A stretch of DNA of 64,000 nucleotides, from assembly GCA_963847445.1 (NCBI GenBank), contig CAWJZV010000030.1, forward strand, positions 224,001 through 288,000. Direction: 5' to 3'. The notes under the pieces were generated by a model that was given only the letters and a program-made list of their open reading frames with translations, had not been told where the DNA came from and ran no database searches. The first letter of the stretch is position 1. Each line of letters starts with the position of its first letter. This DNA comes from an uncultured delta proteobacterium. GTDB lineage: Bacteria; Desulfobacterota; Binatia; UBA9968. A program made the position numbers and the translations under genes. This document shows positions 1-64,000 of this stretch, piece after piece.

Positions 1-403
1 TCGCTGGTATGACGGTTGAACTCTCCCCACCACCCCACAGCGCAATCAGCCCCGCCGCATGCGCACACACCTCATCCCAACCGACAGCGCTCTGCCCTTT
101 CTCCGACCGCCGCCGTCCCTTGGTAATCAACCGGCACAGATTGGCGTAGCCGCCACGATCCTGGGCCAGCAAAACAATTGTCGAGCCGTCATCGATCGAG
201 ATCTCCGAGCCGATGATCAGCTTCAGCCCCACCTCGCGCGCCTTCACATGCGCCCGCACGACGCCATAGACCCCATCCCGGTCGGTCAACGCCAACGCCG
301 GCAGGCCCTGCCGAAACGCCTCATCGACCAACTCATCCGGATGGCTCGCGCCTTCGAGGAAGGAAAAATTACTTTTGCACCAGAGGGGAATGTAGGAGGA
401 CAT
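1..403 (-). CDS. dnaE2: Error-prone DNA polymerase III alpha subunit DnaE2/ImuC, N-terminal PHP domain (runs off the window)
   Basis: My translation from the ATG at 403: MSSYIPLWCKSNFSFLEGASHPDELVDEAFRQGLPALALTDRDGVYGVVRAHVKA...LLAQDRGGYANLCRLIT. SNFSFLEGASHP and ALTDRDG are DnaE2-type motifs. Confidence 0.93.
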   Translation of the reverse strand, partial: MSSYIPLWCKSNFSFLEGASHPDELVDEAFRQGLPALALTDRDGVYGVVRAHVKAREVGLKLIIGSEISIDDGSTIVLLAQDRGGYANLCRLITKGRRRSEKGQSAVGWDEVCAHAAGLIALWGGGESSTVIPA

Positions 404-410
404 TGGGAAA

Positions 411-440
411 ACCTACTTGGCTAGAACAGCCTAAGTAGGT
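411..440. promoter_or_regulatory. Near-perfect inverted repeat just upstream of dnaE2 (operator or RNA hairpin)
   Basis: acctacttggct-agaac-agcctaagtaggt. Confidence 0.4.
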
Positions 441-639
441 CGATCTCGTCCGAAATGCAATAAAAACGGCAAATCGCCAGTAGCTTGAGAACTTTCCGTA
501 TAGTCGATACCGGCAGGGGGGCGAAGCGGAATCAGAATGCTACTAAGAGGCAGATAAAAAGAGGGGGCCGTCCACCCCCCTCCGACCACCAGAATGATCG
601 GAGGGGAAGTTGGCGCAAACCAAGATGCTGGTGTTTAAA

Positions 640-2241
640 TCACAGCACCAAGCGCAATTTTAAGATCGCAGCGATTTCGTTGAAAACGGCAGTGAGCTGC
701 TGCGTGACGTTGCCGCTATCGTCGACGATAAAGACCTTGCCCTTCTCTTGAGTCGTATCGATGCAAGGACCGGTGCCACAGGGCCAGGATTGGAGCAAGT
801 CAGCGTGGGTATCGCCGTCGACAGTCGTCGTGAACACGCCGTTACAAACCGTCGTCATGGTCTCAACGACACCCGTAGATAAAGTGACTATATCTGTGGC
901 GTTAGCCATACGCGCGAGCATGCATTTCGCGTTAGCATCCAAGCTACCTTGCGGCTGGCTAGCGCTCGGTTGGCCGATCGCGATGGCAAAAAACACGACG
1001 TCGTGCGCCCCGCCTGCGGCGCAGGCGCTATTACCATAGCCACAGTTGCGAATTTGATTGGCTTCGTGCATCGCTCCGTTAGTAACGCATCCCGTGATCG
1101 ACCGAGTACAGCGAATTACCTCGCGGTACAAAGCAGCGTTATCGCCTGATCCAGGAATGCGCCCAGCTGCACTGAGATTAGAAAAATCCTTTCGTCGCAT
1201 GTATTGTTGTGAAGAACTGCTAGTCCAGCTTGGAACACCGTGTATGCATCCACCGCTCACCCCTCCGGTATTTCCCGGCGCGGGCAAAATGTTTCCTGGG
1301 AGTATCGGGTTATGCTCACACTCCGAAGCGCTGTCCCGCCGCATGAAGGTCGGTTGTCCATCGGTAACGAGCAGAACGGCCTTCCGGGTCGTCGCACGGG
1401 TTGGATCGGTAAACGCCGCAGCCAACGGCGGCCGAGCCGTCCGCACCCCCTCCATTGTATTCGTACCACCGTTGCCGCCGTTGGTGGACAGCGCGGTAAC
1501 CTTGCTTTGCAACGTGCTGATGTAACTGCTCGTGGCAAAATCCAAAGCGGCATCAGGAGCACAGGTAGCGGCCGTCGAGTCGACTCCCGACGAGTTACCA
1601 CAACCACGCCACGCGAAGCTGGTCATGCCGATCCGGTCATTCGCCGAGAATAGATTCGATAACCCCAAGAATGAGTTGACAGCCGATTTTAGCGAAGCGA
1701 TTCTCATCGTGCCAGTCCCATCAGTCGCGTCCATTGACCCGGAGCGATCGAGCACGAGCATCAGGTCGATAGGTCGCTCCGGCCCCGCTTCGGCTTGGAC
1801 GACGACATTGATGGTTGAATAATCACCGGGCGCCATCCAGCCGAGAAATCTCAGAAACGTCGTCGGTACTGGCTCGCTGCCAATGATGCGAACCGCGCGC
1901 AAATCCGGACCGCCGGCCACGGGCATGTTGAAAAAAGATATCGTGGCGGTGATCGGTGCACCGCTGGTGGTCGAGCAGGTATTGCCACCAGTCCAAGCAA
2001 CCTGTGCACCGTTCATGAGCATGGAATCGCAAGCCGCTCGGGTGGCGTCGGTCTCGAAGGCGACTTGTCCTTTCAGGACTTTTGCCGCGGCCAACGCCGC
2101 GCCGTCTATAAGACGAGAGACACGCGCCTTCTCCAGATAGGCGCGGCCAAAGTCAACGGCAAAGCCGATAAATGTTCCCAGGAGGGCAAACCCCAGAGTG
2201 AGAAAGACAAGAAATGAGCCTCTTTGGTTTAGCTTGCGCAT
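640..2241 (-). CDS. TadG-like Flp pilus protein with VWA domain
   Basis: N-terminal RGS...TM...AVDFGRAY Tad motif; VWA motifs DRSGSM, GGTN, VTDG. Confidence 0.85.
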   Translation of the reverse strand: MRKLNQRGSFLVFLTLGFALLGTFIGFAVDFGRAYLEKARVSRLIDGAALAAAKVLKGQVAFETDATRAACDSMLMNGAQVAWTGGNTCSTTSGAPITATISFFNMPVAGGPDLRAVRIIGSEPVPTTFLRFLGWMAPGDYSTINVVVQAEAGPERPIDLMLVLDRSGSMDATDGTGTMRIASLKSAVNSFLGLSNLFSANDRIGMTSFAWRGCGNSSGVDSTAATCAPDAALDFATSSYISTLQSKVTALSTNGGNGGTNTMEGVRTARPPLAAAFTDPTRATTRKAVLLVTDGQPTFMRRDSASECEHNPILPGNILPAPGNTGGVSGGCIHGVPSWTSSSSQQYMRRKDFSNLSAAGRIPGSGDNAALYREVIRCTRSITGCVTNGAMHEANQIRNCGYGNSACAAGGAHDVVFFAIAIGQPSASQPQGSLDANAKCMLARMANATDIVTLSTGVVETMTTVCNGVFTTTVDGDTHADLLQSWPCGTGPCIDTTQEKGKVFIVDDSGNVTQQLTAVFNEIAAILKLRLVL

Positions 2242-2266
2242 AATTACTCCCTCTCATGCTTTTAGG

Positions 2267-2842
2267 CTACACCGAGCCGCTGACATTGGTAAAAATAGTC
2301 CTATCGTAGAAATCAGTGTTAATTCCCTTGCCAACATAGGTAACGATGTACGGTAAGTAGTTGAAATAGACTTCTATGACTTGGAAAGTTTGCCCCGCTA
2401 TAACACTGCCGATACCGGGAATAGTAACGATCTCATTGACCGCGCCGGTGCTGCTCAGCTTGCTATTTTTGACCAGCAGCCCGCGCGTCAATTGACTTTC
2501 AATTCGGTACGTACAGGGAGTCGTCGGTGGATTGGGACATGGGACAGTAATGTCTTGGGTCACCTTGGAATAAATGATCTTCCAGTTGGCTTGATTGGAT
2601 GTCTTGAATGTATCCGACGCCGACGCGATGATGGCATCGAGAGCATTACTGGCTGTGGTGCCGCGGGAAACCAAATTAGCGCCTTCGCGGGAAGTATGGG
2701 TCATCGTTAAATGAGTGCTGATAACCTGGCCTACTTCGATGGCGCCGTAGGCGAGAAATATCATGAGTGGCGCGATCAGCGACAGCTCGATGAGCGACTG
2801 CCCCTTCTGTGAACCGAGCCTAGATCTTAGTGATTGCATCAT
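2267..2842 (-). CDS. TadE/TadG family pseudopilin
   Basis: GQSLIELSLIAP prepilin-like motif; SREGA. Confidence 0.85.
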   Translation of the reverse strand: MMQSLRSRLGSQKGQSLIELSLIAPLMIFLAYGAIEVGQVISTHLTMTHTSREGANLVSRGTTASNALDAIIASASDTFKTSNQANWKIIYSKVTQDITVPCPNPPTTPCTYRIESQLTRGLLVKNSKLSSTGAVNEIVTIPGIGSVIAGQTFQVIEVYFNYLPYIVTYVGKGINTDFYDRTIFTNVSGSV

Positions 2843-2859
2843 AATACCTCCAAGTTTGT

Positions 2860-3375
2860 TTAGAACGGCTCGTTCTTCCAGGTCGTGCTCAGTTGAAACG
2901 GCACGCCACCGGACGGGAAGAAGCGGGAGAAAAACGGCATCAACGAGGGTTTAGACAGATTGACCGTAACCACGACGGTTTGGTTCGACCCTCCGCCCGG
3001 TTGGCTGCAGCTACCGTTTAGACAGGCGAACTGAAAATTACTCGTTCCTAAATTGGGGCACTGCACCCCCGCGGCGATAACGTTGGCGCAGAAAACGTCG
3101 TGAATCATCTGGTCGCGAGGAATAGCAACACCGGCGCCGTCGGTTCCCGTCTTGCCGGTGACCATGTACCGGCCCGCGGTACGCAGCGCGTGCTGTAACG
3201 TAACCTTGGAGTACAGCAAGTGAGAAAACTCCACGATCGCCATGAACAAGGAAAAAAATATCAAGAAACCGAAAGTCAGCTCGACGACGGCTTGGCCGTC
3301 TCGACGGGTAATCGGTGTAGCACCTAGCATATAGACTCCTCCTCTCGGGCTCTCGCCACCACGGATCATTGGCAT
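2860..3375 (-). CDS. TadE family pseudopilin
   Basis: GQAVVELT..F motif; ALRTAGRY. Confidence 0.85.
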   Translation of the reverse strand: MPMIRGGESPRGGVYMLGATPITRRDGQAVVELTFGFLIFFSLFMAIVEFSHLLYSKVTLQHALRTAGRYMVTGKTGTDGAGVAIPRDQMIHDVFCANVIAAGVQCPNLGTSNFQFACLNGSCSQPGGGSNQTVVVTVNLSKPSLMPFFSRFFPSGGVPFQLSTTWKNEPF

Positions 3376-3713
3376 CCGGATGCTAAGTCACATGTGAGAT
3401 TATGAACCGTAATTGGCGTTGTTAGTGGAGGGGAAAGAGCAACTCCGATGCCATTTTTGACAAAGCACCTGAGCGCACTCCTGGGTCATGCGTTGATAGA
3501 TAGGGCGTTTGTCGAGCGCCAGTCTGCCAAATTCGGCGCCCCTTGCCGTACATTTTCCACCAATTGATTCACCGAACAAAATTGTTCAGACAGCAACTAC
3601 GACAAACGAAGGGCGGAACTTCCTGGCAAACGACTGGAGACGCGGGGGAGGAACAGGCAAATTCGACGAATCACCTTGGCACCTTTGGGAAGTCGCGACG
3701 GCGAAGATTCGCT

Positions 3714-4316
3714 CTACCTAAACTGTCCATGGTTTGCCAAAACTTGCTGACTACGAAAGCAACCCTCCGCATGGTCGTTGACCATGCCGGTGGCTTGCAT
3801 ATGGGCATAGATTATCGTCGATCCGACGAATTTGAAGCCACGCTGTTTGAGATCTTTACTCAAGGCGTCTGACTCGCGGCTGGTGGCCGGATAATCTTTC
3901 AGTTTTGTAAGACGATTGACGATCGGCTTGCCGCCAACGAAGCGCCAGATGTAGGCGTCAAAGTTGCCGAACTCTTTTTGGATCTGTAAAAATTTGCCGG
4001 CGTTGTTGACCGCGGCGTGGATTTTCAAGCGATTGCGAATGATACCTGGATTATTCAGCAACGCCTCGATCTGCTGCTCGCCATAGCGCGCGACTTTTGC
4101 CGGATCGAAACCGGCAAACGCTTCGCGGTAAGCTTCCCGCTTGCGCAGCACGGTGTACCAGCTCAATCCCGCCTGGGCGGCTTCCAAAGTGAGAAACTCA
4201 AAGATCACGCGATCGTCATGCACCGGCACGCCCCATTCGCGGTCATGATACTCGACATAATCCGGCTTGGTCATGTCGACCCAAGGGCAGCGGTCTTTGT
4301 TGTCATAACCTTTCAT
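3714..4316 (-). CDS. tag: DNA-3-methyladenine glycosylase I
   Basis: RCPW...YHDREWG, EAAQAGLSW, IIRNRLKI, GMVNDH..C. Confidence 0.95.
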   Translation of the reverse strand: MKGYDNKDRCPWVDMTKPDYVEYHDREWGVPVHDDRVIFEFLTLEAAQAGLSWYTVLRKREAYREAFAGFDPAKVARYGEQQIEALLNNPGIIRNRLKIHAAVNNAGKFLQIQKEFGNFDAYIWRFVGGKPIVNRLTKLKDYPATSRESDALSKDLKQRGFKFVGSTIIYAHMQATGMVNDHAEGCFRSQQVLANHGQFR

Positions 4317-4364
4317 GGTTCACCGGCTCCCGAAAAGGTACTTTGGAATAACTTGCCAAGCCAA

Positions 4365-4390
4365 GAGGGCGGGTTTCAAACCCGCCCCTC
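4365..4390. repeat. REP-like GC palindrome
   Basis: gagggcgggtttcaaacccgcccctc, intergenic. Confidence 0.55.
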
Positions 4391-4430
4391 GAATGTCGAT
4401 TTCTTTTTGCGCATTTTGCGTTCTTTGCGG

Positions 4431-4967
4431 CTAATTCTTTTTTGGAAACCTGCGATACAGCCGCACAATCCACCAGACGAGCGCCAGGGCGAAGCCGAAA
4501 AGAATCGCCGAGAAGGTCGACACCGGCAGTGCCGGCGGCTGCATGTGATTGGCCTTGAGAATGACGTAGTGCATGCCGAGCATCATCATGACGATCAAAC
4601 AGCCGAGTCGTTTGCCGTGGGCTGACAAGTAGCGCAGCGACTCTTCCCGGCGCGCCGGCGCCAGCCAGTAGTCGCGGTTGGGCAGGTTGGTCCAGTGCGG
4701 AAACTTGCGCGGCAAAGTGCCGACTGCGAAGCTGACCAACGCCGAGATGCCGATCAAGAACGCCAGCATGAACAGCAGATAACCGTTGCGGCTCATCCAG
4801 CCGTTGGCCTGATTGTCCCCGGCAAAATGAGTCGCCACCGAGTCGGGCAGGTAGCGCGTCGTATAAATAATAAACACCACGGCAAATACCGTCAGACAGA
4901 TCAAACTCACCAATGCGCCCGCGCCATCTTCACGCCGCACGCTCATCTTCTCGCTGGTACCACGCAT
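4431..4967 (-). CDS. DUF1648/SdpI-like membrane protein
   Basis: LPDSVATHF...ANGW motif; four TM segments. Confidence 0.8.
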   Translation of the reverse strand: MRGTSEKMSVRREDGAGALVSLICLTVFAVVFIIYTTRYLPDSVATHFAGDNQANGWMSRNGYLLFMLAFLIGISALVSFAVGTLPRKFPHWTNLPNRDYWLAPARREESLRYLSAHGKRLGCLIVMMMLGMHYVILKANHMQPPALPVSTFSAILFGFALALVWWIVRLYRRFPKKN

Positions 4968-4980
4968 AACGTTGGCCGTC

Positions 4981-5301
4981 CTAACAGATCAATGCGCTCG
5001 CCGCTTCAGTCTTGATGCCCACGATGGCGTCGCCGCACAGCTTCGGCGGTTTTCTGCCATTGGCACCCTGCCCCACCGGCCCACGGCGGAAGACGTGCCA
5101 AGCGTTCAAACCCGGAAAGCCGTCGCTGCCGTTACCCCAGTCACGGCCGGCGTCGACGATAACCAGCCGATTCGCTTGGCCGTGATATATCGAGGTGTTG
5201 CTTTTTTCCGTCGCCCGTTCTTTGAGCACAAACGCGGTGTTTCGCTGGCCATCGCCGTCGAAATCACCGTGCAGATAAAATGGCTTGATATGCGCTGACA
5301 A
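4981..5301 (-). CDS. Hypothetical protein or remnant with GDFDGDG motif
   Basis: Short ORF with an FG-GAP-like motif; looks truncated. Confidence 0.4.
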   Translation of the reverse strand: MSAHIKPFYLHGDFDGDGQRNTAFVLKERATEKSNTSIYHGQANRLVIVDAGRDWGNGSDGFPGLNAWHVFRRGPVGQGANGRKPPKLCGDAIVGIKTEAASALIC

Positions 5302-5482
5302 TTGATAGCGCTTAGCCAGCGGACTCTTCGCGAAATTGATGCGCTCCTCTGGCGGCAGGCTCGGCAGCGTTTCAAAATCGATCTCATCGGCAGCGATGCT
5401 ATCGGAATTGCAGCAACACCGATAGTAGAGCTGAGAGCCGCAGCAACACAGAGAAACCGGGATGGTGAACAGACGAAACGAT

Positions 5483-5965
5483 CTACCGGCCCGAACTGCG
5501 AACCAACGCGTCCAACCCCTCGGCGACGGAATTTTCGGAATCCGGAGTCACCTGCCCTTGCGGTGTCAGCTGATTGATTAGCTCGGGCAGCATCTGCGAC
5601 ATGGCCGAGCCCGCTTGATCTTGTGACATACCGAGTTTCGCAGCGATATCGCCGAGCGCGTCCGAGCCGAACACTTGCTGTAACTGATCCGGTGAAATGT
5701 TCATGTTCTGCCCCGTGCCTACCCAAGAGTCAGCCTGGGCGCCCATACCGGCTTCGCGGAACTTGCCGAGCACACCGCCGAGCCCGCCCTGCTGCTGCAG
5801 CATCGAAAGACCGAGCTGCAACAAAATATTTCCTGTGCTACCGCCACTGGCGCCGGTAAGGCCGCCTAAAATCGCGCTCAACGGATCTTGAGCTTGTGAC
5901 TGCCCTCGATTGCCACCTAGGGCGGCGCCAAGTACGTTTCCGAGTAAGCCATCTAATAGTCCCAT
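5483..5965 (-). CDS. YidB/DUF937 family protein
   Basis: GGLGGVLGKF..AG, SWVGTGQN, LPELINQLTPQG. Confidence 0.9.
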   Translation of the reverse strand: MGLLDGLLGNVLGAALGGNRGQSQAQDPLSAILGGLTGASGGSTGNILLQLGLSMLQQQGGLGGVLGKFREAGMGAQADSWVGTGQNMNISPDQLQQVFGSDALGDIAAKLGMSQDQAGSAMSQMLPELINQLTPQGQVTPDSENSVAEGLDALVRSSGR

Positions 5966-6133
5966 GAAATCCTCCTTACGCGATTTCTTTAAAATATGCC
6001 GACGATTCAAATACTATCCCAGGTCGCAGCACAGCCGCAATATAAACGGGGCAAGTTCTGAACTCACTCCGCCATTGCCAGTCCTTCGATAATCGGATTA
6101 CGTCTAACCATGACCGTATTGATGCGACTGCCA

Positions 6134-6544
6134 TTATTTTGATCCTTGCCGATTGCGCCGCGCTTTTCGTTCGACACCTTCGAGATGAACGCGCCGTGAC
6201 TCATCACTCTGTTGGCGCTTTTTGCGCCGGCATAGCCGGCAGCGCACCGCCGTCGTGTAGACAAATCCCTTCGCCACTTCATACCACCACTTCTGCTGCG
6301 TCCCGGTCCACACTTCTTCTTTACCGCAGTCGCCACAGCGAAACGGCCGATCGACGTAGTAGCCGCGATAGACGAAGTCGGGCGCGCCGTAACTGTTGTT
6401 CGGCGCCAGCAGGGCTTCATTCACCGGCGGCCCGAGCACGGGACGAGGTTGCCGCTCCTGCTGTTTATTGGGCGACTCAATCTTGGCCGCTTTGTGATTT
6501 CGTTTGGCCTTAATCTCAACGTACTTCTGCTTGCCGCTTTTCAT
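6134..6544 (-). CDS. Zinc-ribbon domain protein
   Basis: CGDCG...WT..QQKWWYE...RCRLCR. Confidence 0.8.
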   Translation of the reverse strand: MKSGKQKYVEIKAKRNHKAAKIESPNKQQERQPRPVLGPPVNEALLAPNNSYGAPDFVYRGYYVDRPFRCGDCGKEEVWTGTQQKWWYEVAKGFVYTTAVRCRLCRRKKRQQSDESRRVHLEGVERKARRNRQGSK

Positions 6545-6560
6545 TAACCCAATTCGATTC

Positions 6561-7103
6561 TCATCGTTCGGCTGACGCTACAGAAGTATGCACGCTGCCG
6601 GATTCGTCCCACTGAACCGCAGCGCCGACAACAATTTCGCCATCGGTGAGGACTCGTGCATAGGCGCCGCCGCGCCAGCCGTCGTACATCGCAACCTGCA
6701 GTCCGGGCAAGACTTCATCCATTCGTTCGCAAGGTTTGGTCTCGCCGCCAATTTGCAGCCGAGACGAGCCAATGCGCAAAACTTTCCCGCGCGAATTGGC
6801 CAATGAAATGCCGCGCACCAATAGGTTTGCCCGGCGCACACTGGGCTCTTTCGAACCGCCGACCAGCTTCATCAACTCATCCCAGACCTCTATTTCCAGC
6901 AAGGTAACCTGGCGTGATCCGCTTCGGTCGGCGCTCCCGGCGATGCCCTCTCCAGCGACCAGCTTTGCAGCCGGCACCGCGTCCATCGGCCCGCGATGAG
7001 CGCGCTTGATCCAGATCGCCGCCACATCACCGACGCTCGGAGTCAAAACACCGGCAGGAACCGGGTGAAGTTTTGCTTTAGGTAATCTCAAGATATCCTT
7101 CAT
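6561..7103 (-). CDS. MOSC domain protein
   Basis: RQVTL, RRANLLV, PCERM, RGG.YARV. Confidence 0.9.
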
Positions 7104-7113
7104 GGCCGGCTGA

Positions 7114-8112
7114 TTAGCGCAGGCGCTGCATAAACCCTTCTTTTTCGATCTCGTCGAGCAGGCTCATATCGACGAACTCGGCGGGATTGCGCTGCGGCGC
7201 GTTCATTTCCCGCAGGATATTTTTCAATCCTTCCAGATTGGTCCGCGGTATGGCGTCGGTGCGGCGGGCGAAGAATTCATAGGTGGCATCGGTCGCTTCG
7301 GCATCGTCGACGCGCAGATATTTCTTGAGAATCTTGATGCTGCCTTCCCGATTGGTGCGCATGTAGTGAATCGCCTCGATCTGCGCCCGCAGCAGGTTTT
7401 TCGCCAGCGGCCGCTGTTTCTCGATGAACGCGCGCGTGAGCATCCACGACGTATTCGGATAGGCGCTGAATTCGCCGATATCGGCGAGCACGTTCATGCC
7501 GCGCTTGCGCGCGATATGAATCTCCGGGTAGGAAAGAATCGTCGCGTCGATCTGTCCTAAGGTCAACGCCAATAATCGCGCATTGGTCGCGCCCGACTGG
7601 AGAATCGTCACCTGGCGCGGATCGATTTTCCAGGCGCGCAGCGCCCACTGGATGCCGGTGTCGTTGGAGCCGCCGAAGCGGAGAATGCCGATCTTCTTGC
7701 CGATCAACTGCTGCGGTGTTTTGATTTCCGCACGCGCGATGATTTCGGCCGACATGCGATTTTCCGAGGTGGCGACGAGCGCGATCGGCGCGCCGCGCAA
7801 CGCCGCCCCGATCGCCGCCGACGCCGAGTTCTGACTCAGCTGAATGCTGTTGGCGAGCAGTGCCTGCATGCCCAGCGCGCCGCCGCTGATCAACAGCGGC
7901 TCGATATCGACGCCGTACTTCTTGCCGATGTCGGCTTCCTTGATCACCCACAGCGGCATCTGGTAACCGGCAATGCCGCCGTAGCCGGCGTAAATTTTCG
8001 TCGGATCGGCGGCGGCAGCTCGATCGTGCAATACACTGCCGAACAAACTAGCGAGTAGTGCCGCCGTCGTCCAAAAGGGGAATTTTCTTATACGTGAATA
8101 ACCAAGTTTCAC
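7114..8112 (-). CDS. ABC transporter substrate-binding protein (NMT1/SsuA-like)
   Basis: Signal peptide; L.GKKIGI.RFG; GQIDA. Confidence 0.85.
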
Positions 8113-8133
8113 ACTGACCTCGATGATCCAAAC

Positions 8134-9225
8134 TTAACCCACGACATATCGATCCAACTCCCGGCTGAACTCCAAACCCAGCCCCGGTTGAGTCGGCACC
8201 ACCAGTTCACCTTTTATCGGCGCCGGTACTTCCTGCCACAAGCGGAACGACCACGGCATATATTCCACCGTCAAGCCGTTGGGAATTGCCGAGACCAGAT
8301 GGACATGAATCTCCGGAAACAGATGGCTGACCACCGGCAAATTGAAAGCCTCCGCCATCGCCGCCACTTTCATCCAGTTGGAAATGCCGCCGACGCGGAT
8401 CAAATCGATCATGATGATATCGGCGGCGTGCGCTTCGATGGTATGGCGAAACGGCGTGATGCCGTACAAACATTCACCGCTCGCCAACGGCGTGGCCAAG
8501 GCATCGGCCACCCGCGCCAAGCCGGTGTAATCGTCATGCACGGTCACGTCTTCGAGCCAAAAGAAATGCACGTCCTCGACACGCCGGCCGATATCGATCG
8601 CCTGATTGACCGACCAGCGCTGATTGATATCGCACATGAGATCGATGTCCGGCCCCACCGCTGCGCGGGTCAAGCGCGCGCGCTCGGCCTCCTGCGCCGG
8701 GGTTACGTCACCGGGCAACGCCATCTGGGTTTTCATTTGCGTGAAACCGCGCTCGACCAGTGTCCGACAAGCTTTGAGCAGATGATCGAGCGGATAGCTG
8801 CGCACCAGCGCGCCGCTGGCGTAGGTCGGGACGCGCTCGCGCAGGCCGCCAAGCATAGTGCCAAGGGATTGGCCGAGAACTTTACCTTTGATATCCCATA
8901 GCGCCATATCGATGGCCGAGATCGCCAAAGTGAGAATGCCGCCGGGCCCGGCGCTCGCCGCCGCCGTGCGCAGTTTCTGCGTCAGCGCTTCGATGCGCAG
9001 CGGATCATCGCCGACGATCATCGCGCCCAACTGATCGATCGCCTGCTTGAGCGTCGCACTGAGCACGCCGCCAAAGAACGTCGCGCCGACGCCTTCGACA
9101 CCATCGGACGTCTCGATCCGAACTGTGACGAACATGTTATGCGCTCGTCCCGATGGCGGGCCATCGGCCAAAGGCTCGTCGACGGGTAGGCGAATCACTT
9201 GGGAACGGATGCTTTTGATTTTCAT
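8134..9225 (-). CDS. Mandelate racemase/muconate lactonizing enzyme family
   Basis: AIDMALWDIKGK, DINQRW, WLED, GGIS. Confidence 0.92.
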   Translation of the reverse strand: MKIKSIRSQVIRLPVDEPLADGPPSGRAHNMFVTVRIETSDGVEGVGATFFGGVLSATLKQAIDQLGAMIVGDDPLRIEALTQKLRTAAASAGPGGILTLAISAIDMALWDIKGKVLGQSLGTMLGGLRERVPTYASGALVRSYPLDHLLKACRTLVERGFTQMKTQMALPGDVTPAQEAERARLTRAAVGPDIDLMCDINQRWSVNQAIDIGRRVEDVHFFWLEDVTVHDDYTGLARVADALATPLASGECLYGITPFRHTIEAHAADIIMIDLIRVGGISNWMKVAAMAEAFNLPVVSHLFPEIHVHLVSAIPNGLTVEYMPWSFRLWQEVPAPIKGELVVPTQPGLGLEFSRELDRYVVG

Positions 9226-9227
9226 AG

Positions 9228-9546
9228 TTAGCCCTTTGCTCCTCGCACTACTTTAGCGATCCTCCACCGATACCACAGCGTAACAAATACTAGAAGATTC
9301 AAGATCGCGTACACCGCAACATAACACCACTGCGCCGGCGCCGAATGACCGACCGACTCGATGCCATAGCTCGCTTCGAGCCAGGACCAAAGCGGCAACA
9401 AGATAAAAGTAACGGCGAGGCTCAGTGGAATGCAGCCGAGCAGCACAGCACCTATGCGCAGCAGAGCACGCCATCGTCACCCTAAATTCCGGCAATCGAG
9501 CCGACTCAATCCATTGATAGCTTGCAGTTGGGTATCTAGCACGCAC
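9228..9546 (-). CDS. Small membrane protein (probably frameshifted)
   Basis: Two overlapping ORFs; hydrophobic segment LWSWLEASYGIESVGHS. Confidence 0.45.
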
Positions 9547-9569
9547 GGTTTCTGTTAGGACTACCTTTC

Positions 9570-10154
9570 ATGAATCGCCACCAACGACGCGCTTACTTAC
9601 GCGAACTGCGCCCCTTCTTGATCGCTAGTCTAATCTTCTTCACCGTCGGGGTGGCATTCGGCGTGGCCGTGGCGAACCGCTTTCCAGGGCTGGCCGATCA
9701 TTTCGGCGACTCCATCACCGGTTTTCTCAAAACCTTCCGCGGCCTGCCCAAGCCACAACTCGCCGTCGCGATCTTTCTCAACAATTCAGTGAAGACATTG
9801 GCCGCGATCTTGTTAGGCTTAGCCATGGGCATCGTGCCGGCGTTGTTTCTGGTCGTCAACGGCGTCGTCCTCGGCGTGGTCTTTTTTCTCTCATCCCAAA
9901 GCCGCGGCGTGTGGCCGTCGCTATTGGCGATCTTGCCCCACGGTGTCATCGAACTCGCCGCGGTATTTCTCGGCACCGCCATCGGCCTCATGCTCGGCGA
10001 CCTGGTGCTGAAACGGCTGCTGCGAAAATCCGACGCGAAAATTCGCCCCGCTCTCGGCCGCGCCCTGCGCTTTTTCGCCATCGTCATCGTGCCGATGTTG
10101 CTCATCGCCGCATTGATCGAAGCCTTCGTCACCACCGCCCTGATCGGAACCTAA
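9570..10154 (+). CDS. Stage II sporulation protein M (SpoIIM) family membrane protein
   Basis: IFLNN, NG, LPHGVIEL, AALIEAFVT. Confidence 0.9.
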   Translation: MNRHQRRAYLRELRPFLIASLIFFTVGVAFGVAVANRFPGLADHFGDSITGFLKTFRGLPKPQLAVAIFLNNSVKTLAAILLGLAMGIVPALFLVVNGVVLGVVFFLSSQSRGVWPSLLAILPHGVIELAAVFLGTAIGLMLGDLVLKRLLRKSDAKIRPALGRALRFFAIVIVPMLLIAALIEAFVTTALIGT

Positions 10155-10251
10155 TGATGCGCCATGGAGTTAGCAGGCCGCCGATCCCGTTCGGATTGAA
10201 ATAAAACTGGCGGGGATATCTCGAAGCCATTTTCGGCGAAACTCTGACGCA

Positions 10252-10677
10252 TCATCGGGATTCTACTTTAAGCGAACAATAGCGCACCAGTAATTCACGA
10301 ATCTCTGCGACACGTTGGATTGGAAATTCTCGCGATTCGGTAAGATGCCCCCACACCGGCGCCGGCCAGCAGGGATCGTCTGGTTTTCTGCCAACGATAT
10401 GCAGATGCAGCTGGGGCACGACGTTACCGATGGCGGCAAAGTTTATTTTGCCGTAGCCGAGATGCCGTTTAATGAACTGGCCAATCATCGCCGCCTCGTT
10501 TATCGCGGCAATTCTCTGCTCATCAGGGAGATCAAGTAGATCAGTGACGTCGGTTTGCGGAACTAGAATGAACCAGGGCATCACGGCATTCTTGTTGAGC
10601 AGGACATGGCAGAAGGCGAACTTTCCCAGCCGATGGCAGTCAGCGAGCAACTGGGGATGGATTTCGAATCGAGACAT
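10252..10677 (-). CDS. HIT family protein
   Basis: GNVVPQLHLHIV. Confidence 0.9.
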   Translation of the reverse strand: MSRFEIHPQLLADCHRLGKFAFCHVLLNKNAVMPWFILVPQTDVTDLLDLPDEQRIAAINEAAMIGQFIKRHLGYGKINFAAIGNVVPQLHLHIVGRKPDDPCWPAPVWGHLTESREFPIQRVAEIRELLVRYCSLKVESR

Positions 10678-10700
10678 GGAGTGTGCACCTCGCGACGGGA

Positions 10701-11885
10701 TTACTTCTTTACAGCGCTAGCGCAACGAAAGCCGATGCTATCATCACGATGCTCGGGCGGCGCATGCATCCGCTTCGTGCTGGTCAGCCGTTCGGGGGGA
10801 TCGTACCAGCCGCCGCCGCGCAGCACTTTGTCGGTACCGCTCGCCGGCCCCTTGGGGTTGCGCGTGTCGGCGCGCGGAAAACTTTCCGTGAACCAATCGG
10901 CCACCCACTCCCAAACGTTGCCGGAAAGATCATCGACACCAAAGGGGCTCGCCCCTTTAGGATGGGCCCCGACGACGGCGACGCCGTCTTGGTAAACCGA
11001 GTGCTGGTGATTCTTTGCGAAGCGCGCATGCTCGGCGCTTGGCGGCTCGTTGCCCCAGGGATATTTCCGTTCATCCGCGCCGCGCGCGGCCCGCTCCCAC
11101 TCCGCGTCGGTCGGCAAACGCCGGCCCGCCCACTGGCAATAACTGTTGGCATCTTGCCAATCGACACCGACAACCGGCAGACCGGCGTGCATCTTGAGAT
11201 CCGCAGTCTCCCATTCTTCAGGCGGTTTGGCGTTGCCAGTCGCCTTCAAGAAGTCGCCGTAACGAGCCACGGTCACTTCGTGCTTGTCCAGGTAGAACGC
11301 ATCGACAAACAGCTCACGGCGAGGCGACTCTGAATCATCACCCCAGATAAAAGTCCCCGCTGGAATCATAACCGCCGGTGCGCCATCGTTACCGACTAAC
11401 TGGTTTTTCGCCTGACCTTTTAACCCATAGTAAAGCGCCGCGCAGGCCGCGACGACGACTGCCGCGGTAGCGATCATGCGTTTGACCCGCCGGCGCCGCC
11501 AGTCGGCGGCGATGCGATACACTGCGGCAGCGACAGTAGCGGGCAAGTTGCCGTCGGTTTCGAGAAACGTCACCGCCTTGAGCGCGGCGGGTAGCTGCTC
11601 TACAGCCAATTTGCCGAGGGCTACCGGCAGCAGCTTGACGCTGGCTTTCTCGGCGATGTCGAGTTCCGTCAAAGTATAGCTGCCGGCGTCCACGGCATTG
11701 GCACTGATCAAAAATATCAAGAGTTGCGAAGCTTCGATGGCCGCTCGTATGCGGTTATGGAATTCGTCACCCGCCGGCAGATCGGCGCGGTCATAGAACA
11801 CCGTATGGCCCTGATCCCGTAGCGCGAAATAAATCGACTTCGCCGGCTCGGCATCTTGGGAGGCGTAACTGAGAAATATCTTCAT
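10701..11885 (-). CDS. TIR domain + TM + FGE-sulfatase (SUMF1-like) domain protein
   Basis: N-terminal IFLSYAS...YTLTEL (TIR); C-terminal RLPTDAEWE, GNVWEW, RGGGW, GFRC. Confidence 0.88.
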   Translation of the reverse strand: MKIFLSYASQDAEPAKSIYFALRDQGHTVFYDRADLPAGDEFHNRIRAAIEASQLLIFLISANAVDAGSYTLTELDIAEKASVKLLPVALGKLAVEQLPAALKAVTFLETDGNLPATVAAAVYRIAADWRRRRVKRMIATAAVVVAACAALYYGLKGQAKNQLVGNDGAPAVMIPAGTFIWGDDSESPRRELFVDAFYLDKHEVTVARYGDFLKATGNAKPPEEWETADLKMHAGLPVVGVDWQDANSYCQWAGRRLPTDAEWERAARGADERKYPWGNEPPSAEHARFAKNHQHSVYQDGVAVVGAHPKGASPFGVDDLSGNVWEWVADWFTESFPRADTRNPKGPASGTDKVLRGGGWYDPPERLTSTKRMHAPPEHRDDSIGFRCASAVKK

Positions 11886-11991
11886 GACCTCCCTAACTTT
11901 TCACCCGATAGGAGCAAACCAGTAAAAGCCCGGCGATCGGGCTCGTCACCAAGCTTCTTCTATCGATTGCCGTGTCATCCGCGTGCGCCGC

Positions 11992-12981
11992 CTACCAGGT
12001 ACGCAGGGTCTTGCGCACCAACGTTCGCAGCTCGCGGTCGCCGATTTTGCTAAGTTGCTCAAGCTGCGAAATCGCGCTCGCGCGGCGTAGGTCGATGGCA
12101 CGGATCGCGGTCTGTTTCGGGTTGGTTTCATTGATGTCCCAAAACTTCCCACCGCCGGTTCTCATGAGCTCGGCCGACTGCACTGCGCCGTCGAAGACGA
12201 TTTCGCCGAATCCATGCCGGCGATCTTGGGGCGTTGCCGGCAACCAGCCCTGCCAATGATACTGCAGCTTTTTTTCGTGGATGACCGCGCGGGAAAGTTC
12301 GCTCTGCCACAGACCCACCGGCATGCCCGTCGAGTCGTAGGATCTTCCATCGAATTGGATGACCCCGCTGGCTTCGTCAAAGCCGATGGTAAACAAACTG
12401 ATCGCCTGACTTCCGCCTTTGTGAATCCGCTCCCACCAAGTCCCGGAAATGCGACTAGCAAAATGGCCCAGCGCGAGACGATGGCCAAGGGTCGCGGCGG
12501 TGAATTTAGGCCGTAATCCCAACCTTGCGATGCGTTCGGCAATCAAAGTGCAAACCGGTTCAATGGCGGCCCGCCAATTGCCGTTACGACTGGGACGAAA
12601 ACTGGCCGACTTGATACCCAACAGATCGCTCGGGATTTTGAGTTGGGAATTATCCTGACGCACCATGTAACAACGTTCGCGCCCCAACCTTCCCATGAAC
12701 AAACCCAGTTCGAAGATCACGTTATCCCGCGGCGCCAGGCTCTTGAGCTTGCGGCTGGTCGTAATATCGTCCGGCGAGAGCACCATAATGGCAAAGTCGG
12801 CCTGTTCGACCGCGGCCTCGAGAGACTCAATGTAAGTCGCGCTGAGATCGAACTTGCGCGACCATGGCTCCACTTGCGCCGCGCTGCCAAGCTCGCGCTC
12901 CAATCCCCGGCAGATCGCATTGGTAATTTTCAGCCCTTCGGATGAGGAAGCGATAAAAATCATTGCTCGATTCATGGACAT
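11992..12981 (-). CDS. Predicted nucleotide-binding TIR-like protein (Cap12/PycTIR-type TIR) with unknown C-terminal domain
   Basis: IFIASSSE, DFAIMVLSPDD, PRDNVIFELGLFMGRLGRER, IPSDLLG. Confidence 0.85.
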   Translation of the reverse strand: MSMNRAMIFIASSSEGLKITNAICRGLERELGSAAQVEPWSRKFDLSATYIESLEAAVEQADFAIMVLSPDDITTSRKLKSLAPRDNVIFELGLFMGRLGRERCYMVRQDNSQLKIPSDLLGIKSASFRPSRNGNWRAAIEPVCTLIAERIARLGLRPKFTAATLGHRLALGHFASRISGTWWERIHKGGSQAISLFTIGFDEASGVIQFDGRSYDSTGMPVGLWQSELSRAVIHEKKLQYHWQGWLPATPQDRRHGFGEIVFDGAVQSAELMRTGGGKFWDINETNPKQTAIRAIDLRRASAISQLEQLSKIGDRELRTLVRKTLRTW

Positions 12982-13086
12982 CCTCGGGTTCCAGCCGAAA
13001 TCTTTGTTCTTCTACGCCGGCCGGCGAACGACTGTTTGGGGAGCTGGTGGTGTTGCAGCCCTCTACGCCTAGCACTCGGAGAGCAA

Positions 13087-14145
13087 CTAGCGCTTCCTTT
13101 CTTCGGGCAACGCGCCGCCCCACAGCTCCTTCATGAATCCGCTCTTCTCGAGATTCTCGACAAAAGTATTGTCGAAGACTTCGCTCGCCTTGCGGCGAAT
13201 CACCGTGCCCTCTTCACGGGCGTTCTCGATGGTTTCCGCGACCATCTTGCCTGGCACGATCATGCGCCGGTTGATCAACCGCTTGGCGTAGGCATCGTAG
13301 GCCGATTGCAGGGTATCGGCGTCGCTTATCCGTAGCGTCTTCCCCACCGATGCCATGCCGATCTCCGGCTTTTTCTCGACGAGATAGACCGACTCAGCCA
13401 ACGCCGCCACCATCTTCTGAATCAGCGCGGGCTTTTCCTTGTAGGTCTTAATGTTGCTAAACAACGAACTATAGATGAACGGGAGCCCGAGGTCGCTGAG
13501 ATGGTAGATGACGTTGAAGCCGTCCTTTTTGCCGCGGGCGTCGAGCGGCGGTTGGATCAGGATCGCCTGAAACATATCTTGCGCCAGCGCGGTGTAACGC
13601 TCGGTCGGCGTGCCGCCGACCGGGGCGAGCGTCACGTCTTTTTCGCTCAAGTTATTTTTTTTGAGAAAATCTTTCGCCAGTTTGTAAGTAAAGTCGCCCG
13701 GCCGGGTGACGCCGATCGTCTTGCCCTTGAGATCGGCGGGCCGCCTGACGTCCTTGCGCGCCAACACGACATAGGGCAATCCCACCAGCGGCGAGGCGAC
13801 CAGTTTGCCATCCATGCCGGTGGCGATGCGCGCGATATTGGTGTCGGCGTTACAGTAGAGAAAATTAATCTCATCGGCGGCCAACGCCGCCGCCGCCACG
13901 CTGCCGCCGCGCACGACGATATGCTCGGCATGGACGCCATACTTCTCGAATATTTTGTTATCGAGGGCGGCATAGAGATGAATGAAGCCGCCGGTGATGG
14001 CGCAGGTGCCGATGCGCGCCCGCATCGGCGGCTCCCCTGGCTTGGCGAGATAGGGATTGGCCTGGGCCATCTCGACGGACGCTAGGCCGGCAATCGCAAA
14101 AGCCGCGACAAAACATTTCGCCAGGTGAGAAAAGATCCAAGACAT
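13087..14145 (-). CDS. ABC transporter substrate-binding protein (NMT1/SsuA-like)
   Basis: Signal peptide; DLKGKTIGVTRPG. Confidence 0.85.
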   Translation of the reverse strand: MSWIFSHLAKCFVAAFAIAGLASVEMAQANPYLAKPGEPPMRARIGTCAITGGFIHLYAALDNKIFEKYGVHAEHIVVRGGSVAAAALAADEINFLYCNADTNIARIATGMDGKLVASPLVGLPYVVLARKDVRRPADLKGKTIGVTRPGDFTYKLAKDFLKKNNLSEKDVTLAPVGGTPTERYTALAQDMFQAILIQPPLDARGKKDGFNVIYHLSDLGLPFIYSSLFSNIKTYKEKPALIQKMVAALAESVYLVEKKPEIGMASVGKTLRISDADTLQSAYDAYAKRLINRRMIVPGKMVAETIENAREEGTVIRRKASEVFDNTFVENLEKSGFMKELWGGALPEERKR

Positions 14146-14525
14146 GAGGGACTCCCGATCGATCGGTCAATCTGCGCCTATATACGAGGTTTCGCTGTGA
14201 ACGGTCAATGAAATAGCCGTTTGGCTAGTAAAGTTTTTTACCCATATCACGCCACAGCAAAGATCGCGCAGCAGTGAAATAGTTCACGCCGGGCGGCGCT
14301 CCTGCGCTACCTGCATGATCTCGTTCTTGAGATCCGGATGGGCATTGAGATGCAAATATCGACCGCAGCTTCGTCATAGATGATCGGGGCATTCTAATGA
14401 CATGCCGTCCGGCTGTCGAGCATAGCGATAGTTTAAGTTGACATCGGCGGACCGGGTTGGATACTGTCGCTAGCGAAGCCAGAGCACTGACAAAACCAAT
14501 CGCGCTGTAAACCAAGGAGGTTCCT

Positions 14526-15015
14526 ATGCCGAAGATCACCAGCATCAGCCATATCGTGCTTTATGTTAAAGACCTGGACAAGATGGTCGACTTCTACACC
14601 AACATGTTGGGCTTGGTTAAATACCGCGAGAATGCCAACCGCATGGTGTTCCTAACTCCCGACCCAGAACTCGACGACCACCAACTCGCTCTGGTCAAGG
14701 GCCGCGAAGGCGACGCCAAGCTGATCGCCCATATCGCCTGGAAAGTCGAAACCCCGGCGGAGATCAAAGAGTTCTACGAACGCTTCAAAGCCCACGGCGT
14801 GCCCATCGACCATTGCGTCAGCCATGCCTACGACGGAGATGGGCAACACCGTCTCCTGCTATTTCCTCGACCCCGAAGGCAACCGCCTCGAAGTCTACGC
14901 CCTGGTTGCCGAGCGCGACGCCGCGCGGGAAAACCGCCCGCTGGATTTAGACAAGAGTTTAAGTGAAATCGTCGCCGTGGCCAGCGGCCGGGCGCCGGCG
15001 AGCAGCGCGCATTAA
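14526..15015 (+). CDS. VOC/glyoxalase family protein (one frameshift)
   Basis: ISHIVLYVKDL; HIAW; second frame YFLDPEGNRLEVY. Confidence 0.85.
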
Positions 15016-15077
15016 CGACTCTCAGGGCAAAGCGGATAGGGTCTGGTTCGTGCCACTAAACGAAGCCCAATGACACG

Positions 15078-15824
15078 TTACCGGCCATCGCGGCTCGACA
15101 TCAACGGCTTTGCAATCGGCTCCAGGCCGCTCTTTGTGATGGCGTCGGCCGCCTCAGGCGACGCGAGGAATTTAATCACCGCCCGAGCCGTGGCCGCGTC
15201 CGTCGTGCTTTTCGCGATGCCGGCGGAGAACACCGAGACCTTCTGCACTTCCGCCGGCAGCGGCGTCACATGCGCTATGCCAGGCACCGGCATCAGCTCA
15301 CTCATCTGCTGGAAACCGATCTCCGCCTCACCGCGCGCGATCACGGCGCCGACGCGCTCACCGCCGCCGATGAGCCGGCTCTTACCCATCACTTGGTCGA
15401 CGATGCCCAAGCGCTGATACAGCTCCTTGGTCAAATATTCGCCGCTTACGCTGGCCGAATAGGCGATAGACTTTGCCTGCAAAAGCGTGCGCTTCAAGGC
15501 GTCGACGGAGCCAATGTCCGGCTTGGCGGCTCCGGCGCGCACGGCCATGCCGATGGCGGAGCGTACCAGGGGCGTATAGCTTTCAGCCAAAACCAAACCG
15601 TCCTTGATGAATCCGGTCAGCACGCCGTCCGCGACGATGATAACGTCGACGGCCTCGCCGCGCTTGAGCCGGCTTGGGATGGAGGTCTCCCCGGTCCCGA
15701 TGGAGGTTGCCGCGGTAACGATTTTTTTCTGCGTCAACGCTTCGAGTTGGGGAATCAGCTCAAGATACGCCGCGGTAAAAGCCCCTGAGGTCATCACCTT
15801 AATGTCATGGCTCGTAGTCGTCAT
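15078..15824 (-). CDS. ModA-like substrate-binding domain protein
   Basis: GAAKPDIGSVDALK..LL.AKSIAYS; GEAEIGFQQMSEL. Confidence 0.85.
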   Translation of the reverse strand: MTTTSHDIKVMTSGAFTAAYLELIPQLEALTQKKIVTAATSIGTGETSIPSRLKRGEAVDVIIVADGVLTGFIKDGLVLAESYTPLVRSAIGMAVRAGAAKPDIGSVDALKRTLLQAKSIAYSASVSGEYLTKELYQRLGIVDQVMGKSRLIGGGERVGAVIARGEAEIGFQQMSELMPVPGIAHVTPLPAEVQKVSVFSAGIAKSTTDAATARAVIKFLASPEAADAITKSGLEPIAKPLMSSRDGR

Positions 15825-15849
15825 GGTTTTCTATCTTTTCAATTGCCCG

Positions 15850-16087
15850 TTGGCGGCGTTCATTGCGCTTGCCTCTCGCACAGCATTTATCGCTAAGGCC
15901 TGCGAGCAATCAAGTTCTGTCGATAGACTAGGCCGAGCGGATGCGACGGATCTAAGAAAGATTTCTCCCCGTGGTCGAAATGACAACAACTCCGAACTTG
16001 GCGTCTTTGCGCCTTGGCGGGAGAAGTCTTCGCATCCGAGGATTGTCAGTCTCCGGCATCGATTGCGCCGGCCGCGCAAATTTTGCG
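15850..16087. repeat. Composite intergenic repeat or MITE-like element
   Basis: Non-coding; contains agatttctccccgtggtcgaaatgac and ttggcgtctttgcgccttggcg. A related 9-mer run lies at ~4403-4433. Confidence 0.4.
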
Positions 16088-17200
16088 CTATCGTAATTCA
16101 ACTTTCTGCCGTTGCCCGGTCTGTGAAGCGCGCACGATGGTGTCCAGCATGCGGTGGCGGCGCACCGCGTGATCGAAGTCGGGCTCGATCGCGTTCGAGC
16201 CGGTGCGGATCGCTTCGGCAAACTTGACCCACATCTGGCCCACATCGTACGCCGGACCGCCGTCGCGCACGGCTTCCGGCACCCAGGTGAAGCGCTCCGG
16301 CACGGGCAACTCTTGCAGCGCCTTGTCGTCTTTGTGTCCGCCCATGATCTTGCGCCGGCGCTCCTCGCCGCCCTCGCCGCCGCCGATCATCGCCAGCGTG
16401 CCGTCCCTGCCGTAAATCTCCAGGCGGTGGCCGCTGCCGTGGTACGGCTGCACGCCGCAGCAGGCATTGACGATGGCACCGTTTTCGAGCCGGCCCTGAA
16501 CCACGATGTTGTCGGGCGAGGTGACGTCGACGTATTTCTTCGTGTCGGTCTCGAACCACTGCGGCACCTGGGTGGCGACGATGGCGGACACTTCGGTCAG
16601 CTCGCCGACCACCATGCACATGGCATCGAGCACATGGCCGAAGGTAATCGTCAGCGTGTTCGCGCCCAGCGTCACATCGCGCTGCCAGGTGCGATCCGAG
16701 GGGCGGGTCAACACGCCGCTGTTCATCAGCATCATGTTCACCGACAGCACCTGGCCGACGTAACCTTGCTGGATGAGCTCGCGCATGTACAGATAAGCGG
16801 GCGACGCCCGGCGCTGCAAGCCGACCATGGTGCGGAGGTTTTTCTGGCGCGCCAACGCTGCGAGTTCTTCGGCCTCTTTGGTGTTCGCGCCGAGGGGCCA
16901 TTCGCAGAAGACATGCTTGCCCGCTGCAAGGGCGTTTTTGCTAAGCCCATAGTGCGCCGGCACGCGCACCGCCACCGCCACGGCTTCGACCTGCGGGTCG
17001 GCGTGTAAAGCACTGTCGCTGCCGTAGGCGCGCGTCACGCCGAACTTATCGGCCGCTGCCTGCGCGGTATCCGCATGCGCCGTGCACACGGCATAGAGCT
17101 CGGCTTCGGACACACCCTTGAGCGCCGGCACATGCGCGCGCGGCCCCCATCTGCCGCCTGCGCCGATGAGACCTACCCGTAATGGACTTAATTGCGTCAT
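16088..17200 (-). CDS. Gfo/Idh/MocA family oxidoreductase
   Basis: VGLIGAG, GKHVFCEWP. Confidence 0.92.
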   Translation of the reverse strand: MTQLSPLRVGLIGAGGRWGPRAHVPALKGVSEAELYAVCTAHADTAQAAADKFGVTRAYGSDSALHADPQVEAVAVAVRVPAHYGLSKNALAAGKHVFCEWPLGANTKEAEELAALARQKNLRTMVGLQRRASPAYLYMRELIQQGYVGQVLSVNMMLMNSGVLTRPSDRTWQRDVTLGANTLTITFGHVLDAMCMVVGELTEVSAIVATQVPQWFETDTKKYVDVTSPDNIVVQGRLENGAIVNACCGVQPYHGSGHRLEIYGRDGTLAMIGGGEGGEERRRKIMGGHKDDKALQELPVPERFTWVPEAVRDGGPAYDVGQMWVKFAEAIRTGSNAIEPDFDHAVRRHRMLDTIVRASQTGQRQKVELR

Positions 17201-17365
17201 GGTTTTCCTCTTCTGGTTAAGTGGTTTTTAGCCTTACGACTTCAGCGCAATAAACTCAACCTGCACTCTATCCGGCCCGTCGTAGAAGCACACACGCCGT
17301 CCGCCTGAAACCGCGCGTCTCTTCAAGTACGCCGATGTTTTCGGGCGACAAGAAATTCAAACTTT

Positions 17366-18514
17366 TCATAAGGAAGCCCGGCGAACGAGCGGATGGCCGA
17401 TCACGTAGTGCATCAAGAGTTCCAGCGCGATGAGCGTCAAGGACGCCGCTGCCAAGCCGGCCGCAAGCCGAACCTGGCGCCTTTCCTGGGGCGTCATCTC
17501 AAGGCAGGAGCGGCGGGCTATGCAGTCGCGGCGCATGCGGCGTTGACGCTCGAGCGAGACCAGGACGATGGAAGCAATCAATGTCGACAATATGAGGAGG
17601 GGCACGCGGGCGGCGCTATCGTCGAACCAGTGTGCGAGCGCAAAAAGCGCACCCGCCGAGCCGCCGCCGAAGGCTAGCACCAGCGCGGCGGCAAGATTGC
17701 TGCCGAGGCAGCCGCTGCCGAGTAAGGCGAGCGTCACGGCGCTCCAGTTCATCGCCGGCCGATCTTCAAGCTCCGACCAGGCAGCGGAGAGCGACCCCTC
17801 CGGCTTGCCGTTCAACCGATAGGCCACGCTGCGCTGCGGGAATCCCTTGAGGGCGAACGACTCGGCTGGGACGCCCGGATAGGCCGAGGCGACCTCTTGA
17901 TAGACGTCCTGTGACACGACGATTTCGGTGGCCCGGGCTTGCGCCTGCAGGCGCGCCGCCTGGTTAACGGCGTCGCCGATGGCCGTGTAATCCTTGATGT
18001 CGTCTGAGCCCAGACGTCCGACGCGCGCAAAGCCCGAGGCTATGCCGATCGACGCCCGCAGGGGCACGCCCAGACGTTCGGAAAGTCCGGGAAGGAGAGC
18101 TTGGAGCTTGGCGGCGGCCGCGACTGCGGCCGCCGCATGGTCGGCGCGTTTTATCGGAACGTTGAAGAAGGCCATCACCGCATCGCCGATGTATTTGTCG
18201 ATGAAGGCCCCGTGGCTCATCAGTGTGGTCGAAGCCAGGCGCAGGAACTCATCGACCACTGAGTAGGTGGCGTTTGCCCCCAGGCGGCCCGTCATCTCCG
18301 TGAAAGAGGAGATATCGGCGAAGACCACCGTCATCTCCACGAGGCGGCCCTCCTCTAGGTGGGCGCCGCACTGCGTGCAGCAATTCGGGTTGCGCGGGCT
18401 CCGGCGAATGCCTCGCCACCTTAAGAAAACGGCGGCCAAGCCCGAGAGCGGAATGCCGCAGACGGCGCAGTTGGCGGCGAGCGGCGGAGTTTGGGTTTCC
18501 AAAGGCACGCTCAT
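17366..18514 (-). CDS. Class III adenylate/guanylate cyclase with Cys-rich N-terminus and C-terminal TM helices
   Basis: VVFADISSFT, IDKYIGDAVMAFF, YTAIGDAVNQAARLQ. Confidence 0.9.
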   Translation of the reverse strand: MSVPLETQTPPLAANCAVCGIPLSGLAAVFLRWRGIRRSPRNPNCCTQCGAHLEEGRLVEMTVVFADISSFTEMTGRLGANATYSVVDEFLRLASTTLMSHGAFIDKYIGDAVMAFFNVPIKRADHAAAAVAAAAKLQALLPGLSERLGVPLRASIGIASGFARVGRLGSDDIKDYTAIGDAVNQAARLQAQARATEIVVSQDVYQEVASAYPGVPAESFALKGFPQRSVAYRLNGKPEGSLSAAWSELEDRPAMNWSAVTLALLGSGCLGSNLAAALVLAFGGGSAGALFALAHWFDDSAARVPLLILSTLIASIVLVSLERQRRMRRDCIARRSCLEMTPQERRQVRLAAGLAAASLTLIALELLMHYVIGHPLVRRASL

Positions 18515-18765
18515 TGTGAGACGAAAACCTTTCGTTTCGCCGCCTCGACAATCACGGCGGCGCGAATCTTTTCCTGGAACGCGCTCAGAGGCATAGCTTG
18601 GTGTTTTCTGTTGTGCTGTTCTGTCGTCATCCGTTTTGCTGTTGCGCTGAAGTTTTGGCTGAGAGACACGATCCATCGCGGCCCCGTTGCGTGCCAACTG
18701 CTCATGAAAAATGGCGCCATGACTGCAAACAAAAACGCTGCAACTCTTCGGCTGCTCAGCGCCAC
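18511..18765 (-). CDS. Small hypothetical protein, translationally coupled on both sides
   Basis: Overlaps the upstream stop and the downstream ATG; hydrophobic N-terminus. Confidence 0.35.
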   Translation of the reverse strand: MALSSRRVAAFLFAVMAPFFMSSWHATGPRWIVSLSQNFSATAKRMTTEQHNRKHQAMPLSAFQEKIRAAVIVEAAKRKVFVSQ

Positions 18766-20351
18766 GATCGGGCTTCGATGCGTAGCGTGCCGCGCAAGCC
18801 TGGCCTGGCTTTCTGCTCGATGGGGATATCGAAAGCCAGGCCTGGCGCGGCCGCCGCGCCGCCGTCCAGCGCGCGCGTTACCGCGTCAACGCCCGGCTTG
18901 CCTGGATTGATGTCCTGAAAGCCGTACTTGATCCGCCAGCCGCCCAGGGCCGCCGCGTCGGCGAATGCCTCGACCAGGATCAGCTCGCGCAGGATGAAGC
19001 CGCCCTCGTAGTGGCGGTTCAGGAACAGAATGCCGTCCACTTCGTAGTCGGGCACCAGCACCTTCAGGTCGAACGCGAAGCTAACCGATTTGGAAGCCTT
19101 GACGCTCTTGCTCGGATCGAGAAACACGGAGAAAAGATGCGGGCTCTTGGCGCGGTCGGGCGCGCGCTGGGTGCCGTCCTGGCCCGGGAACAGTTCGTCG
19201 TAGCTGCGGAAGATGGCGGAGTTCTCGCGTACCTCGCGGCGCGTCATCTGCCACTGGCAGCCGCGCACGCTGGCCGCTATCTCGAACTGGTACGACGCGC
19301 GCACCGTCTTGCCTTCGCCGTGCGCCTTCTGCACCTCGACCGGCAGCGTGATGTCGTCGATGTCCAGAATGCCGTCCACGCGCAGCGCGCCGAACAGGAA
19401 GCGCGTGAGGTTCTGGTAGCCCTCCTCGGAGTTCACGATGCCGTAGTGACCCGAGTGGCTGCGGTGCACGAAGGCGCGCGGCGAACTGACATCCTTGCCG
19501 TCCGGGCCCGGCCCGTGCGTGGTGGCGTTGTCGATGCGCACCAGTCCGTCGCTCGCGTCGCCCGCCGCCCAGGCCGAGAGCGCCGCCGGCCACGTTGTAG
19601 TCGCGCGGGTTGGTGCCGACCAGGTTGAAGATGCGCTCGCGGCGGAAAGTTCTGCACCACCGAGACATCGTCACCCTTGGGCACATCGAGGTATGCGGCC
19701 ATCTTCTCGCGATTGAAGTTGTTGACGTCGCCGAACGAGAGCCAGCCCGGCACGTTGCGCACGATGCGCATGTCGATGCCGTTGTGCGGCGTGGCGTAGG
19801 TAAAGAGCTTGTCCACCGCCCCGCGCGCCTCCACCGAACCGAGCTTCGTGTTCTGCAGGAAGGCCCGGCAGACCAGGCCGCCCATGGAGTGGGCGACAAG
19901 ATGCACGCGGAAATCCTCGGGCGTCATCCGGTTGTCCGGGTTGGCGCAGACCTTGTCGCGCAGCCGCAGGATCAGCTTGTCCAGTCCCCTGCGCAAAATG
20001 CTCGATGGGCGGCGCGCCCTTGCCGTCGCCAAAGTCCTGCGAGGCTTCGTCGTAGTAGCGGTAGATGACGATGCAACGGTACGGGACCGGGTGGTCGGCA
20101 CGCTCGGCCGCCACCAGGTCGTCACCGTCCACGAAGACGTCCTCGTACTTGTGGTCGCTCATCAAGCGCACCAGCGGCGACTCAAAATAGAACCGCTTGA
20201 CGTCGCCAGTCCAAGCCACACGCGACTTGGTCGAGCCGATGTTGAAACCCATGTACGGGTCGGCCACCGTCTCCTCGATCTCGCCCTGCGTGGCCGCGAA
20301 GCCGCGCACGTAGATGATCGGGTGGTAGGGATGCTGCGAGGCCGCGGGCAT
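18756..20351 (-). CDS. Alpha/beta hydrolase (PGAP1/lipase-like), split by frameshifts
   Basis: PIIYVRG, VHLVAHSMGGL, TPHNG, DGLV, HSG. Confidence 0.85.
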
Positions 20352-20548
20352 CAGAGTATCTCCGAGTTGTCGACGGCTTCGCCGCGCTTCAGCCGACTTG
20401 GAATCGAGCTATCCCCCGCGCCGATGGATGCCGCCGCGGTGACGATTTTTTTCGTTGTCAACGTTTCGAGTTGGCGGAAGAGCCCAAGATATGCCGCGCT
20501 GAATGCGCCTGAGGTCATCACTCTGATTTCGTCGATCGCAGTCTTCAT
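20351..20548 (-). pseudogene. Truncated paralog of the ModA-like gene at 15078-15824
   Basis: IRVMTSGAFSAAYL...SIPSRLKRGEAVD followed by an early stop. Confidence 0.75.
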
Positions 20549-20689
20549 GCTTGCTTTATCCCCGTGGTTGCCTGATTGAGTCGTAGGTTGAGATATCGTT
20601 CCTAGAGTTTTCATCTTCGAACGCAGAACGCGCAATCAAGTCATCGCGATTCTTCTCCTCGTTGGCAGGCTTGATCCAGCGCCCGCGTT

Positions 20690-21172
20690 TCAATAGGGCG
20701 CGCCATTCTTATGTAGGAACCGCCAGTTCCCGTCCTCGTCCAACCCAGCTTTGAGATCGTCGTCGGGATAAGTCCCGGCATCGCCGGCGCTCCGGTCGCC
20801 GACTTCGAGATAAACGACGTCTTGGTCCGCTCGATTGACCAGATGATGGCCGTTGCCCGTACCGGCTTTGAAACCCGCGCACATTCCTGGCGCAAGCGGC
20901 GTCTCGCCGTGATCCGTGATGAGTACCGGGTGCCCCGCCAAGATGTAGACGAATTCATCTTGCTTTGAGTGAGCATGGCGCAGCGCAGAGGCGCCGCCCG
21001 GAATAAGGCGCGTTAGATTGACACCGAAATTGGCCAGGCCGAACAGGTCGCCCAGCGGGCGCTTTTCTCGCCCCGCCATGCGTGATGCAAATGGCTCTGG
21101 ATAATTTGTCGGCTTGGTTCGCGGCGCGGCTTCCAAAGCAACGATTGCCGTTGGGAACTGGCTATTTGGCAT
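20690..21172 (-). CDS. Cupin domain protein
   Basis: LGDLFGLANFGVN, RHAHSKQDEF, GHHLVN, YPDDDL. Confidence 0.9.
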   Translation of the reverse strand: MPNSQFPTAIVALEAAPRTKPTNYPEPFASRMAGREKRPLGDLFGLANFGVNLTRLIPGGASALRHAHSKQDEFVYILAGHPVLITDHGETPLAPGMCAGFKAGTGNGHHLVNRADQDVVYLEVGDRSAGDAGTYPDDDLKAGLDEDGNWRFLHKNGAPY

Positions 21173-21369
21173 AAAGCCTCCTGGTTGTTGATAGCCACTA
21201 TTGCATTGAGTGCAAACCAAACATATTACCTTCCGTGTCGAAGGCCAAGGCGATGAACCCGTACTGACCAATGGACATCTTATCTCGTTGCATCTGATCG
21301 ATGTTTGTTGGCTTTTGAATTCGCGGCGTAGGCCTTCCCCACCTGACACGGTTTTACGCCGAAAAAGAA

Positions 21370-21619
21370 TTATCGGCGACGCGGTAGCTTCGGCCTGATG
21401 GTTGTCACTTTGTAGACTCTGGCCTTTGCGGTCGTAGGTCGTCCACTGTCCGACTTGCTGGCCATTTTCAAAGGTGCCGGAACGCAGCTTCGTTCCATCC
21501 TTGCGAAACCACTCCCAATACCCAGTTGGCACCCCGTCGATGGTTTGCCCTTTTGCCCAAACACTGCCGTCCCGGTGGTGCACGGTATGCGGTTTGGTGG
21601 CGGAGGTTTTCGCGGCCAT
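21370..21619 (-). CDS. MORN/YwqK-like repeat small protein (frameshift near the end)
   Basis: GYWEWFRKDGTKLRSGTFENGQQVGQWTTYD. Confidence 0.75.
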
Positions 21620-21725
21620 AATCAATGACTCCAAAAAGAACAAACGGTTTAGCTAGGACGACATGGCTTTAGCGGTTCACTCCAAGTGCGTTATCGCTTT
21701 TCCTATTGTCTGCTCATGTTTGAGT

Positions 21726-22124
21726 TCAGCGGCTAGGGTAGGATGTGGCCACACAGGCGACCGCGGTAAACATGACCTGCGCGCCCGGATAGAGTTTCAG
21801 TGGTTGGCACACCGCGCGCGCCGGAGGTTCGGTGGGGAAATAGCTCTTGAAGATCTCGTTGAACTGCTCGATCTTTGCCATGTCGAGCAAATAGAGCTGC
21901 ACGAACATGACGTCGCGGTAGTCGCCGCCCGCTTCCTGTAGCAGAGCTCCTAGGTTTCGCAGAGCCTGATGGGCCTGCTCGTCAAAGGTTTGCAGCATGT
22001 CGCCACTTTCTGGCGACCGTCCGACCATGCCGGCCGTGTACAACATTCCGTTGGGCGCAACCGTAGCTTGTGAGACCGGGTTGTACATCGCGGCAGCGTG
22101 TGTGGTCTTGATAACGCGCTTCAT
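21726..22124 (-). CDS. RidA/YjgF family protein
   Basis: QALRNL..LL.EAG, YF...PPAR. Confidence 0.88.
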   Translation of the reverse strand: MKRVIKTTHAAAMYNPVSQATVAPNGMLYTAGMVGRSPESGDMLQTFDEQAHQALRNLGALLQEAGGDYRDVMFVQLYLLDMAKIEQFNEIFKSYFPTEPPARAVCQPLKLYPGAQVMFTAVACVATSYPSR

Positions 22125-22148
22125 GTGGGCTTCCTTTCAAAACTGCAC

Positions 22149-22220
22149 GGCTAATGACCGAGCTCGCGGGCGGCAATAGAGCGCTGCGGAACTGCCGCCC
22201 GGTGGAGCATCTGGCTAGGC
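22149..22220 (-). repeat. Degenerate attC site (both R boxes mutated)
   Basis: ggctaat...gctc-gggcggca/tgccgccc-gagc...gctaggc. Confidence 0.55.
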
Positions 22221-22297
22221 AATTTTTCGTGATTTAATTGCACCCTCAATCCTCAAAGCTTGCCTATATGTGAAGATCCGCGCATTGGCAGCCAAGC

Positions 22298-22564
22298 TCA
22301 AAGAACCTTCCACTTCAGCACGACCGCGACCGCCGCCGGGAAGCCAAAGATAAGTAGGAATATCGGAAGTTCTTCGCCAAGCGAGTAACCTGCTTTAGCA
22401 ACGCCGACCCACATGTTTCCTGCGGCGATAACAAACCAGAGCGCGACAAACGCAACGGTACTCCACGTTGGGGCCGCAGGATAATTGGACGAGAAGAGCT
22501 TGGCCAGCAGTGCAAGCGCGGCCAGAAGCAAAAACCCCGCAACCAGAAAGAGCAGAGTGCGCAC
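22298..22564 (-). CDS. Small membrane protein (cassette gene)
   Basis: NMWVGV..AGYS..EELPIF; follows GTTAGGC at 22614. Confidence 0.75.
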   Translation of the reverse strand: MRTLLFLVAGFLLLAALALLAKLFSSNYPAAPTWSTVAFVALWFVIAAGNMWVGVAKAGYSLGEELPIFLLIFGFPAAVAVVLKWKVL

Positions 22565-22929
22565 TGAATATCCTTCCGTAGATTCGAGCCAGTGGCGATT
22601 CCGTGACGCCTAACGTATAGCGTTTTATCCCTAAAGTTTGGTGGCAATCAAGTTAATTGAAGGCAACGAAAGTTAAACTGCCAACCGCAATCACTTTTGA
22701 CACGGATCGTCTCGCATCACGTTGAACGTTTGTGGCAACTAATAAATCTGCAACACGTCCTGAGCAAAGCTATTTTTCGCGTCCTATATCATAGGATCAA
22801 TAGGTTGTGCAGGTCCGAGCCGGTGATACCTAACGGCTTGGTTTTCAACCCAGTTCCCGTGGTTGCGCTAGACTGCTCGGTGGCAGGCGGCAGAGAACTT
22901 ACGAGTCATTAAAGCACGCCGGTGTTCGA

Positions 22930-24213
22930 TCAGAGGATTTCGTTTAGCATGTAGAAAGCGTTGTCTTTCAGCTTGTGCCACAGCCCGCGCTTGCGCCACG
23001 CCTCAAGCTCGACTTCCTTGCAATGGGGCGCGTACTTCTCGAACACGGCATCGAGCCTCTGTGCCGTTGCTGCGTCCCGGATCCCGAGCGTGATTTCGTC
23101 GTTGGTCTCGAAAGACCGGTCGTCGAAATTGCTTGAACCGATCGCACTCCAAACACCATCGATGGTCATCACTTTCTGGTGCAGCAGCGTGTGCGGATAC
23201 TCGAACAGACGCACGCCGCAGCGCAGCAGCTTTTCGAAGTTGCGGTGCCCGGCGTGTTGCACCATGGGGTTATCGGACCCCCCAGTCGAAGGCATGATCA
23301 CGCGCACGTCAACGCCGCGGGAGACGGCTTCCCCGAACGCGTCGATCGCTTCCGGCTCGGGAATGAAATAAGGATTCTGAATCCAGATTCGCTTGTGGGC
23401 GAGGCATATCGCCGTATGGTGAAGAATCTTCACGGCAGGCGCCGAGCCTTCCGGCTTCGCGTACGCCGCATGGATCAACACGTCGCCTGCAGGTTCCAGG
23501 GTCGGAAAGACATCGTCGCCGACGAACAACTCCCCCGTTTCTCCGGCCCAGTTCTCGCTGAACGCGGACTGCACGCTGTTCACAATCGGGCCGCGCAACC
23601 TAACGCTGATGTCGGCGAAGTGTTCGCTGTCTTGGGCATCGCCGAGCCAACTGTCGACGATGCAATGACCACCCACGAATGCTTCGCGACCGTCGATGAC
23701 GACGAGTTTGCGATGGTCGCGGTCGTTCAGCACGCCGATGTTGCGTAAAGTCTTTTCATGGAAAAGCACGACTCGGCATCCGGCTTCTTCCATCTGTCGC
23801 CGAGCTGCCTTGCCTACTTCATTCGAACCCGTTGCGTCAAGCATGACACGCACCTGCTTGCCTGCGCGAGCGCGCTCCGACAGCGCGTCCGCCACGCGCT
23901 GACCGAGCACCCCTTCCTTCCACAGAAAGGTTTCGAAATGCACTGAGTGTTGAGCTGATCGAATTCGCTGCAGTAGCACTTCGAAAAAAGCGCCGTTCTC
24001 CAAGACTTCGACGGAATTGCCAGCAACGGCTGTGCTGAGGGTCAGGCCGGCGAGGGAAGGAATCAGCTCATCGATCGGCGAAGCACATTCAATGTGCAGT
24101 CTGGGATCGCGGTGACGTCTGATCGACCAAATGATGATCGATAGCAGCAAAATGCCACAAATAAACACCACTGCCATAACAATGGACAACTCGTCCTGAA
24201 TTGAGTGATTCAT
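22930..24213 (-). CDS. Cardiolipin synthase/phospholipase D family
   Basis: Two HKD motifs: HRKLVVID and HQKVMTID. Confidence 0.92.
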   Translation of the reverse strand: MNHSIQDELSIVMAVVFICGILLLSIIIWSIRRHRDPRLHIECASPIDELIPSLAGLTLSTAVAGNSVEVLENGAFFEVLLQRIRSAQHSVHFETFLWKEGVLGQRVADALSERARAGKQVRVMLDATGSNEVGKAARRQMEEAGCRVVLFHEKTLRNIGVLNDRDHRKLVVIDGREAFVGGHCIVDSWLGDAQDSEHFADISVRLRGPIVNSVQSAFSENWAGETGELFVGDDVFPTLEPAGDVLIHAAYAKPEGSAPAVKILHHTAICLAHKRIWIQNPYFIPEPEAIDAFGEAVSRGVDVRVIMPSTGGSDNPMVQHAGHRNFEKLLRCGVRLFEYPHTLLHQKVMTIDGVWSAIGSSNFDDRSFETNDEITLGIRDAATAQRLDAVFEKYAPHCKEVELEAWRKRGLWHKLKDNAFYMLNEIL

Positions 24214-24254
24214 TCATCGTACCAGTACGCTATGAGGTCGAATACAGCAAATAT

Positions 24255-24554
24255 TTACCCAATAATCACGTACCTGCGGATATCAGGCTCTTGGGCGAAC
24301 AACGACTCAGCCTTAGACAAGGCGTCTTGCACATGAGAGGTTGTCATGTGGTTATCAATGGCGGCATCGCTCGTCCATTCTTCAACGAAAACAAAATCGC
24401 TCTCGTCGGTTTTGTTTTGCAATAACTGATAGCTGACGCAACCCTTTTCCGCGCGTGTCGGCCCTATGAGACCCAACAAAATCGCTTTGAGATCCTCAAC
24501 TTTGCCATGTTGCGCGGTAATTTTCGCGACTACCCTCACAGCTTCACTTGCCAT
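24255..24554 (-). CDS. Antibiotic biosynthesis monooxygenase (ABM) family
   Basis: TRAEKGC..Y, FVFVEEW...H. Confidence 0.9.
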   Translation of the reverse strand: MASEAVRVVAKITAQHGKVEDLKAILLGLIGPTRAEKGCVSYQLLQNKTDESDFVFVEEWTSDAAIDNHMTTSHVQDALSKAESLFAQEPDIRRYVIIG

Positions 24555-24557
24555 AGA

Positions 24558-24686
24558 TCACCCCCGTGTAAACGAAATCTGTAAGAAGCACTGCAGCGCC
24601 CACGGCGCAAAGATTGCAGGCACGAGTTGGGTCTCATATAACTCGGCGGTGTTGCCGCCGAGTTGCCATCGTTCAGATTGGCTCAT
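24558..24686 (-). pseudogene. Truncated methyltransferase N-terminus at the start of a cassette
   Basis: MSQSERWQLGGNTAELYETQLVPAIFAPWA then a stop; strong RBS right after the attC. Confidence 0.55.
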
Positions 24687-24697
24687 CCTCTCCTCCT

Positions 24698-24767
24698 CCT
24701 TAACGTTTGAGATGAGCGGACGACGGAGGCCGTAGGCCGGAGAAGGTCTATTCGATGGAAGTTAGCC
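24698..24767 (-). repeat. attC site
   Basis: GGCTAAC...GTTAAGG on the minus strand; 24761-24772 is the exact 12-bp reverse complement of the cassette start 25428-25439. Confidence 0.85.
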
Positions 24768-24768
24768 G

Positions 24769-25408
24769 TCACTGCGTGTCTCTCAAGCATCGTCCACCGC
24801 GAATGATGATGCGTTGTGTCTCCGTGACTGCTCTTAACAGTTTTTCATCTTTGTGACTGAAGGAGGCCTGTAGAGCCAGTGCAACAGCTTCGACCCTTTT
24901 GCCTTCATCGTTGTAGGCAGTGGAAACACCGAATTCTAGTGTGACCGACTTGCCAGCTTCGATCGGGATGTTCATCAGAGGCGGAGCGGTACGGTCTTCC
25001 TTGACTTCGACGAGAAGAACAGGTTTTCCCAAATCGAACACCTTGTTTAGATCCCAACTAGGCGCTGCCGTACCATCAGCAAGGTCAGTGAGACGCTCCA
25101 AGCGAACGACCGAGTAGCGTGTAGGGGGCTTTTGGCCTTCCTCGGTCTGGATGACGACTGGCGGAGCTTCAGTACTTCGTGTGAGACGTTGTAGGGTTGT
25201 CGTTCTGCCACCGATATTCGATACGTTGAATCGCATGATTGTTCGGGTTTGCCACTCGCCTATGGTCTTGTTGCATGTTGTGAAAGAACGTCACGACAGA
25301 GGTAACTACGATCTTGGGCGAATTGGCTTCGTGGGTCTGGTAAAGCGCCACGAGACTTATAGCGAAAGCTGCGAAAGCAATGTAGTCGGAAGACTTTAGA
25401 CTTGGCAT
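24769..25408 (-). CDS. Hypothetical cassette protein with N-terminal TM (frameshifted)
   Basis: Two overlapping ORFs bounded by cassette R boxes. Confidence 0.6.
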
Positions 25409-25714
25409 GTATAAGCGAGATGCTTTTGTGACGGCTAACGAGTGAATAGGCTGGTCTGGCTATTACCGAGGTTATATTCGATTAACCTGGCTGCTTTGTA
25501 TTGCTAAAACCGCCTACTTGTCAAATTATTTGCATTGCAGATTGCTCTGGCCAACTTAGACCAGTTTTTTTCTGTTAGGACTGACAACACGGCAACGATC
25601 AACTCAACTGATTGTCCGCCGGGCTGCAAACTCCACGCCCACCACGGTTAAGGACATGCGTGCTTTGTGCCCGCCAGCGCTCCCAATCGTTTCTGATACT
25701 CTTCAGAGAAACTC

Positions 25715-25755
25715 GTTCAAAATGTTCCAGCCGTTCAAAAAGTTCAAATCGTTCG
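25715..25755. repeat. 9-bp GTTCAAnnn tandem array
   Basis: gttcaaaat gttccagcc gttcaaaaa gttcaaatc gttcg. Confidence 0.85.
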
Positions 25756-25778
25756 ATCGGCGAACTCCCGATCATCTT

Positions 25779-26520
25779 TCAGTCCCGAAACTCTCTTAGA
25801 ATCTTCGAACCTAACGCCGGCATCTCATCCCATGTCCGACCATCCAGCTCGCGCCCGGTTAATTTCTTTCTCGTCCCGCCCCACTGCTTGAAGAAAAATG
25901 GCACGCCATGAGCAATGCATCGGTCTCTAATTTTTCTTGCCCATCGTCGGATCAATATTGCGCGCACCAGGGCCGGACTCGCCGCCGACAATCACCCAGT
26001 GGACTCCTTGGAGCGGCAATCGAGAAATCGGTCCTAACAGCGGCTCCACAGAGAGAAAGCGAACCGACGCCGGCACCTTTCGCAAATGATCGATGCGATA
26101 AGTGTAGTCCGAGTTCTCAACGCTCACGCCCATCCAGATATTATCGTGCCATGGAAGTTTGCTGGCAACTTCGGCCAACCTCTCCGATCGCTTGGTCAAA
26201 ATCTGAAACGTGTGCCAATCGGCCTCGCCCATCACGTCGAAGATTCGACGAATGAAACTCAACGGCACATCCGGATGAAAAAGATCGCTCATCGAGTTGA
26301 CGAAAATCTTTCGTGGCTGATTCCAGCGCAAAGGCTGCTCAACGACATCAGATTGCAGAGTCACAGCGAAGTTATTCCGGTATCTCGCCTGTCCCATGGC
26401 ATGGAGCCGCCGCGCCATCCGGTGCGCGTAACAGTTCTTACACCCCGGACTGATCTTCGTGCAGCCAGTGACCGGATTCCAAGTCGCATCAGTCCATTCA
26501 ATCGCCGAGTCTTGGGCCAG
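25779..26520 (-). CDS. DUF5131 (phage Gp37/Gp68-like) three-Cys protein, frameshifted
   Basis: [55 protein letters not shown]. Confidence 0.9.
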
Positions 26521-26974
26521 GATCTAGAAAGACAACAGCACGCGTTTTAATCCAGTCGTTCTGCTGGCACCACTTTAACAGATACGAATTCGCATCCTCT
26601 AAAATCGCGATGCGCGAGGCAATAGCCGGGAACTGCCGTCGGAGGTTCGAAAGACTCTTGACATGCTCTTCATTATTCTCAATGAAAATGTATTGGGAAA
26701 AAGCTGGATTCGTTTCGAGAGCCACTTGGGTACTCCCTTTCCGTAGCGCTTCAGCATCCGAATCCGAAGTGACATCGAACAGCAAGTTCTCCTCCGCAGC
26801 TTCGGTAACAGCGTCCTTTCGGAATCCCGCCCCTGCAAATGCATCCACATAAATGGTCTTCAGCAGTTTGGCTTGAGGGTGTGTACTGAAGATAGTCATA
26901 TAGGCCCGTAGGTACTTTCTGAGGCGAGAAAGTTTTTCTTCTGTCCATGGTCCGCCGAATTGAGGTTCAGCCAT
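26498..26974 (-). pseudogene. tcmP: Three-Cys-motif partner protein TcmP, C-terminally truncated
   Basis: GGPWTEEKL..L..YL, YVDAFAGAG, GS; ends at AVVFLDP. Confidence 0.8.
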
Positions 26975-27085
26975 TTAGGATTACTCCATGCACTACGCCA
27001 ACTTTTTGCTGCACAGTAAAGCCAGGTGATAAATTCGTCAAACGTTTACCGCATTGACTCGCCTCTTAGCGGTGTCCGGATCAAT

Positions 27086-27385
27086 CTACCCCGCATACCT
27101 TAGCGACTGTTTTCTCATAATTCGTTGGCAATGTCTCTCTTCGCCTCTTCCGTCATACCGCGCCTGCAGATCGAGCCAGTAGCGCTCCGACATGCCGAAG
27201 TAATGCGCCAGCCGGTGGGCGATGTCGGCGTCGATGGCGCGCTGGCCCTGGACGATGTCATAAACGCGCCGCGTCGGCACGCCGATGTCGCGGGCGAGAT
27301 GCCAGACGCTCACTCCTCGGGGAGCGAGGAATTCTTCTAACAATATTCTGCCGGGATGTGTCTTTGAAAAGCGATTGGTGTTCAT
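27086..27385 (-). CDS. higA: HigA-family antitoxin (no adjacent toxin)
   Basis: HPGRILLEEFL, LA..IGV, RAIDAD.A.RLA.YFG, WLDLQ..YD. Confidence 0.88.
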   Translation of the reverse strand: MNTNRFSKTHPGRILLEEFLAPRGVSVWHLARDIGVPTRRVYDIVQGQRAIDADIAHRLAHYFGMSERYWLDLQARYDGRGEERHCQRIMRKQSLRYAG

Positions 27386-27410
27386 GGGTGCTCCTTTTCT
27401 AGATTTTCAG

Positions 27411-27453
27411 GTTCAAACCGTTCAAATCGTTCAAGTCGTTCAAACCGTTTCAA
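27411..27453. repeat. 9-bp GTTCAAnnn array (downstream arm of four-helix-bundle unit 2)
   Basis: gttcaaacc gttcaaatc gttcaagtc gttcaaacc gtttcaa. Confidence 0.9.
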
Positions 27454-27462
27454 GGATCGGAT

Positions 27463-27887
27463 TTAAGGTGTCGAACTTGTTCGATTTGTTTGATGCCGTA
27501 TACTTCTGGCCCCTTCAGAGCGCTGCGCTTTGAGGTAGTCGATCAGGTTACTGATCATGATGGACAGTCGACTGAAACGATTTGCTGACGTCGTCGACAA
27601 TCTTTCTGCGCGACATAAGCTTGATCCAAAGCTACGTAGAGTTGGGAGCGCACCTCGCCACACGATGCTTTGGCGACGTAGAGAAATTGAACGAACTCTT
27701 GATTTCCGCCGCGTTCAAATCCTTCGGCGATATTGGACATGACCGACATTGAGCTGCCCGGCGGATTTGATCCCGCAACGCGAAATCCTTGGCGAATCTT
27801 GTCGTCTTTCGTCATCTGATAAATTCTTTGGGTAAGCCGTCGCGCATCTTTCCATATCTCAAGGTCTTCAAAATTCTTCACTTCCAT
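27463..27887 (-). CDS. Four helix bundle protein (23S rRNA IVS-protein family), copy 2, frameshifted
   Basis: FEDLEIWK, SNIAEGFERGGNQEF.QFLYVAKASCGEVRSQL. Confidence 0.88.
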
Positions 27888-27902
27888 TGTCATCCTCCTC
27901 CT

Positions 27903-27951
27903 AACGATTTGGAACGTTTCGAACACGCTTGAACGTTTTGAACTGTTGAAC
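27903..27951. repeat. Inverted 9-bp array (TTGAAC; upstream arm of unit 2)
   Basis: ttggaacgtttcgaacacgcttgaacgttttgaactgttgaac. Confidence 0.85.
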
Positions 27952-27964
27952 TTTTGCATTCGCG

Positions 27965-29535
27965 TCATTCGACCGCGCCTTGTAAGAAACCATCGCCGTC
28001 TCACCCGGTCGTAGTAGAGCCACAGCAAATCGCCGCGGCGGGTTTCGGCGTAGTAGTATTCGCGCTGGATCTCGCGGTTCCACCAGCCGCCGGCGAAGAC
28101 GTAGGGGCCGGTGAGTTTGTCGATGGTGCCGTGCTTGGGGCCCAGGACGAGCCAGCCGTCTTCGTGGCTGTGATACGGGCCGCCGGCCAAGCGCACCGGC
28201 TTATGGTTGACGCGGCGGATCAGCATATTCGGAGTGGAGAGGTTCAATCCGTTCAAATCGTTCAACCGCTTCGCGGAGCCTGCCCTGAGCGCGGTCGAAG
28301 GGTTCAAAACGTTTGTCGGAAGTTTGACTTGAGTGAGCGGCTCCCAGGTAAATCTCGCTTCGGGCAGATGGCCGTCGGTGAGCTTGGCGCAGACCACCGC
28401 GTCGTCGCCGAACTCGGCGCGCAGACGCGCCAGCGCGCGGTTGGCGGCTTCGAGGTCGCGGGTCGGTTTCTCGTTAAATAAGCGCAACTGCTCGCTGGTG
28501 GCGGCGCAGGCTTCGGCGCTGAGCTCGATTTCAATGGCGCCGGCGGCGAGCTGGAGCGACTCCAGGCGCAGACGAACTAGATCTAGAATCTGCACGGCAT
28601 CGAGTGTCGGCACGGCCGGGCGCAGCGATTCTTTGAAATAGTTTCCATGATCAACCAGCAACGATAACCAGAGCGCGACCAGCGCCTGATGGCGCGCGGC
28701 GAGGGTGGTTAACAAGGGATGGAGCAGCTGCTTGATCAAAAACAGCAGCCGGGTGCTGTCGCTCTCGGCGTCGTCGAGAATAACCGTCTGCCGCGCCGGC
28801 TCCACCGGCGCGCTCGGCGCCAGCGGCGTCCACAGATCGCCGGCGGCCATGCGGTGCAGACGATGGGCTTGCTTGCCGAAGCGCTCGCGCAGCCCGCCCG
28901 GCGGCAAGGACAACAGCGCGCCGACGGTTGTGACGCCGAGCTTGAACAGCGCATCGCGAAACTTGGGCTCGATGTTCAAACGGTTGAGCGGCACGGCGCT
29001 GGCCGCCTGCTTTTCTTCGGCAGCATCGCGAAAGATGGTGATCCCCGCTTTCGTCTTGGCGACCGCATAGCTGCCGAAGCGGCTGAAACCGACGGCGAGA
29101 TTGGCGTTAAATCCCTGAGCGGAGAGATCTTGCTGCATGGCGCTGGCCCACTGCTTTGGGCGAAGCATAGAGACGTTGCAGGCCGGCACCGTTCAACCAA
29201 AAGACGCCGGGCTCTTGCGCCGCCGGCTCGACCTCGGGAGTAAAGCGCATCAGCCGATCGGTTAAATCGCCAAGCGCCTTTTCACTCTCAGCCGGCGAAA
29301 CTTCGCCGGCGCGCAACGTCGACGCGAGGGAAAACGCCGCGGCGTAGCGCAGGCCGGGCAGCACGCCCTGCCGGCGCGCGCTTTCATTGACCCAGAGGAC
29401 CAACCCCTGCGGCTTGTCCTGCGCCACCACCGCCGCCGGATGACCGGCCCAGTCGGGATGGCGCCGGAGCAAGAGTTGCAATGGAAACGCCGGCAGATCA
29501 ACACAGGCCAGCCGGCCCGGTATAGAGCTCTTCAT
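27965..29535 (-). CDS. imuB: ImuB, inactive Y-family polymerase (frameshifts near 29165 and 27985)
   Basis: ACVDLPAFPLQ, A...GV.PG, RFTPEVE, GGWW...REYY..E...LWLY.D; overlaps imuA. Confidence 0.9.
28242..28313. repeat. 9-bp array plus REP-like motif inserted in frame in imuB
   Basis: gttcaatcc gttcaaatc gttcaacc...cctgccctgagcgcggtcgaagg gttcaaaac; encodes VLNPSTALRAGSAKRLNDLNGLN. Confidence 0.75.
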
Positions 29536-30094
29536 AATTCCAGGTGGGGCCGCGCCGTTTGTCCTTGAGCACGCGCAGAGCGCAGGCGAAGCGATTACCT
29601 TCCACGCGTTTTTTCTCGGCATGGGCGCGCAGGGAAACCAGCGAACCGAGAGAAAAAGCCCCGTGAGTTTTTTCCGTCAGACAAATCAGCGCCGTGTGAT
29701 GATGATGGGCCAGGCCGGTCAAGCGCGTCTGCAGCGGCATCGGAATATCGGCGGCGCCGAGATCGAGCACGACGACGCCGAAGCCGCCGGAGCGCAGCAG
29801 CTTCTCGCCGGCGCGGGCGATGCTGTCGGCGCGCGCTAAACGCACCACCACCAACGCCGCCAAATCGGTGCCGCCTTGAGCGACATCCGGCGGATAGAAA
29901 GAATGTTCCGCCAAGGTGATCCAACCCACCGGCTCGCCGCGCGCCTGCGCCTCGCGAATCAAAGTAAACGTCAGCGTCAACGCCGCCGAAGCCGCCGCTC
30001 CGGAGATCTCGACGAATCGCCCGGCGACCTCGTCAAGCGTCCACGGCGTCGCTGGAATAGCGGGACGAAGTTTTTGCGCGGGAGATAAAGCCAT
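29498..30094 (-). CDS. imuA: ImuA (RecA-like, degenerate Walker A)
   Basis: GRFVEISG, FYPPD.A..G.DL, LLRSGGFGVVVLD, SLGSLVSLR; coupled to imuB. Confidence 0.88.
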   Translation of the reverse strand: MALSPAQKLRPAIPATPWTLDEVAGRFVEISGAAASAALTLTFTLIREAQARGEPVGWITLAEHSFYPPDVAQGGTDLAALVVVRLARADSIARAGEKLLRSGGFGVVVLDLGAADIPMPLQTRLTGLAHHHHTALICLTEKTHGAFSLGSLVSLRAHAEKKRVEGNRFACALRVLKDKRRGPTWNYEELYTGPAGLC

Positions 30095-30250
30095 GAATGG
30101 GCACTCCGGGAAAATTGCTCCGGCACCAGAGCGGGACACAAACGACGAGATCAGCAATCGACAACAGCTTCAGAACGGTAGGATCGAGCTGCTACAGAAA
30201 AGTAACGTCGCGTTCGCAAAATGTAGAAAATGGTAGAAGGGGGGAGCTTT

Positions 30251-30307
30251 ATTTAACTTTTGAGTTAACGGGCGCCGCAAGGCGTCCCGTTGAACGAATG
30301 GTTAGGC
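30251..30307 (-). repeat. attC site (last in array, before imuA)
   Basis: GCCTAAC...GTTAAAT with internal stem. Confidence 0.85.
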
Positions 30308-30375
30308 CTCACGTGCTGCACTCTTTGTTAACTCGATTTCTTCCTCGACCAGCACGAAAAAGATCATCGGGCAAT

Positions 30376-30864
30376 TTACTGGGGTGGCGGTTCGTCCGAC
30401 GCGAGAATCGCATTTAAAGTGGTTCCGCCGATCGCTGCGCAATCATGCTTCTTCGGATCCGACCACTTTATTGCCACACCTTGGACAACAGGGCGGACCA
30501 TTCGCCACGGCCAGAAGCCGAATCTTTGCGAGCCTGTGTAGTTAATGAGTGCATCCGCTCCGATTTTTCGCGCGATAACAGCAAATTTCGGAAGAATCTC
30601 TTTAACCCCGCCGTAAGTTCCTTTGCCAAGTTTTAATTTCCTTATTACTCTGTACTTGATATCGACTGATGGAATACCGGCAAAGAAGCATAATCCCAAT
30701 ACATCGGTAGTTGGCACAGTCTTTTCGGCTCCTACCTTGTCGGGCGCAATTTCGACTGAAGACTCAGTCGGTTCTGGGGATTCAGCAGAAGGCGTGACAT
30801 CTGCGGCAAAGGCATCGCTGAAGAAAAGCGCCAAGACAATGGCAGGTAATGCTGATGATTTCAT
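30376..30864 (-). CDS. Secreted hypothetical protein (cassette)
   Basis: Signal peptide; ARKIGADALIN. Confidence 0.7.
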   Translation of the reverse strand: MKSSALPAIVLALFFSDAFAADVTPSAESPEPTESSVEIAPDKVGAEKTVPTTDVLGLCFFAGIPSVDIKYRVIRKLKLGKGTYGGVKEILPKFAVIARKIGADALINYTGSQRFGFWPWRMVRPVVQGVAIKWSDPKKHDCAAIGGTTLNAILASDEPPPQ

Positions 30865-30961
30865 ATTTCACCGTAATAAAATATTCTTGAGACCTGATTG
30901 GCAAAGTTGCTACTTCTGCGCATACGTTACAACCGACACCCTACCGCCACTATTGTTAAAG

Positions 30962-31010
30962 GCCTAACGGTATGCCGCTGACCCGGAATCGGTTCGAGCG
31001 GCGGTTAGGC
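30962..31010 (-). repeat. attC site (49 bp)
   Basis: gcctaac...gccgct/agcggc...gttaggc. Confidence 0.8.
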
Positions 31011-31013
31011 CCT

Positions 31014-31277
31014 CTATCGGTAAACGTCTTTTCTGTGGCCAACTTTTACGACGTCAACCAGTAACTTCTCATCTTCGATGGAGTACAATATACGGTAGTT
31101 GCCCTCTCGCACCCTGTACCGGTCGAGGTGACCTGATAACTTTTCACAACCGAACGGTCTGGGATTTTCGCCTAAAGATTGAATCCGTAAGACAATTCGT
31201 TGTCGGTCTTTCTTTTGTCCAACGGTATCAATCTCTTTGCTTGCAGACGGCTTAATGACAATCTTATATCTTGCCAC
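31014..31277 (-). CDS. RelE/ParE family toxin
   Basis: L.ENPRP.GCEKL.G...YRVR.G.YRILY; VGHRKDVYR. Confidence 0.92.
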   Translation of the reverse strand: MARYKIVIKPSASKEIDTVGQKKDRQRIVLRIQSLGENPRPFGCEKLSGHLDRYRVREGNYRILYSIEDEKLLVDVVKVGHRKDVYR

Positions 31278-31494
31278 GCCGCCTCAACGACATCACCACG
31301 GTTTCAAAGTCGACGCTCTTTTCGTGAGCACGTTCTTCAAATGCAGCCAGATCTTCCGCATCCTCGGCCAACGCCAGTTTCACAGCATCATTCACCATGT
31401 CAGAAATGGAACGATCGGTAGCTGCTGCCTTGAGTCGAAGGGCTCGGTGGATCTCCGGCTCGAAATAAACGGTAGCTCGTTTGGGTAAACTCAT
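31264..31494 (-). CDS. CopG/RHH antitoxin
   Basis: KRATVYF...HRALRLKAA...SIS; LAEDAEDLAAFEER. Confidence 0.88.
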   Translation of the reverse strand: MSLPKRATVYFEPEIHRALRLKAAATDRSISDMVNDAVKLALAEDAEDLAAFEERAHEKSVDFETVVMSLRRRGKI

Positions 31495-31498
31495 ATGG

Positions 31499-31529
31499 GT
31501 ATAGTAACGTTACAACGTCATGACGTCAA
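31499..31529 (-). promoter_or_regulatory. TA cassette promoter with palindromic operators, probably leaderless
   Basis: TTGACG-17 nt-TACTAT a few nt before the ATG; palindromes acgtcatgacgt and gtaacgttac. Confidence 0.7.
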
Positions 31530-31542
31530 TGCGAGGCTAGGA

Positions 31543-31624
31543 GTCTAACGACAAGGCTGAGAAGCGATGGTCCGCGAGCGTTGCGAGCGGGGGCCGTACG
31601 TCTTTCTCAAGCCGCTGGTTAAGG
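31543..31624 (-). repeat. attC site
   Basis: gtctaac...ggctgagaag/ctttctcaagcc...gttaagg. Confidence 0.85.
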
Positions 31625-31637
31625 CGGCAAGTTGGTT

Positions 31638-31838
31638 TTATGTCAGTTCTTCAAGAAACTTGACGTCTTTCCGTAGCCACTGATTGACCATCTCGCCGAG
31701 ATCCTTGCCCTTCCGGCGAGCAATGCGCTCGAGTTTGCTCTGCAGTTTAGGGTCTAAATAAATGGGGAGCCGCAGTTCGGCGCCTTTCCGATAAAACTTT
31801 CCTCGAATGGCTTTCGAAAAATCGTATTCTCGTCTCAT
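31638..31838 (-). CDS. BrnA-like antitoxin
   Basis: MRREYDFSKAIRGKFY. Confidence 0.8.
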   Translation of the reverse strand: MRREYDFSKAIRGKFYRKGAELRLPIYLDPKLQSKLERIARRKGKDLGEMVNQWLRKDVKFLEELT

Positions 31839-31841
31839 ATT

Positions 31842-32141
31842 TCATTTCCTCTGATATTGCTTCTTTTCATTCTTTGTTGCTTTTCGCGCTGATATCAGCC
31901 GTACTCGCGCACTGTTTTCCGTTTCTTCATGATACGTATGGGAAAGAACCAACAACACACCAGTTTCATCCAACCCCAGGGTTATCCATCTCTCTTCCTC
32001 TTCACTATGTTGGTCATCAAACAGCGACAAGGCGTTCGGATCCAAGAACACTGTGGCTCCACGTTCAAACGTAACACGATGTTTTCTCGCATTTAGCCGA
32101 GCCTTCGCAGGGTCCCACTCAAACTGATATTGAAACGTCAC
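31842..32141 (-). CDS. BrnT family toxin
   Basis: FEWDPAKA..N..KH.VTF; EER...LG; RLISARKA. Confidence 0.92.
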   Translation of the reverse strand: MTFQYQFEWDPAKARLNARKHRVTFERGATVFLDPNALSLFDDQHSEEEERWITLGLDETGVLLVLSHTYHEETENSARVRLISARKATKNEKKQYQRK

Positions 32142-32203
32142 TTGGGGGATTATCTCATAAAACGCGAGACAAAAGCACGTTGGCAGCAGTCGCTATCAGG
32201 GAA

Positions 32204-32262
32204 CCCTAACGTTTTGGGTGAGCGGCGCGGTCTGCCGCGTCTTTCTCAACGCAGGGTTAGGC
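32204..32262 (-). repeat. attC site
   Basis: ccctaac...gttaggc with GC stem. Confidence 0.8.
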
Positions 32263-32980
32263 TGCTCCGTTGATTGCTGCGGGTCAAACTTCGATCTGCC
32301 CTAGCCACTGCCGCTCCACTTCCCGTGCGGCCCTCGCGAACGCGGCAGCGTGCTTTGGTTGTTGGACACAGGAAGAACACCACGTGCGCCGTTGAGAATG
32401 CAACCGTAGTCGAACCGGCAAGCTCTTCATTGAGACGACTGGCAAAAAACGGAATAAACCGCTCGCGGACCACACGAGGAAAATGCTGATAAACAAGTAT
32501 CGACTGACCGCCACCGTACATCGCCTGAAGTTCCTCCCAGTACACGTACTTCGAGGACCCGGCGGCGCCCAGCTTCGTACTCGGAACCTCGACTCCGTTG
32601 TCTGGATCCACAAAGACGAGGTCGGAGTTCCGGAGCACCTGCCGTGCCGCTTTGAAGTACTCAGCACGCGCTAGCCGATGGTCGCGCAGGACCGTGTCAA
32701 AATAGGACGCGCCCGGGACGAGCTCCCATTCGCGGGCCCGGGATACCGAGCGTTGCACCTCAGCATCCAAGAGGCGCTGCAGTTTGTCATAAAGCTCAGG
32801 ATCGTAGTGGCGCCAACGCCCGGGGTGTTTCAGATAGTTTCGAAGTTCGCCGTCACCAGCGCCGTCGTCGACCGTGAGAAACCAGCACACCCCGACGGCA
32901 AGACCCGATGCTCGTTGGAGGGTTCGCAACAATCCATACTTCCGAAAGTCGTTAACATCGCCAAAGTATTGGTTCTTCAT
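32246..32980 (-). CDS. Conserved hypothetical protein, possible methyltransferase fold (frameshift near the C-terminus)
   Basis: MKNQYFGDVNDFRKYGLL; DLVFVDPDNG. Confidence 0.6.
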   Translation of the reverse strand: MKNQYFGDVNDFRKYGLLRTLQRASGLAVGVCWFLTVDDGAGDGELRNYLKHPGRWRHYDPELYDKLQRLLDAEVQRSVSRAREWELVPGASYFDTVLRDHRLARAEYFKAARQVLRNSDLVFVDPDNGVEVPSTKLGAAGSSKYVYWEELQAMYGGGQSILVYQHFPRVVRERFIPFFASRLNEELAGSTTVAFSTAHVVFFLCPTTKARCRVREGRTGSGAAVARADRSLTRSNQRSSLTLR

Positions 32981-32999
32981 GCGCTCGTTGCAGTCTGGC

Positions 33000-33077
33000 G
33001 CCTAACGTGCAAGGCTTGAAGCGATGGCGCTCGCGCAAGCGAGCACGGCCGCACGCTCTCTCAAGCCGAAGTTAGGC
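33000..33077 (-). repeat. attC site
   Basis: gcctaac...gctcgcgcaagcgagc...gttaggc. Confidence 0.85.
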
Positions 33078-33310
33078 CGCACTTTTCGTGAAGGAGGCGA
33101 CAAGAACGCGCATTGGCTTGCCTCGGCGGCTTCGAACTTGCGGATGCGGTCAATCTCACGGGCGGTACCGGCAGTGAGGTACGACTCGTGACAGTTCGAG
33201 CAATGAATGATCGGAATGTCCTCGATCACAACGAGGCTATCGCCACGGCCAAGCTTTCGTTGATCTTCCTGCGACGGCCGCCTGTGGCTCCACAGAGTTC
33301 ACCACTTCAT
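33072..33310 (-). CDS. YgiT/MqsA-type zinc-finger antitoxin (frameshifted)
   Basis: VIEDIPIIHCSNCHESYL. Confidence 0.8.
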
Positions 33311-33645
33311 AATTCTTCAGCCTTCTCGCGATATACTGTGATCACGACCGCCTTGACCTCCCGAACCCAGTCTTCGAAAATCACGCCCACGGGTTCGCCA
33401 CCAACGCCTGTCCCGGTGAGAACGTATTTACGCTCTTTCGTTGCGCGGTCGAGCTGTCTTTCCACGATTCGGCCTTTGAGCACAACGTTCTCAATATCTT
33501 CGTCGAGGACATCATCCTCGCCCATTTCTTCGAGCGCGTGAATGGTAATGATGTACTCGCGCTCACGGAAAAGCGACCGAAATCGTTTCAGCTCCCGCTC
33601 AAACATCCGCAAGACGATTCTATGCCGAGTTAAGTCCATGCTCAA
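33307..33645 (-). CDS. DUF4258 toxin-like protein
   Basis: T.HA.EEM.ED, G.IVE, VITVY; ATGA overlap with the YgiT gene. Confidence 0.82.
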   Translation of the reverse strand: MSMDLTRHRIVLRMFERELKRFRSLFREREYIITIHALEEMGEDDVLDEDIENVVLKGRIVERQLDRATKERKYVLTGTGVGGEPVGVIFEDWVREVKAVVITVYREKAEEL

Positions 33646-33665
33646 CTGGGGAGTTTTGGCCGTGC

Positions 33666-33724
33666 GGCTAACGTTTTGGGTGAGAGGCGCGGGCGCCGCG
33701 GCCTTCTCAACCCGATGGTTAGAC
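33666..33724 (-). repeat. attC site
   Basis: ggctaac...gggtgagagg/ccttctcaaccc...gttagac. Confidence 0.85.
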
Positions 33725-33946
33725 GCCGCTTTCAGGCAGGTAACGGATCACTTCAAGCTCGGCAGTGCGTCCGCTCGCGCGAGCAAGGTATCGATCCGTG
33801 CCATAACGGGATCTTCAATGAGATACTCGCGCACGCTTCGCACTGCAAGACCGGCAGCTGCTTCAAAATCACGATGCGCTCCTCGACGTTGAATGGCAAA
33901 TCAGTGGTGATTGCACGCATGCGAGCACCGCAAACGTACAATTCAT
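33719..33946 (-). CDS. Second YgiT-type zinc-finger protein (frameshifted)
   Basis: C..CG; TDLPF; [13 protein letters not shown]. Confidence 0.75.
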
Positions 33947-34009
33947 GACGTCCACCTCCTTCGCGTCTTCAGATCCATTTCCCACTCGATCGGCGCTGGG
34001 GTAAGTATG

Positions 34010-34230
34010 CACGACATTCTTGTAGGATTCGCCAGTGCAGATGATGCCGTCGTGCGACCAAACCGGAGTGCCCATCCACTTCCACTCCTCGACGAACGTC
34101 CGGGTCTGCTTCCTTGATGAAGCTTGCGCATTATGCCGAGGGTTTTCCCGCGCCAATCCCCGAGTTCGGCGATTCTTTTCGAGATGAGCTCCGCTGCCGA
34201 CTGGCCTTGGCTCGCGCCCGACTTTTTCAT
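34010..34230 (-). pseudogene. Truncated duplicate of the DUF1801 cassette at 46842-47261
   Basis: Near-identical DNA over ~300 bp including the leader; similarity ends after ETYK-like GESYK. Confidence 0.85.
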
Positions 34231-34306
34231 GTTCTCATCCTAGAAGTTCCAGATATATTTCATTGCAAGACAGCGGAGGATATTCAATAGACTTCAGGAC
34301 GACGCC

Positions 34307-34365
34307 GCATAACGATCACGATGAGCGGCGTGCGTCAACATGCCCGCTTCATCGTCCAGGTAGGG
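34307..34365 (-). repeat. attC site with mutated R''
   Basis: gcataac...cgatgagcgg/ccgcttcatcg...ggtaggg. Confidence 0.75.
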
Positions 34366-34380
34366 CTTCGTCGCGGGGAC

Positions 34381-35139
34381 TCATACGAGCTGGTATATCG
34401 CCTGCACGGGCCAGTGATCCGACAGTGCGAGGTCTCCAGCGTAGCACTGCGGAACGCTTGCAGCGATCGCGCGCGCGTACTTGTTCGCGACGATGAGGTC
34501 GATCGCCTCGGTGATCGTCTGCTCCCCGGGTTGAGCATTCGCCGTCGGATAGCACTGAAAGGTGGGCGGGCTCTGCATTCCCAGAGCGGCGAAGCAGCTC
34601 ACAAATCCCGCCTGCATGAGGATCCACTGGGGATGCCAGGCGTCGTTCATGTCCCCCATAAAAAACGCCGGCTCGCCTTCACGCACGCGTCGCGTGAGCT
34701 CCTCGGCAATTCGCTTGAGCTGCCGCACCCTCGGCGACACACCTGTTTCGATTTCATCGCTGTGCCGGGGACTCGTGAGATGAGCGGTTGCGACGAAAAT
34801 CGCCTTCTGAGAAGACTTGAGCCGAAGGCGGGCCCAAAACATGCGTCGCTCCGGTTCGACGTGACCGACTTCCTCGGCGCCGTGCCCGATCTCCTCCAGG
34901 ACCGCCTCGTTCCAATAAATGTTGCTCTCGTTTGTCCAGCCCGAAAACGGATCATGGACCCGGGCATACCCGCTCAGAACTCGGTCTAGGAACTCCTGCG
35001 TCGGACGCTGCAGTTCCTGCAAGCAAAGTACGTCGGGAGTAAACAACGTGAGAAATCTCTCAAGGGCCGGTGCGCGCGCCGGCCAACGTTCGGTCAGCCA
35101 AATGTTGCAGGTTATGATCGAGAGGCGGGTCGGGACCAT
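34381..35139 (-). CDS. Endonuclease/exonuclease/phosphatase family
   Basis: TCNIW, DVLCLQE, GDMN, IDLI, SDHWPV. Confidence 0.9.
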   Translation of the reverse strand: MVPTRLSIITCNIWLTERWPARAPALERFLTLFTPDVLCLQELQRPTQEFLDRVLSGYARVHDPFSGWTNESNIYWNEAVLEEIGHGAEEVGHVEPERRMFWARLRLKSSQKAIFVATAHLTSPRHSDEIETGVSPRVRQLKRIAEELTRRVREGEPAFFMGDMNDAWHPQWILMQAGFVSCFAALGMQSPPTFQCYPTANAQPGEQTITEAIDLIVANKYARAIAASVPQCYAGDLALSDHWPVQAIYQLV

Positions 35140-35164
35140 TTTTTTCAGCGATGCTTCCTTGAAC

Positions 35165-35223
35165 CCCTAACGTATCGCTCAGCCGACGCTCTTTAGCGAT
35201 CGGTCTGAAGCGCCAAGTTAGAC
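35165..35223 (-). repeat. attC site
   Basis: ccctaac...gttagac. Confidence 0.85.
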
Positions 35224-35260
35224 ATCTCCGTTTTGCGAAAAACCATTCCGTGGAAAATTT

Positions 35261-36064
35261 CTACCCTGCCGGTACTACCCCGGCACTGCCCAAGCCTTTG
35301 CACGCAAGTGTAATCGATCCATCAGGGCGGTTACCAAGAATGTCTGTGCGTCATCGACTCCTTCGATACCTGTCGAGCGATCCTCGGAGAGAGTACTGAT
35401 ATAAAGTTTAGGCGGTCGCCTGGCTATTTGACAGGCGGCTACCAGAAATCGTCAAAGGAACTAAACTCCATAGGAATGAACCAGGGCCCTTGTTTCAACA
35501 TTCGCAAAACCAGTGGCGGTCCACAGCTCTGAAAGCGCGCTTGCTGATCCCCATAACGCCTATCCCCAGATCGTTTAACTCCCGGGTCAACTACAACGAC
35601 CACATCGCAGAATCTTTCCAATAACTCCATGCCTCCACTGTTGTCCCATACACAAGTTGCAACAGTTCCTCGCTTTTTTGTGACGCGCCTCATTTCTCTT
35701 GCTGCCGTGTGCGCATCCGAGACAAACTGGATCATCAATGATCGAATACGCAGCAGTCGAAAGAGCCATTGTCATAGGGAAGTTTCTGAGCATCCCCGAT
35801 TTCAAAAGCAATATGCGGATGTGAATTCTGTGCACGAGCATATTCTAAGTAACCAACTGAAGGGTCAATGCCGACAACCGTTGAGGCTTTTGTTGTATCT
35901 GCGATGGTGAATGTAAGCGAACCTGTACCACAGCCCACATCTAATACCCGATCCCCTTCTTTGATACCGTCTACAAATTCGATGAAGAGAGGAGCAAGGG
36001 TTTTACTCCAGCTTCCCATTCCAGCCTGATACTTATCAGGATCCGTGTGTAGGTTGGGTTCCAT
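35261..36064 (-). CDS. Class I SAM-dependent methyltransferase (frameshifted)
   Basis: VLDVGCGTG, GDAQKLPY...SFD, REMRRV. Confidence 0.88.
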
Positions 36065-36076
36065 AGTCGCCTCGAC

Positions 36077-36149
36077 GTCTAACGACTGTGCTCACCCGCA
36101 GCCGCGTGGTGGCAACGGTGCGGCTGTCGGGTGCAGCGGAGGGTTAGAC
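36077..36149 (-). repeat. attC site
   Basis: gtctaac...acccgcagccgc/gcggctgtcgggt...gttagac. Confidence 0.88.
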
Positions 36150-36155
36150 GGTTCA

Positions 36156-37541
36156 TCACAGGTCCGGATCTGGATCTCGGGTAACGGGCTTTAGGCCGAT
36201 GTGGTCGGCCATTTCAGCGCCCGTAAAGTTCTCCGTGAAACTTTCCGCTGTTTCCGGGAGCATCGTCGCGTTCCACGTGTTCCACTCGCCAACGAGTCGA
36301 TCGTATATGTCGCGGTGGCGGTCCCTGAGGTTGGCGCGTTCGAGCGGATCGGCGACCACATTGAACAAGAACGTGTTGTCGAGAATCTTGAGGTATTTCC
36401 AGTCTCCAATGCGAGCCGCTCGCTGCCACAACGACTTGTAACGCCAGAACAGCCTACGCTCCACGATCGGCGCCCCTTGGACGAGATGAGGTAGAAGGTT
36501 CATCCCGTCTGGCGGATAGCCCGGATCGGCGTCGACGCTCGCGGCGGCTAGCAAGGTGGGAAGCCAGTCCATGTTGACCGTCACCTGCTCGCTGACGCGC
36601 CCGGCGGCAATGCGCGCCGGCCATGACATGATCGCGGGAATCCTTAGACCACCTTCAAGTAACTCCATTTTCTTGCCGGTGAACGGCCAGGTGTCGGAGA
36701 AGCGCTCGCCCCCGTTGTCGCTGGTGAAAATCACGATCGTGTCCCGGTTGATGCCGTTCTCCTCCAGGGCGGCAAGTACCCGGCCGATTTGCATGTCCAT
36801 CGCCACAATGATTCGACGGTAGGTCTCCTGCGACCCGCCGTCCCAGTGGATCAGATCGCGGCCACGCAGGCGCTCCGCTTCTGCCTGATCCCCCGGCGCT
36901 TCCCATGGCCAATGCGGGGCGTTGAAGTGCAGGCTGAGCAGGAACGGCCGTCCGGCCTGCGCATAGTCCCGGATGACAGTGACAGCCCGATCGCCGAACA
37001 GGTCCGTACTATACCCTTCTTGCGAAATCGGCATGTCCTCATCCCAGAAGTCGGGCGCCCCCCTACGCCCCGTGTGGCGGTAGTAATCCACAGTTCCACC
37101 GCGGTAACCGTAGAAGTGGTCGTAGCCGCTCTTGAGCGGACCGAAATCTGGCAAACCGCCCAGATGCCACTTGCCAATCAACGTGGTGCCGTAACCACCC
37201 TTCCGCAGCAGCGAGGGGAGTGTTGGGTGCTCGGGTGGCAGGCCGACGCCGGGCGGGCTGTTGGCCGACAGCGGCTCCTCCAGACCGACGGGCAGTCGAA
37301 GTTGGTAACGACCGGTGATGATCGCCACGCGCGACCCCGTGCATACGGGCGAGCTCGCATAGCCCTGCGTGAATCGCACGCCTTGCGCAGCCATCCGATC
37401 GATGTTCGGCGTGACCAGATCACGACGACCGTAGCACGACACGTCTGCGTAACCCATGTCGTCAGCAATGATGAACACGATGTTCGGCCGTCGGGCTTGC
37501 GGCTGCACGCGACGCGTGATTTCGTCTGTCATCGGTCCCAT
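36156..37541 (-). CDS. Arylsulfatase/sulfatase family
   Basis: PNIVFIIADDMG, CTGSR, GKWHLG, APHWP, SDNG. Confidence 0.92.
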   Translation of the reverse strand: MGPMTDEITRRVQPQARRPNIVFIIADDMGYADVSCYGRRDLVTPNIDRMAAQGVRFTQGYASSPVCTGSRVAIITGRYQLRLPVGLEEPLSANSPPGVGLPPEHPTLPSLLRKGGYGTTLIGKWHLGGLPDFGPLKSGYDHFYGYRGGTVDYYRHTGRRGAPDFWDEDMPISQEGYSTDLFGDRAVTVIRDYAQAGRPFLLSLHFNAPHWPWEAPGDQAEAERLRGRDLIHWDGGSQETYRRIIVAMDMQIGRVLAALEENGINRDTIVIFTSDNGGERFSDTWPFTGKKMELLEGGLRIPAIMSWPARIAAGRVSEQVTVNMDWLPTLLAAASVDADPGYPPDGMNLLPHLVQGAPIVERRLFWRYKSLWQRAARIGDWKYLKILDNTFLFNVVADPLERANLRDRHRDIYDRLVGEWNTWNATMLPETAESFTENFTGAEMADHIGLKPVTRDPDPDL

Positions 37542-37590
37542 GGTGATCCTTTACTTGGACTAGTGGTGGTCCTCGCGGTCCCGGGTTGCC

Positions 37591-37651
37591 GTCTAACGTT
37601 CACGGGTAAGAAGCGCGGTCTGCCGCGGCGGTCTCAACCCATTGGTTAGCC
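37591..37651 (-). repeat. attC site
   Basis: gtctaac...gttagcc. Confidence 0.8.
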
Positions 37652-37652
37652 A

Positions 37653-37946
37653 TTAGTTGCGAGATTGCCACCGTCGTGGGTGGCGTCGTCCGTGCATACA
37701 GGCCACCACTATGACCTGATCGTCAATAATTCGGTAGAAAAGGCTGTACGGGAAACGACGCAAATTCACACGACGTGTCTGGCGGTAAACAACAGGAAAG
37801 CGTTCAGGATATGTCACCAAAGATTCAATGACGGTACTCACCGCTGCAAGAAACTCGTCACCAAGACCCGCTCGTTGATCCTCATACCATCGGTAGGCAT
37901 CTTCAACATCCGCGGCGGCAGCAGGCCGGAAGATCGGTGGCTTCAC
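37653..37946 (-). CDS. RelE/ParE family toxin
   Basis: A..WYE.Q..GLG.EF; RFPY..FY; H.RR.P..W. Confidence 0.9.
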   Translation of the reverse strand: MKPPIFRPAAAADVEDAYRWYEDQRAGLGDEFLAAVSTVIESLVTYPERFPVVYRQTRRVNLRRFPYSLFYRIIDDQVIVVACMHGRRHPRRWQSRN

Positions 37947-38164
37947 CTAGACCGAGAGCGAATCTGTTGCAGGACCTGGTCCCAAGGAATGCCCTCAGGT
38001 CCCGAGCGTTCGAGATCGTCAAGTCGCCGATCAAGTTCCTCGCGCTGCGCGTTGGTCAGCGGAACAGTTTCCGGCGTCTCGTTGAGGCTGTCCCATAGTT
38101 CCTCAATCAGACGCAGACGCTCTTCAGGACTCATCTCGCCGATGTTTAGCGCGGACTTGCTCAT
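37943..38164 (-). CDS. Putative addiction module antitoxin
   Basis: ERLRLIEELWDSL; ELDRRL; W. Confidence 0.88.
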   Translation of the reverse strand: MSKSALNIGEMSPEERLRLIEELWDSLNETPETVPLTNAQREELDRRLDDLERSGPEGIPWDQVLQQIRSRSR

Positions 38165-38221
38165 CGATCTAAATATGCCACGTTAACAGTTTCTCTGCCA
38201 CCGCCCGCCCGCTATCCCTTT

Positions 38222-38272
38222 GGCTAACTTGCCGATGACCTGCTGGCGTCGGCGTCCATCGCCTTGTTAGAC
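38222..38272 (-). repeat. attC site (51 bp)
   Basis: ggctaac...gttagac. Confidence 0.75.
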
Positions 38273-38275
38273 GAT

Positions 38276-38866
38276 TCAGCGGCGTGCGTCTGGCACGTCA
38301 AGACCCTGTGTGCGTAGGATCTGCCGGATTGCCTCGGGCCGTTCGAGCACCTCGCGATACACCCACGTGTAGTACCCGAAGGCCCCGAGTGTAGCGCGTG
38401 CCGTTGTCTCCCCGAGGACGTCACGCACGGCGTCAAACTCGAGGAGACAAACGACCAGGTGGAGGTACGTGCTGCGTCGGCCGTTGGCCCCTTCCGGAGC
38501 CGCCTCTGGAACCTTGGGATACAGACGTTCCAGTGCCGTAACCGCGGACGCCAACTTCGCCTGGTTCTGAACGAAAAACCAATGCAGTTGCTCATGAAGG
38601 AAGCTCGCTAGCTGCGCCGCGTCGTTGTCGAGGTACTGCGTATTCAGTGTGAGAACCGGGTGGCTGTGCGGAATCACCCGTGATTGGATTTGTACGGTCC
38701 GCGTGAACAGCCAGCGTGAGAGGTCATGGGTCGCCAGCAGGCGTTCCAGCTGCTCCCGTCCCCTTTGCTCCAAAGCAGTCCCAGAGGCCAGGCGGATCTC
38801 AAGCATGCCGGCCGGCGCCTCGGCACGAGCCGCACCCATCAGGTCGCTCGTCGCGAGCGTCGTCAA
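38276..38866 (-). CDS. Hypothetical protein with HExxH motif (possible metallopeptidase)
   Basis: FLHEQLHW. Confidence 0.65.
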   Translation of the reverse strand: MTTLATSDLMGAARAEAPAGMLEIRLASGTALEQRGREQLERLLATHDLSRWLFTRTVQIQSRVIPHSHPVLTLNTQYLDNDAAQLASFLHEQLHWFFVQNQAKLASAVTALERLYPKVPEAAPEGANGRRSTYLHLVVCLLEFDAVRDVLGETTARATLGAFGYYTWVYREVLERPEAIRQILRTQGLDVPDARR

Positions 38867-38912
38867 TACGAGACAATAGTCAATGTGAGCAATGATCCCA
38901 TCCTCGTGTGCC

Positions 38913-38969
38913 GTCTACGTGAAGCTAGCGGCCCGCCGAAGGCCGGCCCGCTTGAGCGCAAGGTTATGC
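38913..38969 (-). repeat. attC site (R' has a 1-nt deletion)
   Basis: gtctac...gcggcccgccgaaggccggcccgc...gttatgc. Confidence 0.7.
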
Positions 38970-38981
38970 GGTCCTGATCGA

Positions 38982-39905
38982 TTACCCGCGCGTCCTTTCC
39001 AATACGTCAAACACTAGGTTAAGACACTCGTCAACTCTGTTGGTTATTCCAAAGGCGAATGGCGGTGTTCCGAGTGCGGGGTTAAAGCGACCGACGGTGA
39101 AGATCAAGGGGATGAGAATGCCTCTTTCTCGCATTTGCTTAAGGAACCTGATCCCTTCATCCTCCACCGCATCCCGCTCCATGTCTGATATCACAACGTG
39201 ATAGGTATCGCTGGAAAGCGCGCGAAGCGCACCCTCGGAGGAAGTTTCAACCTGCACATCAAGACCGAGATCACGTAGGATTTCGATGACGTGGGACATC
39301 TCCGCAGGAATGTCGTTGACCAAGAGAAGGCGCGCACCTCGAATCACGGTCTCTATTCTTGCGGCTCGCCTGGCGACCTGCGAACGACCAGACTCCGTAC
39401 TTACTGACTCGCGCGCAGGGATTCGCTCGAGCTCGTCTTTAACCTTTCTATACAGCAAGAAACGCCCAAGCGATGATGCAACTTTGAAGGCCAAGTCTTC
39501 CGGGGTAGTAAAGGAATCGGTAACGACGGTCTCTCGAAGGCGCTGGAGAAATTCACGAAGACGCGTTCGTCCTGGCTCCGTCTCGATGTGCTTCGGTGGC
39601 CACGGATACTCCTCGTCTACAACAAAGCAGAATGTCGGTTTGTTCTGCTCCTTTGCGACGTCGAACTCTTGCACCGTAATTGACTTCGACTGTCCAGAAG
39701 GTACGTATCCATATCGATGAGCATAGATGCCGATCAGCGCGTCGGAATCTGAGATTTCTTCGATGCAGGCCCTGGTTGCCTCAAGCGGTCTCGCGCCGAA
39801 CACTTCCATACGAACGCCCTGCTGGCCGAGTCTCTCAATGGCCCGGGCAGCCGCCTCGCGGTGACCAATTAAGTCTTGATATGTTGAGCTAAGAAAGATC
39901 TTCAT
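38982..39905 (-). CDS. DUF4062 domain + receiver-like domain protein
   Basis: IFLSSTY.DL..HR, RYG, SIT.QEF; C-terminal LLLVND...VVISDMER. Confidence 0.85.
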   Translation of the reverse strand: MKIFLSSTYQDLIGHREAAARAIERLGQQGVRMEVFGARPLEATRACIEEISDSDALIGIYAHRYGYVPSGQSKSITVQEFDVAKEQNKPTFCFVVDEEYPWPPKHIETEPGRTRLREFLQRLRETVVTDSFTTPEDLAFKVASSLGRFLLYRKVKDELERIPARESVSTESGRSQVARRAARIETVIRGARLLLVNDIPAEMSHVIEILRDLGLDVQVETSSEGALRALSSDTYHVVISDMERDAVEDEGIRFLKQMRERGILIPLIFTVGRFNPALGTPPFAFGITNRVDECLNLVFDVLERTRG

Positions 39906-39936
39906 CGTCTCGGTCTAGGGCGCCGATCGCGCATCC

Positions 39937-40000
39937 GCATAACGCCGGAGTTCAGCGGCGGGCCGCGCAGCGGACCGTCCGCTGCAACCGGCTGTTAGGC
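39937..40000 (-). repeat. attC site
   Basis: gcataac...cagcgg/ccgctg...gttaggc. Confidence 0.88.
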
Positions 40001-40027
40001 GACGCGGTTGAATCATAAAACGTCCGG

Positions 40028-41274
<1,247 letters not shown>

Positions 41275-41332
41275 CGCACTGAGCTGCACCTTGGACACTC
41301 TAGCGGTGATTACTGTCCGGCGAGTCGCGAGA

Positions 41333-41863
<531 letters not shown>

Positions 41864-41883
41864 GTCACTCCCTTTCCTCGCAC

Positions 41884-41946
41884 GGCACATCCGCGCGGTT
41901 TTGAGGCGGCGCGGCGAGCGCCGTCCGCTGCAACCGGTTGTTAGGC
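41884..41946 (-). repeat. attC site with degenerate R'
   Basis: Minus strand GCCTAACAACCGGTTGCAGCGGACGG...; no intact GTT. Confidence 0.65.
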
Positions 41947-42608
41947 GTCATTGTGCCCTTGGCGCCGGAGTACAACATGGGTGGCTTTCTCCGACGCAAC
42001 GAACTGAACGCATTCGTATCCCAGAGCGCGCACGTCAATCCCCTCGAACAGTCGCTCTCCCCGCCCAGCAGGACCGGCGAGATAGCGACGTGCAGCTCAT
42101 CGATGAGGCCCGTACGAAGATATTGCTGGATAGTGTTAGGTCCGCCGCCAATGCGCACATCCATTCCGTTGGCTGCGTCGCGCGCCCGGTCAAGCGCCTC
42201 GTGAATACCGCCCGTGACGAAGTAGAATGTCGTTCCGCCTTCCATCTGGATGGGCGGGCGCGCGTGATGAGTCAAGATGAAAGTTGGAACGTGATAGGGT
42301 GGGTTGTCCCCCCACCAGCCTTTCCAGTTCATGTCGGGCCAGGAACCGCGAATCGGTCCGAACATGTTTCTTCCGAGAATCCAGGCGCCAACATTCTTGA
42401 AGCCCCGCGCAGCGAAGTCGTCATCGATCCCCGTTGTGCCACCGTCGGCGCCAAATAGGGTCCGTTGGAGCGTGCGTGTCGGGACTAACCACTGGTGCAA
42501 ATCTGTCCCGCCCACGCCGAGCGGATTCCTGATGTCCTGATTCGGACCAGCTCCGTATCCGTCAAGCGAGATGGTAAAGCCCTCAACTCGGACGCGTGTC
42601 ATTTTCAT
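41941..42608 (-). CDS. Dihydrofolate reductase/RibD C-terminal family (frameshift near the end)
   Basis: ISLDGY.AGP, ILGRNMF, GWWGDNPPYH, GGG, LIDEL. Confidence 0.88.
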
Positions 42609-42626
42609 GCCTTCCTTTCGATTGAC

Positions 42627-42728
42627 GCCTAACGATCTGGCGATAACCCGCGCCGATTACAACCACGATATCGCCGCAGCACGCGTCGTCGATTCTGCGG
42701 CAGCGCCGGGTTCATCGCCGTGTTATGC
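42627..42728 (-). repeat. attC site (~102 bp)
   Basis: gcctaac...ggcgataacccg/cgggttcatcgcc...gttatgc. Confidence 0.85.
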
Positions 42729-42757
42729 CGTCTTGTGGCGCGGTCGTTTTCGGTGTC

Positions 42758-43231
42758 TTACTGATGGGTGCGTTCCCAAGCCTTTTGCTCTTCGCGGCCT
42801 TGCCAGATGATTTCACGTGAAAATTCTCCCGTTCCGATCCAGAAAAGGGACGGCTTTAGCTGCGCGTATTCGAGAAAATACTTCAACGCCTCGGCCGCTA
42901 ATTCTTCCGAGACGAACAACTCGCGGGGCCAGCGTTCAAGAGCCTGGCCACCGAGGTTGATTTCAACACTTGGGGAAGAAAAATCATTTCTGTTCACGAG
43001 GAAATGACCAAGCGAATGGTCGTTCTCAAAACACTGGACATTATAACCTTCGCTGTCATGCCAACTGATATGAGCGCGAGGAAATTCGCCATGCGCAGGA
43101 CAGATGTATGCTTCATCCCAAGGAGCGGCGGATCGCACACGCGTTAGAACATCGGATGCTGTTGGGGTGAAAACCTCGGCTTCACCTGAGATCAATGAGA
43201 GCCGAAAAATGAACTGACGATTCTCGCTCAT
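42758..43231 (-). CDS. Imm1-like immunity protein
   Basis: LGGQ...P..LFVS...A.EAL.YF......P...W pattern. Confidence 0.6.
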   Translation of the reverse strand: MSENRQFIFRLSLISGEAEVFTPTASDVLTRVRSAAPWDEAYICPAHGEFPRAHISWHDSEGYNVQCFENDHSLGHFLVNRNDFSSPSVEINLGGQALERWPRELFVSEELAAEALKYFLEYAQLKPSLFWIGTGEFSREIIWQGREEQKAWERTHQ

Positions 43232-43243
43232 GGTTCTTATGAC

Positions 43244-43355
43244 GTCTAACGTATGGCTCAGTGGCCGCCGGCAATACGCAACTAAGGCGTGTTACGCCGC
43301 TTACTTCTCACAATCGCTGCGCTTCCGGCGGTCCATCTGAAGCCGGATGTTATCC
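43244..43355 (-). repeat. attC site (~112 bp)
   Basis: gtctaac...ggctcagtggccgccgg/ccggcggtccatctgaagcc...gttatcc. Confidence 0.85.
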
Positions 43356-43381
43356 GATCTTGCGGGGGTCGATGCAAGACG

Positions 43382-43606
43382 TTAAGCGACGGATCTAACA
43401 GTCACGAGATCGCTTTCTTGAACCGGTCTCACGTCATCGACGTTGAGTGTGACCAGCGCCTGAGTTTTGCCGGATGCGGTTACAAACTCAACCTCCAACC
43501 CATCGGGCTCGTACACTTCCACGATAGCTCCCAAATCTCCGGCGCGAAGGCCATGCTGGGGCAGGTTTCGGTCAAGAACTACTGTATCGAGAAGTTTGTA
43601 CTTCAT
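43382..43606 (-). CDS. DUF4926 protein
   Basis: LDTVVL..NLP.HGL.AGD.GAIV..Y...G.EVEF. Confidence 0.88.
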   Translation of the reverse strand: MKYKLLDTVVLDRNLPQHGLRAGDLGAIVEVYEPDGLEVEFVTASGKTQALVTLNVDDVRPVQESDLVTVRSVA

Positions 43607-43710
43607 TCCGTTTCTCCCGGGAAAGCAGTTACGAACTGAGGAACATTACTTTCAAATCGTACAATCCAAACGGTCAACACCCTAGCGGATCTCCCTGAGG
43701 GACCATTTTG
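43603..43710 (-). pseudogene. C-terminal remnant of a DUF6883-like toxin
   Basis: GPSGRSARVLTVWIV...PQFVTAFPG; ATGA-coupled to DUF4926; 5' part missing. Confidence 0.6.
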
Positions 43711-43711
43711 A

Positions 43712-44497
43712 TCAAGCATCAACCGTAATTTCTCCGCGCAAGTACTCGACAGCTTGTCCTGCGATCAAAACGCGATCACCGCGCAACGCGCAACGAAGGT
43801 CGCCGCCGCGAGCTGAAAGCTGCTTTGCAACCAGCTCGGAGCGGCCAAGGCGCGCCGCCCAATACGGCACGAGCGTGCAATTCGCAGACCCGGTTACAGG
43901 ATCCTCGGGGATTCCTTGGCGCGGCGCGAAAAACCGATAAACGTAGTCCACCGCTCCACCGGGCGCGGAGATGATGACCGCAAAGGCATCGAGAGAAGCG
44001 ATGCGCCCGAAATCCGGGCGAAAGTCGTGTATTTGTGACTCCGACTCGTAGATCGCAAGCAAGTCGCGCGCTCGATATAACTCTCTGGGGCGAATGCCCA
44101 AGGCCGCAACAACGGTATCTTCTATCTCCACTGGTTTCCCGGGACGGGAAGGAAAATCCATGCTGAGAAGATCGCCATCCCGAGTAACCGTGAGATTTCC
44201 GCTGCGCGTGCTGAATGTAAGGCGTTTCGCCGAGGGCAAGGTATGCCGGAAGAGCACGTCTGCGGTCGCCAAGGTTGCATGTCCACACAGATCGACCTCC
44301 ACCGTTGGTGTGAACCACCGTAGCGGCATGATCTCCCCATGCGGGATCACAAATGCGGTTTCGGCGAGATTGTTCTCCGCGGCGATCGCCCTGAGTGCGT
44401 CGTCAGGCAGCCAGGCATCCAGCAGCACCACTGCCGCGGGATTCCCGCCGAACATTCGACCCGTAAAGGCATCCATCTGGTAGAGCGGTAGCTTCAT
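43712..44497 (-). CDS. PhzF family isomerase
   Basis: DAFT...GGNPAAV, ETAF, EVDLCGHATLA, EDPVTGSA. Confidence 0.93.
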   Translation of the reverse strand: MKLPLYQMDAFTGRMFGGNPAAVVLLDAWLPDDALRAIAAENNLAETAFVIPHGEIMPLRWFTPTVEVDLCGHATLATADVLFRHTLPSAKRLTFSTRSGNLTVTRDGDLLSMDFPSRPGKPVEIEDTVVAALGIRPRELYRARDLLAIYESESQIHDFRPDFGRIASLDAFAVIISAPGGAVDYVYRFFAPRQGIPEDPVTGSANCTLVPYWAARLGRSELVAKQLSARGGDLRCALRGDRVLIAGQAVEYLRGEITVDA

Positions 44498-44514
44498 TGC
44501 GGTCGTTTTTTGCC

Positions 44515-44602
44515 AGCTAAAGGTTGAGCTGAGCGCCGCGGCTGCAGCGGTATGGGCTTGGCACTTTATCGTCCACGCGTGCGCTCCCGCGAGGTGTTAA
44601 GG
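44515..44602 (-). repeat. attC site (R' mutated)
   Basis: agctaaa...gagcgc/gcgctc...gttaagg. Confidence 0.65.
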
Positions 44603-44668
44603 CGGCACGAATTCGCATACGAAGCGCAACACGGCGAAGTCACTGTGGCGGCCCTATGGAAGGAATTG

Positions 44669-45221
<553 letters not shown>

Positions 45222-45250
45222 TACGGTAGCAGGGACTGCCGTAATCGGCG

Positions 45251-45307
45251 GCCTAACGTTGTGCCGCTGAGTGATCTTCTCAGATTCGCTCAAGCGGCGG
45301 GTTATCT
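45251..45307 (-). repeat. attC site
   Basis: gcctaac...gccgctgag/ctcaagcggc...gttatct. Confidence 0.85.
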
Positions 45308-45319
45308 CAATGGGAACAT

Positions 45320-45677
45320 TCACGCCAGGACGTTCAAGGTAGCCGCTGCTCTCCGGAAGCGGCTTGTCGAAGGTCCAAATTGCGCACCTTGTGAGTAACG
45401 TCGAAGCGAGAAGATGAGCATCCACCCAACCGATACCACGTCCGTACAAACGCCGCGCGTCTATGAAGCTTATGACTTCTTCGTGTTCGAGCAAATGCGC
45501 TTCGGGCAAGGCTTTCAGCATGGTGAGAATCTCGCCTCGCTTCTGCAGCGTTCCGCAAGCCAATTCGCCGATAACAAACGGATGGCAAAGGACTTGTTCG
45601 TCAAGTAGCAGACCTCTTAGACGATCATTTCCCGCTCGGAGATGCTCGATCCAGACCGAGGTGTCGACGAGAATCAT
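45320..45677 (-). CDS. vapC: VapC PIN toxin
   Basis: ILVDTSVWI, GELACG, G.VDAHLLAS, WT.D. Confidence 0.9.
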
Positions 45678-45874
45678 GCAAAGCGGCGAGGTCGACGTCT
45701 CCGAATACTGCGAAGCCGTCTCTCAGTACCTCCGAGATTGGCCAAACGGCGGGCACTCTCTTTGGCGATGAGCGCCTCAAGCCCCAAGCGTACCAAGGAA
45801 GTCTTTTCCTTGACACCAGTCAGCTTGGCGGCGTCCTGTAGGAGAGAATCATCAATGTTGAGTGTTGTTCTCAT
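45674..45874 (-). CDS. vapB: VapB antitoxin
   Basis: MRTTLNIDD.LL; KT.LV..GL.ALI. Confidence 0.9.
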   Translation of the reverse strand: MRTTLNIDDSLLQDAAKLTGVKEKTSLVRLGLEALIAKESARRLANLGGTERRLRSIRRRRPRRFA

Positions 45875-45920
45875 ATGCAATTAGGATGCCCAAATGATGC
45901 ATACGGGTCAAGTGTCGGAA

Positions 45921-45971
45921 AGATAACGCGATGCCGCTGAGCCGGAATCGGCTCGAAGCGGCGGGTTAGGC
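45921..45971 (-). repeat. attC site (51 bp)
   Basis: agataac...gccgctgagccggaatcggctcgaagcggc...gttaggc. Confidence 0.82.
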
Positions 45972-46699
45972 CGTTTGCTGTTCGAGAACATTGAATGCTT
46001 TCACAACGCTTGCGAGTGGCGGAAGCAACTCTTCGTCAGGAGGATCGTCTTTGTGCTTCACGGCTTTCCACCGTTCATTCGCCTCATCCGCGGCTGCAGC
46101 GAACGCCGCCAGTGCCTGGTCGGACGTTGCACGTGCATACTCAGAAAGTGTAGCGGCGATCTCGCCGAGCGTTGCCTTCGCGCGAACCTTGAGGCCTATA
46201 TCTTTCGTGGCGAGACGGAAAGCCTCTTTCTCAAGCTCCTTGGCCACTCTGCCGAAAATGCCTGAGCGGTGCGACCCGAATGTTGAGGGTGCCCGATCAA
46301 GTGTATCCTCGGCGTAGATTCTTCGCGTATTTCTCTGGATGACCTCGGCCGCCGCGATGTATTTCTCTGGGCTGCCACCGTAAGGATCTTCAAGATTGAT
46401 GTATGATGTGCGAGTTATCGGCGGGATCCTAAGATTTTCCGCTGCGAAAGGACGAAATATTACTACCACGTCGACGGACGCGAGATTAACAGACTGGATG
46501 TCGACAACCGAATGATTTGAAATATCGATTCCGAACGTTCGCATTGCACTGATAGCATTTCTCGCTGCAGGCGCCCCCCCTCCGCTTCTGTCCCGGCACT
46601 GCTGATCTGATGATTCGCACCAAAAATCCTGCGCGCGAATCCTGCGGCCATGGGGCTGCGGCACGTGTTTCCTGAGCAGACAAACAGAAGTCGAGTCAT
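45966..46699 (-). CDS. Low-molecular-weight phosphatase/ArsC-like domain plus C-terminal helical domain (frameshifted)
   Basis: LFVCSGNTCRSPMA, SAG, EDPYG. Confidence 0.8.
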
Positions 46700-46721
46700 T
46701 CTGATTTTCAGATTTCTATCG

Positions 46722-46781
46722 GCCTAACGCCTGAATTAAGCTGACCCGCGAAGCGGGTTCGGATTGAATGAATTGTTATGC
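46722..46781 (-). repeat. attC site
   Basis: gcctaac...acccgcgaagcgggt...gttatgc. Confidence 0.85.
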
Positions 46782-46841
46782 GGCAATTGCCTGGGTTTCA
46801 CAGAACTTGCCCGATGTCGGACCTGTTCAGGGCGGAATCCC

Positions 46842-47261
46842 TCAGGACTTCGCTTTCTTCGAAGGTTTCGACTTGCCAGAACTGTTGAGGGCGACCGCTT
46901 GGCGAACGAGCGCCTTGAAGGCGGACTCGTCAACTTCTTCTCCTTCGTGGATGTCGATCGCGCGGCGTACGTTTCCGTCGAGACTCGAGTTGAAGAGACG
47001 GGCCGGATCCTTCAGAGACGCGCCCTTGGCGAAGGTGAGCTTCACGACCTTCTTGTAGGATTCGCCGGTGCAGATGATGCCGTCGTGCGACCAGACCGGA
47101 GTGCCCATCCACTTCCACTCCTCGACGACGTCCGGGTCTGCTTCCTTGATGAGCTTGCGCATTCTGCCGAGGGTTTCCCCGCGCCAGTCCCCGAGTTCGG
47201 CGATTCTTTTCGAGATGAGCTCCGATGCCGACTGGCCTTGGCTCGCGCCCGACTTTTTCAT
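46842..47261 (-). CDS. DUF1801 protein
   Basis: [28 protein letters not shown]. Confidence 0.9.
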
Positions 47262-47340
47262 GTTCTCATCCTAGAAGTTCCAGATATATTTCATTTGCAA
47301 GACAGTGGAGGATAGTCATGTAAGACTTTAGAACGACGTC

Positions 47341-47401
47341 GCATAACGCCGCCCATCACGCGCGTGCGTCTTCGCACGTCGCGTGGATGGGCTTGTTGGG
47401 G
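47341..47401 (-). repeat. attC site
   Basis: gcataac...gcccatcacgcgcgtgcg/cgcacgtcgcgtggatgggc...gttgggg. Confidence 0.88.
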
Positions 47402-47404
47402 TCA

Positions 47405-48242
47405 GCTCGATCCACGTTGAGTCACTCATGTTCTGTCGCTCTGACCACCAACGCCGGCAGTCGTCCGCTCTTTGGAAGATGCAGGATCCTAAACTTGAAC
47501 TCTGAGAATTCCGCGAGGGATCATTGGTCGTCTCCACGTCCGTCACTGCAGAATCACCACATACGAAAGCTGGTCCATGCTGACAAAGTTGTGAGTATGT
47601 AGGATCGAAATAGCAGAAGGCCGTGCTGCGCAGGTCTGGCTCTTTAGCAAGCATCATGTTCTCACCGGATTGAAACGTCCGTCGCGCTGCCTCTGGGAAT
47701 TGAGAAGGCGAGAAGCTTGTTGCCAACACTCAATCGGCTGCTCGCCGTATTGGCGATCTCCCTTGCGAAGGCATGCATGGCCGGTTTCGGGCCAATTCCA
47801 CGCTTCAAGAGGCGACGGAAGCGTCTAGTGCTTTCCGCGATCAGCAGGGAGCGATTGGCCGATGACCCGGCTCGCGTATAGCTCATTTGGCCTCAGCCGG
47901 CGTTCGAATACATGAAGAGTTTCACCTGGCGATGAACGTCGCCCTCCTTCAAGATCATTCATGTTCGTCACTAGCAGAAAGTGCGGCTGTAATGGCTCTG
48001 TGGTCGTTTGGCGCCAGCCCGCTATTAGGAATGTGAGTTCTAGTGGAAATGGCGCTCCTTTGATGGCTCGAGCTCCGTCGTTCTCGCAAGTACCTGTGCA
48101 GCAACGTACGGACTCCGGCAGTTGCTTTCTGCCAGCCGTACTGCAATCCACTCGTGAGTCGAGGCGCCTTCGGGTTCCGAAAAACCCGTATAGGCTATTC
48201 CCCAGACACCACATACCGAGACTAACTTGCACGTATGATCAT
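47405..48242 (-). pseudogene. Fragmented unknown cassette gene
   Basis: Cassette-sized interval with only broken ORFs. Confidence 0.35.
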
Positions 48243-48248
48243 CAGAGG

Positions 48249-48290
48249 CTCTAACCTTTACGTGGACCGCTCACGAACGTGAGCTGTCTA
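48249..48290 (-). repeat. Degenerate attC remnant
   Basis: ctctaac plus hairpin gctcacgaacgtgagc; no R''. Confidence 0.4.
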
Positions 48291-48363
48291 TCCGAGACAA
48301 CGAGTACGGTTCCCTGCGTGAGAGCGGCGAGAATTTGCGTCATGTGGCACCTAGCCCTTGACG

Positions 48364-48444
48364 GCCTAACAAATCAGGCTGAGAGGGCGAGACCAGCGAG
48401 CGCAGCGACCGGGTCGAAGATCCTTCTCAAGCCGATTGTTAGGC
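48364..48444 (-). repeat. attC site
   Basis: gcctaacaaatcaggctgagag/cttctcaagccgattgttaggc. Confidence 0.88.
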
Positions 48445-48459
48445 GTATTACGGAAGCCG

Positions 48460-49186
48460 AATGATGGTTTCATTGTATCTCTGCATAGCTCGCATGGAGA
48501 TCGGCAACTTGCAGCCAGACGAATAAGCTCCTGCTTGACTGATTCAAATGCTGGATGTGGTAATCGGGGATCTAGGACCACTTCATCAAGCACTGCTTCG
48601 TGATCGAAATCTACATTCACAACGCCCCCGGCGCCCATGTCGCCTTCGACGTCGTCAATTAGCAGACGTACCTCTTTTTCGTGCTCGAATTCGCGTCTCT
48701 TGATGCAACAGAATACTTGAGCAAAGTTTTGCGACTGGCCGCCAAAGCTCAGGTCCATAAAGGAAGTGGTGGCTAAAAGCTGTTCATGATCAACCCCCGC
48801 TCCAGATATCTTACAACGCCAATAAAGTATTTTAGGTCGCGGAATTTATCAGCGCGATTGTATATGGCCGCAAACAATTTTCTAATGGTCGTTGCGTCTC
48901 GGAAACCATCCTTGTTTGGACTATAGATCCTCCACACGGCAGGTGTCACGATTCATCGTCCAGCACTGACCATACCAACTTGAGGCGATGGTGCAATGCT
49001 AACCAATTTTCCAGTTGGGGTCTTTGCCTTGCACTTGAGAAAGAAATTTTCAAACGGATGTCCTACTTGGACGGATGGACGAGCCCGTTTTTGTTGCTTC
49101 GGAGAAGGTCCTTGAACCGACGGATCGGGAACACCCGATAGAATGCGCGCGTCCGAATCGTTTACATCTATGCCATTCTCTTCCAT
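48460..49186 (-). CDS. DUF2971-like protein (many frameshifts)
   Basis: PFENF; WRIYSPNK; KRREFEHEKEVRL; EVVLDPR. Confidence 0.7.
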
Positions 49187-49215
49187 ACGACTTCGTTCGA
49201 CGGCGATGCAGATAC

Positions 49216-49287
49216 GCCTAACGTTTGAGCTAAGCCGCCGGAGGAGGCCGCAGGGCGGTACCGGCCGGCTTGAGCGAGGGGTTAGAA
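49216..49287 (-). repeat. attC site (first in array)
   Basis: gcctaac...agccgccgg/ccggccggct...gttagaa; gttagaagac complements the head site gtcttctaac (50007-50016). Confidence 0.9.
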
Positions 49288-50004
49288 GACATTTTTGGTC
49301 AGCCAGTCTGCACCTTGGATCAATTCGTCGACTTGCTCACGTGTTGGCTCCTAACATCCTTCTTGTGTGAGCACAGATTTCGAAGATCAGCGAGGAAACG
49401 AAATCTTTCGCCAAGCTGTGTCAATAACGGAAGCCGCCTTCAGCGGGTCATTCAGATCGGCCGATCGTTGGATTTTTCTAAACTTTCACGCCTTTGGAGT
49501 CCGCTACTTTCTGCAGGTGACCCTCAATGACGACACCGACTAGCGCACCCGCTGCGCGGAGGCTCACGTAGGAAGCTGGATGCGACAACTAGCTCACTAT
49601 CGTGGAGTACTCTCTGGCTCGTCTGGTGTTGTGGTGCACAGGATCGACGCGCTCGGCAATTGCCTTGATGATGGCGGGCTCAACGAAGTAGTATATGAGG
49701 GTTCTCTCGTCCTGTCGAAATCCGGGTGCTGGAACTTGTGCGGGTCGAGCTCTTGAAGAAGTCATGAACCAGAAGGTTCCGTAGCCGATACGCCTTCGCT
49801 TGGGATCGATCTGCGTAGTACGCCTTGAACTCCGCAAGACGGTCCGGTGCAAGCGATGCAACGGCCTTCAGTGCCTTTGTGTACCAGCATGGTATCCTAT
49901 TGGAACGCTTGGCTACGCTTCTTCTGGAACGCGACGGCAAGCTTAGCGCCGCTGTCGTACAGGTCATCGGTCTCTTTGCGAATGAGATCTCGTTTTGCGT
50001 ACAT
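49282..50004 (-). CDS. HEPN-like protein (frameshifted), first cassette
   Basis: C-terminus pieced across frames: WRKIS/FLADLRNLCSHKKD/EPTREQVDELIQG, with an RxxxxH motif. Confidence 0.6.
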
Positions 50005-50009
50005 ACGTC

Positions 50010-50135
50010 TTCTAACTATTAAGTGAGCGATTTAGACTGCGCCAGTATTGGCCGCCTATTCCAAACAACTCCGTTGATGATAAACGACAACATTGCGAAC
50101 TGTATCGCTTACTTCCTGCATGAAAGTCAAGATTT
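50010..50135 (-). promoter_or_regulatory. attI-like array head with possible upstream promoter
   Basis: GTTAGAA core with no complementary arm; TTGACT about 115 bp upstream in an AT-rich tract. Confidence 0.45.
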
Positions 50136-50320
50136 CTCATTCCGGCAATTGCCGCCAGGTTGGCCGCTTATCCAGGCTGAAAGTCGTCGTTTCAACTTTT
50201 CAAAAGTCGGTCTGCCGGGCTTTGAACGCCTCTGCCGCCGCGATTCAAAACATGCGTGTAGATCAATCGTCGTGCTGACATCGCGACGCGCGGACAGGCT
50301 TCCGCCAGGAGCGCATGGAA

Positions 50321-50457
50321 GCGTTCAAAACGTTCAAGTTGTTCAAGTCATTCCGATGGAAACGGTTCCAAAAGTTCCAGGCGTTCCAACGGTTCTAGCC
50401 AATCTGGAATTAAAAGCGGTTCAAAACGTTCAAATTGTTCAAGTCGTTCAAAACGTT
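50321..50457. repeat. 9-bp GTTCAAnnn arrays (downstream arm of four-helix-bundle unit 1)
   Basis: gttcaaaac gttcaagtt gttcaagtc ... gttcaaaac gttcaaatt gttcaagtc gttcaaaac gtt. Confidence 0.9.
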
Positions 50458-50468
50458 GCGGATCGGAT

Positions 50469-50885
50469 TTAAGGTGTCGTACTTTTTGATTTGTTCGATG
50501 CCGTATACTTTGGGCCTTTCAACGAACTGCGCTTTAGGTAGTCGATCAGGTTGCTGATCATAATGGATAGGCGACGAAACGATTGGCTGGCAGCGTCACA
50601 ATCTTTCTGCGCGACATAGGATTGATCCAGGGCTACGTAAAGGTGCGAGCGCACTTCCCCGCACGAGGCTTTGGCGACATAGAGAAATTGAATAAATTCT
50701 TGGTTTCCGCCGCGTTCGAATCCTTCGGCGATGTTCGACAGGATCGACACTGCGGCCCGCCTGATTTGATCCCGCAACGCGAAGTCCTTGGCAAAACCAC
50801 CATCCTTCGTCATTCGATAAATCGCTTTCGTAAGCAGTCGCGCATCTTTCCAAATCTCAAGGTCTTCAAAATTCTTCACTTCCAT
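50469..50885 (-). CDS. Four helix bundle protein (23S rRNA IVS-protein family), copy 1
   Basis: Own RBS (GAGGAGGAG); FEDLEIWK, LRDQIRRAAVSILSNIAEGFER. Confidence 0.92.
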   Translation of the reverse strand: MEVKNFEDLEIWKDARLLTKAIYRMTKDGGFAKDFALRDQIRRAAVSILSNIAEGFERGGNQEFIQFLYVAKASCGEVRSHLYVALDQSYVAQKDCDAASQSFRRLSIMISNLIDYLKRSSLKGPKYTASNKSKSTTP

Positions 50886-50900
50886 CGTCTCCTCCTCTTT

Positions 50901-50940
50901 AACGACTTGAACGTTTTGAACGACTTGAACGATTGGAACC
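50901..50940. repeat. Inverted 9-bp array (upstream arm of unit 1)
   Basis: 50910-50939 is the reverse complement of 50428-50457 at 28 of 30 positions. Confidence 0.9.
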
Positions 50941-50941
50941 C

Positions 50942-51551
50942 TTAGAATTTTCTTAAGCAGCCCGACAATTTTTCCGGCGATGCGGAACTCGCCTTCGGCG
51001 ACGACGATCGGCGCGTACTTGTCATTTTCCGCTTTGAGCGTGACCACGCCGTCTTTTTTGTAGAACCGCTTGAGCGTCGCTTCGCCGTCGATCAGGGCGC
51101 AGACGATCTCGCCGTTCTCCGCCGTGGTCTGCTGCTTGACGATCACCCGGTCGCCGTCGATGATGCCGGCGCCGATCATGCTGTCGCCTTGGACTTGCAG
51201 GGCGAACTGTTTACCGCCGCCCATGTCGCTGGGAATCGCTAAGAACCCTTCGGTATTTTCCTCGCTCAAAAACGGCTTGCCGGCGGCGACCCGGCCGAGA
51301 ATCGGCACTTCACGGGTGACGTTGATGACCGCCTTGCCGAGAGCATTGACGACTTCGATGGCGCGCTTGCCGACCCGGCGGATATAGCCCTTTTTTTCCA
51401 GCGCTTTCAGATGATCGGATACCCCGTTGGTCGAGGCGATCTTAAACTGCCGGCCGATCTCATGGATCGACGGCGCAAAGCCCTGCTCGCGAATACTCTT
51501 CAAGAGAAAATCGTAGATCGCCTTTTGCCGGTCGGTCAGCGCGGGAAGCAT
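50942..51551 (-). CDS. lexA: SOS repressor LexA (true stop probably masked by a 1-nt insertion)
   Basis: LTDRQ..I, PSI.EI, ALEKKGYI, GRVAAG, GDSM, TLKRF. Confidence 0.95.
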
Positions 51552-51561
51552 GAAAGCTATA

Positions 51562-51581
51562 TACTGAAAATATTTTCAGTA
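51562..51581. promoter_or_regulatory. Putative LexA operator overlapping the lexA promoter
   Basis: Perfect 20-bp palindrome TACTGAAAATATTTTCAGTA (CTG-N10-CAG), 10 bp before the ATG, abutting TTGACT. Confidence 0.8.
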
Positions 51582-51607
51582 GTCAAGGCGCGGCAAAATT
51601 ACGGCTG

Positions 51608-51714
51608 GTTCAAGCCGTTCCAGCCGTTCAAATCGTTCAAGCCGTTGAACTCAAACCGGTTCAAACCGTTCCGGAAACGATTTGAACGACTTGAACGTTT
51701 TGAACTATTTGAAC
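51608..51714. repeat. Gene-less inverted pair of 9-bp arrays (hairpin)
   Basis: GTTCAA units followed directly by TTGAAC units. Confidence 0.85.
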
Positions 51715-51734
51715 GGTCTAACGCGCCCGGCGCG

Positions 51735-53327
51735 TTAGACTTTTTTGCGTTGATGCGTCAGATAGTCGACGAGCATGTACTCGCCCAAGCGGTCGGGGCG
51801 GCTGTAGAAGGCGCGGCCTTTGTTGATGCGGGTGAGATCGTCGACGAAGCCGCGCAGCACCGGGCTGTCGTCGAGCATGAAGGTGTTGATGGTGATGCCT
51901 TTGCGGGTGATGCGCTCGGCTTCTTTCAAAGTCTCTTCGGCGGCGCGCTGGCTGATGCCGCCGAAGCTGAGCGGCCATTCGCAGTAAAGCCGTCCGTCGC
52001 GGCAGTAAGCCGTCGGCTGGCCGTCGGTGATGACGATGATCTGCTGGTTGGCGCTCGGTTTGCGGTCGAGCATGGTCGACGCCAGGTGCAAGCCATCCTG
52101 TAAGTTGGTGAACGGATCGCCCATGTTCCAGGTCGCCTGCGGCAAGTCCTTGGCTTTGAGTTCGACGGCGCGGGTAAAGAAACCGACGATGCCGAAGTAA
52201 TCGCGCGGGTACAGCGCGCGCACCAGACTCTCCATCGCCAGGGCGACTTTTTTCGCCGCGGCGAAGCGCCCTTCCCAGCTCATCGACCAACTCATGTCCA
52301 ACAACAGCACGGTGGCGGCGCGGGTATTGAGCTCGGTTTCGTAAACCGAAAAGTCCTTGGGCCCGATCCGCACCGGCACGCCGCCGCCGCGCACCAGCGC
52401 GTTCTTCAAGGTCTGGATCATGTTGATATGCAGCGGATCGCCCTGCACATAGGGTTTGTTGCTTTCGAGAACAACTTCTTGGCTGCCGCGGTTGCGCGTC
52501 GAGTGGCGGCCCATGCCGTCGCGGCGCAATTGTTGATAAATATCGCGCAGCGCCAACTGGCCGATGCGGCGCACGCCCTTGGGCGTCAACTCGAAGCGAT
52601 CGCCGCTCTCGAGCACGTAGCCGCCCTCTTCGAGCAGCGACTGCATGCGCATGATGCCTTCGAAGTCCTGCTTGGGATCGCCGCCGAGAAGTTTTTCCAA
52701 CAACTCCTTGTCGACGTCCTTCAACTGCATGCTCGACAGCTGGGACTCGAGCTTGCGCAGATCCTCCATGCGCTCCATCAGCTCCTGCGACTGCTGGAAA
52801 TCCATCGGCGTTTGGCCGCGAAATAAGCTGCCCTCGCGGCGCAGCCAGTTCTCCAGCTTGCGGATCTGCTCGAGCTGCATCAGCAGCTGCTCGAAGTCTT
52901 TTTCGGCGTTGGAATTTTCGAACCGGTAGGAAGTGAGCTTGTCGACCGCCTCGCTGGTCTTGCCCGGCAAGTCGTTCAAGAACTGTTTCTTTTCCTGCAC
53001 ATCTTGGCCTGACTCGTCCATCTGCTCGAGCGTCTGCTGCTCTTGGTCGACCACCGAATCGAGCTTCTCCTGGACCTCGTCCATGGCCGATTGCAGCTTG
53101 TACTCGTCGTAGAGCTTGCGCATCTCGCGCGCCACTTGCGACAACAGATCTTCGATGCCCTTGGTCTGCTTTTCGCCCTGCTTGAGCCCCTTCTGCATCA
53201 GCCGGCGCATCGCCTGCTGCAGATCGCCGGTGTCGTTCATGTTCTCGTTCAACTGATCGAACACCGACTCCGGGTCCAGCGAGTCTCCGCCGCTGGCGAC
53301 CCAGCGGCTATAGCGGATATGCACCAT
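51735..53327 (-). CDS. VWA domain protein
   Basis: LLLDMSWSM, TNLQ, ITDGQPTA. Confidence 0.88.
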   Translation of the reverse strand: MVHIRYSRWVASGGDSLDPESVFDQLNENMNDTGDLQQAMRRLMQKGLKQGEKQTKGIEDLLSQVAREMRKLYDEYKLQSAMDEVQEKLDSVVDQEQQTLEQMDESGQDVQEKKQFLNDLPGKTSEAVDKLTSYRFENSNAEKDFEQLLMQLEQIRKLENWLRREGSLFRGQTPMDFQQSQELMERMEDLRKLESQLSSMQLKDVDKELLEKLLGGDPKQDFEGIMRMQSLLEEGGYVLESGDRFELTPKGVRRIGQLALRDIYQQLRRDGMGRHSTRNRGSQEVVLESNKPYVQGDPLHINMIQTLKNALVRGGGVPVRIGPKDFSVYETELNTRAATVLLLDMSWSMSWEGRFAAAKKVALAMESLVRALYPRDYFGIVGFFTRAVELKAKDLPQATWNMGDPFTNLQDGLHLASTMLDRKPSANQQIIVITDGQPTAYCRDGRLYCEWPLSFGGISQRAAEETLKEAERITRKGITINTFMLDDSPVLRGFVDDLTRINKGRAFYSRPDRLGEYMLVDYLTHQRKKV

Positions 53328-53371
53328 GGGTTATCTTTCGAGCGCTCGGTTTGGCTGCGATAGTCCTGCGC

Positions 53372-54769
53372 CTACTTGCCGTAGGTCACCCGGCCGCCTT
53401 CCATTTCCTTGTTGAGCTTTTGATGGAGATGCAATCCTTCAAGGACGAACTCGGTGGCCGATGCCATCAGCGCCGGCGATTCTTGGATGCCCAAGGTTTT
53501 GATCGCTTCTTTGAGTCCGGGGATCTCCTTGATGCCTTCGAGATAATCCGGCGAGGCCATCTGGTCGGAGACCTCGACGCCCCAGCCGGAATTGAAATAC
53601 TCGATCACTTTCTGCAACGAGTTGAGACTGAAATGCTGGTCGAAGACTTTGACGATGGAGCGGTTGACCAATTTCTCGACCAACTCGTCTTCCTTCTTCT
53701 CTTCGCCGACATATTCCATCTCGATCTTACCCGCGGTGGACGCCATCAGGGCATGCAGGTCGCTGACCCGCGGCACGATGTCGTTTTCCTTGCAGCGCAG
53801 CGCGCGCTTCTCGGCGTTGCTGATCAGGCTCTCATAGTTATTGATGGTGACGCGCACGCTGACGCCGGATGACTGGTTGATCTCGTTGGACTTGCGCGCT
53901 TCGAAGGTCAGGTTGCCGAGGATCTCCTTCATGAAGTGCGGCACTTCGACCTTGCGGCTGCGGCTGTCGGTCCACACCGCTTCTTGCTCCATGATGCTGA
54001 TTTCGTCTTCGAGCTTTTTCGGATAGTGGGTGCGAATTTGCACGTCGAAGCGGTCTTTGAGCGGCGTAATGATCCGGCCGCGGCTGGTGTAGTCTTCCGG
54101 GTTGGCGCTGGCGACGATGATGACGTCGAGGGGCAGGCGAATCTTGTAGCCTTTGATCTGGACGTCTTTCTCTTCCATCAAGTTGAACAGACCGACTTGA
54201 ACTTTCTCGGTCAAATCCGGCAGCTCGTTGATGGCGAAGATACCGCGGTTGGTGCGCGGCACCAGGCCGTAGTGGATGGTTTCCTCATCGGCGAGATAAC
54301 GGCCTTCGGCGACTTTGATCGGATCGATCTCGCCGACCAGATCGGCGATCGAGACATCCGGCGTGGCGAGCTTTTCACCGTAGCGCTGGTCGCGGTCGAT
54401 CCAGCGAAGCGGCAGGGCATCGCCCAACTCCGCCGCCTTTTTGCGGCAGCCGCTGCAGATCGGCGCCATCGGACTGTCGTTGATTTCACAACCATCGACG
54501 ATCGGTATGCGCTCATCGAGCAGACTCAGCAGGCCGCGGATGATGCGCGATTTGCCCTGGCCGCGTTCGCCCAAAAACACCATGTGATGGCCGGACAAAA
54601 TCGCGTTTTCGATTTCCGGGATGACCGTATCCTCGTAACCGACGATTCCCGGCAGGATGCGCTCGCCGCTTTCCAGGTGGCGCACTAAGTTTTTGCGCAT
54701 CTCGTCGCGCACAGACAACACCGCAACCCCGCTTTTTTTCAGTTCCCCTAATGTTTTTGCCTCACTCAC
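53372..54769 (-). CDS. AAA+ ATPase (Mg-chelatase/MoxR-like), partner of the VWA gene
   Basis: GERGQGKS, INELPDL, ANPEDYT.RGRIITPLKDRF. Confidence 0.9.
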   Translation of the reverse strand: MSEAKTLGELKKSGVAVLSVRDEMRKNLVRHLESGERILPGIVGYEDTVIPEIENAILSGHHMVFLGERGQGKSRIIRGLLSLLDERIPIVDGCEINDSPMAPICSGCRKKAAELGDALPLRWIDRDQRYGEKLATPDVSIADLVGEIDPIKVAEGRYLADEETIHYGLVPRTNRGIFAINELPDLTEKVQVGLFNLMEEKDVQIKGYKIRLPLDVIIVASANPEDYTSRGRIITPLKDRFDVQIRTHYPKKLEDEISIMEQEAVWTDSRSRKVEVPHFMKEILGNLTFEARKSNEINQSSGVSVRVTINNYESLISNAEKRALRCKENDIVPRVSDLHALMASTAGKIEMEYVGEEKKEDELVEKLVNRSIVKVFDQHFSLNSLQKVIEYFNSGWGVEVSDQMASPDYLEGIKEIPGLKEAIKTLGIQESPALMASATEFVLEGLHLHQKLNKEMEGGRVTYGK

Positions 54770-54857
54770 TTGACTTGGCCTCCCCTCGGAAGAGTTGTTG
54801 TTGACGGTTCCTCTTTGCTGCTTGGCAATGCCAAGCTACCACGTCGCTCTGACACAC

Positions 54858-55352
54858 TTAAACCCTAAGATTGTGAAAATGCGGCTGCAGCCGGTCGTAA
54901 CTGTCGGCCAAGTGCTGCGGCATCACCCGAGTTTCGCCGATGACCGGCATGAAATTAGTATCGCCTTCCCAGCGCGGCACGATATGCCAGTGCAGATGGT
55001 CTTCGATACCCGCGCCGGCGCACTTGCCAAGATTCATCCCGACATTGACGCCGCCGGGGCTTAATACTGTTTTGACGATCTCGACGGCGCGGCGCAAAAC
55101 CTCGCTCAGATCGCTATATTCTTCCGGCGCTAAACTGGCCAGGCTATTCTCATGATGCTTGGGTGCGATCAGCAGATGGCCGTTGTTGTAGGGATACTTG
55201 TTCATCATAACGACCGCGTGGCGGCTATGCGTCAGCACCAAAGCCGCTTTCAAGTCTTCCTGCCGATACATGGTGCAAAAAATGCAGCCCGGCTCCTTGG
55301 CGCCGTCATCGATATAAGCCATGCGCCAGGGCGCCCAGAGCTGTTGCATCAA
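54858..55352 (-). CDS. HIT family Ap4A phosphorylase-like protein
   Basis: LWAPWR..YI, CIFC, NKYPYNNGH, HLHWHIVPRW. Confidence 0.92.
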   Translation of the reverse strand: MMQQLWAPWRMAYIDDGAKEPGCIFCTMYRQEDLKAALVLTHSRHAVVMMNKYPYNNGHLLIAPKHHENSLASLAPEEYSDLSEVLRRAVEIVKTVLSPGGVNVGMNLGKCAGAGIEDHLHWHIVPRWEGDTNFMPVIGETRVMPQHLADSYDRLQPHFHNLRV

Positions 55353-55660
55353 TCTTCTCCGTCGATCTCTGGATCATAAGGTTTGCCGTCGACCCGTAAA
55401 CGCAATTCTTTGCCGACTTTAAAAAACGGCACGCGCTTGGCGGCCACCGATACCAAGGCGCCGCTCTTGGGATTGCGCCCCTGGCGGGCGCGGCGGTTTT
55501 TGACGACGAAACTACCGAAGCCACGGATTTCGATGCGGTCGCCGCCCGCTAAGGCGTCGACCATGGAATCGAAGATGGCATTGATAATAACCTCCGAATC
55601 CCGCCGTGAGAGATGAGGGAAACGCTTATTCACCTCATCGATCAAGTCTCTTTTGGTCAT
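55349..55660 (-). CDS. ihfB: Integration host factor beta
   Basis: RIEIRGFGSF, GRNPKSG, FK.GKELR; downstream of rpsA. Confidence 0.9.
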   Translation of the reverse strand: MTKRDLIDEVNKRFPHLSRRDSEVIINAIFDSMVDALAGGDRIEIRGFGSFVVKNRRARQGRNPKSGALVSVAAKRVPFFKVGKELRLRVDGKPYDPEIDGED

Positions 55661-55717
55661 AACATCACCCTCACAACAGCTTTTTTATTTTTTTAAGATC
55701 GGTGCCGGCAACCGCGC

Positions 55718-56626
55718 TCACTGCAACATCGACAGCGACCATTCATAACGCAGCCAACCGCGCTCGGAGGCAGGCAAGCGCACGCCGAAGATTCCCATGG
55801 ATAGCCGGTCCCACCAGCGTTCCCGTTCCGGGCGGGAATAGTAAACCGCCGGCTCGCCGTCCAGGCCGGCCTGCTTTGCGGCTAGTTCGATGGCATCCTC
55901 CAGGGTGCCGAATTGATCGACCAAACCGAGTTCCTTCGCTTGCGCGCCGGAATAGATCCGGCCATCGGCGAGCTTGCGAACGCGGGCTTCGTCCATGCCG
56001 CGCCCGTTGGCGACCGCGGTGACGAATTGACTATGCACGTTGTCGACCAGCGCTTGCAGGATCTCGCGCCCTTCTTGTGACAAAGGTTGAAACGGCGAAC
56101 CGATGTCTTTATTGGCGCCGCTTTTGATATTGACTCCCTTGACGCCGATTTTTTTCATCAGCTCTTCGAAGTTGCTGAGCTGCATGATGACGCCGATGGA
56201 ACCGGTCATGGTGCCTGGATTGGCCAAGATCTTATCGCAGGCGCTGGCGATGTAATAACCGCCGGACGCCGCGACGTTGCCCATGGATGCGATACAGGGC
56301 TTTTTCTTTTTGGTTCTTTGAATTTCCTCGAAGATCTCCTGGGTCGGCGCCACCGCGCCGCCCGGACTGTCGATGCGCACCACCACCGCTTTGATCCACG
56401 GCGTCTGGCGAAAGCGCCGGAGCTCGGCGAGCACGGAGCGCGAATCGTCGATCGCCCCTTCGACTTGCAGTACCCCGACACCGTCGCCGGAAAATAGCGA
56501 CAAAACCTTGGAATCGCCGCCGCTCAGGTAGGCGTAGAAAAACGTCCCACAAAACACCACCAATATGAATACGAACAAAATCCCCAGTCCGCGCAGGATC
56601 GAGTGCTTGGTCGTCAGTGTTGCCAT
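55718..56626 (-). CDS. sppA: Signal peptide peptidase SppA
   Basis: RIDSPGG, AASGGYYIA, TGSIGVI. Confidence 0.93.
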   Translation of the reverse strand: MATLTTKHSILRGLGILFVFILVVFCGTFFYAYLSGGDSKVLSLFSGDGVGVLQVEGAIDDSRSVLAELRRFRQTPWIKAVVVRIDSPGGAVAPTQEIFEEIQRTKKKKPCIASMGNVAASGGYYIASACDKILANPGTMTGSIGVIMQLSNFEELMKKIGVKGVNIKSGANKDIGSPFQPLSQEGREILQALVDNVHSQFVTAVANGRGMDEARVRKLADGRIYSGAQAKELGLVDQFGTLEDAIELAAKQAGLDGEPAVYYSRPERERWWDRLSMGIFGVRLPASERGWLRYEWSLSMLQ

Positions 56627-56646
56627 GACTGCGTCCGCGGCCACGC

Positions 56647-58393
56647 TTAGTTGCGGCCCTTGCGCCCGCGCGCGCTGTCATCGTCGCGGTCCAACCGCAG
56701 TTCATCGCCCAACAGCGATTCGAAGGAAAACCGGCCGCCCTCTTTTTCGCGCTTGAGATAATTCTCCATCTCCTGGCGCTCTTCGGAGCGGCGCAGGGCA
56801 CGCACGCTGAGACCGATCTTGCGGTCGTTGAGATCGATGCTGACGACTTCGGCTTCGACCTCGTCGCCGACTTTGTACAAGCTCGACGGCTTATCGACCC
56901 GCTCGGTGCTCAGTTGCGAGACATGAATCAACCCTTCGACGCCCTCGTCGATGCGGACAAACACGCCGAAGTCCGGCACGCTGGTCACCTGGCCTTTGAG
57001 CTTGGAGCCGACCGGGATATTTGTCGGCCACGGCTTTCCAGGGATCCGGAGCGATCTGCTTGATGCCGAGCGAGAATCGTTCGTTTTCGACATTGACACC
57101 CAACACCTTGGCCTCGACGATGTCGCCCTTCTTATAGAGTTCGGATGGATGCTTGACCTTCTTGGTCCAGTGCAGATCAGAGATATGGACCAAACCGTCG
57201 ATGCCTTCCTCGATGCCGACAAAGATACCGAAATCGGTGATGTTGCGCACCGGGCCGCTGACCACGGTGCCGACCGGGTATTTATCCCTCGCCGCTTCCC
57301 AGGGATTGGCCATCACTTGCTTCAAGCCCAGGGAGATCCGCCGGTGGCCGGGATCGACATTGAGGACCACGACTTCGACTTGCTGATTGACCTGCAGGAG
57401 CTTCGACGGATGGGTGACTTTGCGCGTCCAGGACATCTCGGAGATATGAATCAATCCTTCGATGCCGCTTTCTAATTCGACGAAGGCGCCGTAGTCCATG
57501 ATGCTGATGACTTTACCTTGCACCCTGGTGCCGATGCGGTATTTCTCCGCCACGGTTTGCCAGGGGTCGGGGGTGAGCTGCTTCATGCCGAGGGAGATAC
57601 GCTCCTTTTCGGTATCGAACTTGAGCACCACCACCTTGACGGTTTCGCCCACCTGAACGATCTCCGAAGGATGGCTGATCCGTCCCCAGGACATATCGCT
57701 GATATGCAGGATGCCGTCGATGCCGCCGAGATCGACGAAGGCGCCGTAGCCGGTGATGTTCTTGATGATACCCTCAAGGATCACGCCCTCCTCGAGAACT
57801 TTGAGGATCTCCTGCTTGAGCTCGCCACGTTCCTTCTCCAAGAGCTCGCGCCGCGACAACACGACGTTGCCGCGCATGCGGTTGAATTTCAAAATCGCGA
57901 AGCGGTCCCGGGTGCCGATGAAGCGGTCGAGATTGCGATTGGGCCGAATGTCGACATGGGATCCCGGTAGGAATGCCGCGATGCCGATATCGACCTTGAA
58001 GCCGCCCTTGACCTTGCCGACGATCAAACCTTCGACGCCTTGGCCTTCATTGAATGCCTTTTCGATTTCATCCCAGACTTTGAGATTCTCGGCGCGCAAG
58101 CGCGACAGTTGAATGCCGCCGCTCTCGTTCTCCGAGGAGTCGAAATAGACATCGACATCGTCGCCGACCTTGGCGCTGACGTTGCCTTGGCGGTCGGTGA
58201 ACTCGTGGATCGGAATTTGCCCCTCGGACTTGTAACCGACATCGATCAAAACATGAGTCGCCGTAATGCCCACCACCCGTCCTTTGACGATACCGCCGGG
58301 CTTGACCGTGCGCAGGCTCTCTTCAAACATCGCTTCGAATTCACTGGCGCCGCCTGCCGCTGCGCCTGGTTTTTGTTGTTCCTGTTCAGCCAT
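56647..58393 (-). CDS. rpsA: 30S ribosomal protein S1 (one frameshift near 57015)
   Basis: Six S1 repeats; DVGYKSEG, GAFVDLGGIDG. Confidence 0.96.
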
Positions 58394-58414
58394 GAAAACT
58401 AACTCCGATCTATA

Positions 58415-60419
<2,005 letters not shown>

Positions 60420-60429
60420 GATTTCGTCG

Positions 60430-61307
60430 TTAGGGAATTTGCGCGCGGGTATCGTAGGCGCGGGCAAATTCCTTCTCCAGCAAGCCGCCTTTTTCGATCG
60501 CGAATCCAACGGTTCAGTTGTTCCAGGTAATTGATGTAATCGGTTAACGATCGGCCCAAGGGCCTTACGGTTCATCAAACAGATATCCCGCCATAGTTCC
60601 GGCCGGCTCGACGCGATGCGGGTGAAATCCTTGAAACCACCGGCGCAGTAGGTTTTTAGATCGACGCCTTTTAAATTTGTCCGGTTGAGCGCGTTCACCA
60701 GGGCGTAGACTAACACATGAGGCAGATGGCTGATCACGCCCAACACCCGGTCGTGAGTATCGGGATGCATGATCTCAACATCGGCGCCCACCTGGCGCCA
60801 CAGCTCGGCGATTTTTTTCAAGGCTTTTTTATCGGTCTTCTTGGTCGGCGTCAGCACGCAGCGATGGCGCACAAACAGATTCTCCCGCGCTGCCTCGGCA
60901 CCCCACTGCTCGCTGCCGGCGATCGGATGGCCGGCGACAAACGAAATATGCTTCGGCAGGATCTTCTCCATGCCGCGGACGATCTCGCCTTTGACGCTGC
61001 CGACATCGCTGACGATACAGCCCTTCTCCAGCCTGGGCAGAAACGTTTGGGTCAGCGGCACGATGGTCTCCACCGGTGTGCCGATCATGAGAAAATCGAC
61101 GCCGGCTGGGAAATCGGCTGGGCGGACAAAATAACTGTCGATAAGCCCCTTCTTCTTGGCAATCTTCAAATTGCTTTCGCTGCGGCCGTAACCGATTATT
61201 TCCTTGACTAATTTGCGCCGGCGCATGTCGAGGGCCAAAGAGCCACAGATCAGCCCAACCCCCGCCAACACCAATTTTTCGAACTTTACGGCCACGATCT
61301 TGATCAC
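60430..61307 (-). CDS. tyrA: Prephenate dehydrogenase
   Basis: GVGLICGS, DVGSVK, GHPIAGSE, ISHLPH, DFTRIA. Confidence 0.92.
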
Positions 61308-61315
61308 TCCCGCTG

Positions 61316-62414
61316 CTAAAAACTCTTGATGACCTTTTGCAATGCCTCGATAAATTTTCGATTCTCATCCATGGTGCCGACGGTCACGCGGATATGTTCG
61401 GGAAACTGGTAACCGCCCATGGGTCGGACGATCACGCCTTGGGCGAGCAACTGCTTATACACTTCCTGGCCTTTACCGACGCGCACCAAGATGAAATTGC
61501 CATGGCTCGGCACAAACTGCAGACCGAGCCGGTTAAATTCCGCGCCGAGGAACTCCAGCCCCTCCCGGTTCAGCGCCAGGCTGCGCCGCACATGATCGCC
61601 ATCGTCCAATGCCGCCAAGGCCGCCCATTGGGCCGGCGCGTTAACGTTGAAGGGTTGGCGCACCCGCTGCATCATTGAAATAATTTGCCGCGGCCCGACA
61701 CCATAGCCGACGCGCAAGCCAGCCAAGCCGTAGAGCTTGGAAAAGGTCCGCAGCGTCAGCATGGGCCGGTCTTCGCGATGGTACTTGAGCGAGTCCGGGT
61801 AGCCGGCGTCCTGGACGTATTCAAAATAAGCCTCGTCGACGATCAGCAGCAAGTCCTTGGGCAGCTGGGCGAGAAACGCTTCCCACTCGGCGCGCCGATA
61901 GATCGTCCCGGTGGGGTTATTCGGGATTGGCGAGAAAAACGATTTTGGTCGCGGCGGTCACCGCGGCGGCGATGGCGCTGAGATCATGGGTGAAGTCGCG
62001 CAGCGCCACTTGCACGCTCTTGCCGCCCACCGCTTGAACGATCAGCTGGTAGACCACGAACGCCTGGCGCGCCATCACCGCCTGATCCCCCGGTCGCATG
62101 AAGGCGCGCACCGCCAACTCGATGATCTCGTTGGAACCGTTGCCAAAGATCAACTCGTCTGGCGCCACGCCAAGCTTTTTCGCCAAGCCGTTTTTTAGAT
62201 AGAAGCAATCGCCGTCAGGATAGAGATGGAGTTCATCAAGTTTGGCGCGAATCGCTGCCAGCGCTTTGGGCGACGGCCCCAATGGATTTTCATTCGACGC
62301 AAGCTTGGTGGAGTTCGCGATGCCATACTCCCGTTCCACCTCTTCGATCGGTTTGCCCGGCTCGTAGGGGATCAAGCTGCGAATATACTCGGGTAGTTGC
62401 TCGACGATCTTCAT
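61316..62414 (-). CDS. hisC: Histidinol-phosphate aminotransferase (frameshift)
   Basis: KLASNENP, GNGSNE, DEAY, RTFSK.YGLAGLRVG. Confidence 0.94.
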
Positions 62415-63487
62415 CGGCCACTCGCGTAGGAACCCATGACTTTTAGAAAAACACAATTTTTTTCCAGCTCGGCGATGGCCTTTTTCACCGCAGCCTGTTG
62501 CCGGTGACCCATGAGATCCAAGAAGAACAGGTACTCCCAGGGTTTGTTCTTGATCGGCCGGGACTCGATCTTGGACAAATTGATCCGGCTCTTGGCGAAG
62601 GGCTGAAGCATTTGGAACAGCACGCCTGGCTTGTCTTTGGCGGAAAATACCAGCGAAGTCTTGTCGTCACCGCAGGGCTGGGTCAGCAGCTTACCGATGA
62701 CCAAAAAGCGTGTGATGTTGTTGCTGCGGTCTTCGATATTACTGGCCACCGCCGCCAGGCTATAAACCTCTTTGGCCAAGGCGCTGGAGATGGCGGCGAT
62801 GCTGCCGTCATTGGCGGCTGCTATCGCTCCATGGGCGGTGCTCGCCACTTCTTCCACGGTAATTTTGGGGAAATGCGCCGTCAGCCAGCCGCGGCACTGC
62901 GCCAGCGCCTGGGGATGGGACAGGATCCGTTTGACGTCCTTGGCGTTGCCACTCTTGGACAATAGATGGTGATGAATATCCAGATAAACTTCGGCGCAAA
63001 TTTGCAGGTCCGATTCGACCAAACAATCGAGGGTATGCGCGACCACGCCTTCAGTCGAGTTCTCGATCGGTACCACGCCCAATGACGAGCGCCCTTGGCT
63101 GACCTCTTGAAAGACCTCGGCGATACTCGCCGTCGAGCGCAGCTCGGCTGACGAACCGAATTTTTCTTTCGCCGCCAGATGGCTATAGGTCGCCTCGGCA
63201 CCGAAGTAGGCGACCCGCAGCGGCGCTTCAAGCGACCGGCAGCCCGAAATGATTTCACGAAATACCGAACGGATGGCGTCAGCGGCAAGTGGGCCGCGAG
63301 TCGATGCGGAGACGCGTTGCAGAATCTCCTTCTCGCGGTTGGGAACGTAAACCTCTTGACTGGAAAGGCTCTTGCTGTGTCCGATACGTTGTGCCAGCGC
63401 GGCCCGAGCGTTTAGAAGGTTAACGATTTTTTCATCAATCTGATCGATTTTTTTTCTTAGAACATCGACCGACTCGTTTCGACTCAA
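62411..63487 (-). CDS. pheA: Chorismate mutase/prephenate dehydratase
   Basis: LR..ID..D, PIENSTEG, SHPQALAQC, N.TRF, IESRP. Confidence 0.95.
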   Translation of the reverse strand: MSRNESVDVLRKKIDQIDEKIVNLLNARAALAQRIGHSKSLSSQEVYVPNREKEILQRVSASTRGPLAADAIRSVFREIISGCRSLEAPLRVAYFGAEATYSHLAAKEKFGSSAELRSTASIAEVFQEVSQGRSSLGVVPIENSTEGVVAHTLDCLVESDLQICAEVYLDIHHHLLSKSGNAKDVKRILSHPQALAQCRGWLTAHFPKITVEEVASTAHGAIAAANDGSIAAISSALAKEVYSLAAVASNIEDRSNNITRFLVIGKLLTQPCGDDKTSLVFSAKDKPGVLFQMLQPFAKSRINLSKIESRPIKNKPWEYLFFLDLMGHRQQAAVKKAIAELEKNCVFLKVMGSYASGR

Positions 63488-63631
63488 TGACGACCTCACC
63501 CGGCGCAAACCAACAAGGATAGGCTCCTTGGCGCCGTGCGACGTAAGCTATCTTAATAATTAGAGAATTGCAAATATTGCTGGGGCGCAAGCTTGACTCC
63601 GCGGGAGTTCTACCGTTTACTCTGCGGTGCC

Positions 63632-64000
63632 ATGCGGGAAATTGTCCTGGGGAGTAACGAAAGCGGCAAGAAACTAGAGAACTACCTCAAGAAAGAATTC
63701 CCAATAGGTTATGTCCGCAAGCTGTTTCGCAAGCACGGCATTCGCTTGAACGGCCAGCGCGCCAAACCGGCAGATGCACTCCGCGCCGGCGACAAGATCC
63801 AACTCTACATTCCCTTCGACAAGCAAGGGTCGCGTACCCCACCGAGGGTGGTGGCGCCGAAGCTCGACATCGTTTTTGAGGACAGCAACTTGCTGGTCGT
63901 CGACAAACCGGCTGGCTTGGCCGTGCACGAAGGCAAGACGGTCAGCAAGCGCGACTCGGTGCTGGGGATATTGCAGCGGCAATACCGCGAAAGCCAGGCC
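63632..64000 (+). CDS. RluA-family pseudouridine synthase (partial)
   Basis: My translation: S4-like N-terminus, then IVFED..LLVVDKPAGLAVH. Confidence 0.85.
   Translation, partial: MREIVLGSNESGKKLENYLKKEFPIGYVRKLFRKHGIRLNGQRAKPADALRAGDKIQLYIPFDKQGSRTPPRVVAPKLDIVFEDSNLLVVDKPAGLAVHEGKTVSKRDSVLGILQRQYRESQA

Follow-up and report, generated by a model that had tools for sequence, protein, structure and literature searches.

Integron remnants in the stretched lexA–imuAB–dnaE2 gene cluster of a Candidatus Binatia bacterium

Introduction

How do four genes that usually stand side by side come to lie tens of kilobases apart while keeping their order and strand? The genes lexA, imuA, imuB and dnaE2 normally form a compact LexA-repressed operon, and many integron integrases are LexA-controlled. 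A cassette for mutagenesis, imuA–imuB–dnaE2, is reportedly often preceded by lexA, and in many bacteria it is split, with dnaE2 transcribed separately. We analysed a stretch of 64,000 nucleotides (the window) from an uncultured soil bacterium of Candidatus Binatia, whose 7.19-Mb genome (G000) is a MAG of 91.8% completeness with 6.9% contamination. The wide spacing is best attributed to two integrons inside the cluster, and it is probable that the SOS mutagenesis unit of this lineage has two built-in chromosomal integron platforms.

Results

An earlier note on this DNA had placed lexA, imuA–imuB and dnaE2 in canonical order on one strand, with gaps of ~21 kb and ~27.5 kb. Pfam and homology bear this out, and the gaps were measured as ~20.8 kb (lexA–imuA) and ~27.6 kb (imuB–dnaE2). 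All four genes are on the minus strand. The lexA gene (50942–51551, ORF start at 51551) carries LexA_DNA_bind (4.8e-20) and Peptidase_S24 (2.2e-31) domains. The imuA–imuB pair (30157–27965) begins with an intact imuA (29498–30157), which shows the weak RecA match (5.8e-08) expected for ImuA and is 96–46% identical to ImuA in imuA–imuB(–dnaE2) loci elsewhere. In imuB (27965–29535) the IMS domain lies in the frame 29622–29107, and the remainder is in another frame up to the stop at 27965, which is defined by homology. Only the 5' end of dnaE2, encoding the error-prone polymerase, is present (1–403; PHP domain, 1.6e-22), and ~3.2 kb more lies beyond the window.

It was also claimed that only the SpoIIM and VOC genes were on the plus strand. 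This is roughly right: SpoIIM (9570–10154) and VOC/glyoxalase (14526–14966) are real plus-strand genes, but a few small plus-strand ORFs, candidate genes, also lie in the cassette array described below. Several other plus-strand ORFs were rejected as shadows of minus-strand genes with Pfam domains. Co-orientation was rejected as a sign of one operon, since it reflects a regional strand bias: most of the conserved genes that lie upstream of lexA share the minus strand as well, and negative GC skew extends throughout the window.

Shortly ahead of the lexA ATG is a LexA box of the CTG-N10-CAG type, TACTGAAAATATTTTCAGTA (51562–51581), flanked by a TTGACT and a TATATA hexamer. Further upstream, an inverted pair of 9-mer arrays (51598–51655 and 51676–51724) together with a terminator-like hairpin belonging to the gene upstream, occupies 51598–51741. 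The box was the sole match in the window with up to 3 mismatches allowed, and the operator search at imuA and dnaE2 proposed earlier, run on the window in this way, gave no box at either gene; the view that only lexA has one thus stands. The same palindrome also precedes lexA in the same-genus relatives G003, G014, G015 and G019 and in 12 of 12 further relatives' loci. In the relatives' loci scanned, intI had no LexA box of its own, and promoter and terminator scans of the region gave results at chance level. The LexA-repressed promoter probably drives, or once drove, transcription of the integrases, and imuAB and dnaE2 have probably lost their link to LexA.

Behind lexA, a 9-mer array (50892–50958, minus strand) is read through in frame here, the lexA stop being out of frame. 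Then come an intact 23S_rRNA_IVP (PF05635) gene (50472–50888, minus strand; Pfam 2.4e-32; 96% identical to the G014 copy after lexA), 9-nt-period repeat arrays (50313–50466, plus strand) and a C-terminal stub of an integron integrase (50200–50297, minus strand; RRDVSTTI / IYTHVLNRGGRGVQSPADRL). The stub, read in two pieces, has ~31 aa and one frameshift; it matches residues 301–321 of G014 IntI (81% over 21 aa, tblastn). It is followed by an attI-like site, CACTTAATA↓GTTAGAA (50009–50025, minus strand; R box 50016–50010), and from there a cassette array, array A, extends over 30251–50016 (minus strand).

In array A, 17 attC-like sites were recognised, with starts at 30251, 30962, 31543, 32204, 33000, 33666, 35165, 36077, 37591, 39937, 41208, 42627, 43244, 45251, 45921, 48364 and 49216. 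They were called by our own motif-plus-fold scan, which at the loose setting has a background of ~10 matches per 84 kb. Over 84 kb, 17 of 20 hairpin matches fell inside 30251–49287, and five shuffles gave 7–14 matches. Under strict criteria, this 19 kb accounted for 11 of the 26 matches that the 7.19-Mb genome gave. GTTAGRC cores number 30 in the window, against 7.6 expected, and 25 of them lie inside 30301–49222. The hairpins have the longer spacer on the R' side (gene strand), an arm asymmetry that differs from the canonical one, and attC polarity was set from junction conservation instead.

The cargo is typical of chromosomal arrays, with toxin–antitoxin genes and many family-less ORFs. It includes ParE, BrnT, PIN, DUF4258, an EEP nuclease, a split methyltransferase, a sulfatase, DUF4062, a split aldo-keto reductase, two copies of RibD_C, PhzF and a duplicated DUF1801; 34010–34264 and 47043–47295 form a 97% duplicate. 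Content and order differ from those in G003 and G014. At the far end, the conserved imuA leader (30158–30257, minus strand) stops at the distal crossover junction G↓TTAAAT (30257–30251). In G000, G014 and G015 alike, the conserved stretch before imuA sets in precisely at TTAAAT, and the preceding attC hairpin is different in each. The lexA–imuA gap is an attC cassette array, running from the attI-like site to the junction that abuts the imuA leader.

The imuB–dnaE2 gap opens with a second 23S_rRNA_IVP (PF05635) gene (27466–27890, minus strand; Pfam 1.9e-21) with at least 7 small indels. A small XRE-type HTH gene (27086–27385, minus strand; Pfam HTH_3) follows, as in the imuB–IVP–HTH–intI module, and is kept at the same place in G003, G014, G015 and G019. 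Between it and the integrase stub, a truncated DUF5131 gene (25927–26418; Pfam 2.4e-61, the match covering only profile positions 32–194 of 243) and its upstream partner ORF (26498–26974) are inserted (25927–26974, minus strand); their G015 homologues are in the lexA–imuA array. The second integrase stub, THVLNRGGRGVCSPADN (25600–25652, minus strand), is abutted by a 9-nt-period repeat array (25705–25771, plus strand) and consists of the C-terminal 17 aa, too short for tblastn scoring and identified by its translation against the G014 IntI C-terminus. A second attI-like site, TTCACTC↓GTTAGCC (25432–25446, minus strand; R box 25439–25433), agrees in position and motif with the sites of G003, G014 (its two copies), G015 and G019.

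Full-length integrases were found in members of the same genus, co-oriented and directly behind lexA(–IVP) and imuB–IVP–HTH. By tblastn, G014 has them after both lexA–IVP and imuB–IVP, G015 after imuB–IVP and G019 after lexA; their TIGR02249 scores are 468 and 466 bits (the two G014 genes), 468 (G015) and 445 (G019), the cut-off being 265 bits. The closest relative, G003, retains a 90-aa stub after lexA. The attI motif, of the type TTCACT(C/T)AAT(A/G)↓GTTAG, lies ~165–200 nt past the integrase stop and is clear at 5 of 7 compared places, weaker at the imuB-side copy of G014 and in G015. Each integrase deletion ends at a dispersed 9-mer repeat array. In the 91.8%-complete G000 assembly, no integrase match was obtained at 1e-30 and none above the TIGR02249 cut-off. 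Because both integrases are stubs and the assembly has no intI elsewhere, damage-controlled recombination driven from this cluster, as the earlier note had suggested, is not expected here.

What lies beyond the second attI-like site is of two kinds. The proximal ~4 kb (21726–25236, minus strand; RidA, an unknown gene, PLD, an ABM monooxygenase and another unknown gene by Pfam) is mostly common to G003 only, has a single GTTAGGC core, at 22608, along with degenerate hairpins, and possibly represents former cassettes. The distal insert (640–21643, minus strand apart from the two genes marked +) comprises TadG/VWA, two TadE-like genes, a 3-methyladenine glycosylase, DUF1648, a YidB-like gene, a zinc finger, MOSC, two copies of NMT1, an enolase-superfamily gene, SpoIIM (+), HIT, TIR-FGE, a CAP12-type TIR, VOC (+), a solute-binding protein, an oxidoreductase, a nucleotide cyclase, a broken hydrolase and a cupin.

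The distal insert raises the question of whether only the lexA–imuA gap was made by an integron, the 27-kb gap being mainly ordinary DNA brought by an insertion or rearrangement unrelated to attI × attC recombination, with dnaE2 separately transcribed. We regard this as doubtful, though a serious possibility. The motif-plus-fold scan gave no attC-like site above background in 640–21643, the intergenic regions there resemble ordinary terminators, and the genes reach 443 aa, two being on the plus strand. Block order from 3.5 to 21.6 kb is kept in G003 and G014 and in part in G015, and split imuA/imuB/dnaE2 layouts occur elsewhere (L068, L071, L076, L084). The Tad genes adjoining dnaE2, far from attI, are common to G000 and G003 only, so not all growth took place at attI. 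However, dnaE2 is downstream and co-oriented in all five long-contig genus members, and the gap end next to IVP/intI has attC cores at the equivalent position in G003, G014, G015 and G019. In G019 the entire 4.7-kb gap bears attC-like sites, with a GTTAGCT core ~100 nt before dnaE2, and in G000 the attI-like relic at 25439–25433 is in place. It may be that ~21 kb of the second insert was never made up of cassettes. The proposal that the two junctions are landing pads for cassettes fits array A and the full intI at both junctions in relatives, but not most of the 27-kb insert, where attC is not recognisable.

Synteny in relatives, suggested earlier as a check, revealed both compact forms and variable content at both junctions. 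In L049 and L051–L054 lexA adjoins imuA, in G027 and G029 imuB adjoins dnaE2 and intI follows, and the imuB–dnaE2 distances in five genomes are 4.7, 27.1, 30.6, 35.2 and 36.2 kb. Relatives have cassettes in common, in other order or at the other junction. That the gene order is a coincidence of a plastic island, with cassettes and SOS genes unconnected in function and history, is highly improbable. Such a coincidence would agree with the region-wide co-orientation, the lack of a LexA box at imuA and dnaE2 in the window, and promoter and terminator scans that give nothing for one transcript. The comparative data speak against it: relatives have compact lexA–imuA–imuB–IVP–intI and imuA–imuB–dnaE2–intI forms, an integrase occupies the same two junctions in several genomes, and array A runs up to a G↓TT junction located precisely at the imuA leader. 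Furthermore, imuB has a co-oriented intI downstream in 8 of the 14 Binatia-like loci that extend >1 kb past it, against 0 of 31 loci whose ImuA identity is lower and most of which carry labels of other phyla.

Several frames are disrupted in G000. One extra A in an A run puts the lexA stop (...LLRKF, TAA, 50944–50942) out of frame and yields an apparent LexA–IVP fusion ORF of 360 aa. In imuB there is one extra A at ~29155–29157 and another, present in G014 too, near the C-terminus, where it abolishes the usual ...WFLQGAVE stop frame; a 9-mer array also lies in frame at 28232–28280. The base at 29155 is absent from contigs of relatives in 3 of 4 public runs, these runs containing relatives only and not the strain itself. 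With the intact G027 DnaE2 as tblastn query, dnaE2 of G000 gave 5 HSPs in frames -1/-2/-3/-1/-2; it was single-frame in G019, G014, G029, G003 and G015. Four single-base dnaE2 indels are specific to G000. The second IVP is spread over three frames (tblastn) and has indels relative to G014, and contigs of relatives from public runs lack these bases too. In G000, imuB and dnaE2 both have a broken appearance. The frameshifts in imuB, dnaE2 and the second IVP come either from gene decay or from errors of assembly, and we infer that these genes are decaying rather than mis-sequenced. The region is strain-variable, and consensus errors could arise in it.

It is very hard to credit that metagenome assembly, for instance through a chimeric contig or consensus errors, created the stretched layout, the LexA–IVP fusion and the breaks in imuB and dnaE2. 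The contamination of the MAG would allow it, as would single extra A's in A runs in lexA and imuB, arrays that vary among co-occurring strains and can mislead consensus calling, and the absence of the strain itself from the public runs examined. Yet 3 of the 4 dnaE2 indels are outside homopolymers, neighbouring conserved genes are full length compared with G003 and G014, and G000 has 290 open frames of at least 600 aa and 29 of at least 1000 aa, so the overall indel error is not ~1 per kb. Errors can account for frameshifts, not for architecture. Misassembly, named earlier as a danger to the whole reading, appears unlikely because the independent assemblies of G003, G014, G015 and G019 share the linked, stretched layout.

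Discussion

In the history we propose, intI in this lineage would be co-oriented with the SOS genes and directly downstream of them, as one module lexA–(IVP)–intI–attI and a second imuA–imuB–IVP–HTH–intI–attI. Cassette insertion at the two attI sites would have driven lexA from imuA and imuB from dnaE2. In G000 the process would be over, both integrases having been deleted to C-terminal stubs by deletions ending at 9-mer arrays. It would have left a ~20-kb attC array without integrase (a CALIN) between lexA and imuA. Between imuB and dnaE2, what would remain is a relic resembling attI, a few genes that are probably former cassettes, and a block of genes of ordinary appearance.

The cluster resembles the imuA–imuB–dnaE2 cassette in its four genes, their order and strand, and the box before lexA, and differs in its gaps of 21 and 27.6 kb, the lack of a box at imuA and dnaE2 in the window and the broken look of imuB and dnaE2. 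In Vibrio, the part of PMC3323433 available to us describes a correlation only, between possession of the cassette and the superintegron-bearing chromosome, and no physical embedding.

Class 1 and Vibrio chromosomal integrons, whose integrases are reportedly LexA-repressed, likewise tie the integrase to the SOS response, and cassette shuffling is expected after DNA damage. Their LexA box belongs to the promoter of the integrase gene itself, with intI and the cassettes usually divergent, whereas in the relatives studied here intI is co-oriented, lies behind lexA or imuB and lacks its own box, so any SOS control would come from operon membership. The main text of PMC3108266 does not contain 'imuA', 'dnaE2' or 'operon'.

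The relatives' intI has the same direction as in the 'inverted integrase' group of integrons, where intI is transcribed in the cassette direction, and is likened to that group by direction alone; to our knowledge, embedding in lexA/imuAB units and an IVP and HTH gene before intI are not features of the group. The term CALIN denotes clustered attC sites that have no integron integrase. Array A likewise has many attC sites and co-oriented small cassettes, and a functional integrase is absent both from its vicinity and from the assembly. It differs from a CALIN in that the decay is visible, with stubs and attI-like sites in place and full intI kept in sister genomes.

Arrangement of the SOS genes in the window and in relatives

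All four SOS genes, lexA, imuA, imuB and dnaE2, are located on the minus strand of the window. The product of lexA (ORF start 51551) has an N-terminal LexA_DNA_bind domain and a Peptidase_S24 domain (Pfam), and an autoregulatory palindrome lies 5' of the gene. imuA (30157-29498) gave the weak RecA match expected for ImuA, and its product was 96-36% identical to the ImuA proteins of imuA-imuB loci on 55 public contigs. imuB (~29535 to 27965, the end being set by homology) encodes a Y-family-like protein with an IMS domain. dnaE2 (ORF start 403), whose PHP domain was recognised, runs off the window. The order of the mutagenesis cassette, that is RecA-like ImuA, ImuB and DnaE2 (PHP plus polymerase alpha), is therefore present on one strand, but ~20.8 kb separate lexA from imuA and ~27.1-27.6 kb separate imuB from dnaE2. 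We re-derived gene identities, strand and gaps, and the earlier note, which had described these genes as an SOS operon stretched by inserts, was correct in its coordinates and description.

The gaps mean that imuA-imuB-dnaE2 is not one contiguous transcription unit in the window; it is contiguous in two related genomes (G027 and G029), in the public locus L058 and in many other loci. The complete lexA-imuA-imuB-dnaE2 set is compact in, for example, L069, L074, L077, L080, L081 and L091, which mostly carry other phylum labels. Five members of the genus were compared: G003, G014, G015, G019 and G000, a 7.19-Mb MAG of 48 contigs in which the window is C30:224001-288000. Among these, lexA and imuA are closest in G019 and G015 (~4.5-5 kb), further apart in G003 and G014 (14-15 kb) and 21 kb apart in G000. 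The distance between imuB and dnaE2 was 4.7 kb in G019, ~27.1-27.6 kb in G000, 30.6 kb in G014, 35.2 kb in G003 and 36.2 kb in G015, and dnaE2 was downstream and co-oriented in all five. Because independent assemblies share the stretched layout, a chimeric contig can be dismissed as its source. The synteny that the earlier note had proposed as a check was found: contiguous forms exist in relatives, the content of the junctions varies, and the linked order is kept.

A cassette array between lexA and imuA

Between lexA and imuA lies an integron cassette array. Small minus-strand ORFs are followed by imperfect hairpins of the type GCCTAAC...GTTAGGC, with lengths of 49-112 nt. The window contains 30 copies of the core GTTAGRC, as against 7.6 expected, and 25 of these copies fall within 30301-49222. 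When 84 kb around the window were searched with custom motif-plus-fold scans, 20 attC-like sites were called, 17 of them (49-112 nt) clustered in 30251-49287, where they follow co-oriented ORFs; five shuffled sequences gave 7-14 sites per 84 kb. With strict settings, 26 attC-like sites were called in the entire G000 genome, 11 of them in the 19-kb array. The loosest setting produced many false matches in coding regions and was dropped in favour of the stricter scans. The spacers of the hairpins are unequal (for example 3 and 6 nt at 33000-33077), with the longer arm placed otherwise than in canonical attC, and the variable loops of six attC sites could not be aligned by MAFFT.

The genes of the array encode toxin-type proteins (ParE, BrnT, PIN, DUF4258) and a sulfatase, PhzF, two RibD_C proteins, DUF4062, a split methyltransferase and a split aldo-keto reductase; a DUF1801 cassette is present twice, the copies being 97% alike, and many ORFs could not be assigned to a family. 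Chromosomal cassette arrays usually carry cargo of this kind. Few of the array genes are common to the closest relatives, and those that are occur in a different order. A second small cluster, consisting of three attC-like hairpins, was seen close to the end of another contig of the same genome (G000:C2:4767-6301).

The distal end of the array is marked by a hairpin that terminates in G|TTAAAT (30257-30251). From TTAAAT into the imuA leader the sequence is conserved among G000, G014 and G015, while the preceding hairpins differ in each. This is the pattern that would be expected if cassettes had entered an attI site originally located directly before imuA. Since conservation starts at this junction, the polarity of the array can be assigned: the top strand is that of the genes, and the integrase is located towards lexA.

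Integron integrases and their remnants

No integron integrase was found in the G000 genome, where the best TIGR02249 match was a XerC/D-like gene outside the window with 102 bits (cut-off, 265). When G000 and 40 relatives were searched, 9 of these 41 genomes gave matches above the cut-off, a tally that takes in the unpublished G005, on which the other results do not depend. At the positions where G000 lacks an integrase, G014 has a full-length, co-oriented one immediately behind lexA-IVP and another immediately behind imuB-IVP (468 and 466 bits), IVP being a gene of the 23S_rRNA_IVP family (PF05635). G015 has one full integrase, behind imuB-IVP, and G019 has one directly behind lexA. What is left in G000 are two C-terminal stubs: one of 31 aa (RRDVSTTI/IYTHVLNRGGRGVQSPADRL, ~50297-50200) and, read by six-frame translation, one of 17 aa (THVLNRGGRGVCSPADN, ~25652-25600). 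Both start immediately after an array of tandem 9-nt repeats. In G003, a 90-aa integrase stub remains behind lexA.

The same association was seen in public loci. Among loci that are Binatia-like and reach more than 1 kb past imuB, 8 of 14 had a co-oriented integrase gene (intI) downstream of imuB, as against 0 of 31 loci with lower ImuA identity. The Binatia-like loci differ in layout. The order in L049 and L051 is lexA-imuA-imuB-IVP, followed by intI in L052 and L053, and L054 stops within imuB; L055-L057 and L093 have lexA-IVP-imuA-imuB. In G027 and G029, imuA-imuB-dnaE2 is followed by a fragmented intI, and G029 has a long attC array besides.

A motif TTCACT(C/T)AAT(A/G) with GTTAG was found ~165-200 nt past the integrase stop or stub in seven places across five genomes, and similarity stops after the core. 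It is clear in five of the seven places and weaker at the imuB-side copy of G014 and in G015. The cores of these attI-like sites in the window are at 50016-50010 (lexA side) and 25439-25433 (imuB side). The lexA-side region of G000 (50009-50234, with ATAGGCGGCCAA-type repeats) is similar to that of G019, a distant relative. In G003, the closest relative, the region is another one, with ATATACGAG repeats, and is common to G014. This hints at an exchange of platforms between lineages.

The comparison of relatives thus speaks for the earlier proposal that the operon junctions are landing pads for cassettes tied to the SOS system. The part that did not stand is a live SOS-linked system in G000: both integrases are lost, and the system is a relic.

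The region between imuB and dnaE2

Following imuB, the second gap contains a frameshifted second IVP gene (27890-27466), a small conserved HTH gene (27385-27086) and a truncated DUF5131 gene with a partner ORF, a pair whose homologues in G015 sit in the other array. Next come a 9-nt repeat array, the integrase stub and the attI-like site, and then ~4 kb with RidA, PLD, ABM and unknown genes, mostly common to G003, where degenerate hairpins and a single core motif were found. Between 21.6 and 3.5 kb lies a block of larger genes, which includes the two plus-strand genes, SpoIIM and VOC; its order is kept in G003, G014 and partly G015, its terminator-like spacers are normal, and the motif-plus-fold scans gave no attC signal within it. 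Three Tad pilin-like genes, common to G003 only, adjoin dnaE2.

In relatives, attC cores lie beside IVP or intI in this gap, and in G019 attC-like sites occur throughout its 4.7 kb. On this basis we read the gap as an integron platform, the proximal part of which consists of present or former cassettes. The distal block may be made up of old cassettes with eroded sites, or it may be ordinary DNA that arrived otherwise. Two adjacent TIR-domain genes were also noticed in the gap (10701-12981), one an FGE-sulfatase fusion and the other of the CAP12/Pycsar effector type; the latter had no homologue in the corresponding regions of relatives. The pair may be defence genes.

Arrays of 9-nt repeats and the IVP genes

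Arrays of tandem 9-nt units (GTTCAAGCC, GTTCAAATC, GTTCAAAAC and similar) were found in the window at 25705-25771, 27401-27458, 28232-28280, 50313-50466, 50892-50958 and 51598-51724. One array is in frame within the linker of imuB, and its length differs among relatives. The whole G000 genome contains 197 arrays in 150 clusters, compared with one for a reversed control motif, and 33 clusters are convergent inverted pairs. Their abundance, 197 arrays genome-wide, led us to reject the idea that they serve LexA or IntI at this locus in particular. We also noticed that short-read contigs of other samples end at such arrays.

In the lexA-imuA spacer of L049, L051-L057 and L093, an inverted pair of 9-nt arrays surrounds either ~100 nt of non-coding DNA or a PF05635 gene. 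These two states resemble empty and filled sites of an insert of the intervening-sequence type. The association with IVP genes is not general, as four other IVP-like copies in G000 have no array within 600 nt.

LexA box and regulation

The LexA box TACTGAAAATATTTTCAGTA (51562-51581) is flanked by the hexamers TTGACT and TATATA, a short distance 5' of the lexA start codon (ATG). No other match to this palindrome was found in the window when up to three mismatches were allowed, so the observation that a LexA-box-like palindrome occurs only at lexA holds. Near imuA and dnaE2, neither the three-mismatch search nor a relaxed arm scan detected a LexA operator. The palindrome is located ~30 nt 5' of lexA in G003, G014, G015 and G019 and was kept in all of 12 further lexA loci, and in none of these four genomes and 12 loci was a second box found before imuA, intI or dnaE2. 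In compact relatives, too, the sole LexA box stands before lexA. The simplest reading is that the compact forms would be one LexA-repressed unit which includes imuAB and the integrase.

In G000, 21 kb lie between the sole box and imuA, and ~51 kb between the box and dnaE2. Because of these distances, LexA control of imuAB and dnaE2 has probably been lost, unless an unrecognised operator is present in the conserved imuA leader. Scans for promoter and terminator patterns gave counts at or below the shuffle means and were thus uninformative on read-through. Few sites in the G000 genome resemble the lexA palindrome, and no LexA-box-like site was found near the recA-like gene on contig C45; the LexA regulon of G000 may be very small.

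Integron capture and the SOS unit

Taken together, these observations could be read as follows, although we consider this joint reading doubtful and offer it tentatively: integrase genes of Binatia would be hard-wired in LexA-controlled lexA/imuAB units, the integron would split the host operon, and the window would represent the end state of this conflict. One damage-sensing promoter would activate error-prone synthesis and cassette shuffling together. New cassettes entering attI inside the unit would gradually pry the host operon apart, and imuAB and dnaE2 would lose LexA control. Both integrases would have been deleted at the dispersed 9-nt arrays, which border the IVP gene as they would a mobile insert of the intervening-sequence type, and the uncoupled mutasome genes would then decay.

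In explaining how bacteria adapt faster under stress, the SOS control of integrons has a central place, and to our knowledge the coupling has so far rested on LexA boxes in integrase promoters. A lineage with its integrase inside the units of lexA and imuAB points to a second route, a structural one, by which point mutagenesis would be coupled with cassette shuffling. What the window adds is the double platform, the long growth of cassettes that splits the unit, and the loss of the integrases. As relatives span from compact to 36 kb apart, the series shows the effect of cassette capture on a host operon, and the decayed G000 lends itself to comparison with sister genomes whose integrases are live. 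The data also give a first view of the SOS system of Binatia, a group of uncultured bacteria from soil, with a box of the CTG-N10-CAG type, here only at lexA.

That LexA boxes in their promoters place integron integrases under SOS control is established (Guerin 2009; Cambray 2011, both as cited in PMC3323433). For Vibrio, PMC3323433 reports a correlation of the mutagenesis cassette with the chromosome carrying the superintegron. A term search of Cambray 2011 (PMC3108266) gave no match to imuA, dnaE2 or operon in the main text. Judged by titles and abstracts, no paper was found that places an integron within lexA or imuABC units.

Frameshifted genes

Several genes at the junctions appear broken. 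A 360-aa ORF joins LexA and IVP, with one extra A in an A run putting the ...LLRKF-TAA stop out of frame; as a single base hides the TAA, a designed fusion protein was rejected. imuB has an extra A at ~29155 and a second one near its end, also present in G014, which replaces the conserved ...WFLQGAVE terminus. The second IVP copy has at least seven small indels. Both IVP copies pass the PF05635 cut-off of 33.8 bits (111.8 bits for copy 1, 76.7 bits for copy 2). dnaE2 has single-base indels at four positions, of which three do not fall in homopolymers, and is intact in G003, G014, G015, G019, G027 and G029. Loss of the integrase and decay of dnaE2 are not coupled, as G003 has no intI yet its dnaE2 is intact.

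The mutagenesis cassette thus lacks intact frames in imuB and dnaE2, for which sequencing error is a possible explanation. No public run contained more than 26% of the sequence words, and contigs from 4 of the 24 listed public runs contained relatives only, mostly less than 99% alike and without the extra bases, which is indecisive for G000's own bases. The assembly contains 290 open frames of at least 600 aa, and conserved neighbour genes are full length, so the frameshifts are concentrated locally. The frameshifted genes are likely decaying.

Two minor features of dnaE2 were also noticed. A duplicate of its N-terminus, 49-66 aa long, lies 1-2 kb upstream of the intact gene in L097 (from G003, 1266-1463) and L098 (from G015, 18334-18480). 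Just off the window (G000:C30, ~223.9-224.0 kb), residues ~125-165 of dnaE2 contain …IPAKAGIQ…RGNDG…, part of which relatives lack through in-frame indels; the stretch is presumably a translated small palindromic repeat that was inserted in frame.

Follow-up and report, generated by a model that had tools for sequence, protein, structure and literature searches.

A 20-kb integron cassette array, very probably left by deletion of its integrase gene, inside the lexA-imuA-imuB cluster of a Binatia-type bacterium

The region between positions 30251 and 50016 of the 64-kb stretch of DNA analysed here (the window) is very probably a genuine 20-kb integron cassette array belonging to a co-oriented ("inverted-integrase") chromosomal integron, whose intI has been deleted, with only about the last 30 codons left. 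It sits within a DNA-damage gene cluster of a Binatia-type bacterium, lexA-imuA-imuB, and we regard this context as a more notable result than the array itself. Along the minus strand, lexA, whose promoter contains a LexA-type operator, comes first; there follow a four-helix-bundle gene lying between GTTCAA repeats, the intI remnant, attI, 24 cassettes each closed by one attC site, and lastly imuA and imuB. With 24 attC sites and zero intI ORFs the array is a CALIN by definition, a class described by Cury et al. (2016, PMC4889954) as at least two attC sites with no nearby intI gene, intI loss being among its proposed origins.

attC sites and cassettes

A covariance model, R2, was trained on 16 sites of the window and searched with filters off against all 64 kb on both strands. 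It returned 20 minus-strand matches at E<0.01, all within 30251-49287, a figure to be read with the origin of R2 in the array itself, eight of the 24 sites being absent from every training set and the plasmid control described below being independent. Four further weak minus-strand matches (8-15 bits) lie in register with cassette boundaries and bring the total to 24; their weakness is counted against our preferred reading. An earlier note on this DNA had proposed 25 attC-like sites of 49-112 bp. The array, the length range of its sites and its two ends (30251 and 50016, which coincide exactly with the end of the distal attC and with the attI crossover) all held, the count alone being corrected from 25 to 24.

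Numbered from the attI end, all on the minus strand and with R2 scores in bits in brackets, the strong sites are attC 1 at 49216-49287 (57.7), 2 at 48364-48444 (42.1), 4 at 46722-46781 (56.1), 5 at 45921-45971 (20.2), 6 at 45251-45307 (21.6), 8, the longest with 112 nt, at 43244-43355 (41.2), 9 at 42627-42728 (42.0), 11 at 41208-41274 (61.9), 12 at 39937-40000 (54.0), 13 at 38913-38969 (24.1), 14 at 38222-38272 (29.5), 15 at 37591-37651 (57.4), 16 at 36077-36149 (55.1), 17 at 35165-35223 (43.0), 19 at 33666-33724 (62.8), 20 at 33000-33077 (32.2), 21 at 32204-32262 (53.0), 22 at 31543-31625 (43.2), 23, the shortest with 49 nt, at 30962-31010 (35.9), and 24, which closes the array distally and has R' = GTTAAAT, at 30251-30307 (51.8). 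Each of the four weak sites has a defect in one core box. Of these, attC 3 at 47341-47401 (14.8 at 47345-47397, and 14.9 with model R1) has an R'' unpaired with its own cassette start, attC 7 at 44515-44603 (8.3) has degenerate R boxes, attC 10 at 41885-41946 (9.8) has R' = GATGTGC and an R'' that pairs 7/7 with its own cassette start, and in attC 18 at 34307-34365 (15.3) R'' is one A short. One-base defects also occur in several R boxes and likewise count against the preferred reading.

Each plus-strand mirror match scored below its minus-strand counterpart, and the best R2 match outside the array, at 24698-24767 (E=0.012), proves to be a genuine attC and belongs to a second small array. As a positive control, R2 was searched against 50 kb of plasmid R100. 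It scored attC(aadA1) at 63.9 bits (E=7e-14), on the strand of aadA1 itself; leaving aside the opposite-strand echo of that site (20.2 bits), the next best match reached 12.2 bits. An attC site is bounded by two inverted core boxes, RYYYAAC (R'') and GTTRRRY (R'), and of the 20 strong sites in the window 19-20 keep the TAAC/GTTA pairs without change. The sites are otherwise heterogeneous (mean pairwise identity 58%, maximum 83%), with structure conserved over sequence in an imperfect L''/L' stem: eight of the ten L''/L' pairs change on both sides, about 88-90% of cells are paired against only 21-43% in slid controls, and 0 of 500 shuffles attained the observed score. In three sites (30251-30307, 33666-33724 and 41208-41274) direct reading of the sequence showed extra top-strand bases in L'', on the R''/L'' arm, and the score asymmetry between strands agrees with this. 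The layout of attC 24 is the same as that of attC(aadA1), R'' being followed by 5 nt and an L'' with two extra bases, then L', 6 nt and R'.

For all 24 sites, the 7 nt preceding the AAC of each R'' were compared with the start of their own cassette and with the in-situ R'. Own-cassette matches amounted to 121 of 168 and in-situ matches to 84 of 168, for a null expectation of 3.68 per site; the former value was attained in 0 of 20000 permutations, whereas the latter was not above chance (p=0.88). Own-end pairing had already been put forward from three quoted examples, which prove to be the best ones. The own start pairs better than the in-situ box in 16 cassettes, ties in three and pairs worse in five, and these five are counted against our reading. 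The test shows one-at-a-time insertion of cassettes as circles by an integron integrase at G|TT: the first bases of a cassette pair with its own attC end, and not with the abutting site, because each cassette entered singly, as a circle cut at that point.

The cassettes carry four recognisable toxin-antitoxin pairs, to which a DUF4258 cassette may add a fifth, together with small enzymes and unknowns, a content typical of chromosomal arrays. Two features count against the preferred reading. The unrelated PhzF and DUF4926 genes (43244-44514) have a single attC in common, so that at least one cassette boundary is not canonical, and single-base frame breaks occur in conserved genes (the lexA end, imuB, an aminotransferase gene at 61316-62456 and DUF5131), so that small defects are indistinguishable from sequencing errors.

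The integrase-proximal end

No intact intI lies beside the array. None of 103 non-overlapping ORFs of at least 55 aa in the 64-kb window matches PF00589, in agreement with the earlier note, which had found no tyrosine recombinase ORF there. The integrase gene is nevertheless not simply absent, for two 3'-terminal intI remnants had been overlooked. When six-frame segments of at least 15 aa from the window were searched with an HMM built from 56 full-length IntI proteins, only these two fell below E=0.3. The one next to the array (50195-50285, minus strand, stop at 50192-50194) comprises about the last 30 codons with one frame break and reads ..RDVSTT / LIYTHVLNRGGRGVQSPADRLLKS. It was detected by tblastn with IntI1 of R100 (E=0.002), by TIGR02249 over positions 296-315 of 315 (E=3.9e-5; 21-23 bits, far under the cut-off of 265) and by the IntI HMM over positions 324-346 of 351 (E=8e-13, segment 50195-50347), shares 91-100% identity with the C-terminal ends of proteins named integron integrase, and aligns with the 3' end of intI in a related locus, L015. 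It is short, 23 codons supplying most of its score, and this too is counted against our reading.

Between the remnant and the first cassette lies a region (50014-50194, minus strand) in which conserved blocks occur together with a TTGACT box, a direct repeat (ATA(A/G)GCGGCCAA, read twice) and a G|TT crossover at 50016/50015. Positions 50285-50011 align with the intI 3' end and attI of L015, with identity through ..TCACTTAATAGTTAGA; the match breaks off at the GTTAGA crossover, beyond which the two loci have different first cassettes. By this homology the region would be attI, at the integrase-proximal end of the array. The TTGACT box could be the -35 element of a cassette promoter; the box and a 17-18 nt spacer are conserved between the window and L015, and a consensus promoter scan called no promoter at the box.

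An intI 3' remnant and a homologous attI, both on the cassette strand, argue for a co-oriented chromosomal integron that lost intI; the second remnant and all cassettes are likewise on the minus strand. Of the origins that the earlier note had considered, a platform that lost intI is thereby supported, since remnant and conserved attI adjoin each other and L015 has an intact intI at the corresponding position, with lexA on one side and the array on the other. In the window, the space expected to hold most of intI is filled by a four-helix-bundle unit (50330-50960, minus strand), whose gene (50469-50885; TIGR02436, 109 bits; PF05635) has inverted arrays of 9-bp GTTCAA/TTGAAC repeats on either side. 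Comparison with the order lexA, intact intI, homologous attI, cassettes and imuA in L015 shows that the integron at this spot was once complete, all but the terminal 30 or so codons of intI having very probably been deleted later. With intI gone, any change in the array would depend on ordinary recombination or on an integrase from another source.

It is extremely unlikely that an integrase was never present and that the cassettes were inserted by a trans-acting enzyme at a secondary site between lexA and imuA. Integron secondary sites follow a GWTMW-like consensus, and the reconstructed target, GTTAA, fits it. Insertion at secondary sites is also named in PMC4889954 among CALIN origins. This origin is contradicted by the intI 3' end found directly upstream of the first cassette with the IntI HMM, and by the homology of the intervening 180 nt to the attI adjoining the intact L015 intI. 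We also consider it very unlikely that the organism has an intact intI at this place which an assembly error removed or collapsed: the many single-base frame breaks in conserved genes speak for such an error, but about 950 bp, not one base, would need to be missing, the window contains zero Ns, and similar 3'-terminal or partial remnants occur, besides the two in the window, in six loci from six separate MAG records (L002, L014, L021, L027, L032 and L033).

The lexA-imuA-imuB cluster and its relatives

In this assembly, one additional base towards the end of the lexA gene (50964-51551, minus strand; LexA_DNA_bind and Peptidase_S24 domains) makes it read into the four-helix-bundle gene, the lexA of relatives ending in ..GLLRKF and a stop. 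Ahead of it, between TTGACT and TATATA, lies a probable LexA operator, TACTGAAAATATTTTCAGTA (51562-51581), the sole exact TACTG-N10-CAGTA in the 64 kb and a candidate site for LexA binding; the same palindrome with at most one mismatch occurs roughly 30 nt ahead of lexA in 13 related loci and was not found before imuA or intI in those compared. At the other end of the array, the distal flank TTAAATAAAGCTCC... (30095-30250, minus strand) runs to the start of an imuA-like gene with a RecA fold (29498-30094, minus strand; PF00154, and a weak match to NF033429 ImuA at 28.5 bits, under the cut-off of 150), which is followed by an imuB-like gene with an IMS domain (27870-29622, minus strand). This flank is conserved in all nine aligned filled loci directly from G|TT onward, whereas the last attC varies between loci: the flank is the part of the original recombination site, its right half, that stays fixed. 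Since the genes from lexA to imuB all read in one direction and the only LexA-type operator seen precedes lexA, some damage-inducible read-through transcription probably reaches the array; further transcription would come from the conserved promoter-like box in attI.

The second intI remnant (THVLNRGGRGVCSPADNQLS and a stop; 25602-25661, minus strand, HMM segment 25602-25778) lies downstream of imuB-4HB-higA-tcmP-DUF5131 and was found by tblastn and by the IntI HMM (positions 327-343 of 351, E=5e-7). It differs from the first mostly at third codon positions. It is accompanied by the second small array, in which the start of the first cassette, GTTAGCCGTCAC (25439-25428), pairs 12/12 with GTGACGGCTAAC (24772-24761) at its attC (24698-24767, minus strand; 19.6 bits with R2 and 22.4 with R1).

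We compared 32 related Binatia-type MAG loci, 30 of them informative for the lexA/imuA interval. An integron lies between lexA and imuA in nine of the 30, in addition to the window, and IntI matches occur after imuB-higA in 15 of the 32. Integrons thus occupy one or both of two places inside the cluster across related loci, a recurrence that the earlier note had missed along with the co-orientation of intI and the presence of imuA-imuB at the far end of the array. The intI genes of L015, L003, L007 and L011 score 445, 468, 467 and 471 bits with TIGR02249, above the cut-off of 265, and all counted IntI matches at the two sites, as well as all 90 distinct attC matches of the relatives, are on the imuA strand. 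The L003 array also contains one stray intI fragment, on the opposite strand.

The window has six cassette-length matches in common with its closest relative, L002, at 92-99% DNA identity, compared with 89.9% for the flanking imuA-imuB, and their order differs (c4, c7, c8, c10 and c14 in the window, c7, c10, c8, c4 and c14 in L002). In L004, L006 and L024, common cassettes are likewise more similar to the window than the flanks are; in L003 this applies to one of three (91.9% against 88.3%). The array may accordingly still be a working cassette reservoir, excised and reinserted in trans by an integrase encoded elsewhere in the genome or on a mobile element, a serious possibility that we nonetheless find on balance doubtful. 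The good R2 scores retained by 20 of the 24 attC sites and the intact intI after higA in the close relative L003 are consistent with it, as is the statement in PMC4889954 that such cassettes may be mobilised by integrases elsewhere. Against it, both intI copies in the 64-kb window are remnants, and the reshuffling could predate the loss of intI. As for the origin of the cassettes, the earlier note had taken the heterogeneous attC sites as a sign of many donors. The heterogeneity is real, but many donors are not supported: the GC content of the array (0.56) matches that of the remainder of the window (0.576), and the common cassettes, found in arrays of related Binatia-type MAGs, point to a lineage-internal pool.

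Relation to known integrons

According to PMC4889954, few CALINs are large, 6.6% exceeding 10 sites, and pseudogenes lie near only 15 of 279. Like the CALINs described there, the array studied here has multiple attC sites without intI; it differs in that its origin can be demonstrated, intI stub and attI being still in place. The pseudogene screen outlined in that paper required 50% of the profile, and the stub, covering far less, would therefore be missed by it. The same source mentions inverted-integrase chromosomal integrons of the Treponema type. The present integron resembles these in that intI and cassettes read in the same direction, attI therefore following the intI 3' end; in contrast, it belongs to another phylum (Binatia-type MAGs) and is nested among lexA, imuA and imuB, the comparison being one of gene arrangement.

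Sedentary chromosomal integrons are expected to have homogeneous attC sites. The array exceeds the size limit of more than 19 attC given for this class in PMC4889954, with 24 sites, but is not homogeneous (mean identity 58%, maximum 83%) and so does not fall within the class overall. With the Vibrio superintegron type, whose intI is LexA-repressed (Cambray et al. 2011, PMC3108266), it has in common a large size (>19 attC), a chromosomal location, an abundance of toxin-antitoxin cassettes and a connection with the SOS response. It differs in its heterogeneous attC sites (58%), in the loss of intI, and in having the integron in line with lexA itself and no LexA box at an intI promoter. Inactivation of chromosomal integron integrases is pervasive, 43-46% being predicted inactive according to PMC3108266, and the array resembles such cases in having been kept after integrase loss; unlike the point-mutated integrases, intI has here undergone near-complete deletion, of a kind also found in relatives and in every case sparing the 3' end.

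attC sites of the cassette array

From 30.2 to 50.0 kb, nearly all ORFs of gene size are carried by the minus strand, and each ORF of the array is closed by a short imperfect palindrome (starting with ..YTAAC and ending with GTTR..). In the minus-strand site at 30251-30307, R'' is separated by 5 nt from L'', an arm carrying two extra bases, and beyond a loop L' is separated by 6 nt from R'. Such a layout is that of a classical attC, identical to that of the aadA1 attC in plasmid R100, and the array is thus read from 50016 to 30251. Since none of the Rfam families, all searched at gathering scores, matched the array sites, we built our own covariance model. Two strict motif searches (RYYYAAC...GTTRRRY with full R''/R' complementarity) had recovered only 5 and 4 sites within the array and, because sites in situ are hybrids of two cassettes, this approach was abandoned for a fold-based scan and then for covariance models. 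Twelve sites of differing lengths, aligned with MAFFT, gave no usable structure and were replaced by a seed of 8 clear, similarly built sites (alignment A2), from which model R1 was derived; model R2 was rebuilt from the 16 best minus-strand hits (alignment A4).

Run on the whole window with filters off, R2 returned 20 minus-strand hits with E<0.01, every one of them within 30251-49287, and 4 weaker hits (34307, 47345, 41885 and 44515; 8-15 bits) located at expected cassette ends. Eight of these 24 attC sites were outside every training set. In the remaining 44 kb of the window, the single notable match, 24698-24767, is a genuine attC, belonging to a second array. In a control on 50 kb of R100, where a window-derived model is applied to independent DNA, R2 found attC(aadA1) on the right strand with 63.9 bits, the runner-up scoring 12.2 bits when the opposite-strand echo of attC(aadA1) (20.2 bits) is set aside. 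Compensatory changes were observed in 8 of 10 L''/L' pairs among the 20 strong sites, and 88% of the L''/L' cells could pair versus 21-43% with a slid partner; the alignment was fitted to the model, a bias in its favour, and the slid and shuffled controls still remained clearly apart. The sites are 49-112 nt long with a mean pairwise identity of 58%, and the cassettes measure 581-1514 bp. The earlier note had proposed about 25 cassettes: the array of attC sites is real but the count is 24, three candidates for an additional site chosen by eye (48248-48330, 43638-43708 and 35390-35450) all scoring below 8 bits with R2.

Integron integrases cut between the G and TT of R', so that the bases following GTT at each junction belong to the next cassette. 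The 7 nt preceding the AAC of each R'' were compared with the start of their own cassette and with the R' that they now face. Matches were found at 121 of 168 positions for the own end and at 84 of 168 in situ, unrelated pairs averaging 3.68 of 7. None of 20000 permutations reached the own-end value, whereas the in-situ value was ordinary (p=0.88); 16 cassettes favoured their own end and 5 the in-situ end, with 3 ties. The three examples of own-end pairing quoted in the earlier note were the best cases, yet the effect is general.

Integrase remnants and origin of the array

No window ORF contains a tyrosine-recombinase domain, in agreement with the earlier note, but two 3' stubs of intI are present, one between lexA and imuA, where the array lies (site A; 50195-50285), and one beyond imuB and higA (site B; 25602-25661). 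In tblastn, the top match of the R100 IntI1 protein lay on the minus strand at 50266-50204 (LIYTHVLNRGGRGVQSPADRL, E=0.002), and the second, 25661-25578, shared a motif with the first. In TIGR02249 (integron integrase), the site-A stub aligns to the final 20 positions (E=3.9e-5). It also shares 91-100% identity with the C-terminal ends of several hundred proteins, many of them named integron integrase at their source. An IntI HMM made from 56 full-length hits, all recovered by way of this C-terminus and hence biased to it, was searched against all six-frame window segments of at least 15 aa and returned only the two stubs below E=0.3, at positions 324-346 and 327-343 of 351. The stubs differ mostly at third codon positions, which indicates two separately evolving genes and not a recent copy.

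In the related locus L015, site A carries lexA, intI (5646-6776), attI, a few cassettes and imuA in this order, the intI gene being intact except for one frame shift within about the last 16 codons. The alignment of the window to L015 spans RDVSTT of intI through attI (50014-50194 in the window), with several conserved blocks; identity ends at ..CACTTAATAGTTAGA, from where the first cassettes differ. A platform that lost intI had been considered in the earlier note, and both the stub and attI are indeed in place. The array is the remainder of a co-oriented integron that was once complete at site A; a deletion took about 950 bp of intI, and the 3' end, attI and the cassettes stayed.

The 25.6-kb stub belongs to this genome's site-B integron, which is dead as well and has a few cassettes. 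This second, small and degenerate integron (22100-25780, minus strand) lies downstream of imuB-4HB-higA-tcmP-DUF5131 (4HB, four-helix-bundle gene), at the position where most relatives carry theirs. Its minus-strand stub is followed by an attI-like crossover GTT (25439-25437), a first cassette (ORF 24769-25236, attC 24698-24767) with 12/12 pairing with its own attC, and weaker attC-like sites at 22608-22678 and 22149-22220, all on the minus strand.

Six cassette-length stretches common to the window and relative L002 display 92-99% DNA identity, as compared to 89.9% for imuA-imuB, and the shared cassettes are ordered differently in L002. Cassettes were also more identical than their flanks in L004, L006 and L024 and, for L003, in one of three shared cassettes. 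These sequence comparisons point to cassettes having moved after the lineage split, and are compatible with movement before or after the loss of intI alike, and with or without an integrase acting today from elsewhere. At 43244-44514, PhzF and DUF4926 genes share a single attC. The 99% identical PhzF cassette of L002 has its own attC and its homology to the window ends right after the PhzF stop codon, so that the PhzF attC of the window was lost in a manner that the integrase would not produce.

A cassette array without integrase is a known kind of object: CALINs (clusters of attC sites lacking integrase), their possible origin by integrase loss, and inverted-integrase integrons are all described in Cury et al. 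2016 (PMC4889954), according to which detectable pseudogenes are rare near CALINs (15/279). The array described here is a large CALIN with a demonstrable origin, given by the intI stub and the conserved attI. The usual pseudogene screen would miss a stub of such short length, so the reported 5% may understate the share of CALINs that arose by integrase loss.

Both integron sites in related genomes

When species-representative genomes were scanned once with the ImuA-like protein (29498-30094), 32 loci were obtained, all on MAG contigs that bear labels such as Candidatus Binatia or 'delta proteobacterium'. The top match was 96% identical, and no identical genome was found among the species-representative genomes scanned. 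The loci were searched by tblastn with the window's own proteins, with the IntI HMM and with R2. MAG contigs may be chimeric; the pattern nevertheless recurs across many separate MAG records. The recurring order, on one strand, is a VWA-domain gene, lexA, sometimes 4HB, imuA, imuB, usually 4HB, higA, and intI with attC sites. The imuA strand holds all 90 distinct attC hits in the relatives, 6 of the 96 rows being mirror hits.

IntI hits were obtained at site B in 15 of the 32 loci. They were full length in one piece in five (L003, L007, L008, L011, L013) and in pieces in two (L018, L020), cut by the contig end in two (L006, L010), and reduced to a stub or partial gene in six (L002, L014, L021, L027, L032, L033). 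Ten contigs end too early (L004, L009, L016, L017, L019, L022, L023, L025, L026, L031) and seven informative loci gave no IntI hit (L005, L012, L015, L024, L028, L029, L030), though attC hits were kept in L015, L024, L029 and L030. Four tested IntI proteins scored 445-471 bits with TIGR02249, for a cut-off of 265.

Site A is filled with attC sites in 9 of 30 informative loci (L002-L007, L011, L015, L024), and in the 21 others lexA lies ~100-620 nt from imuA. The distal flank TTAAATAAAGCTCC..., extending from G|TT to imuA, is common to all filled loci aligned and the last attC sites differ; the empty loci carry unrelated GTTCAA-repeat spacers in that stretch. An ImuA tree of 30 rows was made without L024, L026 and L027, whose sequences are partial or broken in frame. 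On it, a single clade (14 rows, support 99/95) takes all filled loci plus 4 empty ones. The filled/empty pattern on this tree calls for a minimum of two changes and may reflect a single gain. In the window's two closest relatives, fragments of intI are also found mid-array, upstream of imuA: in L002 (2587-2865) and, on the opposite strand, in L003 (5821-6420), and in L002 attC sites go on upstream of the fragment. This suggests further rearrangements or merged arrays.

Connection to the SOS cluster and neighbouring elements

The palindrome TACTGAAAATATTTTCAGTA, a probable LexA operator flanked by TTGACT and TATATA, precedes lexA, and no other exact TACTG-N10-CAGTA occurs in the window. In 13 related loci it recurs, with at most 1 mismatch, ~30 nt ahead of lexA. 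No LexA-type operator with up to 2 mismatches was detected in the window before imuA, before intI or in attI, nor, with up to 1 mismatch, at any of these places in the relatives. Gaps of 3-8 nt between higA and intI in L003, L011 and L020 make co-transcription of the cluster genes from the lexA promoter plausible; the GTTCAA-repeat hairpins could end or process such transcripts. The order in the lineage is one-way: lexA, (intI, attI, cassettes), imuA, imuB, 4HB, higA, (intI, attI, cassettes).

Integrase inactivation is described as pervasive, and LexA boxes are placed at intI promoters, in Cambray et al. 2011 (PMC3108266), a paper in which the words 'operon', 'imuA', 'dnaE2' and 'inverted' do not occur. 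We put forward, as a speculative and on balance rather doubtful proposal, that the integron is built into an SOS mutagenesis cluster whose damage-inducible units co-switch mutagenesis, shuffling and cassette expression, and that intI deletion freezes the array. If the cluster is transcribed as one or two damage-inducible units, the repressor's own promoter would turn on error-prone DNA synthesis together with the shuffling and the expression of cassettes. Control by the lexA promoter would then stand in for the LexA box that a divergent intI promoter usually has, and repeated intI deletions, always sparing the 3' end and attI, would amount to freezing a useful array with its expression kept.

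No paper combining integrons with Binatia or Binatota was found in the full-text literature outside subscription journals. The same literature returned no report of a link between integrons and lexA or imuA-imuB, the imuA/imuB papers being judged general SOS or genome studies by their titles and abstract starts. To our knowledge, nesting in a lexA-imuAB cluster across many genomes is undescribed so far. The array, and the intact integrons of its relatives, stand in line with lexA and imuA-imuB in many genomes of a little-studied phylum, and Binatia-type loci thus lend themselves, as a natural system, to studying whether integron activity is transcribed together with SOS mutagenesis.

Repeats of 9 bp (GTTCAAnnn / nnnTTGAAC) form inverted arrays at 50330-50960, 27400-27870, 51620-51715 and 25700-25790. 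Two of these units enclose a 4HB gene (TIGR02436, PF05635, '23S rRNA intervening sequence protein'). Another, lying ahead of lexA, is an empty hairpin. In the relatives the 4HB gene follows imuB in 12 loci and lexA in 3, with fragments in 2 more; found at the same two positions, it seems to reside in the SOS cluster and not to be a random insertion. A TcmP-like (TIGR04474) and DUF5131 gene pair (25927-26974, minus strand) is located just upstream of intI in several relatives. The idea that the repeats were the agent that cut intI is not supported, since the same DUF5131-plus-repeat stretch is native just upstream of intI in L008, L018, L021 and L027. The 4HB gene and GTTCAA repeats that the earlier note had pointed out are regular cluster residents in the relatives and not obviously the cause of the intI deletion. 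The DUF5131 gene of L007 (6073-6786) is found at the lexA-side integron instead, which hints at exchange between both integron sites.

Single frame shifts were observed at 50940-50975, 29107-29189, 61852-61917, 25927-25960, 40028-41265, 33869-34230 and 35735-35740. They hit conserved genes, with the lexA stop lost and imuB, an aminotransferase and DUF5131 split, as well as several cassettes. This pattern suggests assembly indel errors and makes apparent pseudogenes untrustworthy here. The LexA-4HB fusion, a read-through caused by one extra base relative to the relatives, was discarded as a sign of decay, and so were the split genes (imuB, AKR, DUF1801, methyltransferase), since core genes are split too. 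Given such single-base breaks in conserved genes, a one-base defect in an attC box or a cassette gene is not readable as decay.

A 25-bp palindrome, GTCTAACGCGCCGGGCGCGTTAGAC (51716-51740), whose ends resemble attC R''/R' boxes, is located at the 3' end of the VWA gene, ahead of the hairpin of repeats that precedes lexA. It was terminator-like by scan and scored 15.9 bits with R2 on both strands; it may be a relic attC or a mere terminator. Further away, two adjacent TIR-domain proteins are encoded at 10701-12981 on the minus strand, one combining TIR with an FGE-sulfatase domain and the other carrying a CAP12/Pycsar-type TIR effector domain, and are possible anti-phage defence genes.

Follow-up and report, generated by a model that had tools for sequence, protein, structure and literature searches.

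Directly after lexA, the window (the whole 64,000-nt stretch of DNA analyzed here) carries a four-helix-bundle gene set between inverted arrays of the unit GTTCAAnnn, as an earlier note on this DNA had described. The ORF, at 50469-50885 on the minus strand, matches PF05635, the Pfam family of 23S rRNA intervening-sequence proteins, over profile positions 1-105 of 106 (E = 4e-33, 114.2 bits), exceeding the gathering cut-off of 33.8 bits over the full domain. Its basic product (138 aa plus stop, pI 9.4) also matches PDB entry 2GSC (E = 3.8e-13), which has five chains. The ORF upstream of it is identified as LexA by Pfam matches to an S24 peptidase and a LexA DNA-binding domain. TRF places period-9 arrays at 50419-50457 (GTTCAA on the plus strand) and 50901-50939 (TTGAAC). 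Positions 50428-50457 match the reverse complement of 50910-50939 at 28 of 30 positions, and the longest arms, 50420-50457 and 50910-50947, span 38 nt and are 87% complementary. The sequence GTTCAANNNGTTCAA occurs 18 times in the window, versus 0 times in each of 100 shuffles. The features of this locus and of the remaining SOS operon genes are the following:

2-400, minus strand: dnaE2 N-terminus (PHP domain), running off the window and split into two frames
25713-25754, no strand assigned: solo array of the GTTCAA family, in a variable region
27086-27385, minus strand: higA-like gene, found after the imuB cassette in most relatives
27408-27956, minus strand: sister cassette after imuB, with arms 27411-27454 and 27903-27956 and ORF start at about 27887; frameshifted, with two in-frame TGA codons
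27957-29622, minus strand: imuB, split over two frames
28242-28313, minus strand: in-frame GTTCAA array inside imuB (...LNDLNGLN...), differing from G014 by a 33-nt indel
29498-30157, minus strand: imuA, SOS mutagenesis operon gene
50321-50395, no strand assigned: two extra arrays outside the unit (GTTCAA x3; GTTCCA x3-4), missing there in G014
50416-50460, minus strand: downstream (3') arm; in the sense direction a conserved TCCGAUCCGCAACG spacer, then four TTGAAC units
50469-50885, minus strand: PF05635 four-helix-bundle gene
50886-50898, minus strand: spacer with the Shine-Dalgarno site GAGGAGGAG, which the predicted fold pairs with CCUU at the stop codon
50899-50947, minus strand: upstream (5') arm of four to five units, sense GTTCAAnnn/GTTCCAnnn
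50942-51551, minus strand: lexA, which in relatives ends ...RKF-stop directly ahead of the array
51562-51581, no strand assigned: LexA-box-like sequence TACTG-N10-CAGTA, palindromic, located by pattern search 11 nt ahead of the lexA start codon
51608-51715, no strand assigned: gene-less GTTCAA-family palindrome (5+4 units around a 29-nt loop) that separates the lexA promoter from the vWA gene upstream; conserved in G014

The arrays at 50321-50395 are a correction to the extent given earlier: they lie outside the cassette, and the closest relative, G014, is without them. The palindrome at 51562-51581 is the sole such site in the window, and we take it to be a putative SOS box from the E. coli-type consensus. 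The arrays were considered as LexA boxes themselves and ruled out, because their sequence is not that of the candidate box. A search of the unit's minus strand gave no promoter-like or terminator-like site. There was no rRNA match in 49800-52000; the cassettes adjoin lexA and the variable region, and imuB and the higA-like gene, instead. The latter name is our assumption from the sequence of the gene, which has no Pfam family at E <= 1e-5. Rfam covariance models gave nothing at gathering score, the matches being sub-threshold hairpin-like miRNA models.

The second unit that had been reported after imuB aligns with the lexA unit over its full length, arms included, and similarity ends at the outer edges of the arms. 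Both copies sit at junctions of the SOS operon, as claimed, but the ORF of the second is frameshifted. Because it carries about seven small insertions and the two in-frame TGA codons, this unit is either a pseudogene or an assembly error. In the window the lexA frame runs on into the cassette through a 1-nt indel, which fuses lexA and the four-helix-bundle gene into a single open frame, and imuB is likewise continuous with the second unit. Assembly indels are likely here, since imuB, an aldo-keto reductase and dnaE2 are also split. In annotation, lexA or imuB open frames entering such arrays are best treated as likely indel artefacts. One public-run DNA contig shows a 1-nt-shorter lexA end, but it belongs to a relative. 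The in-frame GTTCAA array of imuB is absent from the imuB of family f2.

The earlier note had proposed that the arms could form a stem around the ORF, and the predicted fold agrees: the arms are paired in both the MFE and the centroid structures of the cassette. The arm duplex reaches -41.8 kcal/mol versus -14.1 +/- 3.4 for 500 shuffles; folded as a whole, the unit was no more stable than shuffled sequence (z = -0.96). Twenty or more flank-to-flank pairs were predicted in 72 of 90 related cassettes versus 22 of 124 shifted-window controls, and pairing of the Shine-Dalgarno window to the 3' flank in 44 versus 13, the 90 cassettes being kin rather than independent, many of them stemming from one or two insertions. 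Non-Watson-Crick positions of the stem gave no sense-strand G.U excess in the SOS clade (94 G.U versus 117 A.C), and other cassettes had 52 G.U versus 38 A.C. With no RNA-strand bias in the mismatches, the stems do not demonstrate selection for pairing in RNA, and the similarity of the arms could be maintained by a process acting on DNA. Own-arm duplexes were modestly more stable than cross-locus ones (-56.9 versus -50.2 kcal/mol). At 15 of 67 loci the own-arm duplex was stronger than each of 15 cross pairs, but these energies are not decisive because the core is common to all arms. Public sequencing runs, the best of which share about half of the sampled words, yielded only short contigs, drawn by the arrays from many loci, and none of them connects lexA to the cassette. 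Joints in these contigs that skip from 50456 to about 50900 have other letters in between and resemble gene-less palindromes from elsewhere more than excision products.

The 96 related proteins divide into 41 after imuB, 25 after lexA, 24 elsewhere and 6 cut by a contig end, so that 66 of the 90 uncut close relatives lie directly after lexA or imuB. Forty of the 66 testable metagenome loci have period-9 GTTCAA arms, with the sense array upstream and the antisense array downstream (reverse polarity in 6 and 5), and in most others the core is unchanged but the period is 7-8, or the core is a variant. Arm types follow the protein clades, with separate clades for GTTCAA at period 9, for GTTCAA at period 7-8 and for GTTCCA. 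A median dN/dS of 0.06 over 420 pairs shows strong purifying selection on the protein. The cassette is inherited across a bacterial family, and sequence has been exchanged between its two sites, lexA-linked and imuB-linked proteins being intermixed on a quick tree with at least 11 label changes per group. Several records titled as other phyla belong to this same family: a Verrucomicrobiia-titled L019 record (G183) matches at coordinates identical to G024, and both the lexA and the imuB cassette recur in a Binatia-titled genome. Comparison of orthologous loci, suggested earlier as a check, did uncover empty junctions, found only in a distant outgroup, G049. Its compact lexA-imuA-imuB-dnaE2 operon is empty at both places, with the lexA stop, a 10-nt spacer and the imuA ATG at one, and the imuB stop directly followed by the dnaE2 ATG at the other. 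These empty junctions are in line with the earlier interpretation. Between species at 88-89% identity, however, cassettes and gene-less hairpins alike keep their positions (hairpins: G014, G004), and movement is therefore rare.

Inverted-arm bracketing is typical of the PF05635 gene family, as the enrichment check proposed in the earlier note brought out. The genome has 11 PF05635 genes, only 2 of them with the GTTCAA motif, and at 9 of the 11 loci the flanking inverted repeats outscore all 300 random positions, each with its own motif. A phylum sample of 28 testable loci, from 28 other genomes, yielded 24 with scores of at least 16, where the maximum of 52 controls was 11.5. These flank repeats were scored by ungapped complementarity, which replaced duplex folding of 190-nt and 300-nt flanks, by which loci were not separable from controls. 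PF05635 proteins occur in 69 of 121 genomes sampled from the phylum. A few members have direct instead of inverted arrays (L224, L226, L246), and other cassettes have anywhere between 3 and more than 12 units. Of 32 cassettes, 22 have co-directional neighbors on either side, not clearly above what is usual for adjacent bacterial genes. Among 121 loci with four GTTCAA units the gene was present in 3, two of which are the same imuB locus in kin and the third (L017) a low-GC contig; this weakens the idea of motif and protein spreading together across phyla. The best Chitinophagaceae matches (39-42% identity) have flanking GTTTGG/CCAAAC arrays, not GTTCAA. We found no literature linking PF05635 genes to flanking tandem arrays, operon spacers or lexA/imuB among PMC Creative Commons articles and bioRxiv. 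To our knowledge, no role for these proteins has been established since their discovery in rRNA intervening sequences (IVS), and we know of no catalytic domain in the family.

Several known systems resemble this arrangement in part. REP and REPIN sequences are dispersed intergenic palindromes found after gene ends, and the associated RAYT gene has the repeat on both sides in inverted orientation. The GTTCAA family likewise consists of dispersed palindromes after gene ends together with a flanked protein gene, but that gene encodes a four-helix bundle, not a Y1 transposase, and none of the PF01797 (Y1 transposase) matches of the genome (C2:49291, C7:138324, C1:37854, C39:721) stands beside a listed array pair. 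Integron cassettes are small promoter-less ORFs with an attC hairpin repeat and a link to SOS. The unit shares these traits, although it has two arms rather than one attC, and the 61 ORFs of window 1-54.8 kb include no integrase family member at E <= 1e-5. The GTTCAA arrays are also similar to the STRR heptamers of cyanobacteria, short-period intergenic tandem arrays of unknown function; the STRR literature listing showed no link to PF05635 genes. A parallel is provided by ORF-containing 23S rRNA IVS of Coxiella burnetii and Leptospira, for which PMC4990558 describes a PF05635 (S23p) ORF in a terminal-inverted-repeat stem loop without a transposase. The same source gives a 28-bp terminal stem enclosing the S23p ORF of the C. 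burnetii IVS (helix 45), cut by RNase III in vitro. The IVS-like architecture proposed earlier is recovered here, with a PF05635 ORF and its Shine-Dalgarno site closed by long inverted arms. Unlike the IVS in helix 25 or 45, the cassette lies between operon protein genes, its arms are 9-nt tandem arrays with a fixed hexamer core, and gene-less copies are dispersed. The protein belongs to the same superfamily as Avd, which two reports describe as a basic pentameric barrel binding structured RNA (bioRxiv 10.1101/2023.10.23.563531, PMC10053308). In contrast to the Avd of DGRs, no reverse transcriptase is nearby (none in 61 window ORFs), a different contig carries the genome's single RVT_1 gene, and no template/variable repeat pair was seen in 50250-51000 and 27350-28350.

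We consider it reasonably likely that the unit is an IVS-type four-helix-bundle gene cassette residing in operon spacers, transcribed with the SOS operon, whose arms close a processable stem. The self-contained unit comprises 5' arm, Shine-Dalgarno site, PF05635 ORF and inverted 3' arm, and occupies the intercistronic junctions behind lexA and imuB of a putatively LexA-controlled lexA-imuA-imuB-dnaE2 operon. Having apparently no promoter of its own, it would be expressed with that operon. On the transcript the arms may close a stem of about 40 bp, looping out the ORF and partly covering its Shine-Dalgarno site. By analogy with 23S rRNA IVS, this stem is probably a substrate of RNase III, and its cleavage would release the cassette RNA from the message of lexA or imuAB. 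The protein, basic and Avd-like, presumably binds nucleic acid. The arms are members of a palindrome family that is dispersed over the genome and consists of tandem arrays sharing a fixed hexamer core. Rare, transposase-free spread may proceed through recombination or gene conversion between arms of shared motif, and motif drift through slippage within an arm plus template switching between arms.

The genome-wide distribution of the arrays lends itself to a different reading, in which they are REP-like intercistronic host elements (mRNA 3'-end stabilizers, terminators, or sites of a host protein that reads the hexamer) and the ORF is a passenger inside two of them. Against 2 cassettes the genome holds 166 GTTCAA arrays and 30 gene-less palindromes, 29 of which are intergenic, mostly starting 3-33 nt past a stop codon. 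When both neighbors were called (n = 23), 15 palindromes lay between co-directional genes, 6 between convergent and 2 between divergent ones; no target-site duplication was evident by eye in the 30. GTTCAA arrays are present in 36 of 36 genomes of the bacterial family. Pattern matches number 93, 72, 12 and 109 in G004, G026, G013 and G031, where no GTTCAA-flanked PF05635 gene was found among the 9 loci examined of 11 matches, these genomes being 92-96% complete. Within arrays the hexamer core is near-invariant (0.02-0.11 non-modal) and the spacer variable (0.17-0.43), so that a plain stem requirement is insufficient as explanation. The earlier note had counted both inconsistent polarity and an independent distribution of the arrays against its own reading: the polarity is consistent, but the arrays do also occur independently, and its interpretation overall is partly supported. 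Yet a passenger leaves unexplained the motif-specific brackets around 9 of 11 and 24 of 28 PF05635 genes and the co-variation of arms with protein clades, and the ORF is under strong purifying selection; we therefore regard this reading as unlikely, if worth keeping in mind.

The invariant core and variable spacer would equally suit a REPIN/RAYT-like partnership, in which an oligomer of the protein binds the repeat units, one per subunit, as RNA or single-stranded DNA, and maintains or mobilizes arms and gene-less copies. Like a RAYT gene, the ORF stands between inverted copies of a repeat that is dispersed elsewhere; array length peaks sharply at 4 units (99 of 166 arrays), and the related PDB entry has five chains; Avd binds an RNA stem. 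Gene-less arrays exist for some other cassette motifs too (AATTCCA 16, AATCCAA 22, GAGATA 5, versus 0-1 for permuted units), but the motifs of three further cassettes show no such excess. Moreover, GTTCAA arrays persist in the four genomes named above, a large TGGAGT array family has no cassette in this genome, the unit numbers of other cassettes do not keep to one value, and the PF05635 family has no known catalytic domain, all of which makes such a partnership improbable. The concentration of relatives after lexA or imuB (66 of 90) and the dN/dS of 0.06 could instead mean that the protein was co-opted by the SOS response as an accessory of the ImuA-ImuB-DnaE2 mutasome, with the arms as relics of its arrival. 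Of five family members without the protein, 4 lack this lexA and all 5 lack this imuB at the thresholds used, and two reports present Avd as an essential partner of a mutagenic polymerase (bioRxiv 10.1101/2023.10.23.563531, PMC10053308). However, 24 of the 90 close relatives are in unrelated contexts, other PF05635 genes are found in operons of many sorts, the operon of the outgroup does without the gene, and the arms are kept rather than decayed, so that we give co-option very little credence.

Returning to the IVS-type cassette, a more far-reaching version of it is conceivable, if rather doubtful: PF05635 cassettes may be widespread transposase-free mobile units, for which rRNA intervening sequences would be the best-known landing site. 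Such units would copy themselves and shed gene-less palindromes by means of their tandem-array arms, through recombination between like arms or hairpin-templated synthesis in SOS-type DNA repair, while the conserved basic oligomer would bind the arm stem or the repeated hexamers to protect or time that step. If the gene normally travels as a stem-bracketed operon-spacer cassette, the insertions in rRNA would be a single example of a more general element. The system would then offer an experimental handle, with the arms as RNA or DNA partner, an SOS operon available both empty and filled, and a strongly selected protein. TRF reports about 680 arrays in this genome, and cassettes may account for some of the short-period tandem-array palindromes that number in the hundreds in genomes of this kind. 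One orthologous hairpin shows concerted change, reading GTTCAA/TTGAAC here and GTTCCA/TGGAAC in every unit of both arms in G004.

The unit after lexA (cassette 1) consists of an open reading frame matching Pfam PF05635, with a tandem short-unit repeat array on either side, the second inverted with respect to the first. The window covers positions 224001-288000 of contig C30 in an assembly of 7.19 Mb (48 contigs, 57% G+C), and the elements of the SOS region are as follows.

Cassettes and neighboring genes
51608-51715: gene-less palindrome (inverted array pair), just upstream of the lexA promoter
Start at 51551, minus strand: lexA, with S24 peptidase and LexA DNA-binding domains
Behind lexA, minus strand: 5' arm of cassette 1, 4-5 units, GTTCAAnnn on the sense strand
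Between 5' arm and PF05635 ORF, minus strand: Shine-Dalgarno site GAGGAGG
50469-50885, minus strand: PF05635 ORF, 138 aa (Pfam match, E 4e-33)
Behind the PF05635 ORF, minus strand: 3' arm, four inverse TTGAAC units
40113-41262: aldo-keto reductase gene, split over two frames
27555-29622: imuB region, split over two frames
27408-27956: cassette 2, after imuB, aligned to cassette 1
Contig C30, 223080-224400: dnaE2, split over two frames

The arm complementarity claimed in the earlier note, 28 of 30 positions, proved exact on recount, and the closely related second unit that it placed after imuB was recovered as cassette 2, whose alignment to cassette 1 extends to the outer edge of each arm and stops there. 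The GTTCAANNNGTTCAA pattern occurs 18 times in the window versus 0 times in 100 shuffles. In copy 2 there are some seven small insertions, and TGA occurs twice in frame. No stop separates lexA from cassette 1, nor imuB from cassette 2; since relatives have a stop just ahead of the array in both lexA (...RKF-stop) and imuB (...WFLQGAVE-stop), each run-on is attributed to a 1-nt indel. Together with the split aldo-keto reductase, imuB and dnaE2 genes, this leads us to suspect assembly indels, and the pattern suggests either these or a decaying locus. A TACTG-N10-CAGTA palindrome, the single such site in the window, lies 11 nt upstream of lexA. No LexA-box-like palindrome was found upstream of imuA, where a short period-10 repeat (AAAATGGTAG) occupies 30218-30238; judging from sequence, imuA-imuB may have lost SOS control in this genome.

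Empty orthologous junctions were sought among relatives, and both are present in G049, a genome from another family of the same order (f3): a spacer of 10 nt separates the lexA stop from the imuA ATG, and the dnaE2 ATG comes immediately after the imuB stop. We therefore read the cassettes as having been inserted where the genes of a compact operon meet. In two genomes of f2, a further family, the imuB-dnaE2 spacer (200-490 nt) contains arrays that are gene-less and of different motifs, including one set arranged as an inverted pair, so this junction has gained arrays more than once; behind the housekeeping-type lexA of f2 (43% identity) there is no cassette. In the window itself the SOS operon is broken up by ∼20 kb of variable DNA between cassette 1 and imuA (30258-50418) and ∼26 kb, also variable, between the higA-like gene and dnaE2 (401-27085), with TIR, PLD, BrnT, PIN, DUF4062 and DUF5131 genes in the two regions. 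The interval between cassette 1 and imuA in the closest relative (G014) measures ∼15 kb and is mostly different DNA, and likeness between the two genomes restarts precisely where the 3' arm of cassette 1 ends on its outer side. An in-frame array within imuB (28242-28313), encoding LN-rich residues, differs by a 33-nt indel between them and is missing in f2 imuB.

The location at SOS operon junctions recurs across the clade. A protein search of metagenome contigs yielded 80 loci at 55-97% identity, 66 of them with at least 100 nt on either side. Consistent inverted polarity was borne out here: at period 9, 40 of the 66 carry three or more sense units ahead of the gene and three or more antisense units behind it, versus the opposite polarity in six upstream and five downstream. 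The others mostly share the core but with a period of 7-8, or have a variant of it. To the metagenome loci we added 27 from relatives, the window copy and one further locus (L013), and dropped 13 with stops or fewer than 100 residues. The remaining 96 proteins, many of them kin stemming from few insertions, lie after imuB (41), after lexA (25) or elsewhere (24), or are cut by a contig end (6). At two loci (L215, L220) imuA stands directly behind the lexA cassette, giving the order lexA-[cassette]-imuA-imuB-[cassette]-higA-like gene. Two public records bear titles at odds with their kinship: the Verrucomicrobiia-titled one behind L019 and L292 (G183) gives the same match, at identical coordinates, as the same-genus G024, and the Binatia-titled genome with L029 and L291 (G184) has the same lexA and imuB cassettes.

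Bracketing by inverted arrays is general for PF05635 genes. Among the 11 matches in the genome (10 above the cut-off), only the two in the window are flanked by GTTCAA; at the remaining copies the inverted arrays are built from different short motifs (e.g., CTCGTG, GAGATA, AATTCCA). Scoring flanks by ungapped complementarity (+1/-1.5), we obtained 14.5-25.5 for nine of the 11 loci versus a maximum of 13.5 at 300 random positions, the two exceptions being one locus whose arrays are direct and one match that is weak and partial. PF05635 is present in 69 of 121 genomes sampled from the phylum; we took 30 loci from 30 genomes, two of which were too short, and 24 of the 28 scored reach at least 16, versus at most 11.5 among 52 shifted-window controls. 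Their arms are tandem units of period 6-9 whose motif changes from locus to locus, and at a few loci the arrays are direct or run both ways. PF05635 genes in this sample often form pairs or triplets within 2-7 kb of the same contig (e.g., G130:C118, G121:C6, G081:C1, G134:C75, G153:C55, G111:C10), judged by eye to be commoner than copy number alone would give.

An ORF of this family within a long terminal stem is the layout of the intervening sequences (IVSs) of 23S rRNA; the cassettes are alike, but in an mRNA setting. The part of the literature consulted describes a Coxiella IVS with its S23p ORF enclosed by a 28-bp terminal stem and an excised RNA with a half-life of ∼4 minutes in E. coli (PMC4990558), the likeness of PF05635 to the diversity-generating retroelement (DGR) accessory protein Avd (PMC10053308), and Avd itself as a positively charged, S23-like pentamer that binds an RNA element (bioRxiv 10.1101/2023.10.23.563531). 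The cassette protein has a pI of 9.4 (median 9.4 over 96 relatives) and matches PDB 2GSC, a five-chain entry. It is under strong purifying selection, with a median dN/dS of 0.06 (interquartile range 0.046-0.078) over the 420 of 2080 pairs of 65 SOS-linked genes with dS between 0.1 and 1.5. A reverse transcriptase adjoins none of the 11 PF05635 genes in the genome, none of its Y1 transposase genes lies beside arrays, Rfam gave no family match for the unit, and our search of PMC Creative Commons papers and bioRxiv found nothing on such PF05635 cassettes in operons or SOS loci.

Folding of the 551-nt unit, for which the earlier note had suggested a possible stem, predicts arms paired over ∼40 bp in both the minimum free energy (MFE) and centroid structures, with the Shine-Dalgarno GAGG paired to CCUU at the stop codon; the z-score of the whole unit against shuffles is only -0.96. 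The arm duplex reaches -41.8 kcal/mol versus -14.1 ± 3.4 (minimum -28.7) in 500 shuffles. Among the 90 of 107 cassettes with enough flank, 72 reach 20 or more pairs between the two flanks (median 38) versus 22 of 124 shifted controls (median 7), and pairing of the Shine-Dalgarno window to the 3' flank is predicted in 44 versus 13 of the same controls. The non-Watson-Crick arm positions on the sense strand are 94 G.U and 117 A.C in 72 distinct SOS-clade cassettes, and 52 G.U and 38 A.C in 33 other cassettes, which speaks against an RNA-specific constraint on the arms. The minus strand inside the unit has no promoter-like or terminator-like site. We regard the unit as an IVS-type cassette in an mRNA setting, which would be co-transcribed with the operon and processed by RNase III, and whose protein would bind nucleic acid.

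Such a cassette may have spread through arm homology. A quick tree built from 90 rows interleaves lexA-linked with imuB-linked proteins, each set requiring no fewer than 11 label changes, and the window copy and the G014 lexA copy group, well supported, with the G014 imuB copy. Orthologous lexA copies differ by a dS of 0.13 and copies at the two sites by ∼0.8, and dS is ∼2 in the comparison with the G009 imuB copy; we conclude that the two sites exchanged sequence in the past, not recently. Array motif and period track protein clades.

Alternatively, and less probably, the arrays may be sites for a host factor. The earlier note's tie of arrays to PF05635 genes stood as far as enriched inverted bracketing goes; the arrays also occur independently of these genes, with 166 GTTCAA arrays (at least three units, at most one mismatch per hexamer) and 30 compact gene-less palindromes (loops 20-182 nt) in the genome, versus 0 arrays for any of 12 permuted hexamers. 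All 36 genomes of the same family (f1) contain the three-unit pattern (3 to 193 matches), as do 2 of 5 of f2 (single matches) and 0 of 19 of f3, with a total of one match to the reversed control; the protein (E ≤ 1e-20) occurs in 25 of 36, 3 of 5 and 0 of 19, respectively, the f1 tallies including two unpublished genomes (G005, G035) whose sequences were left unused. In five protein-less f1 genomes searched for lexA and imuB at E ≤ 1e-30, all lack this imuB and four lack this lexA, which the fifth, G031, has on a contig ending in an array. Pattern matches number 93 in G004, 72 in G026, 12 in G013 and 109 in G031 (genomes 92-96% complete), and none of nine PF05635 loci viewed there, out of 11, has GTTCAA flanks, other motifs appearing instead; arrays thus do not depend on a matching gene in the genome. 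This persistence, together with the conserved hexamer core (0.02-0.11 non-modal between units in 110 period-9 arrays versus 0.17-0.43 in the spacer), leads us to retain the host-factor reading of the arrays beside the IVS-type reading of the unit.

Most arrays have four units (99 of 166), and the 46 adjacent pairs less than 1.5 kb apart comprise 31 plus-then-minus, 11 minus-then-plus and four in the same direction. All but one of the 30 palindromes are intergenic, commonly starting 3-33 nt past a stop codon; by a crude ORF rule, the 23 with both neighbors called are co-directional (15), convergent (6) or divergent (2). Hairpin positions are the same in this genome and G004 (89% identical over 13 kb), and one gene-less hairpin, GTTCAA/TTGAAC here (contig C24, 69363-69490), is GTTCCA/TGGAAC in its G004:C1 orthologue in all units of both arms (L275/L278), a concerted switch. 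TRF finds ∼680 arrays of period 6-9 in the genome, among them arrays with the GTTCAA core (periods 7, 8 and 9) and several families of period 7, frequently forming compact inverted pairs. A second large palindrome family (TGGAGTnn/nnACTCCA, period 8, ∼100 arrays; e.g., C14:122114-122181 and C3:67704-67795) shows the same constant core and variable spacer and flanks no PF05635 gene in the genome. The loop of several gene-less palindromes (e.g., C24:67000-67060, C48:191230-191300, C46:474190-474240) contains a nested G+C-rich hairpin (CCTCCCCCGCG..GCGGGGGAGG), and in many palindromes a CCTCCGAAAACG stretch stands immediately inward of one arm, as it does in the cassettes.
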